Position numbers and translations under genes: made by a program
NCBI GenBank assembly: GCA_036172245.1
Contig: JAYWIR010000169.1
Location: forward strand, 1 to 47,437
Length of the DNA: 47,437 nucleotides
Origin: Raillietiella orientalis
Lineage: Eukaryota
Direction: 5' to 3'
Notes under the pieces: model-generated
The model's input: the letters and a program-made list of their open reading frames with translations, nothing else
Databases searched by the model: none
What the model was told of the DNA's origin: nothing
In this document: positions 1-47,437 of the stretch, piece by piece
How positions within the stretch are numbered: position 1 is the first letter of the stretch
Layout of the letters: each line of letters starts with the position of its first letter

Positions 1-3000
1 GTCCAGTGCTCCAGAGCTTCCTGCTGCCAAGCATCTCAATTGGAGGAGCGGCAGGAAATCCAGGAATGGGCTAACAGCAACGAGGACAAGTGCCTCAGTG
101 GGTAGCCAAATCCAGTTCTCCGGCGAAGGTTGCGCGTCAGCAATGAAAGCAATCCGGCACTTCCGACACATCGCTGGAGAATATGGCGAGCCGGAGCACA
201 CCAGTGACCAGACCACAATTTCCCACATAGGCATAGAAGCCGGAACTGCACTTGCAGTCCAATCTTCTGGATGGTCAGGATGCCCAGGCCTGCGTCCTAG
301 CATGGCGCTACCAAATCTTTGAGGCGAACCCTGGATCGCGCAGCACCCCACAAGACCTTACGTAGGAGATGCTGCGCCCGGAGTTTAATCACATAGGGAG
401 GCAAGCAAACAAAAAATAAGGGGCGGAGGAGGGTGGCAAGGAAAGTGTTCCATATGCACGCCCTTTCCGGCAAGACAAACTTGCCTTCCAGCAACGGGCC
501 TAGAGCCATCTCTGCCTTTTGAAGACAGGCCGACCACTATTCAGACGAGCAGAAGACGCCCAACGGTATGCCAAGGTACTTGTAGTACCCGACCGTGAGG
601 ATCCACAAGCGGTTCCAGTCGGCCTGTCCCTCCCACGACGCACCACCGGCATGACGGAGCACTTCGCCCTGTTAACGCTCATGGCCGCTCCACGACGGAT
701 CAGCTCGAAGAAGTCTTGGACCGAATGCGGCGGAGTAGACATGGGCAACAGAAGCTGAAGGTCGTCGGCGTATGCTGCCGCGGACGGAGTACACGGAGAG
801 GCGCTGGGCAGGACGGCAAGCATCAGCCACTACGCTTTCAGCACCAACTCAAAGTAGATGCTGAAGAGCAACGGGCTTAAGCTGTCGCCCTGTCTGATGC
901 CTCTGCGCACGGACACTCCGTACACGCGGGAGCCACTGAAATACAAGTTGACAATCGCGTGGCGCCAGCAGGAGCGCAAGTACAGGAGAAGATGATTCGG
1001 AAGCCCAAGACGGTCCAGGAGCTCGAAGAGGAGTTCCTGGTTTACGCAGTCGAATGCTTTAATGCTTTGTGCAAATCTACTGCTAGTGCCAAGGCTCCCG
1101 GCCTTTCTCCTGTCCGTCCGCACTGGCGCACGCAGTCGGCAGAAGGTCTTGCCGCTGTTCGGCTATCCGCCGCAACGCGCTCCTGAAGCTGCCACCAGGT
1201 GCGCGCGAAAAGAAGGTTCGCATCCATGGATCTACCCGGTACAGCGTAAGACTGCTCCGGGCTTACCACGGACTCCGCGACTTTCCCTATGCGCGTGACT
1301 CACAGCTTCGAAAACAACTTGACGTCCGTATTCAATAATGTGATCGGACGCCAGTTGTTGAGTTGACGCAGATCCCCTCTTTTCGGAAGGAGACGCACTC
1401 TTGCTGAGCGGAAGGAAGAAGGGACATCGCCCGTCACCCTCATCAGCGTCGAGATTCTAAGAACCAGTGGGGCGAATTCCGCCGCGAAGCTCTGATAGAA
1501 CTCCGCGGGCAGTCCGTCCTCACCTGGCGTCTTCCGTCTGTTGAGTCCTGCGATGGCGGAAGAAACTTCCTCCAACGTGAAGGGCTCGTCGAGACGAGCA
1601 CGTTCCTCCTCGCCGATGCCATGTGCAGCCCGCGGCAAAAGTAGTTCGGAGAGGAGTCTTCCCGTCGGGGAATTAGCGTAGAGCAAGGAGAAGTGTCGCT
1701 CTACTGCTTGTTGCACTTCGGCAGGAGCCGTGCATTCCCGGCCCTGGTCGTCGAGCAGAATAGCCGCTCCAGACTGCCAGACCAGGCGCTCGGCCTTCGC
1801 CTTGTACTCTGCGAGTTGCCGGACTTCCGCACGTCTCGAGAAGGAGCGCGCCTGCAGAAATGCTCTGTTTTTGGCCACGCCTTCCCCGAAGCCGCGTGGT
1901 AGCAGGTGCAGGGGGAACCGTTCGCAAAACTTGCGAACCGATCTTTTAAGATGGTCCCAGTCTGCGAGTTCCCGGATGGCAAAGCCGCGAAGGAACTGGC
2001 GAAGATACTCCGCCGCCTCCGGATGATTGAGCCAATCCGCCGGCATTCTCCGAACATTGTTTAAAGGTCCCTTGCCCGGCGGGAGTAGCTCGAACTCCAG
2101 CCTATCGTGGTCCGATAACGTGGACGGCACCCTGCCTCTCCTTCCCACTCGCGAGAGTAGGTGTTCATCGAGGTAGAGGTGATCCACGCACCTTTCCATT
2201 CCAGGCTCGCCGCCTTCCAAGTTACGCGCATGCACCGACGCGCATGCCTCTTCCACCCGCGACCGTTCCGCCAGGGACCGTGTCTCGTTGGAAAGCAGGT
2301 GGACGTTGAAGTCCCCTGCGACGAGATGCGCCACTCGGGCTCCAAAGTTCCTAAGCCATTGGCTCTCCAGCACGTCGAGGAACTCGATTCTTTCGACACG
2401 CCGATGAAAGCCGCTCGGCGCGTAGACGTTCGTTACGACGAGGTCGATTGAATCTGACCACTTGAGTACAAGTTGGCCCATTCGCCCTTCCTGGTCGAAT
2501 CGAACGCTGCGCACCGCTCCCACCATCCTACTACTACTATGCGTGGTCGCGGTTTTCGCAACGCTTTTCGGAGCTTTGATGTTTCTTTCTCTCGATTCGC
2601 GGCGATTATTCCGCGACGCGGAACGCGATTCGTTCCTGCGCTTTTCGTTTTTTAAAAGGAGCACCGGGCACGTCCCCTTAGTGTGCCCGTGCTCGTGGCA
2701 GTAACGGCAAGCGGCCGAGGAACACTTCGTAATGCGGTGACCCTCCTGCCCGCATTCCGCGCATACACGGGTTTGCCCGGCAAACCACAGGCGGACGGTC
2801 ATCCCATCCACCTGCAGTCGCGTGGGCATTGCACGGCGATCCGTCATCGTCACTCGCACTTGCGCGAGCCCTCTGTGGTGGTCTTCGAACCCTTCAGCAG
2901 GGTTTGGCAGCCTCCAAAGCGCGTGGACGGTAGCGAATTTTTCAAGGGCCTCGACGACCTGGCGGTCCGAAAGGCCCTTACACACTCCACTGAGCCGGAC

Positions 3001-3528
3001 AACGAACGACTGGTCCGTTGTGACAGGGAGTATTTCCTGCCCACGAATGAGCAGCGGCGTGTGCAGCAAACGCTGCGTAAGGAAAGCGTCCTTACAGGAC
3101 ACCTCCCAGTAGCCGCACCCACTCATGGGCATGATGGACTCCAGTTGGCCTTTTTGAACTCCAATCCGTTGGAGTTCCTGGCCAAACTCGCGCCCAACCC
3201 GCTCAGGCATAAGGACACTTAACTTATACCTGAGTGCAGGCGTGTAGCCATTTGCTACATACGCCTGAAGCTCAGGGCTGTCGGGCGAAGGTCTCATCGT
3301 AGCCGCGAGGGCAGCGACCTGAGCGAATGTTCTCCGGGCGAATGTCCCGTCGGCGAGGACAGAGGCTCCTTGCTAGCAGCCGAAGCAGCCATCTCAGGAG
3401 CAGCTGACGTTCCCTTCTTGCGGCTGATGTCCTTCTTTGCTCCCATTGCAGCACAGAAGCACAGCAGAACAAAAACACACAAGAGCTAATCTACCGCGGA
3501 GCGACGCAAAAGCACGTCCGTACGCGAC
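1..3528 (-). mobile_element. L1/Tx1-clade non-LTR retrotransposon, copy D (intact 5' end, runs off the window; decayed)
   Basis: 5' motif CGGACGTGCTTTT (rc 3508-3520). ORF1 knuckles CAECGQEGHRITKC and CRYCHEHGHTKGTC. APE motifs NVYAPS, GDFN, DHLY, SDH. RT motifs PGEDG, WRPITLLNTDVK, KAFD, GIRQGDSLSPLLF, YADD. Stops and frameshifts downstream of 1300. Confidence 0.93.
1300..3297 (-). pseudogene. In-frame ORF1-ORF2 fusion (RRM-like region + 2 CCHC joined to an N-truncated APE and RT N-terminus), probably made by internal deletion
   Basis: The 665-aa ORF passes from the ORF1 basic tail to mid-APE (DQEGRM..NVYAP) near 2520-2560. It lacks the APE N-terminal xWNVNG/QE motifs seen in copy J and ends at a TGA where relatives have Trp (KLW). 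Confidence 0.8.
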
Positions 3529-5973
3529 CGTCGCTGATGCGTGAGACGGGAGATGTTCCCGCTTCTTTCCGCTCAGCAAAGGTGCGGCTCCTGCCGAAAG
3601 GCGGGGATTTGCGTCACCTCAGCAACTAACGCCCGATCGCCTTGGTAAATCCGGACGTCAAGCTGTTCTCGAAGCTATGGGTCGCGCGCCTCGACAGTAT
3701 CGCGGAGTCCTTGGTAAGTCCGGAGCAGACGTATGCTGTTCCGGGGCGGTCCATGTACGCGAATCTCTTCTTCGCGCGAAGATGGTTCGAGTTGCAGCAG
3801 CGCGTGGCGCCGCAGAGCCAGTCAGCCGAAATCGCCGCTGCCAAAGGTAAGCGGCGGTGTTCAAGGCACGATGGAACGCCGAGCGCCTTAGCGGTCGCCG
3901 TCGATCTCTGCAAAGCGTTCGACAGCGTAAACCAGGACCTCCTTCTGGAGCTTCTGGGACGCCTAGGCCTCCCGACGCACCTCATCGCCTACTTGCGCTC
4001 CTGCTGGCGTCACGCGTTATGCTGTATCTCTTTCAGCGGGCGCAACGTGTACGGCGTTCCCATATGGCGAAGTATCAAGCAGGGAGACAGCTTAATCCCC
4101 TTGCCCTTCAGCATCTTCTTTGAGTTGGTGCTGAGGGCGTACACGCTGACGCTTACCAACCTGCCGAGCTCCTGCCCGGGAACACCGGCCGTCGCCGCCT
4201 ATGCTGACGACCTTCTCCTGCTGCTGTTCATGTCCACCCCGGCGTCCAGGCTCGAGGACTTCTTCGAGCTCATTCGTCGGGGAGCGGCCCTGAGCGTCAA
4301 CAGGACGAAATCAACGGTTGTACCGGTTGGCTCTACGTGGGAGGGGCAGTCCGACTAAATCCGCTTGGGGATCCTTACGGGCAGGTGCTTGAAGTACCTC
4401 GGCGTTGCCTTGGACGCCTTCTGTCCAGCAGAAGGGTGGTCGGACTGCCTTCACAAGGCCGAGACTGCTCTGGGCCCGTTCCATGGCGGCAGGTTTCTCC
4501 TGTGGGAACGGGCCTTCGTGTGGAACATTTTCGTTGTCCCCCTCCTCCGTCCCCTCTTTTTTGTTTGTCCCCCTCCCTACTTGGCTAAGCGCCGGGCGGA
4601 ACGCCTGTTGCGGAACGCCATGTGGGGACCGGCGAGGTCCAGGATACGCCTGAAGGACTTGGCGGCTCCTCGGCGGGATGCAGGATTGGGCATCCTGACG
4701 CTGGAGCGGATCGGACTGCTAGTGCAGTTTCGCATGCTGGCACTTTGTGCGCAGCTCTGGACTACTCCCTGGTGTGCTCCAGCGCGGCTGCTGCTGCGGC
4801 GCTGCACGGGTGTCGACGGACTACGTTCGTTGCATCTGCGCACGGAGCGCGCCCAGAGAGGATTCGGCTTTTCTCTGAAGCAGCTCGCCACGCTTCTGGG
4901 AAAACATGAGTGGATCTCCTGCCGGCCGAAGAACTTCAACGCCTGGAGGCAGGAAGCCTTATCGTCCTGGGCAGCGCAACGGGATGTGTCCCGTTTGGAA
5001 CTCCGTTGCGTGAAACTTTCCCCATACTGTCCAGTAGGGGAGGTGCTAAGAGACCAGGACCAGTGGACACGCATAGCCGCTACGCCACTCGCCGAAGCAC
5101 TGTGTGCATTGATGGTGGGAGATGACTGTGACCTGCCGGCGAGGTGGGAGATCACTTGCGAAATCGCAGGCGAAACCCGACTGCTGGGCGGCTGGCGGAC
5201 TTGCGAAGTGGCAGACGCTGACACACCTCGCCTTCGTGCCAAGGGACTTCTCCGGTGGAGTGAGCTCCTCGGGGTGCCCACCGTTGAACTTGTGGTCCCT
5301 TCGTCGTGTTTGGACGCGACTCTCTTCCCCCTTCGGTGGAAACAGGACCCTTTTCTGCTGATGCATTGGGGTTTGTACTGCAACCAGCGGGCGCACCTGA
5401 TTTCCGGGGGAGTTGCTTCCCCGAACTGTGCCCAATGCGGAGCGGTGGAATGGCTTCCGCATTTGCTGTTTGAGTGCGGTGCCCTCCAGGATCTGTGGCG
5501 GCGTCTCTCTTCAGCTCTCCTGCACCCTGGACACACCGCACTGGATTCGATGCGCCGCTTCTACACGCGTGGCGGTCTTTCTCTTGGAGCGGTCGTCGCA
5601 ATCATCTGCTGCGTCCGCGCCATTGTCAGGGCCCGCCACGTATTGCAGATGCGACGAGTCCCAACATCGGTCCCCGACACCGCAGCCTGCAACCTGCAAA
5701 TGGCTGCCGGGTGGCCACACCTGGGAGCAGAAGTGAGGACGGAGATCGGCGGCATTCACCGCCGGTTCTGAGAATAGGAACGGTGAGACTGCATACCCCT
5801 GTCCCCGCCCTCCCACCCAATTTATTTATTTATTGTTCCACCCCCTCCCGTTCCGAAATCTCAGTGTACCCGGCCTCCGTTCCGGGAAATCTACTCCCCA
5901 TTTTCTGTTCCCCTTGCCTGGGAACACAGTTCCCAGGTGATATGAATAAACGTCCCGGCGCAACCGGGTAATA
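3529..5973 (+). mobile_element. L1/Tx1-clade retrotransposon, copy A (RT to 3' end)
   Basis: Starts at SLMRETGDVPASF. ORFs 3642-4358 and 4365-5771 contain DLCKAFD, QGD, YADD, KYLG and C-terminal CAQCGAVEWLPHLLFEC. 3' end is AATAAAcgtCCCGGcgcaaCCGGG (5945-5968). Confidence 0.93.
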
Positions 5974-7170
5974 AACGATAACGCTGCATTCTTTAATCTG
6001 CTCTCTTGCCTGCTGTTTTTTCTGGCGGTACGCGAGCTTTTTCTCCATCCTCCTCTCCTTCTTTGATTTTTCGGCCGTAGCCACCTGCCATCCAGGCTCC
6101 TGGCTAGTTCCTTCGACTGGTTCGGCGTTGTTTGCCGGGGTCTCGGGTGCGGCCTGGGCCTTGGGCGCGGGTGGCACAGCCTTCGCGGCAGCTTTCGCCG
6201 CCAGCTTTTTCTGCAGCAGCCGGGCGCGTTTTTGAAGGTTTCTCTTGGAAACCACCCGCACTGCTGCTTTTGGGCACACCTCCTTCGTGTGACCCATTGT
6301 GCCGCATACTTGGCACTGCACGTTGGGACACCACGTTTCGAGGTGGCCCGAAGTATCGCAGAAACCGCAGTATTTTTGCTTCCCCACATACCAAAGGTCG
6401 ACGGTTTCGCCTTCGACCACCAGTTTTTGTGGAAGGGTGCAGCCCTCCCGAACGGTCACGCGCGCAGCCGTGAGGCCGTGTTGCAGCTCCGTGTAGTCCT
6501 CGAAAGGACTAACTTTCGTCCACTGCGCGTGGACCGTTCAAAATTGTTCCAGAGCGGCGGGAACCTGTTCTTTGCGCATTCGCGCGGTTACGCCTAACAG
6601 GTGGACCACCATGCTGCGGTCCGCCGTAGTGGGGAGGAGCCTGCGCGTCCCCATCACAACGGGGTTATTAAGCATTCGTTGCGCCAGCTCTGCTTGTTTG
6701 CAGATGACCTCAACGTACTGACCCCCGCTGCGGATGTTCATAGCGCTGAACTCTTCCTCTTTCACATCGAGAGCGCGCATGCGCTTCGAAAAGGCGCGCG
6801 CGCTCTCTAAAGAATATAAATTGTCTACCTTGTAGAACAATGAGGGGTTGTACCACTCCTCTACATAGGCCGACAGTTCCGCCGCGGCTGCAGGCAATGG
6901 CGCCGACACAACGGCGCTCCACTCCCGCGCTGCAGAGGAGACCGATTCTGTGCTGGCGCATGCTTCCACCTTCATCGCCTCTCGGGGCGACGTTGCCGCC
7001 GCCCCCTGGCTCTCCATCGCCACTGGGGGCGGCGTTGCCGCTGCCCCCTGGCCATCCCTGGTGGTCGCGTCAGTCATCGCTGCCTTATCGACCAGCGAAC
7101 CACACGACGCTAGCACGAGGGGAGACTTCCTGGCACGAGGAGCACCGAGAAAACACGTCCGCCTTCGAGC
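5974..7170 (-). mobile_element. L1/Tx1-clade retrotransposon, copy B (5' end and ORF1 only)
   Basis: 5' motif GGCGGACGTGTTTTCTCGG (rc ~7146-7163). ORF1 pieces 6538-7116 and 5974-6459 carry CGFCDTSGHLETWC and CQVCGTMGHTKEVC. Closely similar to copy J. Confidence 0.9.
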
Positions 7171-9313
7171 GCATAAAGCGTTCGACTGCGTAATCCAGAG
7201 GCTGCTCTTGGAGCTTATGGAACGCCTTGGATTCCCGGCGCAACTTCTGCTTTACTTGCGCGATTGATGGCGCCACGCGCTAACCAGCATTACTTCCAGC
7301 GGCTGCCGCGTGTACGGTATTCCCGTTCGTAGGGGCATCCGGCAAGGTGATAGCCTAAGCGAATTTCTCTTCAGCGTCTACTTTGTGTTGATGCTGAGAG
7401 CTAACAGTGAAACTTTGGCAACCCTGCCGAACTCGTTTCCCTGCACGCCTATCATGTCGGCGTATGCCGACGACCTGCTGCTGCTGTTCACCGGGTCCAC
7501 CCCTGCATCGGCGCTCGAGGATTTCTTGGAGTCGCTGCGCCGCGGGACAGGACTCTAAGTGAACAGGACGAAGTCGTTGATGATATTCTCGGACTCGGCG
7601 CGGATAGGATGGTCTCACTGGATCCGCTTGGTGATCCTTACTGGCGTGTACTGCAAGTACCTTGGCGTTCTGTTTGGGGAGTTCTGCGACGGAGAAGCCT
7701 GGTCCGACCGTCTCCAAAAGGTGGAGTTGCCGAGCTGCCCATTTCAGGACTTGCAGGAACGGGCTGCGCTGTGGAACGCTTTCGCGGCTTCTCTTCTTGG
7801 CTCCCTTCTTTTTGTGTGCCCACCCCCTCCTCAAATAAGGACACGGATAAGAGTGCTCATAAGGAAAACTTTTTGGAGCAATTGGATGTCCTGCGTCAGG
7901 CTTGAAGACTTGTGCTCTCCACACAGGGACGATGGACTTGGTCTCCTGACATTGGGGCTTTGGGAGCGACAGCTCCAATTCAGAAAACTTGCCCTTGTGG
8001 CAAAGTGCTAGATAGCACGCTGGTGTGCGCGTACAAGACTCCTCGCCCACAGGGCAACCAGCTGCTACGGATTGACCTCAATCCTAGTAGTCAACGAACG
8101 TAGTTTGAACCATTGTGGGTTTCAGCTGCGGGACTTGATTGTCCTGTTGAGAGACAATCCATGGATCTCCTGCATCCCCGCGGAATGGACTACCTGGTTC
8201 CATGTGTCCATTTCCGCATGGGCTAAAATCAAAGCTTCCAGCGATGTGGACTTCTCCTGCCTCCGTCGAGGCCGGTACGCTGGCCAGCCACTGGAGGAGA
8301 TCGTTTCGAACCCACAAAAACTTGTGTGGGCTTCCTTCACCCCCCTTGCCCCTGTGCTGCCCTCCCTCTGAGAAGCCAGGGACAAGAGGAGGCATCGTGG
8401 GAAGTGTGCTGCCTCATCAGAGGCAGGAAAAAACTGATGAAGGCGTGTTCGTCCCGGGAATTACTGGACGCTACGACACCGAGTGTTCCGCCTAATGGAA
8501 TTGTGCGCCGGGCGAGCTGCTGGGTATGCCTCCGAGAGAGTTGAAGTGGGCATCAGCGTCCTGGGACAACAGCACCCCCCTGCAGTGGCGGGAGACAGCG
8601 TTGCTTCTGCTTCATTGGGGACTTTTAAGCAGAGCACGCCTTTCTCACTGGACCTCAGGGAGAGTGGGTGCCAATTGCACAGAGTGAGGGGAAAGGGAGA
8701 CCTTCTTCCACTTAATCATCGAGTGTGTTGCCCTCCACCAGATTTAGTATCGACTCTGGTCGATCCTGAACATTCCGGTTGGCGACCTAAAAAACATTTT
8801 TAGACTCCTCCTGTTACAAAACGCCATGCCAGCCCACGAGTGTGTAGCAGTGCTCTGTTGCATACGCGGAATTTTGGACAAGTGGACCACAACCAGGAGA
8901 TGACAAAGAAGTTGGAATGCCATCCATTGGGCAGTAATCTCCATGGAGAAGGCTTCCCGTTGGCGCCGGCTAAGTTCTTCCTGCACTTGTTTGCATCCGG
9001 AACCAGATGCAGAGGCCTATCCACGACGAACCGTGATCCCTTCCCTTCCCTCCCCTCTCCATAAACATTGTCCTCCAAGCGTTTTTACTTTTTTTTGTTT
9101 TTTTTTTTCTTTTTCCGTCTCCTTTGTCAGTGGAGAAGGCCTTACCGGCATACAAGTCGGAAAGAACAAGTGCATAAGATAAGAAAATAAGAAGGATGTG
9201 CTCTGACAGGAACACAAATACAATTAATTAAAAATTGACAGCAATTAATAATTGTAAAAATGCTTTTTAATAATAAAAGTCCCGGCTTACCCGGGTGAAA
9301 AACCCGGGTGAAA
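7171..9313 (+). mobile_element. L1/Tx1-clade retrotransposon, copy C (from RT HKAFD to 3' end; decayed)
   Basis: Begins GCATAAAGCGTTCGAC (HKAFD), then GIRQGD, YADD, KYLG. 3' end AATAAAagtCCCGGcttacCCGGGTGAAA (9272-9300), with the terminal CCGGGTGAAA repeated. Same family as copy G. Confidence 0.9.
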
Positions 9314-9390
9314 GAAAAAGAGCCACGTGCGCCGCGAGGAACGCGACCGGCTCTGAGGTACTTAGCGAACCAAAAAAAAAAGAAAAAAGA
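9314..9390 (+). mobile_element. 3' tail of a SINE (same family as 12877-13657)
   Basis: AAAAGAGCCA..GCGACC(G/A)GCTCTGAGGTACTTAGCGAACC plus an A-tract, matching 13581-13657. Confidence 0.85.
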
Positions 9391-12300
9391 AGAACCCAAG
9401 GATTTCCTTCGTCCTAGGCCAATAGTAACGATCTCCTCGTGGGGGTTGCTACTGACCTTAAAAAAAAAAAAAATGTAAGTAAAAAATGAATTCTAATTTT
9501 AAAACTCTAATAAATTTATAATTGTAATCCAATATTTACTTGTTCATGCAATATATGCATATAGTATATACAGATATATACAAGAATGTATATTTATTTT
9601 CATGATCTTCGATTCATGTACATGAATAATAAAAATGATGCTGATACATGTTATTAATTACATCAAAAAATATATGTCAATAAATATTAATAAGGGCACG
9701 TGCTGAAATAAAATTCTACAGTAATCGGTACACGAATATGTATAATAGACGTGCATACTTGCTTTTTTATGATCTTTCGGAATCTCGAACCACATTCGAG
9801 CCAGTCAGACATTGCGATTTCCTGTTTCGCATCCCACGGACTGTAACATCAACGACTCAATGCCCTCAGGGAACGGTGAGCGGCATGTGCAAATTTCCAT
9901 CGCTTCTTTCGTGGCCATGGCCGCTGATACTTCCTTTCGATACATCTGTGTTGTATGGGAGTTACTGAACTTCGAAGAATGAGCTTGGAAGCTGGAGAAC
10001 GATACTCCCAAAGTCTTTAATGTGACCCTCCACCTAAGATTGCTCTCTTTTGATTCTTAACTTTTTCTGGCACATCAAACACGTCTGGAAGTGCCATCCA
10101 ACAAGTTTATGTGCGATTGCCACTGGCTCAATCAAGAGATGTTCGAGTATATTTCTGTTTTCACTAGGATGAAGAACTGTGTCCCTGATAGCTTGAAAAA
10201 CAACTATGGGTGGTAAGCAACCAAGAAATAGTCTTGGTAACCAAGTATATTTCTTTCCGACGTGACTAAGGCAGTTATTTCCCCATACGAAAGTCTGCTT
10301 TCCATTAATTTGTGCAAAAACACCTATTACTGCAACAGTCCCCATGTTGACGATCAGTTCTTTACTGGTATTTCTATTAATTAAGGAATAATTTCACCCA
10401 GGTTCCAGGACATTTATTTAAAAAACAAATCTCAAGTTATAAGCGATCAGTGTCCCTAGATTACAAAAGATGCCTTCCCAAAAAAGCTCATTGGAGATGA
10501 CCACCCGCACGCAAGTCGGATTTTAGGAAAGTTAAAAATGGGAAGAAGGAAACAATAAATACATCAAAAGAAGAAGGAAAAAAAAAAGACGGGAGTGTAG
10601 GAGCAAGGGTCATTGGTTTCATTCGTTGTTTTCTTTCTGAAAGCCGCCGTGTGTGGTGATGATCTCACTGAGGACATCTTCAAGTCGAGATTAGGGGAGG
10701 AAAATCCACAGACTCAATTTAGAGAGAAGCTCTGTTTCGTGAAAGGAAAAAACTAGTGAGTGTTCTGACCACCCTTACTGAGCAATGAATCATCTAGCCG
10801 CACGGTTCCTGAGCTTTTAAAGAAGGAATGCCAAGCCGAGGATCGCGTCATCTCGCACTTACTGCTGGCACCAAAGGCAAAAGGATCAATGGTTGCAAGC
10901 AGCTCACTATTCTGAGGAAGAATCGATGGAAACTTCTAAAACGGTAGTGATTACTTTTCGACGGCAGTCAAGTGGCTGTAGAACTCGGAAGCCACTGAGG
11001 GGTGTGTAACGAGTCGCCTGACTAACAACTGGCCATGGTAATGGATGGTGCTCAAGCATCAAGCAGACAACCAACTACTGGAACAGAACTGTTCCTACCT
11101 CCTAGCATTCTCGCTGCGGAGAACGGCGGACTCCTCGGACACAGGAAGGCAGGCAGGCCGCGATGGTTTGCTCAGAGAAGGCCGTGGGCACCAAATCACC
11201 TAAAGCCGTCGTCTGTGCAGATCCTGCCAGTGCTAGCGTAATCCTCTAGTGATGATCCTGGAAGGATGATCTGGGGATCTGGTGACATCTCGTGGAACTG
11301 TCCCCACGCGAAAGACCCCCGTGCCTAGTTTCCTTGGATCCCAAAGCTCCTCTTTCAGTATACCCAGTTAGACTATGAAGCACCGCTTCAGTGCCCCGAT
11401 TCTGATTCGAAAACGCAGGCATATGGAATAAAGGCAAAACTGAAATCACCAAAACAGCAATCAGCATTATTTGGAATAAGTTTTTGTTGTTATGGACATC
11501 ATAAATAGTGCTAAAAATAAGAATTTAAGGGAAGTAATTCAAGTTCATATGAACATCGGTCACCTTAGTAACATTCTGGAACAACAGAGATCGATTAAAT
11601 ATTTTACATGAAAATCTAATTCCTGACTGCAAGAAATACGACAGCAAACAATTGACTGAGAGTGGAAGATTTCAAGAAAGTGGCGAAAACTCGAATGGCA
11701 ATGAAAATACAGACGATGAGCTTTTCTGGTGGAAGTGCAGGCCTAAAAGATAATTAGAAAAAACAAACATCTGGTGTATGTCTTCTGCAGAAATGGAGTG
11801 CTGAGGTATTGGCTTTTCTCATCGTAATCAGTGAAGTTAGCAACTTGTGAATTCTTCACAGTGACCCTGAAAATTCGATTTCCATTTGTTAAAATGCCTA
11901 CTTGCTAGTTGCCTTCCCTGTACGGGCACTTTTATGCATCTGTCTTCATTGTCTTTGAAGCTCTGGTCAACAGACTACTCTCCTTCTCGATCTGGAATCT
12001 GATGAGGAAACCAATAAGCAATTAAGCTCCAAATAGTGGAGGTGTTGTAAGGGAGGCAACATCTAGATAAGGTATTTCTTGACTGATTCAATGGGAAACA
12101 GCAGCAGGGAGAGTTACTCAATCGCTTTTATCATTTTCTTGTTCAGCGTTTGCACTAGCTTCTGTATTTTCAACTCGAAAGAAGGAGGTACAAAACTTAC
12201 TTTTGCCAAAAGCATTCCTGCAGAGAAGCACCTGATCGCTGCTACCTTGAAGTGCGCGCCAATTCCTACCCGCAGATTTCGGCTGCACTTCCGGGATGGT

Positions 12301-12876
12301 GACGAAGAAGGATGGAAAAGGAAATCACACCAACTCTGTCGATGTTTAGCAGACGAAAGAACGCAACTGCTTCGATTTCAGATCTGCGGATCTGAGTATT
12401 CGATCTGTCGGACGTGCAGTGGATGCTGCACAGGGAAAAAATTCGATTAGAGAATTGAGGCAGGAGAACCACTTTGCTCGTGCACGCCCGCACACTGCGA
12501 ACTCCTCTGACTCATTCCTTCTTTGAGGAAGGCGGTCACCAAGTAAGAGTTGCTGTCTGATGGTAGACTCAGAATGTTCAGTATGGTTAGACTCTGCTTG
12601 GTTAACTCGGAATCCAAGTTCCCCCTCATGACTCAGTGCTGAGTTCCATTGTGAGACCCATGTAAACGAAGTGCGGATTGCCGATGCCTGTAGTTTGCAT
12701 AGATAAATGAAGAAACTTTTATCGAGCAAATCTCAGGGTGTCGTTGTGATCAAGGCTAGTCCTTGCATGTATCTAAAGGACACCACTCAGCCTATCATCA
12801 GATCAGATGGTGTATCTAGGATGCGTACGATTCAAAGTTGCCTTGAATAGAAGGGTTGAACTGAGCATCGTAAGGT

Positions 12877-13657
12877 CGCTGCCCGCGTCGGAGGCCTAGT
12901 GGTTAAGGCTTCCGCGCGTGGCACCATGCGTCGCGGGTTCGAATACACCAGCAGAAACTGACGCCACTGAGTCGTTGGGTTCCGAGTTTCTCCTGCAACG
13001 GAGAGCGGACCCCCGTCACCGGGGGACAGCCTCCGGTTTCAAGATGGAGCAGGAGTTCTCACGGGCACCTCTCCAGCTGTTCAAAGGAGCGGACCCCCTG
13101 TTGAGGGGTCCCTCCGAGTCGTTGCCTCTTCATAGAGTGTGTACAAGGAAGCAAGCGAGAGCGATTCCCTGCGCCCCTTCTGATTCTCGGAAGCGTCCCT
13201 TCGGGGTTCTCTTCAGAGGAGTGATCAGGAGCGGTTCCCTTGCGGGTTTCCTCAGGAGAAGAAATTCCTGCTAGCGGATCCTTTCCGGGTTCCCTTGGGA
13301 GAAGTTGAAATGGAGAGGACCACTCCCCATTATGGGGGGTGTCCCTCAGGAGAGAATGAGGAAGGAGATTCCCTTCGGAGACAACCAAGGTGGGAGGTGC
13401 GATCCCCCCTGTCCGGGGGGATCCCTCCCCAAGTGTGAGAAGAACGGACTCCGAGCCCTTCCTGGATTCATAGGACGGATTCCCATTCCAAGGTGTCCCC
13501 TATCCTGAAGAATTACACTCCTTCCTGCGGGTTGCTGCGGGCGGAGGGGCGTGGAAACAAAACAGTGTGTTTGATGTTTAAAAAGAGCCAAGTGCGCCTC
13601 AAGGCACGCGACCAGCTCTGAGGTACTTAGCGAACCAAAAAAGAAAAAAAAAAAAAA
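12877..13657 (+). mobile_element. tRNA-derived SINE (~780 bp)
   Basis: tRNA-like head with box A (AGGCCTAGTGG, 12892-12902) and box B (GGTTCGAATAC, 12936-12946). GC-rich hairpin body and poly(A) tail. Second tail copy at 9314-9390. Possible short TSD AAGGT (12872-12876 / 13656-13660). Confidence 0.82.
12892..12946 (+). promoter_or_regulatory. RNA polymerase III type-2 internal promoter (box A/box B) of the SINE
   Basis: Matches to TRGCNNAGTGG and GGTTCGANNC consensus at tRNA-like spacing. Confidence 0.75.
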
Positions 13658-15180
13658 GGTAACTGTCGTAACAAAGTTGTCGGATTCATCCGGAAGTCTA
13701 AAGAAACAGACACCCTTCGATCGGTTGGCAAATCCCCCACTCTGATTGGGAAGGCTAGGGAATCCTCATGGTTTTCATGTGTCACAAGGTCCAATCAGTT
13801 TTACTCTGTGTGTCGAACCCCTGTGACTTGGAGAAGGAGAACTTAAAAGAATTAGCAAAAGAATTCTGCAGACGGACTGAAATCAAGAAGAACGTCATTT
13901 GTTACATGATAATCATTTTAGGGAGAAATCAATTGCTAGTCGCCTGATTCTCCTCTTGTTGCGAGGTTCACAGATGATTGAAAGACATTTTCGAGAGAGT
14001 AGATTTTGGTGGGAATGCTTATACAATGGTGGCAAAACAGGAATACTCTATAAAAATGCAAGATGCTTCGTCTTTCTTGTACAGTTGTAGGATGCCATGA
14101 GGGAAGAAAGCAATAGAGAAAAGCTTACAATTATTTGTAGAAAAGGGCAAAAACTGAAGTCCAATACCGTGCTCTGGAAGTTTATATGTCATCATTCATT
14201 GAGTCCGGCAAGGAGAGCTTTCATTTCAAAATGAGTCGACTCTGCCCGCTTCGTATAATCCACAAACCAGTCCCGAATTGGGTCAAGAATATTTGTAATT
14301 TTCATGCGGAATTTGAACGAATGATGTTTCTATAGCATCGTCTTCATGTTTGGCTCACGCAGCTCCTGTTAACAGGATTTGCAGTGCTTTTCGATGTTAT
14401 ATCACGTCCGTTCTTGTCTTCCACTTCGAACGATGAGTGAAAACCCTCACAGGTGATGCATGAAGATGATTTTTTGGAAATTTGTTTCATGTATACATTT
14501 CAAACAGAACAGATAAGAATGTTCCAATGAATATCTATCATTAAACCTATTGAGCAAACTTCTGTGCTTACTGGCTTCGTGAAGTTGCTTAGAAGTCTTG
14601 TTTTTGAATCTCTTTGAACAACTTTTGGGCCATTTGGTTTATAAATGTGATATGGAGTAAATGTGATATGCTTGCAAGAAAATGTGGCGTGTTTTTGTAA
14701 AATACGAAGGTGCTTAGCTCTCCTTTTAGTGGAAGCGTTGTAAGAAATGCTTTGCATTCCTACCTTCTGATTTATCACTGTAAGTTAAGAACCCTTAAAA
14801 TGGGCCTCGAATTTAGCAAACTCCAATAAAAAATAATTAGTAATAATAGCTTGTGAAGTGTGGGATAATGTGCAAGGAAACGAGACTCCTTCCTCTTTTC
14901 TGGCGGCTGCAGAGCTCACGAAGATGCTCGTTTGTGTTCTGCTTACTCCAATTTAAATTCCATGAAGTGTTTGTAAAATTCACCTCTGCGAGGTGTATCC
15001 ACTGATAGTGGGAGGGAGCAATATTCAAATGATGAGGCGAGCGCTGCACTGTGTATCCCCGTCGTAGGCCTGGCGTGTAATGCATTGGGTAGCACGGATT
15101 CGAAACCATGAATTTATAAAGGTTGTCTGATGAAATATGTGTGAAAAGGATCATGCGAGGTGAAGTTTAGGAAACACGTT

Positions 15181-18100
15181 ATGAGTTTTGAATGTGAACC
15201 AAATGTAAATGGATTTTCAGAGTACAAAGAATTATGTGAAGAAATCAGCAATTTAAGTTTCGAGAATGTGAGTATTTGAAATAACATGACCGATCTTCTT
15301 AATGGACGTTTGAGTGCTCAGTACATGAACACAATTTTGTATTTAACATGGCTTAGTAATCATTATTCCGCGGTTAGACTGTAATAAGATCTGTTGTAAT
15401 CAAGATTTTACCATAGAACTTCTTGAAACCATCAAATTTATCAGACTCCATCGCAAGACAAAACGTGTTTGCAAATATTAACAGTGGAGCCTTAAACCAT
15501 AACGTAAGCCTTAAATGTATTTCTTAGTAAATTACAAGTAAGCTTTTTAAAAGAAGGCAGTTGGATGAGAATCTGGTTACAACTGAGATGTGTTCGTTTA
15601 CCCCGTCCCCACATATATGTCAAGTTTCATGGGAATTGACATTTTATGAGCTAATGACTTAGTTTTGTTTTCTTTCCGTTGCACAAGTTCCGTTTCTTAG
15701 GTTTGTATGTTTGTATGCTCGTTTTTGAATGCAATGAATGTTGCAATTATGTGTTATCATTATGTTATTCCGAAAACAAGTTATAACATATGTTCTTGTT
15801 TTCTGCATGCAGGTTTTGCACCTGCTTGCCCCAGTTTCCACTCTTAACAGCGTTTTTGTTGCAGGTCTCGGTCATGCATTTCATTTATTTTGGCTTTTCA
15901 TTCATTTTAGCTTGATAATAAAGAATTCGATATCCCATCGGACCATGAAACTTTTGAATATCTTTTAAATGACCTTACTGACGATGTAACCAAGGATGAA
16001 GATGGTAGTTTGCTTGAAAGTTCTGAAAGTTTAAATAGCTTTGGACATGAAAATCCATGTGTAAGAGCCGAGTTTTTTGTATTGATTAATTTTGTTAAAA
16101 GGTTTCTTATTTTTGTTTTTGATTCTTTTTATTTTAACTTTTTTTTTGTAGATCACACATTTTAAGTGTCATGAAACTGATACTGAATCAATTCATTCAA
16201 AAGAAAGTAGCAAATCAAGTCGCCTGAGGCTGGATAAGCATGGCTCCTCCTTAACAAATGATTTTATTAAAACTCATTCAATTATGAAACATGTCCTTCT
16301 GAAACAAGTATCAGTGCAGCTTTGCTCAGCTTTGGTAAGCAATGCCAAGAAACAGTCTCCCATAGAAATTTCAGGAAAGATGCTAATGTCTATATTATAG
16401 AAATACATTAGCTTTTAGGTTTTATTCATTTCTTTATTTTCTTTTTAGGATCGAGTGGGTGTTGGTTCTCCTACTGTACTAGCAATAGGTACTTTCATCG
16501 CACTAGGGACATCACATGATTTTGTATTGCTGTTTGATGTGTCACAAATTTTAAGATGGTGTTTTGAGCCAAGAAAAGATGCTAGTACACAAAATGGTGG
16601 TGTATCTAGCATGGCCTTTTGTGATGATTCCAGCAAACTGCTCGTTGGTTATGCAAAAGGCAAAATTTCTCTGTTTGATGTCTATAATGGCAGACTCCTT
16701 TATTCTGTCACTGATGTTCATTCAGTAAGCTCTGCTGTGTTACACATTAAGGTGAGCCTGAAAAAAAGTTGAACAGAAGCTTGTTTGTATTGTCCTGCAC
16801 AGCCAGTAAACAATTGTTGCCTAAAAATTTAAAGAATGTCTATGAAAGTGATCAGATGTTTTCATGTTTACATTTATCTGGTTCCAAATATCTGAATGTT
16901 TTTCGTTTAATAAGAAATGGAAAACATCAAGGCATGTTCAGTAATTTAAGTCATGAAATATTGAATAATGAAAATTTGGGACTAAAATTTGCATCAAAAT
17001 TGACAAGAAATGCAGAGCAAAATCTGGGTATTTCTGAATGCTTTATGCTTAAAACAGAAAAGGAACAATTTTCATTCCTGTTATTACAACATGACATGGA
17101 GTGAATCATAAGCCAAGATCGAACCACAACCTGTCTCAAAGTGCTAGATTGTCTCAAAGATAAGGCATCTGATAAGGAAAATTTGGCAACTTTACACAAG
17201 TTTTCTCCTAAGTAAAAAATTTGGGTTCTAATATTTATCTAATACTTTTACAAGATTATCAAGTTGTATTATATAAATGTACGACATCCATTATTTATTG
17301 ATTGATTGTTTTGACTCTATATCTGAAAGAATGTGATCATCATTGCTTTGTTGTTTCCTTGCATGTGCAAGCTGTCTACCATGGGTTGCCTTTAATCTGA
17401 ACTCCAATAGGTGTTTGTCTGCAATGCAAAGCATGATTATTTTTAGGAAATCATTTCTATTTAACATGTGATTGGATGTGAGAAGTAGTTTTGCTTTCCA
17501 CATTTAAAAGGAGCTTCTGTTTATAGTTTCATAATTGCTCAGTGCATAAACATTATCTTTGAATTGTAATTTGTAAGTTGAATGTCAGCATAATTTTGCT
17601 CAAATTTTGTTTTAATTTTGTTTGTTCTCAAGAATTTGTGACTATAGCCAAGTACAATTTTCATCACCTTTTCTCAGTAGTCTAGCACTCCAAACTACAA
17701 TGTTTCAAGTCTAGAAACATTTGCATTGAATTCAAAGAAAAGTCTGTAGTTGAAACAAGCAAGTGACCAAATATACCCCCGGAAGCACATGAGTTCACTT
17801 TGTGATATGTGGATATGGTTAAAATATGATTGGCAGATGATACATGGCACATAATTGATATTTTTTCGCAGTTATGTATGTTTTTTAAAGCGTTGCAGAC
17901 CATTTTGTAATTTAAAACTAAACCTTTCCTCCATTTTGTTCAGCCATATAGTTCTACTTTGACCTGTTTGGAACATCGTGCAATTAAATTTCATCATTTG
18001 GTTTTATTTTGTTTCTTTTGATATGTCTGTGATACACAGATAAGCACTCAGAGACGCTGTAAACATGAATACGTTTTTTTGTTTACCTCAAATGTGGCTG

Positions 18101-21100
18101 ACAATATGCTCGTGTGAAAATTAGCAAATGATTTATATTCCACATATTGCTTGAGTTTAATGAATCCGACTCCAACAGAATCACTTGTGGTGTCTTTTCT
18201 GCATCCCGAAAACATAAAATTGTGTTTTGTTAGTGATATTAGCTAAAGGTTTTTGGAATCACTACTTCTAGGATAACAGTTTGCATATTTGAATGTATTT
18301 TTTGAATGTATATCAGGAATACTATGAATCTAGTCATATGTAAATCATAAAATTTGGTGGTTAATTCTATGGCTATTTTCATTATTAAATGATTTGCGAT
18401 ATATGTTTATTCTCATATTGTTGCATTCTCATATCAGGTGCTTTAGTGGCTGTCGAACACTTTAACAGGCTAAGTTTTGCAGAATGTGGCATGGCGCTGT
18501 ACTTGTACAGTATCTTAAATGAATTCAAAAATGTTCAGCTATAGAATGTATTTAGTTCATTTTAGTAGTGTAATGAAAAAAAAAAAAAAAAAAAAGGAAA
18601 CATGCATTTCCTGGATAAACTGAATAAATGCAGATTTTTCCCAATCACAGTAAACATACTTTAGAGAAACTCATATCCTAAGAAAACCTTAGGGACATGC
18701 ATTTAAGCTGACTTTAAATTCTTAAGCCTTATGTTATGCCAAAATATCAAAATAAAGATGTTCGTTCAGTCCATTCAAATATATCAATTGTGAGAAGAGA
18801 TATTGACAAAGAATCAAAATTTCAGTCAGAAAAGCAAAATGTTTGTTTATATTGTGCAGAACAAAATGTCAGTTTTATATTGTGGATTCCCCATCATTTT
18901 CTTTACAATATCCAAATTCATCAGGATAGTTATCTGTTACCAATTTGTGATGGCTACTTTGTTGAAGAGTGATTATGAAACATATGTGGTTGATTCATAA
19001 TGTTGGAAATGGATTAGATGGAGAATAGCAAGTAGATTAGTTTTGAAAAAATACTCAAAATGATGGATTATTATGATTATTTAAAAATGTTCATGTAATT
19101 AAAGGGTACTTACAACTGCATAACTGATGTTAATATTACATTATAGGTTTCTATGTAAAATTTCAGCAAAAATAATTTTTTTCAGTTATAGGATGTTCAG
19201 CAAATTTTTCTAATAATAACAATTTTAGTTTGGAATAAAGAGATTTGAAAATGCATATGTTATTTTAGATAAATTGTTTATCAAAAATTCGAATAGTCCA
19301 ATGAAAGTGTATTTCAAGATACAAAGAAGTATTAAATTGGACCGACTGTTTGGCAAAAATTTTGATAATTGTTTTGTAAAAAAAAAATTTTTCCATTTTT
19401 CTTGAAGTGCATTGCAAATTTTTATGAATGAAATGGTTACAGTGCTATTTTTCAGTACAGCAGTGTTCCATCAGTTGCATTCTGTAGTGACTCTGGTGGC
19501 TCCGTCTTTGAACTGAGTTTTACAAAAACTTTAGGCAACGTCAAATGTGAATCACGATGTATATTTTCCGGCAGTCAAGGGGAGGTGTGTGCATTAGAGC
19601 CCCTGCTTTACCCCTATTGGAACACTGCTTCTAGTAATATGAATATTGTGGGTTTGGCTACACTAACCAAGGTGTGCATCATGACCTTTCACGGTTTTTT
19701 GTTTTCTAAATAGAGAATTGTATTATGTAAAGTAGAATTTACTGATATCTATACGATGAAAGTTTTTTTGTTTTGTTTTGTTTTCCATCCAGATTTTAAA
19801 AAAATTATTTTTGCATGTTTGTTTTTTTTGGTAGGTCATTGTCATTTGTACCTGGCCAGTTCTCCAGGTCTTCTTTACCCATTCCCTAGAGAAGGACGTG
19901 AGTTTTCCACCTTTGCTTGCTTGGCAACATTTTCCTGCTCTAAATCAGCAGAAGAAAAAAGTCTTGGACCCACTGCTGTTGTTTGCAAAAAAGAACTGTG
20001 TTTTTTGTTATCAGGTTCCTATACAAAATGAAAAGAGCAGACATGTATTTTTTGGTAGATGACTCTGTTCTCTGAAGTGAAACCACGTTTCTTTCCTTTA
20101 TACACCATCCAGTTATCTTACAAATTAGTTAATTTGTCTTGGCTTACTGCAAATACTTTGGCATTGCTGGATGAACAAGAACAAATGCACATCATGGATT
20201 TGAAAAGTCAAAATGAATTGGAATCTTGGGATCTCTCTGGCATACAGCTAGTGTACAGCAGTAGTCATTACAAGGGTTTAGCTACTGGAGGCAATGTCAG
20301 TCCAGCTATGGTTGGTATTTATTTTGTGAAATGCATCAACTCTTACATACTTTTAGGCTTTAGTGGGAGAGCGAGCGTGCTACTCGGCAGTGATTAGTCA
20401 GAGCAGTCAAATCTTATTGTTAGGTGTCAAATCAGTGCACATAATGTGCATGCGTACTTGGAATGAGCGTTTAGATTTTCTAATGGGCAAGGAGTGTTTC
20501 AGAGAAGCTTTGAGTGTTTGTAAGCATATGTATGATGGAGACATGCAAGGAATCTTGGGCTTGCCAGAGCGTGTTAGTGCAAAGAAAAAATTAATATCAC
20601 AGAAAGTATAGAGAATCATCATATGGTGGTCACCCCACTGTATCTTTTGGACTAGATGTTGGCTATGCTGAATGTGTACTTGCAGCATTTTCTTTCCCAT
20701 GTTCCTCAATCCAATGATGTCCACTTGATTCGCTCTTATTTCCAGTCCCATATTAAGTTGTGCTTGGAATTATACCTTCTTTTAGGGGAAGAGTAAGTTG
20801 ATATATCTAGATCAAAGTGAACAACAACAACAAAAAAATTGTAGCGATCTGGCTTTAAGCAAAGTTTGGGAAATGTGTTGGGATCCTCTTGCACAGGAGG
20901 CGTTTTTGGAATGTCTGGAACCCCACTTATGTAATGGTCGATTGAAAACTCTTCCTCCATCTTTAACTCAAAGCTTGATTAATCACCTTGAGGAGCATGG
21001 TCTTTATGAGGTAACAAAATCGTCACCAGCAACTGCGTTAATTATTCTGGTAGTCACTTGAAGCCTGCCTTCTTCATATTGATTGCAGTTCTGTGGATGT

Positions 21101-24100
21101 CCATCAATCATTGTCAGCTTGCTGGGCGCATGGATTGTATGATGCTGTCTTATCCATTTCCAATAGAGCTCTGCAAGATTTTGTTTGTTGCTTTGAAGAT
21201 TTGACAATAGAATTGCGTAGTGCACTGCAACCAGGAGCCATTATGAGTGAACAGCTGATTGCACTTGGCAATAAACTCCTGGTGTATATATCCTGCTGCT
21301 TAACAGGCAGAGCCTATCCATGGGGTGAGCTCTCAGAGGAATTGAGATCCCAGGCTCAGTTTGATATGGTACGCTGTTTGACCCAAATCCATACTCGAGA
21401 TGCAGCAGATTCAGAATTACCATATCCCTATTTTAGGTAAAGTATCGTATATTGCAATATAAATCATTTCTTTGAAGACTGTTCTTATCATTTAATGCAC
21501 GTGAATTTCTTAATGTTTTGTCACTGGCTTTCAATGATTCTCAGGGAAAGAGCGAATTGAGCCATTTGCAGAAGCAACGTTTTCTTGACATACTTCTGGA
21601 CATAAGTCAGTCATATGATGTGAGGCAGGTTGGTCACAAAAAAGCTACAAGATTTCATCGAGCTTTCATAGAAAGAAGAATTGGAGACACTTTTCCTCTT
21701 TGTGGCCAGACAAGTGGTCCATTCTCCCCCCAAAATGATTGTGGTTGGAGAACAGGTCTTTGACCAGGTACTGCATTATTTGCTGAAATCTGCACAGTAT
21801 CAACCAGAAAGCCAGCAAATGCTGCTTGGGTTGTTGCACTCACATGTGCTAAATGATAATCAAGAGGAATTTGTGTTACGTCAAGGGATGGACGTCAAAT
21901 CGTTAGTTTTTTTGTTTTTTTCTGGAATGTATAACAGCTTGTTTGTTTTCTTGATGAACAGCTACGAAGCATGTGAATTCATTTATCGCAAACGAGGACA
22001 GCTAGAACTGTTATTGAAGTATTTGCTTCAAGAACCTCAGCAGCCTGATAAAATAATTAATTTTATGCAAGAAATCATAGATAGCAATTCATTGCCTCGA
22101 GAACTTTTATCTGAAGTTCTAGCTAGTGTTCCTAGTCTCATTTCAATTGATGCTCAAAAGACAGCTGATATCTTGCTCAAACATGCACAAAGATGTTTTG
22201 AAGAAATTTTGCGAAATTTGGAAACCATGCCAGGATTACAATATGACCTGGTGAATGTTTTGTTGCCAAAGTAAGGTGATGAGTGTTGATCAACTTCTAA
22301 GCAGTTTTAGGTTAAAAGATTTTGTTCCTGAATGCTATTCTCGCTTCCAGGATAGATATGTTCAGCTTTTATGTCAATTTAATCCGGAATCCGTTACATC
22401 TTATTTGACTGCCATAGATGATCCAGATGTGCATAAATTGCTTCAAGTAAAAATTATCTCTATATTCTATTTTTTAGAGAAGCTTTTAGATATGTGAACG
22501 TGCTCAAGTATTGGAAGCAGTAGCTTATTTGTTAGAACAGCAAGGAGATGTGCAAGGTGCTCTCATGCAGCTTCTGCAAAACTTAACTCTTGTTATGAAG
22601 CAAGTGAGTTGTCTACTGGAAAAGTGAAACAGTGTCCTTAACACGTTGATGCCCCCAATAGCGGATTGCTTTTACACCCTCAATTAGAATGTTTGCAATT
22701 CATTCTGATAACATTCTGCCTTACTTTCGATTCTACTTTCTTAAAGTAACGTAGGGTGGAATTTACCATCACAGCATTCGCAGATTAGGAGGCATTCATT
22801 CAAACTGTATTTTTTCCCAGATGGTTCCTGTTGAGTTATGCTTAGAATTACAATGCACATTGCAAGTTTTCCAGATATAGCAGGATTGCTGAATTTTATC
22901 CTTGTGTGCGACCTATTAGAGTTTTTCGTTGATATTCCACTTAATGTGGCATAATTCAGAATGTAAAGTTGAATGCAAAAACTCTATGCAGTTTCTGTTG
23001 ATAAACATTTTCAGAAAAATGTTCGCAATAGCATACCAAATTGCGTCTTCAAATTTCTGGCTCCAAAAGCGGGCGTCCTTAGCATTGTGTCATTTTCTTA
23101 GTTATAAGAGTTTTGTACAGTGTTGTTTTGCGTTGTGTATCATGGCTAGACGTTATGTTCTGTTTTCCTTAACAAATCATTTCAAAGAAAGTTCTTCGAT
23201 TAACAAATCATTTGAAAGAGTCTTCATTGATTCTCCAACTGTACTTGTTTTCATTTTTCACATACTTGCCAATATTGCCTCATGGTAGCCAAGAAAATGT
23301 GCATTGGCCTTACTTGGTCAAGTTCAGGTTTTCATGCAAGAGTTTGTCTTCAACTGTTTGTTTGTTTGTTTGTTTGTTTGTTTGTTTGTTTGTTTGTTTG
23401 TTTTTCAATTATTCGATTCACTCCTTGAAAAATGCAATTGATCATCTTTTGCTATTGTTTAGTATTTGGAAAATTCTGTGGAGTTCAGTAAGCTGGAAGC
23501 TGCCTTTTCCTTGGTTGTGCAATTCTGTCAACGGCACTCAGATGCAAGCCATTGGTTTGCCCTTTTAGATGTCGTGTTGGAGCCCCAGAATCTTCAGTGG
23601 AATTCAGAACAGCAGCAAGGCAAGTTAGTTTCGAAAAGGATTTTTATGTGGAGTTTATTTGACAGCTCTGCATGTCATTACTTGGCAAATGATGAGAGAA
23701 GCAGTGAGCTACATACCTCTCCCGTCTGTACTGAACAGAATCATAAAAGAGTCAAGCTATGGCAAAGGGCAGATGAAGGACATTCGTGACTTTTTGAATG
23801 GTGAGTAATGAATCATTTGATTTATTTTTCTATTCCCTGGCTCAGGCTTATTGGAGCAAGGCAACTACGAAGCTACTCTGTACAAGCACTTTGCTGCGAT
23901 TCTGCATCATGACCAGTTCACATACCTGATGCAGAGCCACAGGCTGGCAGTGCGTGGCTTCAAGAACTTGTCGTTGTTTTGCGATTTGTGCCACTTGAGC
24001 ATTTTCGGCGGAAGAAACGTCAAAATTTGCAAGTGGGTGTCATTGATTTTATCGTACATCTAATGCCATGCAGCTGCTTTCATACCTTTCACTGGGATTG

Positions 24101-24346
24101 TGTGGAACATGCTGAGTGTTGCCCAGTGTGTAACGCGGGTAAAATGCAGGAGACGCCTGCGTTAGGGAAGCCGTCCGTTCGAAAGCCGGAAGCCGAAATG
24201 CCTCCGGTACGTGTACGTGCCAAAGTGTGTTTGAATTCGTGTTGTGCACGCAGGTGCAGGAAGCGGAAGAAAATCACACTCGGCCAAAGTCGCGAGTTAA
24301 AGAAAGCAGCAGCAGCAGCAGTTCCAGTGCTGCGTCCGCAACCTAG
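15181..24346 (+). CDS. VPS8: Vacuolar protein sorting-associated protein 8 homolog (CORVET subunit), multi-exon
   Basis: GT-AG exons include 15181-15267, 15911-16060 (LDNKEFDIP), 16152-16334, 16449-16751 (PTVLAIG..GTSH..LLVGYAKG), 19456-19671 (DSGGSVFEL..FSGSQGEVCALEPL) and 20059-20310 (LVYSSSHYKGLATGGNVSPAM). Later exons carry LGNKLLVYISCCLTGRAYP and a C-terminal RING-H2 (CDLC..CFHTFHWDC..CPVC). Last exon 24254-24346 ends in TAG. Motifs match animal VPS8 from memory; start, stop and some internal boundaries are predicted by eye. Confidence 0.93.
23355..23404. repeat. (TGTT)n microsatellite in a VPS8 intron
   Basis: About 12 tandem TGTT units. Confidence 0.95.
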
Positions 24347-24789
24347 CAACGCTCAGAAGTGCGTTGTCTTCTGCAGCCACCGAGGAACTCCGAATTCCAT
24401 GACAAATTTGAACTTTTCAAAGTTCACTTCGCACCTGTCTAGTCGCTACCCAGATTTTATCCTGCTCACATGTAAAACATTGCAAATAAGGGATACTCAC
24501 TTTTTTTTTTTTTTTTTTTAATAAAAGGCAGTAGCTCTGACGTTGGCGCTGAACAAAATGGCGGGAATCAGTTCTCCTTCTCCGTGATAGACCAGGCAGT
24601 CAGGTGGCGGCGGATATTTCCGGTAGTAAAGAGCACACTTTTCCATGGAGAACACCCGCCAAGGTCGGCACATGCAGTTGGAGTGTTTCTCCTTTTTTTT
24701 TTTTCTTCCGAAAAAACAAACAACCAAAGGAAAGAGAGGCTCAGAGAAGTCACAATGCTTATTTCTCCCCTTTTTTAAAGAAAAAAAAA

Positions 24790-25025
24790 AAAGGAAGAAG
24801 CGCGCGAAGAGGGCTTTTATGAGCTGTTCCCGGGGTGTTCACGTGGTTTCCCGAGGGCCGTCGCCACGAATCGTTACCGCAACGGTCGTGGCAACGCAAT
24901 CCACCCAGCAGGTCTGAGAGAGACTCCGTTACCCGCGCTTGCTGCAGTTCGGGTCCACTCCCCGCCTCGGGTCCAGTGATGTCGGCGGGCGCTGCACAGG
25001 ACTCCCCAGCGTAGCTCCAATCTCG
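24790..25025 (-). mobile_element. Degenerate L1/Tx1 ORF2 C-terminal zinc-finger fragment
   Basis: LRWGVLCSARRHHWTRGG matches LHWGLPCNARRHHWT in other copies. Confidence 0.75.
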
Positions 25026-25029
25026 CCAC

Positions 25030-25554
25030 TCGAGAGGGAGGGCGCGGTTGTTCAGGAGCGCCGTTGGAGGGGCAGTCGGATTGGATCCGCCTGAGCATTT
25101 CCACGGGCAGGCGCTTCAAGTGGCGTGCCCGTGGGCGGATTCCCCGCGGCAAAGGTGTGGTTCTGGCCGCCTTCCAAGAGAAAAGGAAGCTCTTGACCCG
25201 TTCCTTGAGGCCAGGTAGGACCTCGAGCAACAACACTTTTGTTGCCCACTTCCTTCTGTCCCATCTTTTGGTTTGTTCCGCTCCAGAGGAGGCGAGATAA
25301 GAGGACGGAGGACCCTTTCTGCTGAGGAAGGCTCTTTCGGGCGCCTTAAGGGCTTGAGTGAGCTTGAAGGACACTGCAGCCCTTTGGAGGGATGCCGGTC
25401 GCGGATCAGGAGGATCCGATCTGCAGCTCCACTATTCCCAAAGGTGCGCCTCCCGATGGAGAGGTCATGGAACCAGTAGTGGCTCCGTAGAGGACGTCAG
25501 TGTTCCCGAATGCGATGGTGGAAACTCGCGTAAAGTTAGCAGCGCATGGGCGAT
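25030..25554 (+). mobile_element. Degenerate L1/Tx1 ORF2 fragment (post-YADD RT region)
   Basis: EGQSDWIRLSISTGR, NTFVAHFL..VCSAP and LKDTAALWRDAG match other copies. Confidence 0.75.
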
Positions 25555-26340
25555 GCTACCCGCATACGCCGGGATGTTTATTCAAACTCCTTCCGAAGTC
25601 ATAAGAGAACGTGGTACAATGCCCCACCAACTGCAAACATTCCGCCGGGACGCAGACCAGCCTGACTCTCCTCGGCAGTGGAAGGGGATGGGGGAAAAAA
25701 CAAAAAGAAAAATAAAACAATAAGACAAAAAAAAAAGAATTTGGAGGGCGGGGAAGGGATCACTGCCCACAGAGAGGACGGTCCATCCTTTGCAGGATGC
25801 CCTCGAGGTCCTCCTTTAATCCACCCAGCTGGGGCCATCCGGTAGCTCTCTGCAGGAAGCGAACAGCATACGGGATGACGTCCGTTGCGTTGGGATCTTC
25901 ATCTTCGGCTTCACTCCAGGCCACCACAACACCACGGATGCAGCAAAGTGCTTGCAGGGCTGCGGCTGGCGTCAGGGCATCTCAGAGAAGACTGTAAACT
26001 TCTCTAGGGGTTGCCGCCAACTGGTATTCCAAGGGTCTCCGCCATTTGGCCGTTGCGTAACAAGAGGGCCTGCTGCACAGATCACTTGCGAAAGAACAGC
26101 AGAAGCAGTCTCCACAAACGGATTCCTAGGAAGGAACACACTGTAGCCGGATTTCGACAATGATGGCAAGAGATGCCGACTGGGTGGCTGCTGTTAGTGA
26201 GACAGAGGAATGCCGCCGGACCGTCTGATGCAGAGACTGGCCACCTTGGAAAAGAGGAGCAGTGTTTGGATGGCTGCCTCATATGTGGGTGCCGGAAGCA
26301 ATACGCTGGGAACTCGGTTGGTGGTTCTAGTCCTACGGTG
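25555..26340 (-). mobile_element. Degenerate L1/Tx1 3' fragment with intact 3' terminus
   Basis: Reverse complement reads GAATAAACATCCCGGCGTATGCGGGT (~25558-25583), preceded by a T-rich 3' UTR and an ORF2 C-terminus (ALQALCCIRG..AGW..ILQR). Right boundary is approximate. Confidence 0.75.
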
Positions 26341-26615
26341 CAGCTTCCCTCTCTGCAAAGTGCGGGTCGGAGGTAACACGTTGAACCTCATGAGCTATGG
26401 ACCTATGAAAGTCGGATGGTGCCTTCCTCAGAAGATATCTGTAGAATGAAAAAAAATCACAAACGTTTGCTTCCTGAGATCCATAGAAAACCACAGGAAG
26501 ACGAGGGGGATGCTACCGTTTACAAGAATGCTGCAGAGTATGCTAAACGATCAACTTTGCTGTACCTTAAAACAAAAATGCTGAAGCTGTTTATTGACTT
26601 CTATCCTTGAAAGGG

Positions 26616-27911
26616 TCATAGAACTCTGCAGGAATAACAAAGGTTGAAGCTTCCTTGTATTCCTCGTGCGTTGTTATCCGTGTAGTAGAACAAGATCACG
26701 GCTTTACCTCGGTTGGAAACCACGGTGAGGCCGGCGGTGCTTGGACCTACGATCGTCAGGAGGTCGACGGGCGGAAGGTTCTGCCCATTTCTGCCGATCG
26801 AGACCTTCTCGTTGGTAAGAATGTTCACGTTAATCAAGGAGACGGTCACAAATTGGCAAGGAATCGACGGCTGCAAAGAGAATGGATTGCACCCTCAGAC
26901 CATCCTTTAATTCGAATTATGTAAGTCCATCGAGGCCGTCCCACCGCCCCCAAGCGATGCGAATTTGGAGAGCGAGTTTCAGCACGCAGGAGTGGAGCAA
27001 CGCGCGTCCGGAGCAACGAGGTTCCCGCCGGCATAAGGCCCGACGCGAGAACTCGTCGCTGGAAACCTAGGAAGCTTAAACTTTCTGTAAGCTGTCCCCC
27101 AGCTCAGTTGGAAAAACCCGCGCCGGTGCGAGGAGGCGTACGCTACTTCGCTCCAAGGGGCGTGCGAATCTCCGGCCAAGGGACATCCGGCGAGATTACC
27201 TGATTTCGGGTTAGCAAACACGCTCGGCACGTACCCGTATGAGGAAGGATAGCATTTGCTGTGGAACCGGCAGCTGCTGCACCAGGGAGCGGGAGATCGT
27301 TCTCGTCTGCCGGCGGAATTGGGACGAAACCTGGAACGCGTTGTTCACCTTACTCAACGTCAGCCGGAAGCCACGCGCGGCTACAGGCGCCTGGAATCTG
27401 ATCATCGTGGGTAGGAAGAGCTGCACGTTGGGGAAGGTAGGCAAATCTCCTCGAACCCCGACTCTGGAAGGGACTCCCTCCGGTTAACTGCTTTGGTGCC
27501 CGGGCGAGGTGCGTGTCTTGGCGGCGCCGGCGGTCCAGCTGGATCCAGCGAGCGCAAGGCGGCGCGGAATGGGTACACACAAATCTTACACTCTTTTGCG
27601 CAAGATGTCCTCCAAAGTGAGCATGCCACCTGCTCCTAGTACGAAGCGGTTATCAAAGCTCCCAAAGACGTTCTCAGGAGCTGTCCAGATGTTGGTTGGC
27701 TGGATGGAAGTTGTAGATAGTCCCCAGCAGCAACTCCGCTGTTTACCTGAAGACCCAAAGTGCAAGCCGTGTTCGCAGGAAAGTCGTTTGGGAAGTTGGG
27801 AGTGGAGAAGACAACGGTGTTGAATCTTCCTCCGACATTGGCGTTCAGAGTGCATCCACCAGTCAGACTTTGGACGATGAAACGATCTTGGAAAATAGTC
27901 TGGCCAGGCAC
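26616..27911 (-). pseudogene. Disrupted multi-CUB-domain protein fragment
   Basis: CUB-like motifs in separate frames: FSTPNFPNDFPANTACT (27636-27911), RFQAPVAARGFRLT (27211-27444), VILFYYTDNNARGIQGSF (26616-26876). No clean exon chain found. Confidence 0.55.
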
Positions 27912-30900
27912 GATGAAGTTTGTAGAGTTTCCGTTGCCTCGCAGGGAGTGCGTTCCTCTCTGGTCAGGTAGATACTGGTCGGCTCGACCCTGGAAGACTT
28001 TGCCTGCAGATAGCGAAGATGCGAGCCCTCCCGTCTTCTATCCCGGTATCATCGAAGCAATTCAGTATGAAGTGCGTAGTTTGCTCGAAGAGGGCAAAGT
28101 ATTGCAAGCGAAGCGATTCATTTTGCATCACCGGAATTGTTCCTGAGTGTAGTATTAGATGCTCCCTGATCTGTACAAGTGACTTTCTCCTTCCGCGATA
28201 TGGGAATATCAGGTCGCGAATCTCCCAGTGTAGGAATCGAGAAAGAGGCGGAAGGACCCTATCTGAGTGATCCGTAGGCACTCTGACATCCACCTTCCGT
28301 AATATGGAGGGTAAGTTATGTGCAGGTTTATAGACGCGCCAAGGAATAACTGAACGGCGCTAACTCTCAACCTCTTGGAACCTCATAGATCATGGAAACC
28401 GCGAAATGGAAGTGCAATGGAGCCTCGCATGGTTCGTTCAACGGGTTGTCCTCGTGGAGACGATTGCAGCTCCGCAAGAACGCGATGTGCCAACCACTTC
28501 ATTTCTCTGCATCCATTACGGAAGAAAGAAAACTCGAGGACGTGGCGTTGACGAAGGAGATTCTCCGTTCTTCTGTGTTTTCGCACTTCTCTCTAAATCA
28601 CGTCAGAAAAGAAAAATCAATGGATCTGCAGAGGATCTGAATTTAGAGCTCGAATCTGCAAATACATAGCTGGAGAGAAACCGATGATGCGAAACGGTGA
28701 CCATGTCTTCGAGAGCGCGTCTCTTCATCGGGGAGTCGTCCAGGGCAGCCGTCACCGCCACCTCGATCGAAAGCGTACTCGGCAAATCTCAGGCGTGGCA
28801 ACAAAGGATTTCAGCACAAATTAACGGAAACACTCAAATCTCAGATACCAAAAACAAGCATGAGAGGATTCCGAGAATCCATCGCTGAACCAGGAGGACC
28901 ATGTCGCCGCAGATCCACACAGCACCAGCTTCTTTGGTTTGCACACTGGTGAACTGACTTGCTCTTTACACCTGAAAACCTCGCAGAGATTTATAATTCT
29001 TTTGGAAACGTGGATAGCGTGTGAGAAAGCCGTTATAAGGCGAAACTCCTTCGCGACACGAGCCGCTGATGGTCGATTTTGGGTGGCATCAGTCGTCGGC
29101 TGACGTAGCAACTGAAGATTTGCCGCCTCCTCGAGAAGCGCACTCTTACTGCAGGAGATCACCTGACTGCTTTGCGTGGTGGCATTCGTAGGGCTCTCAG
29201 CAGCCCCTGCGCTTCCGTCTCGTTCGTACTCATCTGTTTTGAAATGGGAGCCGACGTCATCGCATATCTTGCTCTGCGAGGAGGACGTGATGTTTGGAAA
29301 CGTTATGCCGAAACCGTTCGTTTTCCGTTCTGCCTCTATTCGTCAGGCAACCTTCTGCGTTTTTTTCGTCTTAATCAGTTCAGAGTTTTTGCATAGCAGC
29401 CCCGGGCTTACTAGGTCATCCTCTTCACAAGCTTCTTCGTTGCGACGTGGTGTCCACCAAGCGTCCTCAGGGTGGGCAGGGTCCCGGCCGGCAGGACGAG
29501 GATCCACCGTCATTGCGTTGCGTCCACTGTACGAGGGTGGACGATATCCATTCTTCGAATGACTGCCACCTCACCGCCGGCACTTCGGCTTGTACGGGCT
29601 TCCGCGCATAGACAAGGCCCCACTGAAAATGGGGCTGTGGTTTCCTGGAGAAGACCAGTTCTGGGGAAAAGAAGGTTCTCCCTGTTCCTTCATCTTCGCC
29701 CTTCCGTGCAGGCTGCTGACGTGATGGAGCGCTCATGCCAACACACGAAGTAAAGAAGGAGAAGTGCTGCATGGCCAGCAGCAAGAGGAGAGCGATTTGC
29801 GCTCTCTTCTCGCGCGAAACCACAAATCCACGCGTCCCATGTACACCTTGAGCGCGCGCGCACTCCGGCTCTATCTGGGCTTTTTTAGGTAGACGCGTGG
29901 AGGCAGAAAGATTGTGAACGCCTGAACTCGCGCCTTACAAGCTCTGCAAGTCCAAAATTCCTGTTTTTCGTTGGCATCCTTTTGGGTCTCCCAGATCGGG
30001 AAACTCATTCCGCATTTTTCTCCTCCACAGCCTGTTCACAGTGGGGAATCGAAAGAAACGTAAAGCACCTTTCGCGAAATTCCAGGAATGCTTCGTGGAA
30101 TAGCGTACTATGTTGTGCTGACGATCGCTATGCAGATCCGAAAAACAGGAGATGCGCTCTGCTCTTTCCGATCAGCTAGGGTACCTCTCTTCTCTAACCA
30201 AGGAAACCTACGGAAAAGTGGGTAGCACGCGTCTGATCACCATGTCAACCGCTGATGCTCAGCTGCTGGAAAAACTGTGAGCTGAACGATCGGGAAGAGT
30301 GGCACCAATCATTTTGAACCCAGAGCGGGCCTTTGATGTACCCTGTGGAAGTGCGCAAGACCGAACTTCTCTTCGGCTAAACCTTGTTTCAGATGCGCTC
30401 CGGTGTGTAGGTGAGAAGAGATTTACGTCTTGGTACTCGAGTTGTGCTGATGTAGGACGAACGCGAGTCCTTTCAGTAATCATTCGACCCTCATATGGCA
30501 TCTCAGTGCGTTGACCAGGAGCTTCCTCTGTAGCTCCAGGAGCGCACGTGCTTCCTGGACAGTTTGAGGCGTTTCTGCGGCGCGGCGCGTTGATCAACGT
30601 CTCTTTCAGTAGGAAACTCGTCCATGGCGTACAAACACGGCACGAAAGGAAACACCAATGCGTGAGGGACAATAACCAAGGGACAAGGGACAAGACCCTG
30701 AGCAATAACCATGGCGTCGATGGTCATTGCAAGGGCATGCATCCGTTTGACGTGACTGCATCGACGAGCGCGTCAGGTGATTACGATCCCAGGCAGATTC
30801 GTGAACCCAGCCGTCGTTGAGCGTCATTTCATTTGGAAGAAAGTTGCCGTCAGTGCCATATGAATGCCATGACTCCGCTCGTGTAATTTCCATGCAATAC

Positions 30901-31014
30901 TTGTCGGCACCTCACGTCCGCGGAAGGCGTACGTGCCAATATTTCCTGGTGCAGGAAGATCCATCAGCAGCTGATCATTCCCGACGACTGCAATGACTTG
31001 CATTGAAGGGAAAA

Positions 31015-32180
31015 TGGAGTCTACTCTTCATATGGCCAACTGCATCCCCAAAGACACTCCGGCAGAAAAGCTGCGCAATTGCTTTCTAGGGTATAAGCCT
31101 GCGCCAGCCCTGCAAGTCGGAACGTGAGTCTCAGAAGCCGAAGAGACCCATATAACATCGGTGCGAGGGGGATAAACCGGTACTTAAGCAGAAGGAGGGC
31201 AGCGTGGAAACCCAGGATGGGAATCTGTCACGCCCGGATATCGCATTGTAGTTAACCCCCATGGAGGAGGGTCAGCAGCTGGTTGACGCACCGGCACTTC
31301 CGTTTATCAGTCGACCTCAAGAAAGGAGGGTGAACCGATACGAGAAGCGCCTCCCTTTCCCAGCGTCTCGCCTTATTCCTCCAGCCGCTAAAAGGGAAAA
31401 GGCGAAACGAGTGGAGAAATCCAAAGCGAAGGATAATAAAACTGGCCAGCCGAAGCAGCCAGCGAACGAAACTTCTTAACAGACGTCAGAGAAGAATCAT
31501 TCCAAAGACGTGGAAGAAGAGGGCTGGCAGCTTGTGAAGACCAAGAATGAAAAAAAAAATAGAATTTGAAAATGAGACGGAAAAAACTGCGGATTCGGAG
31601 AAGGCGTGGCCAGCAGCACAGTTTTTCTGCAGATTCGCATGTTTTCCAGACGCACTAAGGTTGAGCTTCTCGCTGAGAAAAATCAGAGGGCCAAGTGCCA
31701 GGTCTGGCAGTGCGGAGCAGCTTGCCTGCTGGACGACAAGGGCCAGGAATGCTCGGCCCCAGCCGAAGTACGCCGCATTGTGAGACGCTACTGCTCCTCC
31801 CTGTACGCGAAAGCCTCAAAGGACGACATTCTCTCGGAGATACTCCTGTCGCGAAAGGCGGAGACTCGCGCCAACTAAACAACTGGCGACCGATCACCTT
31901 GGTGAACTCGGTCGTCAAGTTGTTTTCCAAGCTGTGGGTCACGCGGCTAGGAAGTATCGCGGAATCTGTGGTGAGCCCGGAACAAACCTACGCGGTTCTT
32001 GGACGATCCATAGAGACGAACATCCTTTTCGTGAGTACCTGGATGCAGCTGCAGGAAGTCGTAGCGCGGAAAAGCCTGGCTGCAGCGAACGTCGCAGCTG
32101 CAGGCAAGAACAGGCGCCGACGGCAGGAGGAAACGCCAGGTGCCTTCGCGGTCGCACTAGACCTCCACAAGGCGTTCGAT
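31015..32180 (+). mobile_element. L1/Tx1-clade retrotransposon, copy H (ORF1 remnant joined to post-APE linker and RT N-terminus, ending at HKAFD)
   Basis: ORF1-like EEEGWQLVKTK (~31515), then GFGEGV..FLQIRMFSRR..LLDDKGQEC, NNWRPITLVN and AVALDLHKAFD ending at 32180. Left boundary is uncertain. Confidence 0.82.
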
Positions 32181-34288
32181 TTCCACCCGGATTTCGCCGA
32201 AGCGTTTATTGTAACAATAAACTTTAACAAAGACGTGCAGTGGCTGGACCATTGCTCCAGCCACGCACGAAGTAACACAGAGCCTGCCGGGTCACCGATT
32301 CGCAGACCGGTACGATCCACCACGGCAGCAGGGGAAGGGGTAAAAAACAGAAACCAAAACAAAAAGAAAAGAAAAAGTGGGAGGGTACGGGAAGGGATCA
32401 TAGTTGCTGGTGGGGCCGTTGCATCCTTTGCAGGATGCCGGCAAGCTCTTTCTGTATTGCTGAATCCAGGTGGGGCCATCTCGACGCTCTCCTCAGGAAC
32501 TGATAAGCTGGCTGGATGGCACCCTGGTCGCATTGTCCTCCCGTAGCCTTGCATCAGGCGGCGACGATCCCGCGAAGGCAGCACAAGGCTGCTAACGAGG
32601 CCGCTGGCCGAAGGGCGTCGGCAACAAAGAGGGCTTTCAGTACGTCCCTGGGGTTGTTGCAGGGGATTCCGATGGCCGCGGCAAAGCGGAACCAAAGAGG
32701 CCGAAGGGCAACACAATCCACAAGCAGGTGGGGGAAGGACTCCCGTTCCCCACACCTGACGCAATTGAGGTCCACCGCTCCCCAGGTCCAGTGGTATCGG
32801 CGGGCGTTGCAGGGGCGTCTGCAGTGCTGCAACAGAAGAGCCGACTCCTGCCATTTTAAGGGGAGGGTGGAGGTGTTCATCAGTACCAGGGGTTACTTCA
32901 AACGTTTAATGGGAACCTCGAGCAGCGCGCCCCAGCGCAGAAGTCCATTGGGAGGCGTACTCGGGGTGGCAGCGTCAGTTAGCTGACCTGTCTTCCACTT
33001 TCTTATCTTCTTCTCCTTCCCAGAGATTGTTACTGTAACCTCCCACTCCGCCGCAACATCGCTATCCAGATCTTCCATCAGGGAGGATAGCGCAGCAGCG
33101 AGGGGGGTTCTTCCTGCCCGCGCTCTCTTCTTTGGATCCTCCAGGATCTCGCGGAGCGTGCAACTTCTGTAAACCCCAAACAGGAACCTTCGTTCCTGTT
33201 GGGAGCGTTGCATGCCGAACTGTCCCCACGTTCCAACGGTTTCCTGCAACCAGGCACTACCGTTCAAAGGGCGACAGGTGACCAGTCCTGGGGTTTTTCG
33301 TGTCAGCGCAGCCAACTTGCGTAGCTGGAGTCCGCATCGGTTGACGCGACGATGGAATGCAAAAAACGACGTCAGTCCCGTCTTGCCGGTGGCTTGCTGG
33401 AGAAGGAGACGTGCATGGACGCACCAACAGATGCACCACAACTCTGGAACAAGTGCCGACAATCGGAACTGGAGCTGAAGCTCCAGCGGCTTAAATGTCA
33501 GGAGGCCGAGACCACCGTCCGGACGCGGAGCGCACAAGTCTTTTAAGCGGACACGGGCCCACCAGTTGCCCCAAAGAGCGATACAGAGGAGGTCCTTTGT
33601 CCGCTTTTTAATTCTCTCTGTGGGGGGGCAAACAAAAAGCAGGGGGCGGAGGAGAGGAGCCGCGAACGTGTTCCAAATCGCGGCCCGTTCAGGCAGGAAA
33701 AACCTGCCGCCTCGGAACGGGCCGATCGCCGTCTCGACTTTCTGGAGGCAGCTGGATCACGCTTCCGCAAGGGAGTAGTTCCTCAACGGCACACCAAGGT
33801 ACTTAGAGCACCTCGCCGTGGGGATCCATAGACAGACCCAGTACTTCTGCTCTGCCCACGCCGCAACTACTGGCACCACCGACGACTTCGCTCTGTTTAC
33901 CTGTAGCCCGGCTTCACGGCTAAGCAGATCGAAGAAGTCCTCGACTGCCGCTGCCGGGGTGGACATCGGCAACAAGATCAGAATATCGTCGGCATACGCT
34001 ACTACGGCGGGCGTGCCGGGGCACGAGCTCGGAAAGAGAGCCAAAGTCACCCTTTACGCTCTCAGCACCAACTCAAAGTAGGTGCTAAAGAGCAGGGGAC
34101 TGAGGCTCTCTCCGTGCCTTATGCCTTGTCGCACCGGCACGCCATACACCTTCTGACTGCTGAAAGAGATGGTAATCCTCGCGCTCCGCCAGCAAGAGCG
34201 CAGGTAGGAAATCAGGAAGGGTAAGAAGCATATGCGACCCTGGACCTTCAAGAGGAGTTCATGGTCTACACAGTCGAATGCCTTGTGC
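32181..34288 (-). mobile_element. L1/Tx1-clade retrotransposon, copy I (HKAFD to 3' end)
   Basis: Starts rc GCACAAGGCATTCGAC (34288). Contains YADD, KYLG and CVRCGERESFPHLLVDC. 3' end rc AATAAACGCTTCGGCGAAATCCGGGTGGAA (32181-32210). Confidence 0.9.
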
Positions 34289-36169
34289 GCTCTAGGGCGG
34301 ACGTGTTTTCTCGGTGCTCCTCGTGCCAGGAAGTCTCCCCCAGTTCAAGCGTCGTGTGGTTCGGTGGTCGATCAGGCAGCGATGCCTGACGCGACCACCA
34401 GGGATGGCCAGGGGGCGGCGGCAACGTCGCCCCCAGAGGTGATGGAGGTGGGGGCATCCGCCCCCGCAGAATCGGTTCCCGCTGCAGCGCGGGCGTGGAG
34501 CGCCGTTGTGTCGGCGCCATCGCCTGCAGCCGCGGCGGAATTGTCGGCCTATGTGGAGGAGGGGTACAACCCCTCATTGTTCTACAAGGTAGGCAATTTA
34601 TATTCTTTAGAGAGCGCGCGCGCCTTCTCGAAGGGCATGCGCGCTCTCGATGTGAAAGAGGAGGAGCTTAGCGCTATGACCATCTGCAGCGGGGGTCAGT
34701 ACGTTGAGGTCATCTGCAAGCATGCAGAGCTGGCCCAAAGACTGCTTAAAACACCCGTTGTGATGGGGACGCACAGGCTCCTCCTCACTACGGCGGAATG
34801 CAGCATGGTGGTCCACCTGTTAGACGTAACCGCGCGAATGCGCAAAGAACAGGTTCGCGCCGCTCTGGAACAATTTTGAACGGTCCGCGCGCAGTGGACG
34901 AAAGTAAGTCCTTTCGAGGACTACACGGGCTGCAACACGGCCTCACGGCTGCGCGCGTAAACGTTCGGGAGGGCTGAACTCTTCCCTACAAACTGGTGGT
35001 CGATGGCAAAACCGTCGACATATGGTATGTGGGGAAGCCGAAATATTGTGGCTTTTGCAATACGTCGGGCCACCTCAAAAAGAGGTGTCACAACGTGTAG
35101 TGCCAAGTATGCGGAACCAGGGACATACGAGGAAGGTGTGCCCTTAAGCAGCAGTGTGAGTGGTTTCCAAGAGAAACCTTAAAAAACGCGCCCGGCTGCT
35201 GAAGAAAAGGCTTGCGGCGAAAGCTGCCGCGAAGGCTGTGCTACCCGCGCCCAAGGCCCAGGTCGCACCCGAGACCCCGGAAAACAACGCCGAAAAAGTC
35301 GAGGGATCTGGCCAGGAGCCTGGGTGGCAGGTGTCAATGGCCAAAAAATCAAAGGAGAGAAGGTTGTAGAAAAAAATCGCCTACCAACAAAAGAAGAAAG
35401 AGCAGGGTAGCGCGAAAATTGAAGAGTGCAGCGTCGTCGTCGAACGCGTTCCCGAAGTTGCCGAACGCTGCCAGAAAGAACTCGCTGCTACCGACATCCA
35501 CCCCTCTGTTGACTCTGTCAACAGCGTGGGGAGCGTGCCGGCGGCGATATCCGTCATCGACATCACTATCAATGACAGCCTATGCGCAAACGGCGGCGGA
35601 TCTGGCTGCGTCGCTGCAGCCATCCCCCTCTAAGGCAAGTAAGAAGGCCGCAAGGCGTCCAGCCTCCCCTCAGGAGTCCCCCACTTCCGGCCCCGAGGCG
35701 GAGGCCGGAAGCGCAGCCTCCGTTTTCACGGCGCCCCGCAAGAAGGATGGACGTATGTCAGAAAAGCCGAGGAATATCGTCTTCCCCGTGGAAGGGGAAG
35801 AGATGACATCCGGAAGCGAGAATGCCATCAGCGTGGGAAACTCGCGGGACCCGTCGCCCGAGAGACTTCCACGCTAGGACACGGAGGGGATGGAGGGGTG
35901 GAGGCCAAACACGTGCCTCAGGTGCCTGAGAAGGCCGAAAGCCCCATGGACATCCCGCCCGCCTCGCAAGAGGCGTGCTCCCCCACACCTTTATCTTCCC
36001 AGGAGTAATGTCGGGAATCTCCCGCCATCGTCTGCGCATCGCCGTTTGGAAAGTGAACGGCATGACAGACGGCGGAAGGGGACGAGACATGGGCGCCCTT
36101 CTGGAATCCTTCGACCTTGCGCTGCCTCAGGAGATCCACGTGATCTCTACAGAACAAACGCAAGAGATT
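34289..36169 (+). mobile_element. L1/Tx1-clade retrotransposon, copy J (5' end, ORF1, spacer, APE N-terminus)
   Basis: 5' GCTCTAGGGCGGACGTGTTTTCTCGG. ORF1 is homologous to copy B and ends at 35877. ORF2 starts at ATG 36008 with LRIAVWKVNG..LPQEIH (APE N-terminus). Confidence 0.9.
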
Positions 36170-36657
36170 TCTCACCCGGTCACGACAAGGCGTTTATTTC
36201 ATATAAATTCAACAGAAACAATTATATAAAACAAACCAGTTAAGGACCATGCCTCCAACCGGCGACGGCACAAGTATCAAGAGTACATTGCTGGCACGCA
36301 TGCCAGAATAACACAGAACGGTTTGTGGGAACTGGGAGAACAAACAAACAAAAACAAAAGAGTAAGAAATCAACTGGCGACGCCGGGCAAGGGTCTTTGG
36401 GATCGCTCTGGTTTGCTCCGGGATAACAGTAATGGCACCATCTTTTAGCAGAGCAAGCGGGTAAAAGGTATGAATGGGCTTTAGGACGTCGTGGCCACCG
36501 GATTAAGCCGTTCCTAAAAGTCTGTAAACCGGCGGTGGATGCCGGCGATGTCATCTTTGACCTCGTCACGAAGATGAGACCACCTAGCAGCGCTTTTCAT
36601 GGATTCTGCTGCAAACCGGTGAGCCTCCTTTCGCTGCGCTGACAACTCCAGAGCGTT
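36170..36657 (-). mobile_element. L1/Tx1 3' terminal fragment, copy K
   Basis: Reverse complement encodes NALELS..AARWSHLRDEVKDDIAGIHRRF (compare copy A, GGIHRRF). 3' end rc AATAAACGCCTTGTCGTGACCGGGTGAGA. Confidence 0.85.
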
Positions 36658-37852
36658 TAAGCAGAGCGTGCACTTGACCCGTTCTCAGGAGGCGAGTTCG
36701 TCTTGCCGGAACGGGCCAGCATTCTGGAACACCTTCGTTGCCCATCTCCTCTGCCCCCTGTTTTTTGTTTGTTCACCCCCTCAGGAAGTCAAAGTCTCCG
36801 CGCAGAGCCTTCTACGCAAAGCGTTGTGGGGCGCTGCAACATCCCGTGTTAGACTTAAAGACTTGGTGGCGCCGCGTCAGGATGCAGGCTTGGGCATCCT
36901 CGACTTAAACAGCATCGAACTGCAGGTGCAGTTTCGCATGCTGCGGCTCTGTGCCAAGCTGTGGTGTACGCCGTGGTGCTTACCCGCACGCCTTATACTG
37001 AGGCGCTGCACGGGAAGCGAGGGACTGCTTTCGTTGCTACCCCACTTTCGGCACACCAGAATAGTGTTTGGCTTCCCGCTGAGGCAGCTGTCCTCACTGC
37101 TGGAAGCCCAATGTTGGATCTCCTGCTGCCCCGTGAACATCAATGCATGGCGGGAGGAATTTTTTTCATCGTGGGCAGCTTCCGAAGGAACGCGCTTGGA
37201 AGATCTTAGGAGCCTGCGACTTCTCCTCAGTCATCCAATGGACAAAGTCATGCAGGACAAGAAGAAGTGGGATCCTATGGCCTCTATATTACTCGCCGCA
37301 GCGCTGTCTGCCCTCAGGGCAAGCAACGACAGTTGCCTACCGGCGAATTAAGAGTTCTCCTGCTCAATAGCGAGAGTCAGTAAGCTTCTCGGCTGCTGGA
37401 CGACAAAGGAACTGGTGGAAACTGCCACTTCTCATAATCGGGCGAAGGGCCTGCTTCGGTGGAGTGAACATTTAAGTGTACCCCGCGAAGAGATAGTGGT
37501 CCCCATCGTTTGTTTGAACAGCTCCGTGTTCCCCCTAAAGTGGAAACAAGATGTGCTGCTATTTTTACATTGTGCATTACACTGTAATAGGCAGCGAAGC
37601 ATCGTTTCCGGGGGAGCTGCTTTGCCAAACTGTTTAAGGTGCGGAGAGATCGAATCTTTTCCGCACCTTTTGCTGGACTACGGTGACCTCCGTGAACTGT
37701 GGCGAAGGCTGATTTCAGCCATCCTGCCGCAGGGAGGAACTGCAATGATGTGCTGCGGCGCTTCTTCAGGAGGAATGGATTTTCGGTAGTCGCGATTGTC
37801 GCAACCATGTGTTGCATTCGCTCCATCGTGAAGGCCCGCTACGCCCTGGAGT
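36658..37852 (+). mobile_element. L1/Tx1 ORF2 C-terminal half, copy L (both ends broken)
   Basis: FWNTFVAHLL..LKDLVAPRQDAGLGI, CLRCGEIESFPHLL, ending at IVKARYALE. Confidence 0.88.
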
Positions 37853-40841
37853 TTTCACCCGGTTACGCCGAAGCGTTTATTCCTAAACACTTTGTTTTCG
37901 CGGTACGAGGCCCCGTTACGGCCAATAGTTCTTTGGACCTGCCGGGAAGCCGGCTCGCAGGCCGGCTTGACTCTCCTCGGCAGCGGAGGGGGTAGAGGGT
38001 AAAAACGAAAAGGAAAATAAAAGAAATAAACGAAAAGAAACTATTTGGAGGGCCGGGAAGGGATCACAGCCCGCTGGAGGAAGAGACCATCCTTTCGAGG
38101 ATGCCCTAGAGGTCCCTCTTCATTGTTCCCAGATGGTACCAGCCGATCGCGATTCGCAGGTATCGACCAGCGTGTACGATGGGATCCCTGTTGCTGCTTC
38201 CTCTGTTGGCTGCGCTCCACGCGGCCACAATCCCTCGAAGGCAGCAAAGTGCTGCCAGGGCTGAGGCTGGTGTCAGGGCGTGTCGCACGAAGAGGAGTCT
38301 CATAACGTCTCTGGGGGTGCTGCCTACCGGCATTGAAAGGTTCGTAGCAAAACGTTCCCACAAGGGCCAGAAGGCTGCGCAGTCCACTAACAGATGGGGG
38401 AGGAATTCCTTCTCCCCGCACACTGCACAGTTCTGTTCAACATTCCCCAACGTCCAGTGGTGGCGGCGCGCGTTGCAGGGAAGACCCCAGTGCAACGACA
38501 ACAGCGCCGTTTCCTGCCACTTTAGGGGGAGGATGGATGAATCAATGAACGACGGGGGCCACTCTAGGTCATCCTACGGGATGCCAAGCAGCTCGTCCCA
38601 TCTCCGTAGTCCATGCGGGTGAACTCTTGGGGTCGCGGCGTCAACCAGTTCCCTCATGGTCCACCCAGTCAGATCCTTCTCTTTGCCCGCTATCCGGCAG
38701 GAGACTTGCCATCTCGGCTTCCGAATATTTTGGAGCGTCCTCCGTAGGAAGGGTAGCGCCGTGGCCAGTGGGGTCGTCTCCGCCCATGTGCTTCTGGCGG
38801 GACACACGATCATGTTCCGCAGCGTGCAGCGGGTGTAGATGCCGGTACGCAGGCCGTTGCAGGATTCTTCACTGATATTCTTTATCTTTGCCCACGTTCC
38901 AACTGTTTCTTCCAGCCATGCGCTGGAGTTGGCGGGGCTGCAGGTCATCCACGCGTTCTCCTTTGCCAGGGTGGCCATGAGTCCCAGGAGAAGTCCGCAT
39001 CTTCTTTTTTTCCGGCCGGGGCACAGAAGAAAAGACGCGAGTCCTTCAGTCCCGGACACACGTCTGGCGAGAAGGAGGGCCGTTACGCACCACCGAATGT
39101 TCCACATTTTCGCTGCGATGGCTAGAGTACGCCACCGCAGCTGTGTTTCCATTCTCTCTATCGTCAGTACGCTGAGACCTCCGTCCCGACGTAGAGCGCA
39201 CAAGTCTTTTGAAGGCACACGAGGCATCCCGCCGCCCTACAGGGCGATACGTAGGAGGTCCTTTGTTCTTTTTCTTAATTCACGGGGTACGGGGCAAACA
39301 AAAAGCAGGGGGCGAAGGAGGGGGGCCGCGAACGCGTTCCACACCGCGACCCATTCCGGCAAGTGAAGCTTGCCTTCCAGGAACGGGCCGATCGCTGACT
39401 CCACTTTTTGGAGACGACCTGACCAGGCTTCTGACTGACAGAAGTCCCCTAACGGAATTCCGAAGTACCTTAGGTACCTGCCCGTGTGGATCCCCAGGCC
39501 GATCCAGTCGGACTGCCCCTCCCACGTCGCTCCCACCGGAACAACCATGCTCTTGCTCCTGTTGACGCTCACGCCAGCACCGCGACGGATCAACTCAAAG
39601 AAGTCTTCAAGCGATGTCGCCGGGGTGGACATGGGCAACAGGAGAAGCAGGTCGTCGGCATACGCTGTCACGGCTCGCGTACCTGGGCAGGAGCTCGGCA
39701 GGTTGGCTAGCGTCAGCCTGTAAGCCTCCAGCACCAACTCAAAATAGATGCTGAAGAGCAGCGGGCTTAAGCTATCACCCTGCCTAATTACTCGTCGTAC
39801 CGGCACGCCGTACACGCGACAGCCACTGAAAACAATGGATGTATTCGCGTGGTGCCAGGAGGAGCGCAAGTACGCCAACAGGGATGCCGGAAGACCCAGA
39901 CGTTCCAAAAGCTCAAGAAGAAGCATTTGGTTCACGCAATCGAATGCTTTGTGCAAATCGACTGCAACCGCCAAGGCTCATGGTGTCTCCCTTTGCGTCC
40001 CGCGCCTTCGTCGGTGAGAGATCGAAGGCGTCGCTTCCGCACGACGATCCACCGCCACACGATGCTGCAATTGCAGCCATGTGCGGATGAACAAGAGATT
40101 CGCGTCCCAGGAACAGCGTACGTCTGCTCCGGACTTACCAAGAATTCCGCGATCCTACGCATCCGCGCCACTTAAAGTTTCGAGAACAACTTGACGTCCG
40201 AATTCACTAATGTGATCGGACGCCAGTTGTTCAGTTGGCGCAAATCTCCTCCTTTCGGCAGTAGACGCACCTTCGCTGAGCGAAACGAAGCGGGGACATC
40301 GTCCGAGTCTCGCATCAGCGACGAGAGTTGGAGCACCAGGGGGATGAGCTCCGCCGCAAAACACTGGAAGAATTCCGCAGGGAGCCCATCTTCGCCTGAC
40401 GCTTTTCGTCTCTTGAGCCCCGAGATGGCCGAGGAAATTTCCTCTGTCGTGAAGGGCTCATCAAGACGCGCGCGTTCCTCCTCGTCTACAACAGGTGCAT
40501 CACTCGGCAGAAGCAGCCGGGAGAGGCTGCGTTCCGTCGGTGCCTCTGCATACAGAGAAGAGTAATAGCGCCTGACTATCCGTCGCACATCGGCTGGAGC
40601 CGAGCATTCCCGGTCCTGGTCGTCGAGCAGAACTGTCGCTCCAGACTGCCAGACCTGGCGCTCGGCCTTAACCTTGTACTCGGATAATCGACCAACGTCC
40701 GCACGCCTGGAAAAGGAGCGGGCCTGCAGAAAATCTCTGCTGTTGGATACGCTCTCTCTGAAGCCGTGCGGAAGCTGGTGCAAGGGAAACCGGCAGCAGA
40801 ACTCGCGGACCGATCTTTTCAGATCGTCCCAGTCCTCGAGC
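37853..40841 (-). mobile_element. L1/Tx1-clade retrotransposon, copy F (post-APE linker to 3' end)
   Basis: ORFs 40172-40843, 39237-39974 (DLHKAFD, QGD, YADD), 38574-39227 and 38106-38501 (CAVCGEKEFLPHLLVDC). 3' end rc AATAAACGCTTCGGCGTAACCGGGTGAAA. Confidence 0.92.
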
Positions 40842-43800
40842 AAGAGCGGACGGGTTTTTGTTTCGCTCTTGAGCGTTTGTGGTTTTATGTTTTTCTCTTT
40901 TTTTTCTTGGTGTGCCAGTGGATTCGGTGGTGGCTAGGCAGCAATGCCTGGGACCACCACCAATGTTAAGGAGGGGTGACGTCTATGTCGCCTCCTGAAT
41001 CAATGAATGTGTGGGCAGCCGTCCACAGAGAAGCGACTCCCTCGCTAGGGAGAAGCTGGAGTTCCGTGGCTGCGGCGCCAACGCAAGCGCCTGCGGCTGA
41101 GTTAAAAGCCTACCTGGAGGAGGGATACAATCCCCCTCTACTCTACAAGGTAGGCAACCTTTACTCCTTTGAGAGTGCACGTGCTTTCTGGAAAGCGATG
41201 CACTCCCTCAAAGTACTTCAGGAGGAGCTCTTGGAAATAATCATCAGGAGTGGTGGACAGTACGTTGAGGTGATTTGCAAAAAAGCAGGTCTTGCCCAGC
41301 GTCTGCTCCGTACACCTGTTCCTTTAGGGAATCTCCGGCTCCTCCCCATCACGGAGGATAGATCTATTGTGATCCACCTCCTCGGAATCACCTTCCGGAT
41401 GGCCGAGGAGGCTGTCCGACAGGAACTAGTTAAATTTGGAACTGTCCACGCGTTGTGGAAAAGGCCGACTCCGTTTTGGGAGTACGATTTCCTGAATTGC
41501 GGTATGGCTTCCGCGCGCATCACGGTCCGCGAGGGTTGATCCCTTCCTAACAAGCTGGAGGTCAACGGCGAACCCGTTGACATCTGGTATGTCGGTAAGC
41601 CGCATTTCTGCGGGCATTGCAGCAATTCAGGTCACCTGAAAAAAAGGTGCCCCCACTTGCAGTGCAAGCAATGCAAGCAACCCGGGCACACTCTTCCAGT
41701 GTGCCCGCAAAATGAAGTCCGCGTCGCGTCCGCACTGAATGCGAAGAAGCGCGCGGCGAGAAAACGAAGAGTTCAGCCAGCCCGAGAGAGAGCCGACGTT
41801 TGAAAGACAACAATCATGCCCCAGGTAAAGGTCAGCTTCGAGATCTTGGAAAACTCGGACAAAGTCGAGGAGAACGGCCAGGAACTTGGATGGCAGGAAA
41901 GAGTCAGGATGGGCAACCTGACTTCCGGAATGTCCGCCGCTAGGAAACGGGATGGTTGGGGAGGGGAGGGAGTCCTCGCAGTCGCAGTCGATTTGCATAA
42001 AGCATTCGACTGTGTCGACCAGAGGCTCCTCCTGGAGCTCCTGGAACGCTTGGGCTTCCCGGTCTCTTTGCTGACCTACCTGCGATCCTGCTGGCGCGAC
42101 GCGCTCATCCAGATCTTTTTCAGTGGACACACCGTGCACGGCGTACCGGTGCGACGCGGCATACGTCAGGGAGACAGCCTGAGTCCCTTGCTCTTCAGTA
42201 CCTACTTCGAGTTGGTACTGAGAGCGTACAGGGGAAATCTGGCGCACCTGCCGCGCGACTATCCCGGTACGCCCGCGGTGTCAGCATATGCGGACGACCT
42301 ACTGCTGCTGCTCCCTACGTCCACCCCGGCATCGGCGGTCGAGGAGTTCTTCGACCGGCAAAGTCGGAAAACCGGGCTTGAGGTGAACAGGGCGAAGTCG
42401 TGCGTCATGCCAATCTGTGCGGCGTGGGCAGGGCAGCCGGACTGGGTCCGTTTGGGGATCCCCACGGTACGGTACTTCAAGTACCTCGGTGTGCCGTTGG
42501 GGGACTACTCCCCTGCGGAAGCGTGGTCCGGCTGCCTTCAAAAAGTAGAGACGGCGATCGGCCCGTTCCAAGGCGGCAGGTTTTTCCTGCCTGAGCGGGC
42601 CGCGGTTTGGAACATGTTCGCGGCTCCTCTCCTCCGATTTCTGCTATTTGATTGTCCCCACACCACAGAGACTAAAAAGCAGACGAAGGACCTCCTAAAG
42701 ATTGCCCTGTGGGGTAATGGGAGGGCCCGAGTCCGGCTTGAGGACTTGAGCGCTCCGCGTCGGGACGGCGGTCTCGGTCTCCTGACGCTAGAGCTGCTGG
42801 AGCTCCAGCTCCACTTTCGGTTACTCGCCCTAGTGGCGAAATATTGGAGTAGCAGTTGGTGCGAGCCCGCACGTCTCTTCGTCGAGCAGGCTACAGGCAA
42901 GCTGGGACTGTCATCCTTCCTTGCGCTCCGTCGGCGCCGCCAAGTCGGTCACTGCGGGTTGAAGCTACGGAGAGTGGCTGACCTGATGAGAAAGAACGCA
43001 GGATTGCTCTGCTGTTGCCCCGTTAACGAACCTGCATGGCTGCAGGAAACGGTTCAAACGTGGGCAAGGAGCAACGAGCAACGCACCCAAGAAGGGCAGA
43101 GACAATTCTTCGCCCGTAATGACCGCCTGACGCTCCGGGAGGTCCTAAAGAACCCCCAAAAACGAGCGTGGGCAAGAAAAACTTCCCTCGTTGCAATGCT
43201 GTTTCCGCTCGCGGAACATTTAAACAGCAACACTGCTGCGAAATGGGATGTTTACATCAAAATCTCCGGTACGGAGAAAAAGATCGGGGAATGGAAAACG
43301 GGAATTCTCTGCGATACCTCGCCCCGGACTACCACCCTTATTAGACTTTTGCGCTAGGGCGAGCTGCTTAATGTTCTGCAAGAACAATTAAAGTGTCTTC
43401 CGGTGCTGATGAACACCTCCATCCTCTCCTCAAAATGGCAGGAGTCAACGCTATTGTTGCTGCATTGGGGACTCCCCTGCAACGCCCGCCGACACCATTG
43501 GACCTGGGCAGCGGTGAGCCCTAATTGTGCGAGGTGTGGAGAATGGGAGTCCCTCACTCACCTCCTTTTGGATTGTGTAGCTCTTCGGCCCCTTTGGAAC
43601 CGTTTTGCCGCGGAAATCGGTAACCTCTGTGGCAACCCCAGAGACGCAATTAGATCCCTGTTCGTTTGCGACGCCCTTCGGCCCTCGACCGCGTTAGCAG
43701 CTCTGTGCTGCTTTCAGGGGATCGCGGCTGCATGGAGCAAAGCAACGGGAGGACGTCGCGATAAGGGTGCCGTCCAGTGCGCAGCCGAATTGATGCGGAC

Positions 43801-44113
43801 GGCGACAGGATGGACCCATCTGGATTCAAACATCCAAAAACAGCTTGCCTGCATCCTGCAAAGGATGTAACGGTTCCACAGCAGACTGTGATCCCTTCTC
43901 GTTTCCCCCAGATCTTGATTTTAAATTTTTTTTTTTTGTTTTATTTTTTGTTTTGTCCTTGGCCCCTCTGCTGTCGTGGTGGACCGTGCCGGAATATGAA
44001 TTTATGACCCGGCAGGCTTAATTTTGTATACCAGTGCGTGGCCAGACCACTGGTCAGCCACCAACGTTGGTTTTATTTTAAAGAATGAACGCCCCGGCGC
44101 AACCAGGTGAAAA
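40842..44113 (+). mobile_element. L1/Tx1-clade retrotransposon, copy E (both termini present; internal deletion of APE and RT N-terminus)
   Basis: 5' GCGGACGGGTTTTT. ORF1 40976-~41900 with CGHCSNSGHLKKRC. Joined in ORF 41816-43357 to AVAVDLHKAFD..YADD. CARCGEWESLTHLLLDC in 43403-43870. 3' AATGAAcgcCCCGGcgcaaCCAGGTGAAA. Confidence 0.92.
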
Positions 44114-44184
44114 TCATAACTCAGCAAGAAACTACTCGCTTTGCCACGCTGGCGGAGCGAAGGAAAAGCACGTCCTCTCTGCAC
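44114..44184 (-). mobile_element. Isolated 5' terminus of an L1/Tx1 copy (O)
   Basis: rc GGACGTGCTTTTCCTTCGCTCCGC matches the copy D 5' end CGGACGTGCTTTTGCGTCGCTCCGC. Confidence 0.7.
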
Positions 44185-44368
44185 AGCGGGGATTCGGGGA
44201 CGGATTCAGGAACGAGCGGTCATACCTTCAGGCCCGCAGTTATTCCAGGCGTCCCGACGTCCGTCGCCTGGCAGAATTCAAGGCTGAGGCGGAGAGGCAG
44301 GCCTGGCAGTCAGGCTCGGACTGCTTGCTGGACCATCAGGGCTAAGAACGCTCCAACCCAGCTCAGGT
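44185..44368 (+). mobile_element. Short ORF2 linker fragment, copy M
   Basis: RGFGDGFRNERSYLQARSYSRRPDVRRLAEFKAEAERQAWQSG..LLDHQG. Confidence 0.85.
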
Positions 44369-46518
44369 TTTTCACGGGGGTAAGCCGGGGCTTCTATTAC
44401 TAAGATTTCGAGATTACAAAATTTTGTAATAAAGTCTTTGTTGTTGAAATTTTTTTTTTTTAGGACGTCAGACGTTTAGTAGAGAAGTACAGTAGCACTT
44501 GTTTTTACCGATCCGGAGGCCGATAAGGTCCTTCACTGGCGCCGGGGAGAGAAAAATAAAAAGAAAACAAAACAAAAAAAGAAAAACGTCTAGAAAACAA
44601 TGTTTTTGGGGAGAAGGAGGGAGGGAGGGGATCACCGTGCGACGTGAGCAGGCCTTTGCATCCGGTCACGGGTGCGAACAAGTGCCGGCAAATTTTTTCG
44701 AAGTCGCCGCCAACGGCACGCTTTCTACAAGGAGATCGCTTCCCAGTGGATAACATTCCGGGTGGTCCTTCCTCTCCTAGACGCGGTCCACTTCTCCAGG
44801 ATACCGCGTATACAGCAGAGCACTGCTACGCTTTCGGAGGCTGGCAAGCCGTCTGGCGTCAGAAAGCGTCTGAATAAATTTTTCGGGTCACCCCCCGGAA
44901 TGTTGAGGATCGACGAGAGTCTGTCCCACATTTCGTGGAGGGCAACACACTTCAGAATCAAGTGGAGGAAATTCTCCCTTTCCCCGCACTCTGCACAACT
45001 AGCATCCACATTCCCCGATGTCCAGCGAGACAGGCGTGCTCTGCTTAGAAGTCCCCAGTGGAGCAGATGCAACGATGTCTCCTGCCACTGCAGAGGAAGA
45101 GTGCCGTTGTCCCATGACGCTGGGGGCCACTTCACCTCCTCCGGAGGTATACCGAGTAGCGCGCCCCAGCGTAAAAGTCCGTTCGGCGGGACACTCGGGG
45201 TACTAGCGTCCTCTAGTTCCCTCGGCGTCCACGCCTTCAGTAATTTCTTCCTGCCTCCGATGAGGCAGGACACTTCTCACGATGCCTGTTGGTTGCTGTC
45301 CCGAACTTCCCTGAGGGAGGGCAGCACTGGGGTAAAGGGGGTGGAGGAAGCCCACAGAAGTTTCCGTGGGTTGGAAACGATCTCCTGGAGTGGCTGACCA
45401 GCGTGCCTCCCTCTGCGGAGGAAGGAGAAGTCCTCATCGCTGGTGCCATTGATCTTCGCCCATGCGGATACGGACTCCTGAAGCCAGGTAGTCCAGTCCG
45501 CTGGGATGCAGGAGATCCAAGGGTTGGCTCTCTTCAGAGCAACCAAGTCCCGCAGCTGATAATCACAATGGTTCAGGCTGCGTTCGTTGGCTACCAGGAT
45601 TGAAGTCAATCCGAAGCAGCCGGTTGCCCTGTGAGCAAGGAGTCTTGCTGGTGCAGACCAGGGTGCTGTCCAAAACTTTGCTACAAGGGCAAGTTTTCAG
45701 AATTGGAGCATTCGCTCCATGCGCTCCAACGTCAGGAGACCAAGTGCACCGTCCCTGCGTAAAGCGCACAAGTCTTTGAGCCAAACGCGGGTCCTCCGGT
45801 TGCCCCAGAGGGCTTTACGTATAAGGCCCCTAGTCCGTGTCTTAATTTGGTAAGGTGTAGGGCACACAAAAAGTAGGGGGCGAAGGAGGGGGACCGCAAA
45901 AGCGTTCCATACCGTGGCCCGTTCCTGCAAGTGGAACTAGCCGTTTCGGAACGGGCCGATCGCCAGCTCCACCTTTTGTAGACGGTCGGACCAGGCTTCT
46001 GCAGAGCAGAAGTCTTCCAACGGAACGCCAAGGTACTTGATGTACCTGCCCGTGGGGATCCCCAAGCGGATCCAGTCCGACCGTCCGGCCCTCGTCGAGT
46101 CGGTGAAAAGCAACGACGATTTCGTCCTGTTTACCTGGAGGCCTGTCCCACGGTATAGCAACTCTAAGAAATCCTCGAGCGCCGATTCCGTGGTGGACCC
46201 GGGAAGCAGGAGCAGAAGATCGTCGTTATAGGCCGACACGGCAAGCGTGCCGAGACACGAGCTCTGCAGGGTTGCCAAAGTCTCCCTGTATGCTCTGTAC
46301 ACCAATTCATTGTAGATGCTGAAGAGGAGGGGGCTGAGGCTGTCAGTCTGTTGGATGCCACGACGAACCGGCACGCCGAACACGTGCCGGCCGCTGAAAT
46401 TGATATTGATGAACGCGAAGCGTTAGCAGCAGCGCAGGTAGGCCAGGAAAACAACCGGAAAACTCAAGCGTTCCAGGAGCTCCAGAAGAAGCTCCTGGTC
46501 GACGCAGTCGACAGCTTT
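44369..46518 (-). mobile_element. L1/Tx1-clade retrotransposon, copy G (KAxD to 3' end)
   Basis: Starts at KAVDCVDQELLL, then GIQQTDSLSPLLF, YNDD, KYLG and CAECGERENFLHLILKC. 3' end rc AATAGAAGCCCCGGCTTACCCCGTGAAA. Confidence 0.9.
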
Positions 46519-47437
46519 TGGCCCAAGGTCTGCTTCAATCCCCCATGGTAATGGGGACACGCAAACTACTTCCTATTACGGCTGACCACAGTATGGAGGT
46601 CCACCTTTTAGGAGTTACCGCGCGGATGCGGAAAGAACAGTTACGCGCCGCGTTGGGAAAAGAAGGCACGGTCCATGCAGTATGGACCAAGCCTAGTCCT
46701 TTCGAGAACTATACCACAGTTCAGTGCGGCTCCACGGCTGCCCGTGTGATCGTTAGGGAGGGCTCTACCCTTCCAAACAAACTGGTGGTCGGCGGAGAAA
46801 GCGTCGACCTCTGGTACGTGGGAAGCCCAAATACTGTGGCTTCTGGAACACGTCGGGACACCTCAAAAGAAGGTGCCCCAACGTACAGTGCGAAGTATGC
46901 GGGACAATGGGCCAAACGAAGGAACTGTCCACAATCCGCTGTGCGCGTGGTTTCCGCTAGGAGCATAAAAAAACGCACGCGGCTGCTACAGAAGAAACTG
47001 GCGGCGGAGGCTGCCGCTAAGCTGTGCCACCCACTCCCGTGGTCCAGGCCTCAGCCGACACCCCGGCAACGAATGCCGAAAAGATTGACAAAAGCGGTCA
47101 GGTGTTGGAATGGCAAGAAGTCACGGCGAAAAAGAAAGAAAAGTCGCAGAAAGAACGACGGATCGAAAAAAAGCTCGCCTACCGAAATAAAAAACAGCAG
47201 GTTAGCGAGAATTAAAAAGAATGCAGCCTCGTCGTGGGACGCGTCCCCGCCGAACGCCGCAAGGTAGAAATCGCTGCTACCGGCGAGCAACCCACTGTTG
47301 AAAATGTCAACAGCGTGGGGAGCGAACCGGCGGAAGCGTCCGTCATCGAGACCATGATCGATGACGCCACCTTCGAGTTTGCGGCGGAGGAGCTGGCTGC
47401 ATCGTTGCAGCCAGCCCCATCCAAGGCCAGTTGGTTG
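46518..47437 (+). mobile_element. 5'-truncated ORF1 fragment, copy N (related to B and J)
   Basis: LAQGLLQSPMVMG..VHLLGVTARMRKEQ..VDLWYVG, with frameshifted knuckles and a basic tail; runs off the window. Confidence 0.88.

Follow-up and report, generated by a model that had tools for sequence, protein, structure and literature searches.

Nested antisense LINEs and recurrent junctions at the HKAFD codons of LINE reverse transcriptases: a possible target preference of one lineage

Introduction

Do LINEs of one lineage insert preferentially into the codons of a catalytic motif in the reverse transcriptases (RTs) of their own relatives? The question is raised by a stretch of 47,437 nucleotides from Raillietiella orientalis (the window), in which LINE copies lie within one another and junctions between copies recur at the codons for H-K-A-F-D. 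For LINEs with a fixed insertion sequence, the usual targets are host genes present in many copies, microsatellites and transposons of unrelated kinds.

Targeting of other transposons has been published for LINEs of the Tx1 group (PMC4494074, PMC6719617). The examples described in the text of PMC4494074 include Tx1L, which inserts into the piggyBac-type Tx1D of Xenopus, Tx1-Mar and Tx1-9_AMi, which insert into Mariner-N4_AMi and Harbinger respectively, and Tx1-8_Crp and Tx1-4_AMi, which insert into LTR retrotransposons. In the openly available full-text literature, no LINE was found to be described as inserting into the RT motif of another LINE.

Results

The elements are APE-type non-LTR retrotransposons (LINEs). 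The Pfam family RVT_1 matches the ORF of element M at 41816–43357 (E-value 7.6e-18) and element A2 (3.7e-14), and a PDB search returns the reverse transcriptases of R2 and L1 ORF2p about equally (E-values 2e-13 to 1e-11); by these matches the RT domain is of the non-LTR type. An APE domain lies N-terminal to the RT. Exo_endo_phos matches residues 283–397 of the A1 ORF with 24.5 bits, exactly at the curated cut-off, this ORF containing only the C-terminal half of the APE; the N-terminal APE motif was read by eye in element J (about 36040–36170). The copies share their termini, with five 5' ends of the form GGACGKGYTTTT and a 3' end of the form AATAAACG..CCGGGTGAAAA (the I-type 3' end reads AATAAACGCTTCGGCG..CCGGGTGRAA). 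Copies A2, H and N are 5'-truncated, and an imperfect flanking repeat of 12–13 nt is seen for M only. The relatives of these elements in the databases are distant. With the M ORF, 14 of 15 protein matches were 24–30% identical and the other was 38% identical over 15% of the query; none of these 15 carried a Tx1 name, and a protein atlas gave generic RT clusters only.

The DNA around the elements has the appearance of an intron-bearing gene region rather than of a telomere or centromere. A protein search with the exon-like ORF of the neighbouring gene (21672–22274) found no relatives.

The copies form two nests, each only half seen, which can be written, host before insert, as C>B>A2>A1 and H>I>J>{E, PK>M, G>N}. 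In the left nest, C (7171–9312, plus strand) is a host LINE that extends from the His codon of its HKAFD motif to its 3' end. It ends in unique (non-repeat) DNA and is therefore taken as the founder of this nest. B (5975–7170, minus strand) comprises the 5'UTR and a CCHC ORF1 of what we call the B/J/N lineage; its 5' end, a 10-nt leader followed by GGACGTGTTTTC, adjoins the HKAFD codons of C. A2 (3525–5974, plus strand) holds the right-hand portion of a LINE. It begins at the RT N-terminus and has a 3' end ...AATAAACGTCCCGGCGCAACCGGGTAATAA that lies antisense in ORF1 of B; its HKAFD equivalent, CKAFD (3909–3923), is intact. A1 (1–3519, minus strand) is antisense within A2, about 384 nt upstream of HKAFD; it has its 5' end GGACGTGCTTTT at 3508–3519 and runs off the start of the window. 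The A1 ORF (1300–3372) is a fusion of a CCHC ORF1 with the C-terminal half of the APE and the N-terminal part of the RT. The HKAFD site of element A1 itself (1049–1071) contains an 8-nt tandem duplication (1053–1068).

The right nest begins with H (31590–32180, plus strand), a 5'-truncated LINE whose last bases, ...CACAAGGCGTTCGAT, encode HKAFD; as it starts in AT-rich unique DNA, H is taken as the founder. I (32181–34288, minus strand) extends from its own HKAFD codons at 34288 to a 3' end at 32181 that lies antisense in the HKAFD codons of H; its nearest relative is the RT of M (72% identity). The 5' part of J (34289–36170, plus strand), comprising the leader and GGACGTGTTTTC, a decayed ORF1 and the APE N-terminus (LRIAVWKVNG), has its 5' end against the HKAFD codons of I.

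E (36171–37851, minus strand) is a single element with a 5' inversion. Its segment O (36171–36645, minus strand) runs from the C-terminus of ORF2 to the 3' end, and its segment J3 (36646–37851, plus strand) is the adjoining upstream part, inverted. The break ends of the two map to neighbouring bases of A2, at about 5649 and 5648, and judged by this correspondence O+J3 is a clear case of a twin-priming-type 5' inversion. J3 was considered as the 3' part of J and rejected, since it forms the inverted arm of O and shows 62% identity to I. A contig joint from sequencing run X1 (36651/37845) falls within E; in this run the share of words is 0.08, 364 of 573 pieces are less than 90% alike and the contigs are short.

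Element PK is divided by M. Its first 70 nt or so (GGACGTGCTTTT..., of the A1/K type) are the segment P (44116–44185, minus strand), and its 3' part is K (37852–40847, minus strand), with the 3' end at 37852, an intact HKAFD motif at 39939–39953 and, at its right edge, one copy of the candidate duplication of M. M itself (40848–44115, plus strand) is an internally deleted LINE, antisense inside PK, in which RT sequence follows the 5'UTR and ORF1 in sense from about 25 nt upstream of an intact HKAFD motif (41996–42010). The imperfect 12–13 nt repeat CTC(G)AGCAAGA is present on both of its flanks. The RT of M was considered as the missing 3' half of H and rejected: in the 33 nt of overlap the two agree at only about 23 positions, and the sequence of M carries on upstream of HKAFD.

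Fragment F (44186–44365, plus strand) comes from the APE–RT linker and is possibly the continuation of J; the 3' end of G lies within it. G (44366–46518, minus strand) runs from its KAVD codons at 46518 to its 3' end at 44366 and is a sister of C (75% identity), and N (46519–47437, plus strand), of the B/J/N lineage, adjoins the KAVD codons of G and runs off the end of the window. Beyond E the right nest unwinds untidily, E adjoining PK directly and F being non-contiguous with the 5' part of J.

Four element-to-element junctions (7170/7171, 34288/34289, 32180/32181 and 46518/46519), all defined to the exact base, lie within a span of at most 16 nt at the HKAFD codons, in four different host LINE copies, with the insert antisense in each case. 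At 7170/7171 the 5' end of B, which has GGACGTGTTTTC 10 nt inward, adjoins GCATAAAGCGTTCGAC of C. At 34288/34289 the 5' end of J, with a leader as in B, adjoins the reverse complement of GCACAAGGCATTCGAC of I, and the motif is broken at the identical nucleotide as in B/C. At 32180/32181 the last bases of H adjoin the 3' end of I, in reverse complement (AATAAACGCTTCGGCGAAATCCGGGTGGAA). At 46518/46519 N adjoins AAAGCTGTCGAC (KAVD) of G, 3–4 nt downstream of the B/C and J/I 5' junctions. A preliminary description of this DNA had claimed four junctions in the same 15 nt or so, all antisense, and each is present in the sequence as described there. It did not state that N is not full length but 5'-truncated, starting about 440 nt into the B/J sequence. 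Four of the eight clearly readable HKAFD sites in the 47 kb window are interrupted.

In simulations with 10–14 breakpoints placed uniformly along a 5.4 kb element, four of them share a 16-nt interval with p = 2.8e-5 to 7.5e-5, and three with p = 0.003 to 0.009. On the insert side, B and J are 86.8% identical and B and N 72%. On the host side, C and I are 57% identical (59% over the first 200 nt past the junction), no more alike than any between-lineage pair, while C and G are 75% and I and M 72% identical. B and J have an in-frame TGA of ORF1 in common, which points to one master lineage, and their flanks turn unrelated exactly at their 5' ends. The 3' flanks of the hosts also differ: C stops in unique DNA at 9312 and G in LINE fragment F. 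A blastn alignment is collinear between 5975–9054 and 35440–32379 through the junction, at 69.5%. The identities and flanks speak strongly against one ancestral composite spread by duplication; the suggestion that the junctions are independent is thus upheld, and a single ancestral duplication behind them, which had been named as a check, is not borne out. On these comparisons the HKAFD hot spot is real and has at least three independent origins.

Antisense nesting is more widespread than the hot spot. The 10 nested events share the antisense orientation across lineages and positions (2^-10), and six of them, of other lineages, lie outside HKAFD. Antisense nesting therefore appears general here, and targeting of HKAFD is at most lineage-specific. 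No obvious strand composition bias that might cause the antisense nesting was found in the window, and inspection by eye of the sequences flanking the six 3' junctions showed no common nick motif. Visible termini lie at HKAFD for four of four of the B/J/N(/I) lineage and none of six of other lineages (1/210, with I counted in the lineage). The placement of I is indirect: ORF1 of M is 55–61% identical to B/J/N and 47% to A1, the RT of M is 72% identical to I and 58% to C/G, and M therefore connects I with B/J/N, to which I probably belongs. For comparison, PMC4494074 takes as the mark of a sequence-specific LINE a large share of copies with the same target on both sides (more than 20% of flanks); each of the four termini at HKAFD shows one flank.

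The four junctions thus suggest a lineage-specific preference for the HKAFD codons that is probably real. The family-wide preference proposed at the outset would apply at most to the inserts of one lineage, on four events that all come from one 47 kb window, the other six events being elsewhere. An exact-pattern scan of a viral contig collection for the B/J 5' end gave no matches, and neither did a scan of a metagenome contig collection for a degenerate junction pattern.

The positions of the junctions are those expected of a short target-site duplication. The 3' junction (H/I) follows GAT and the 5' junctions of B and J are at (G)CAY, a stagger of 14–16 nt. The duplication of about 15 nt proposed in the preliminary description agrees with this geometry. 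It is put together from separate events, as no copy in the 47 kb was seen with HKAFD flanks on either side in one host. The group appears to make duplications of 12–13 nt, since M in PK, the only insertion with both flanks visible, has an imperfect repeat of this length. The first nick is marked by the 3' junction, and of the six such junctions visible between elements a single one lies at HKAFD; B, J and N have their 3' ends out of view.

Discussion

We favour, with somewhat better than even confidence, the explanation that B, J, N and probably I integrate by target-primed reverse transcription (TPRT) at the approximately 15 nt coding for H-K-A-F-D in other LINE copies. The two nests would each have grown by insertion of new copies antisense into older ones, and the codons hit would be those of RT motif A, including those of the lineage's own copies. 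The sense strand of the host would be nicked after the Asp codon, where it would prime cDNA synthesis on the 3' end of the insert (the H/I junction); the other strand would be cut 14–16 nt away at the His codon and would take the 5' end of the insert (B/C and J/I) or, where the insert is 5'-truncated, its internal start (N/G). These steps should yield the arrangement host 5' part-CAYAARGCNTTCGAY-rc(insert)-CAYAARGCNTTCGAY-host 3' part. The site may be recognised by the endonuclease or by RNA tails derived from the flank, and a duplication would be made on insertion at HKAFD.

Twin priming, which is known for L1 (PMC2837659), could produce similar junctions without any target preference. B+C, J+I and N+G would then each be one element, its 5' end joined to its own RT at HKAFD after the second-strand primer annealed to the RNA at this motif. 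The reverse complement of a 5' arm followed by RT-to-3'-end sequence is exactly the twin-priming layout, and the same nest contains element E, a clear inversion with adjacent break ends; as O+J3 is a neighbouring inversion, J/I could equally be one inverted element, J and I being compatible as one lineage. The identities of B to N (72%) and C to G (75%) also fit B+C and N+G as related single elements. However, the 86.8% identity of B and J against 57% for C and I would allow both pairs to be single elements only with a recombinant exactly at the motif. The RT of M is no closer to C/G (58%) than that of A1 is (59–62%), though ORF1 of M is near B/J/N, which makes C/G unlikely as the RT of B/N. 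H/I is a 3' end in a host that starts in unique DNA, a structure that inversion is unable to yield, and an inversion point that recurs at one motif needs a constant primer and so a constant target. Adjacent break ends are found for O+J3 only, and for B/C a single element is contradicted by the lineage comparison. We consider twin priming an unlikely source of the cluster.

A general habit of antisense self-nesting, without a site-specific endonuclease, is a doubtful explanation of the cluster, if a somewhat better one than inversion. The junctions would gather at the best-conserved stretch shared by insert and host, their position set by pairing or microhomology of insert RNA, cDNA or master-flank tails with host DNA. 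That all 10 nested events are antisense regardless of lineage and position, and that the flanks of the six 3' junctions lack a common motif, both agree with it. Read on the opposite strand (GCCTTCGAGC), the 10-nt B/J leader agrees with GCGTTCGACT, the KAFD codons of C, at seven of 10 positions and could be a piece of the flank of a master copy, a kind of 5' extension described for SINEU-2B (PMC4494074); the motif also includes the palindrome TCGA. Against this, the junctions are off the position of microhomology, the leader-like and KAFD-like stretches are both kept, 8 nt apart, and the leader of J fits the motif less well (five of eight specified positions). Other lineages with the same motif landed elsewhere (none of six there). 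It is very improbable that the junctions, as seen in the assembled sequence, are copies of one duplicated composite or assembly chimeras at a repeated motif. The blastn collinearity at 69.5% and the similar divergence of B/C and N/G on both sides (72% and 75%) would suit this explanation, but the collinear alignment reflects the general likeness of all RTs (57% for C and I), the 3' flanks of C and G differ, and N lacks the 440 nt present in B and has its junction shifted by 3–4 nt. The three junctions are unlike in sequence, and the two sides of a junction have no long common word that could mislead an assembler.

The proposed integration at HKAFD resembles that of the Tx1-group transposon targeters, as these are described in print, in several respects: an APE-type LINE uses one short landing sequence inside another mobile element in a fixed orientation, with a duplication of about 12–23 nt and a possible 5' extension from the flank of the master. 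It differs from them in its target, here the RT catalytic-motif codons of related LINEs, including its own kind, in antisense.

Twin priming of L1 gives a head-to-head 5' arm and 3' arm as seen here, with O+J3 as the clear case in the window. It is unlike the HKAFD junctions in that here the arms are of different lineages (B and C), there is a 3' junction (H/I) and the break recurs at one motif. The two processes may be connected: if the target is the antisense of the element's own motif, the overhang would be complementary to the element's own RNA, favouring twin priming.

The inversion points of L1 are scattered. Self-nesting LINE clusters are represented by Zepp of Chlorella and the Zepp-like clusters of other green algae. 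As in Zepp, LINE copies here pile into one another to form nested clusters. Unlike Zepp, the nesting is strictly antisense, one lineage is confined to a 15-nt coding motif, and the surroundings resemble a gene region with introns, not telomeric or centromeric DNA.

We offer more tentatively, as an extension that we think could well be wrong, that the B/J/N lineage lands in the catalytic-motif codons of rival and sister LINEs, antisense, with a specificity that perpetuates itself. Transcripts of copies resident in the site would carry short flank-derived tails, which would direct later insertions to this motif again; the 10-nt leader of B and J resembles KAFD in antisense. Since the duplication overhang would be complementary to the element's own RNA, twin priming at its own HKAFD would be a built-in side reaction. 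With every insertion the RT active site of a competitor would be broken in two, and the 8-nt duplication in the otherwise intact motif of A1 could be the scar of an aborted attempt. The preliminary description proposed that the motif serves as a safe site and that competitors are inactivated there; both ideas are inferences.

The junctions suggest that preference for a LINE RT motif is apparently new among transposon-targeting LINEs. If the preference is true, an endonuclease or RNA-guided step that reads a 15-nt site would be relevant to programmable insertion, and strictly alternating nested LINE arrays would have a natural explanation. The target would be the most conserved coding stretch of LINE RTs, renewed by each LINE burst, and would be hard to lose by mutation, the motif being one that the host element requires. 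Every insertion would disable a competitor, and the lineage would provide a clear case of conflict between transposons.

Composition of the window

In the window (47.4 kb, G+C about 50%), the two end regions (1-9312 and 31590-47437) are crowded with diverged copies of a single type of element. According to translations and Pfam and PDB searches, these LINEs consist of an ORF1 with CCHC knuckles, an apurinic-type endonuclease (APE), a non-LTR reverse transcriptase (RT) and a C-terminal Cys/His motif; the Pfam matches are RVT_1 and Exo_endo_phos, and the PDB matches R2 and L1 ORF2p. Relatives in the protein databases are mostly 24-30% identical, and the elements may belong to the Tx1 clade. A terminus scan found the 5' end GGACGKGYTTTT on five copies and the 3' end AATAAACG..CCGGGTGAAAA on at least seven.

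The stretch between the two LINE nests (9.3-31.6 kb) is richer in AT and holds exon-like ORFs and a few old LINE fragments. The exon-like ORFs at 20059-24521 (+), the last ending in a Cys/His-rich, RING-H2-like segment, suggest an intron-bearing host gene; they had no matches in Pfam or in one protein search. A 77-nt direct repeat (9315-9391 and 13580-13656, 89.6% identical) is unrelated to the LINEs. A very short minus-strand copy, the 3' end alone (AAATAAATGTCCTGGAACCTGGGTGAA), lies in AT-rich non-LINE DNA at 10393-10425. The old fragments Q3 (-), Q2 (+) and Q (-) at 24805-26042 also alternate in strand, which could reflect either nesting or inversion, and a decayed fragment at 30112-30632 (+) is seemingly unbroken through the region of the conserved RT motif HKAFD.

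Six 3' ends (5945-5974, 9272-9299, 32181-32210, 36171-36198, 37852-37881 and 44084-44113) keep a short inverted repeat, CCCGG..CCGGG or GCTTCGGC, immediately before GTGAAAA, which is likely to form a terminal stem-loop. At the 3' end of copy C (9289-9312) the terminal unit ACCCGGGTGAA is tandemly repeated and followed by an A-rich tail.

Anatomy of the two nests

Adjacent copies lie on opposite strands throughout, as seen by tblastn with the window's own ORFs, the terminus scan and a junction print. Ten nested events are visible and all ten are antisense, which has a probability of 2^-10 under random orientation. In the left nest C (+) is the founder, since it ends in unique DNA. B (-) is inserted in C at HKAFD, ORF1 of B in turn holds the 3' end of A2 (+), and A2 holds the 5' end of A1 (-) at a point 384 nt upstream of HKAFD. 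As the window begins within A1, the nest shows only its right half.

The right nest opens with H (+), a 5'-truncated copy that begins in unique DNA rich in AT. HKAFD of H is where the 3' end of I (-) lies, and HKAFD of I is where J (+) has its 5' end; J extends via ORF1 into the start of the APE. E (36171-37851, -) sits within the APE region of J. It comprises O (minus), which runs from the ORF2 C-terminus to the 3' end, and J3 (plus), the part immediately upstream, inverted. The break ends of the two are adjacent in element coordinates (A2 about 5648 and about 5649), and a contig from sequencing run X1 links the two parts collinearly. E is, judging by this arrangement, a single element with a 5' inversion of the twin-priming type; twin priming is the mechanism described behind such inversions (PMC2837659, excerpt).

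E abuts the next copy, PK (-), with no J sequence between them. PK consists of K (37852-40847) and a 70-nt 5' piece, P (44116-44185). P belongs to the A1/K type; by eye, about 22 of its first 24 nt agree with A1. The two pieces are apparently parts of one element, in which a 5'UTR of about 60 nt is joined straight to the APE-RT linker. PK would be a second internal-deletion derivative beside M (40848-44115, +), which lies within it. In M, ORF1 and the RT are joined in sense at a point about 25 nt upstream of HKAFD, a fifth break close to the motif, here in sense orientation and within one element; the ORF at 41816-43357 is an open frame of 513 aa. An imperfect direct repeat of 12-13 nt, CTC(G)AGCAAGA (40835-40847 and 44122-44133), surrounds M, lying about 6-8 nt from the M end on the 3' side. 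The repeat may be a target-site duplication made in the 5'UTR of PK. The linker fragment F (+) follows PK and may be the continuation of J; G (-) has its 3' end within F, and N (+) lies at KAVD of G.

Four junctions at HKAFD

The preliminary description had reported four element-to-element junctions in the HKAFD codons, and the junction print recovers all of them. Host C starts, in sense, at (G)CAT AAA GCG TTC GAC (7170/7171) and host I at (G)CAC AAG GCA TTC GAC (34288/34289). Upstream of both is a reverse-complemented 5' end, made up of a 10-nt leader and GGACGTGTTTTC. Host G starts 3-4 nt farther on, at AAA GCT GTC GAC (46518/46519), with the reverse complement of N in front of it; N is 5'-truncated and begins about 440 nt into B/J sequence. 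Host H stops at ...CAC AAG GCG TTC GAT (32180/32181), and the reverse complement of the 3' end of I comes next. In simulations with a 5.4 kb element, four of 10-14 random breakpoints fall within 16 nt with p = 2.8e-5 to 7.5e-5, and three with p = 0.003 to 0.009.

The motif is interrupted in four of the eight copies in which it is readable (C, I, G, H) and uninterrupted in A1, A2, K and M; it also looks uninterrupted in a ninth, old copy near 30465-30632. The otherwise uninterrupted site of A1 (-) carries an 8-nt tandem duplication, AAAGCATT AAAGCATT (1053-1068), which shifts the frame and could be either a mere indel or a scar left by an aborted integration.

Independence of the insertions

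By blastn, B+C aligns across the junction, collinearly, with I+J in reverse complement. We read this as only the resemblance that all RTs share: identity between C and I is 57% overall and 59% over the first 200 nt, like that of any between-lineage pair, against 86.8% between B and J on the other side of the junction. The flanks of B and J turn unrelated exactly at their 5' ends, giving the look of two separate insertions. These identities and flanks bear out the independence suggested in the preliminary description, and on them we reject one ancestral composite. A twin-priming inversion at all three head-to-head (5') junctions conflicts with the same pair of identities, as it does with the H/I junction. 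The joined sequences have no long word in common and the three junctions differ, which makes an assembly artefact unlikely.

The B/C and N/G junctions are separate events because the 3' flanks differ (non-repeat DNA at 9312 for C, another LINE fragment for G), N is truncated and its junction is shifted. RT-side identities are 75% for C-G and 72% for I-M. Differences by codon position are 22/18/29% for C-G, with mild third-position enrichment only, and 27/19/40% for I-M, with more; lineage divergence and decay have therefore both shaped the copies.

B and J have an in-frame ORF1 TGA in common (B 6530-6545, J about 34870-34885, ..CAATTTTGAACGGTCC..). M has GGA at this position, and J carries additional stops and frameshifts. 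The two descend from one defective or trans-mobilised master. Since the TGA is common to B and J, the lineage was spread by a master with a broken ORF1 or a read-through stop.

Probable lineage restriction

Four of the ten events are at HKAFD: I into H (3' junction) and J into I, B into C and N into G (5' junctions). The other six (A2 into B, A1 into A2, E into J, PK into J, M into PK, G into F) are elsewhere. B, J and N (B-N 72% identical, J-N 73%) form one lineage. M is the sole copy showing both ORF1 and RT; its ORF1 is 55-61% identical to B/J/N versus 47% to A1, and its RT 72% to I versus 58% to C/G. Through these two halves I probably goes with B/J/N, in which case the visible termini at HKAFD are 4/4 for this lineage versus 0/6 for the others (1/210).

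Proposed mechanism

The host sense strand stops after GAT and continues as cDNA of the 3' end of the insert; the antisense strand stops opposite the His codon and continues as the 5' end of the insert. The two positions, 14-16 nt apart, fit the staggered cuts of ordinary target-primed reverse transcription. The duplication that would result, CAYAARGCNTTCGAY, is pieced together across different events, no single copy displaying both sides.

The leaders of B and J are alike at 7/10 positions. The reverse complement, GCCTTCGAGC, agrees with the KAFD codons plus the next base of C at 7/10 positions, and the other 5' ends (A1, M, P) begin at or within a few nucleotides of GGACG. For these reasons the leader may be a piece of flank from a master itself seated at an HKAFD site. 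SINEU-2B is reported to carry such a 5' extension (PMC4494074, excerpt).

The element itself carries the motif whose antisense is its target. Its own RNA would therefore be able to pair, at HKAFD, with the overhang of the duplication, and this would favour twin priming at that place. J and I could then be one inverted element within H, making three targeting events, not four. No motif common to the six 3'-junction flanks was evident in the junction print, so the antisense nesting of all lineages is not due to one common nick site; strand composition in the window gave no clue to it.

Proposed targeting of related elements

We incline slightly towards lineage-specific antisense targeting of the HKAFD codons, a reading drawn from four junctions in one window. 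The junctions of the preliminary description are confirmed and its targeting proposal is supported in part, as regards the antisense orientation and, probably, the single lineage of the inserts; no copy in the window shows on both sides the duplication it predicted. A hot spot guided by homology or microhomology, with no specific nuclease, is the second most likely reading.

LINEs of the Tx1 group are reported to target a piggyBac-type element, Mariner, Harbingers and LTR retrotransposons (PMC4494074, excerpt), and transposable elements that prefer others have been reviewed (PMC6719617, excerpt). The lineage in the window would likewise hit other transposable elements, but its target would be the RT-motif codons of related LINEs. 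Full-text searches, with Repbase reports and most subscription journals outside their scope, found no report of such a target. The lineage would thus be a sequence-specific LINE that targets transposable elements, and the codons of an RT motif would be a surprising target for LINE insertion.

Follow-up and report, generated by a model that had tools for sequence, protein, structure and literature searches.

The window of 47,437 nucleotides considered here, which comprises the whole stretch of DNA that was analysed, raises the question of why LINE fragments that lie next to each other should change strand at every boundary. A preliminary description had reported eleven consecutive fragments in alternating orientation, starting at position 31015, and interpreted them as a chain in which each newcomer had inserted into its predecessor. 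The presence of the gene VPS8, with exons at 16449-21437, identifies the host as an animal; its exon at 21054-21437, the sole one searched, is at most 51% identical to insect proteins. Judged from their sequences, the elements appear to fall into four or more divergent lineages of LINEs with an APE endonuclease, which belong to the L1 group and have Tx1-like proteins as nearest named relatives. Their ORFs match the Pfam families Exo_endo_phos, RVT_1 and, weakly, zf-RVT. The match to PF03372 in the 690-residue ORF of copy A is borderline (E-value 2.8e-5, 24.4 bits compared to a cut-off of 24.5), PF00078 was detected in 7 of the 31 scanned ORFs, four times above the gathering score and at best with an E-value of 7.7e-18, and PF13966 (zf-RVT) was found in three ORFs, none of which reaches the gathering score (E-values of 2e-4 to 1e-3). 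The best protein matches are 24-30% identical and, in a ranking of these matches, the named ones include a 'transposon TX1 149 kDa protein' and fish 'pol-like' proteins.

Order, relations and termini of the LINE fragments

Searches of the window by tblastn with five full-length LINE proteins and by nhmmer with twelve copies from the window itself define the fragment order H+ I- J+ K- L+ F- E+ (O-) M+ G- N+, where adjacent LINE fragments are located on opposite strands throughout positions 31588 to 47437. The alternating orientation noticed initially is thus confirmed by both methods. Strands switch at 32179|32180, 34288|34289, 36169|36170, 36657|36658, 37851|37852, 40845|40846, 44113|44114, 44175|44176, 44367|44368 and 46519-46522, which places nine of the ten previously assigned switch points within about 4 bases of their original position and moves the remaining one from 44184 to 44175. 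The outermost fragment H is LINE-like from 31588 onwards, whereas the segment 31015-31587, which had been assigned to it, has no LINE match in nhmmer. In tblastn no LINE match was obtained at 30600-31700, and LINE and Pfam matches are absent from 26.1-30.0 kb and 30.65-31.59 kb except for one weak match in tblastx. Alternation is also observed beyond 31015-47437, in a second nest at 1-9301, containing A (minus strand, 1-3529), B (plus, 3529-5973), C (minus, 5974-7170) and D (plus, 7171-9301), and at 24.8-26.1 kb, where the order is minus, plus, minus. The region at 24.9-25.6 kb was considered as a second case of twin priming and dropped, because about 500 nt of element sequence separate its pieces.

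The eleven fragments do not equal eleven independent insertions, since K and L constitute one element and O belongs to F. K (36170..36657, minus) contributes the final 488 nt with the 3′ terminus and is the direct segment of an element whose inverted 5′ segment L (36658..37851, plus) contains the C-terminal part of ORF2. Both pieces are collinear in the coordinates of copy B as determined by nhmmer (L corresponding to B 928-2122 and K to B 2155-2297), and at the inversion point, which shows an overlap of 6-8 nt, the RNA continues directly from the end of L into the start of K. A contig of run X1 proceeds from 37845 straight to 36651 on the opposite strand, with 8 letters in common. Twin priming of L1 is known to give rise to 5′ inversions, and the K/L element, which resides at the tail of F, resembles its products in the RNA-contiguity of the inverted with the direct 3′ segment and in the short overlap. 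Twin priming covers one of the ten strand switches and not the whole series.

F and its surroundings depart from a simple chain in a different way. The body of F (37852..40845, minus) has its 3′ terminus at 37852, extends into the linker between endonuclease (EN) and reverse transcriptase (RT) and is interrupted by the complete insertion E (40846..44113, plus), which retains both termini and carries an internal deletion from about element position 1056 to 3440. O (44114..44175, minus), with the 5′-terminal motif GGACGTGCTTTTCCTTCGCTCCGC, is F's own 5′ end, which became detached from the body because E had inserted. E is flanked by a target-site duplication of 10-11 bp (CTCGAGCAAGA at 40835-40845 and CTCAGCAAGA at 44120-44129), with six additional bases, TCATAA, following its tail. 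The idea that the internal deletion of E conceals a same-strand join was rejected, as no terminus motif is found at 41916-41960 and the duplication encloses the whole of E. A same-strand nest of F and O, as opposed to an internal deletion, is judged less likely because nothing comparable is found beyond F's 3′ end. On the other side of O follows M (44176..44367, plus), which comprises 192 nt of EN-RT linker, adjoins F's 5′ terminus and hosts the 3′ end of G. In element coordinates, about 0.77 kb separates the flanks of F, with J ending at endonuclease codon ~55 and M located in the linker, and no duplication common to J and M was found. The proposed chain of newcomers is thus not maintained: K/L is located at F's tail, O belongs to F, E forms a side branch within F and the two flanks of F are non-contiguous.

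With fragments combined in this way, we count 7-8 independent host-insert relations in 31588-47437 and three at 1-9301. All of them are antisense and none is sense-in-sense, for which random orientation would give a probability of about 2^-10 to 2^-11. The identity between host and insert amounts to merely 47-75%. Neighbours of the same orientation do persist at tails, as found for F with K/L and for D with a 13-nt tail remnant.

Eight of the ten junctions, as described originally, join a conserved terminus to the internal break of a copy on the opposite strand, the exceptions being K|L and G|N. The 5′ motif GGACG(T/G)G(T/C)TTTT was aligned across five copies and the 3′ motif AATAAACG..CGGCG.AACCGGGTGAAAA across eight. 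Whereas 3′ ends are intact in every case, 5′ ends may be complete or truncated: each of the four minus-strand inserts I, K, F and G has an intact 3′ terminus at its left junction, and among plus-strand inserts the 5′ terminus is full in J and E and truncated in L, M and N. Together with the duplication around E, these termini support target-primed reverse transcription from nicks in the host sense strand. The overlap of a host GTT or ATT with the terminal adenines, initially ascribed to all 3′ junctions, is clear in two of the five (K and F), unclear in G and not present in I and E, where the host ends in ..TTCGA and ..ATGA, respectively.

Recurrent breaks at the RT motif-A codons

Four hosts, namely H, I, G and D, are all broken at one site, the 'HKAFD' codons of RT motif A. 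H (31588..32179, plus; defined by nhmmer, tblastn and site scan) extends from the EN-RT linker to motif A, lacks 245 nt at 31852 and ends at 32179 with ...CACAAGGCGTTCGA within these codons. It is followed by the LINE 3′ half I (32180..34288, minus), whose intact 3′ terminus is located at 32180 and whose break at 34288 coincides with the exact start of its own KAFD site, in sense orientation GCACAAGGCATTCGAC. There it meets J (34289..36169, plus), which contains the 5′ terminus, the 5′UTR, ORF1 and the first ~55 endonuclease codons. In the second nest, D starts at 7171, exactly at its KAFD site, and is joined to the 5′ terminus of C (5974-7170, minus), which is 89.3% identical to J. Finally, the 3′ half G (44368..46522, minus), with its 3′ terminus at 44368, is broken at its KAFD site (46519-46522), where it joins N (46519..47437, plus) with a microhomology of 3-4 nt. 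N is 5′-truncated, starts at J position 442, continues past the window end and shares 74% identity with J and C. An alignment with the uninterrupted copies A, B, E and F and a site scan place the cuts in I, D and G at the identical nucleotide and the cut in H 14-15 bp beyond it. Nine KAFD sites are recognisable in the window, of which four are hit and five are intact, including that of F at 39939-39954.

The landing site on the sense strand reads GCACAARGCNTTCGA^C, with cuts at fixed nucleotides. One is located after TTCGA on the host sense strand, which at H is joined to the tail of I, and the other 14-15 bp upstream on the host antisense strand after ..GTGC, which adjoins the 5′ end of J at I, that of C at D and that of N at G. 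The spacing resembles a target-site duplication. This duplication is pieced together from different events, namely the 3′ junction H|I and the 5′ junctions of three others, and no whole KAFD insertion is found within the window.

These observations suggest that Tx1/L1-like LINEs of this invertebrate genome insert into older LINE copies in a sequence- and orientation-specific manner, an explanation we regard as probable. The joins show that the host sense strand is nicked and that its 3′ end primes cDNA synthesis on the conserved ...CCGGGTGAAAA tail of the element. In the lineage comprising J, C and N, and probably also in that of I, the endonuclease or a different DNA-binding region may recognise the KAFD sequence in one polarity. 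Recognition in one polarity would turn every hit into an antisense insertion and repeated hits into alternating strands. Additional alternation originates from a single 5′ inversion of the twin-priming type (K/L) and from the re-use of the A-tail of an earlier insert as nick site, as for K/L at the tail of F.

The same junctions could have been generated by homology, which would make them head-to-head joins at KAFD sites and C+D, N+G and I+J potentially single inverted elements. If the leader of J and C is assumed to begin with antisense motif A, a full-length cDNA would end in sense motif-A letters; the 16 letters upstream of either copy do correspond to the antisense KAFD site. By twin priming or self-priming, this end might anneal to motif A, either in a different copy or within the same cDNA, and thereby weld the 5′ terminus to a 3′ half. 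The equal divergence of C from N (74.9%) and of D from G (75.1%), which like the five intact KAFD sites counts against site-specific insertion, would also be compatible with C+D and N+G each being a single inverted element. K/L provides a true twin-priming inversion next door, and the arrangement H|I|J would agree with twin-primed insertion at the KAFD site of H, the cut host end annealing to motif A in the RNA being inserted. Conversely, C and J are 89% identical whereas their hosts D and I share only 57.2%, hence one family cannot have supplied both D/C and I/J as single elements; this discrepancy implies that the junction was not copied as DNA and that the hits were independent. Also, N lacks the leader and yet meets G at the same nucleotide, which argues for a boundary set by the cut in the host and not by the leader of the insert. 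Moreover, H|I is a 3′ junction at KAFD, which leader homology cannot produce, and the 3′ ends of D and G do not coincide with KAFD sites, contrary to twin-primed insertion at that location. We thus consider an origin by homology unlikely.

Site-specific insertion at KAFD accounts for four of the approximately 12 junctions in the window. The preliminary description had listed endonuclease strand bias and homology-guided targeting; at these four junctions the data show sequence-specific targeting. The antisense rule also governs the insertions at sites that do not recur, namely of F into J, E into F, G into M, B into C and A into B, which targeting of KAFD leaves unexplained. A second recurrent target site was not found within the window, where the 3′ flanks of sister lineages are unlike each other (B and K/L, I and E, D and G) and where the candidates, the start of B, the start of the fragment at 30022 and the internal deletion of H, fall on different element positions. 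Shared 3′ flanks of B and E (..ATAAC..) and of D and G (CYGGGT-like) were dropped, with their offsets unmatched and the pairs not being sister lineages. As a broader view, which we put forward tentatively and at slightly less than even confidence, the elements might form a guild of sibling LINEs that always land antisense on the most conserved RT codons of each other, and perhaps on their own, and live almost exclusively as nested copies in GC-rich alternating islands, with other junctions reflecting further lineage-specific sites. Scans of metagenomes for the 5′ sequence shared by J and C and for a degenerate 3′-terminus motif returned 0 loci each.

Filtering, rearrangement and base composition

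Orientation might instead have been random at insertion and biased later, either by the loss of same-orientation nests in recombination between direct repeats or by the retention of antisense copies as source of dsRNA or piRNA-type RNA. In animals, piRNA-type clusters can be dense transposon piles next to genes, and the window contains such a pile beside VPS8; furthermore, the junctions outside KAFD are all antisense despite the lack of a visible common site. The low identity between hosts and inserts is far below what efficient homologous deletion would require, which makes the direct-repeat scenario of the preliminary description unlikely. Breaks at fixed nucleotides in four hosts are also unexpected from a filter acting after insertion, and the same-orientation neighbours at the tails of F and D have survived it. 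For these reasons, a later filter appears improbable as the cause of the pattern.

Inversions, palindromic duplications or chimeric assembly might also have created the pattern in place of insertions, and the I/J junction does recur in reverse complement at 5981-7542. Repeats of this kind assemble poorly, and run X1 offers no clear bridging support, since it mostly contains look-alikes of 90-95% identity, with 13 of 209 pieces reaching at least 99%. Still, eight of ten joins coincide exactly with conserved element termini, E carries a target-site duplication, adjacent pieces on opposite strands belong to different lineages and are not copies of each other, and the divergence between the two I/J-type junctions amounts to 11% for one flank and 43% for the other, which renders rearrangements or chimeras very improbable. 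Finally, L1-type endonucleases favour T-runs and some junctions do reside at such runs (K at ..GAGATT, K/L at the tail of F), but chance or a nick bias from base composition can hardly underlie the pattern in light of a probability of about 2^-10, nick sites that are mostly not T-rich (..TTCGA^, ..CTCAGG^, ..TTATGA^) and the balanced content of the sense strands of 14 pieces (TT 1470 and AA 1499, TTT 435 and AAA 463), which leaves no room for the TT effect considered before.

Comparison to known LINEs and implications

Insertion of LINEs into their own copies has been described for Zepp and ZeppL of green algae, which form GC-rich clusters of nested and mostly 5′-truncated elements (PMC3446292, PMC8226300). 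The window nests share with these clusters the location of new copies within older ones. In the passages of both reports considered here, Zepp nests, which belong to a green-algal L1 lineage, appear as tandem arrays of 3′ ends in the same direction, compared to alternating strands in an animal host in our case, and neither a fixed antisense polarity nor a coding motif as target features in these descriptions (PMC3446292, PMC8226300). Target-specific members of the Tx1 clade include Tx1L, which inserts into the piggyBac element Tx1D, Tx1-Mar in Mariner-N4_AMi, Tx1-8_Crp and Tx1-4_AMi in LTR retrotransposons, and Keno, Kibi and Koshi. These LINEs insert into a single target sequence, which in many cases is part of another transposon, and leave a duplication of constant length, about 16 bp, exemplified by AGGTTCCCATCAGCAT of SINEU-3, which is thought to be mobilised by Tx1-Mar; tandem re-insertion at the same site also occurs (PMC4494074). 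The elements of the window resemble the Tx1 clade as animal LINEs with APE endonucleases, overlap with it in their nearest named protein relatives and likewise hit one target sequence in one orientation at the four KAFD junctions. They differ from it in their target, which is the coding sequence of sibling LINEs, possibly of their own family, at the most conserved RT motif, and in their invariably antisense hits that lead to multi-level nests. We found no description of KAFD-codon targeting by LINEs in the literature.

Target-specific LINEs have found safe landing sites in rRNA genes, snRNA genes, microsatellites, telomeres and a few DNA and LTR transposons. If our interpretation is correct, recognition of 15 bp of RT-coding sequence in fellow LINEs would give a LINE a new kind of safe haven, free of cost to the host genome, where competitors and older relatives are disabled and where each insertion renews the target. 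KAFD targeting would in this case account for compact GC-rich LINE islands in an AT-rich genome and provide a natural APE-type endonuclease with a long and defined recognition site. As a consequence of the fixed antisense polarity, sense and antisense copies are placed next to each other in these islands, which could feed small-RNA silencing.

Composition of the locus and its LINE copies

The locus consists of GC-rich flanks (1-9.3 kb and 24.6-47.4 kb, 52-60% GC) around an AT-rich centre (31-40% GC), in which Pfam searches located plus-strand exons of the animal gene VPS8 (16449-21437) matching the Vps8 beta-propeller and central TPR domains. For 21054-21437, the sole exon searched, the top protein match is 51% identical and originates from insects. 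The gene has GC-rich LINE islands to both sides. Both flanks consist of piled-up, diverged LINE copies that share 70-89% identity in local BLAST matches and whose ORFs contain an APE-type endonuclease (EN) together with a reverse transcriptase (RT) and weak zf-RVT matches. In a search of 5.8 billion proteins, the nearest relatives of these ORFs were at most 30% identical, and those carrying a name were Tx1-like or 'pol-like'. Both ends of the elements are conserved, the 5' terminus as (GC)GGACG(T/G)G(T/C)TTTT..CGCTCC in an alignment of five copies and the 3' terminus as AATAAACG..CGGCG.AACCGGGTGAAAA in an alignment of eight.

Large internal deletions are found in the copies A (1-3529), H (31852), F (37852-44175) and E (40846-44113), with A, F and E retaining one or both termini intact. 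Close to the beginning of ORF1, a 41-nt repeat or indel distinguishes copy J from copy C (34407-34447 compared to 7010-7012), and the form that goes back 41 nt is also present in a contig of X1, a public DNA run with look-alike copies of these elements. A further LINE triplet in minus-plus-minus arrangement is located at 24800-26100, where the minus copy on the right has its 3' terminus at 25558, about 150 nt beyond the last LINE-like match of the plus copy (25405); it recalls the layout of fragments K, L and F, yet in element coordinates a distance of about 500 nt separates its pieces. Two regions totalling about 5 kb with 52-54% GC (26100-30000 and 30650-31587) gave no LINE, Pfam or protein match except for a weak tblastx hit at 27713-27808, and may represent very old elements or another repeat type.

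Architecture of the right-hand nest

The preliminary description had proposed eleven consecutive fragments in strictly alternating orientation at 31015-47437. Their order and strands were reproduced by tblastn with five full-length relatives and by nhmmer searches using twelve copies from the window, and alignment of the conserved termini showed that at eight of the ten junctions a terminus abuts a copy of the opposite strand that is broken internally. The alternation thus stands, whereas the start of H has to be moved to 31588, from where a LINE is recognisable (31588-32179), and the fragments do not all count as separate elements. Signs of target-primed reverse transcription are found in the minus-strand inserts I (32180-34288), K (36170-36657), F (37852-40845) and G (44368-46522), in all of which (4/4) the left end is an intact 3' terminus. 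Among plus-strand inserts, the 5' end is full in J (34289-36169) and E (40846-44113) and truncated in L (36658-37851), M (44176-44367) and N (46519-47437).

Mapped onto copy B, L corresponds to positions 928-2122 and K to 2155-2297. One X1 contig, a look-alike copy of 90-95% identity, passes from 37845 directly to 36651 of the opposite strand, the two sharing eight letters, and a second is collinear into the start of L. By collinearity and contigs, K and L are one element, built like a twin-primed, 5'-inverted insertion. With the A-tail of F upstream and J downstream, K/L has inserted where F meets J, with the orientation of F.

Fragment O (44114-44175) opens with the 5'-terminal motif, and its end (TCTTGCTGAG) repeats the first bases of F (TCTTGCTCGAG). 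The repeat is the target duplication of the E insertion and O most probably the 5' end of F itself, so that F represents an internally deleted but complete copy of 3.0 kb. Within F, E is likewise complete as an insert and internally deleted, with no terminus motif at its deletion join. The 5' end of F is cut to about 55 nt and joined to the linker between EN and RT, and E is inserted exactly at that join. In the resulting nest, H holds I, I holds J, J holds F (with K/L at its tail) and F holds E; on the right, F adjoins M, M holds G and G holds N. A misfit in this arrangement concerns the flanks of F, J (EN codon ~55) and M (EN-RT linker), which are separated by ~0.77 kb in element coordinates and share no common duplication; a target deletion at the insertion of F is possible.

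A recurrent break in the codons of RT motif A

The breaks of H, I, G and D all (4/4) fall inside the codons of RT motif A (..L H K A F D.., the KAFD site). When aligned to copies A, B, E and F, which are uninterrupted, hosts I (34288) and G (46519-46522), as well as D of the left nest (7171), prove to be cut at one and the same nucleotide, and H 14-15 bp further on. The 3' host pieces begin with GCA(C/T)AA(G/A)GC.TTCGAC, and the 5' host piece H terminates in CACAAGGCGTTCGA, directly joined to the tail of I. Assembled from the junctions of separate hosts, this geometry would correspond to a 14-15 bp target-site duplication, with one cut in the host sense strand after TTCGA and the other in the antisense strand after GTGC. 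Among nine recognisable KAFD sites in a scan of the window, four are hit and five intact. For an element of ~5.6 kb, the probability that two further breakpoints fall on the same nucleotide by chance is on the order of 10^-7. Within the otherwise intact site of copy A (1049-1072, minus strand) we find a 9-nt tandem duplication (AATGCTTTA).

The hits are independent events, since the identity between inserts C and J amounts to 89.3% compared to 57.2% for their hosts D and I, and since N, a 5'-truncated copy starting at J position 442 with 74% identity to J and C, joins G at the host nucleotide also used in I and D, with 3-4 nt of microhomology. The latter junction argues for a boundary set by a cut in the host instead of homology with the leader of the insert. 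Equal divergence between C and N (74.9%) and between D and G (75.1%) would suit self-family targeting but also the alternative that the antisense KAFD letters belong to the leader of the element, which we consider unlikely in light of the joining of the truncated N to G.

Antisense nesting and relation to known LINEs

After re-parsing, the right-hand nest contains seven to eight independent host-insert relations and the left nest at 1-9301 another three (C in D, B in C, A in B), all antisense and none sense-in-sense (p ~2^-10 to 2^-11). Neighbours of the same direction are confined to tails, namely K/L following F and the remnant of a tail, 13 nt long, following D. The latter region (9302-9320) shows a second partial 3' terminus straight after the 3' tail of D, ACCCGGGTGAAAG followed by AAAAAG and AT-rich host DNA, which may stem from a re-insertion that was aborted at the tail or be what is left of the end of an older element.

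Rearrangement or mis-assembly would fit poorly to terminus-exact joins between different lineages. Removal of same-direction nests by recombination is unlikely given the divergence of hosts and inserts (47-75% identity). A nick bias caused by TT content, for which the preliminary description had suggested a strand comparison, does not explain the pattern, with TT (1470) and AA (1499) equally common on the sense strands. No second recurring landing site was detected within the window and the 3' flanks are unlike between sister lineages (B and K/L, I and E, D and G), so that site specificity would account for the antisense rule at the KAFD junctions, 4 of about 12 in the window.

A full-text search covering few subscription journals retrieved no paper on LINEs targeting RT-coding codons of other LINEs or on their obligatory antisense nesting. 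Tx1-clade LINEs of animals are described to insert at fixed sequences, including sites inside DNA and LTR transposons, with fixed duplications and tandem re-insertions (PMC4494074), and the Zepp/ZeppL LINEs of green algae to nest into their own copies (PMC3446292, PMC8226300). The latter nests are portrayed there as tandem arrays of 3' ends, whereas the strands alternate in our case. We regard the LINEs of this locus as a variant of target-specific LINEs and as putative members of the Tx1 clade.
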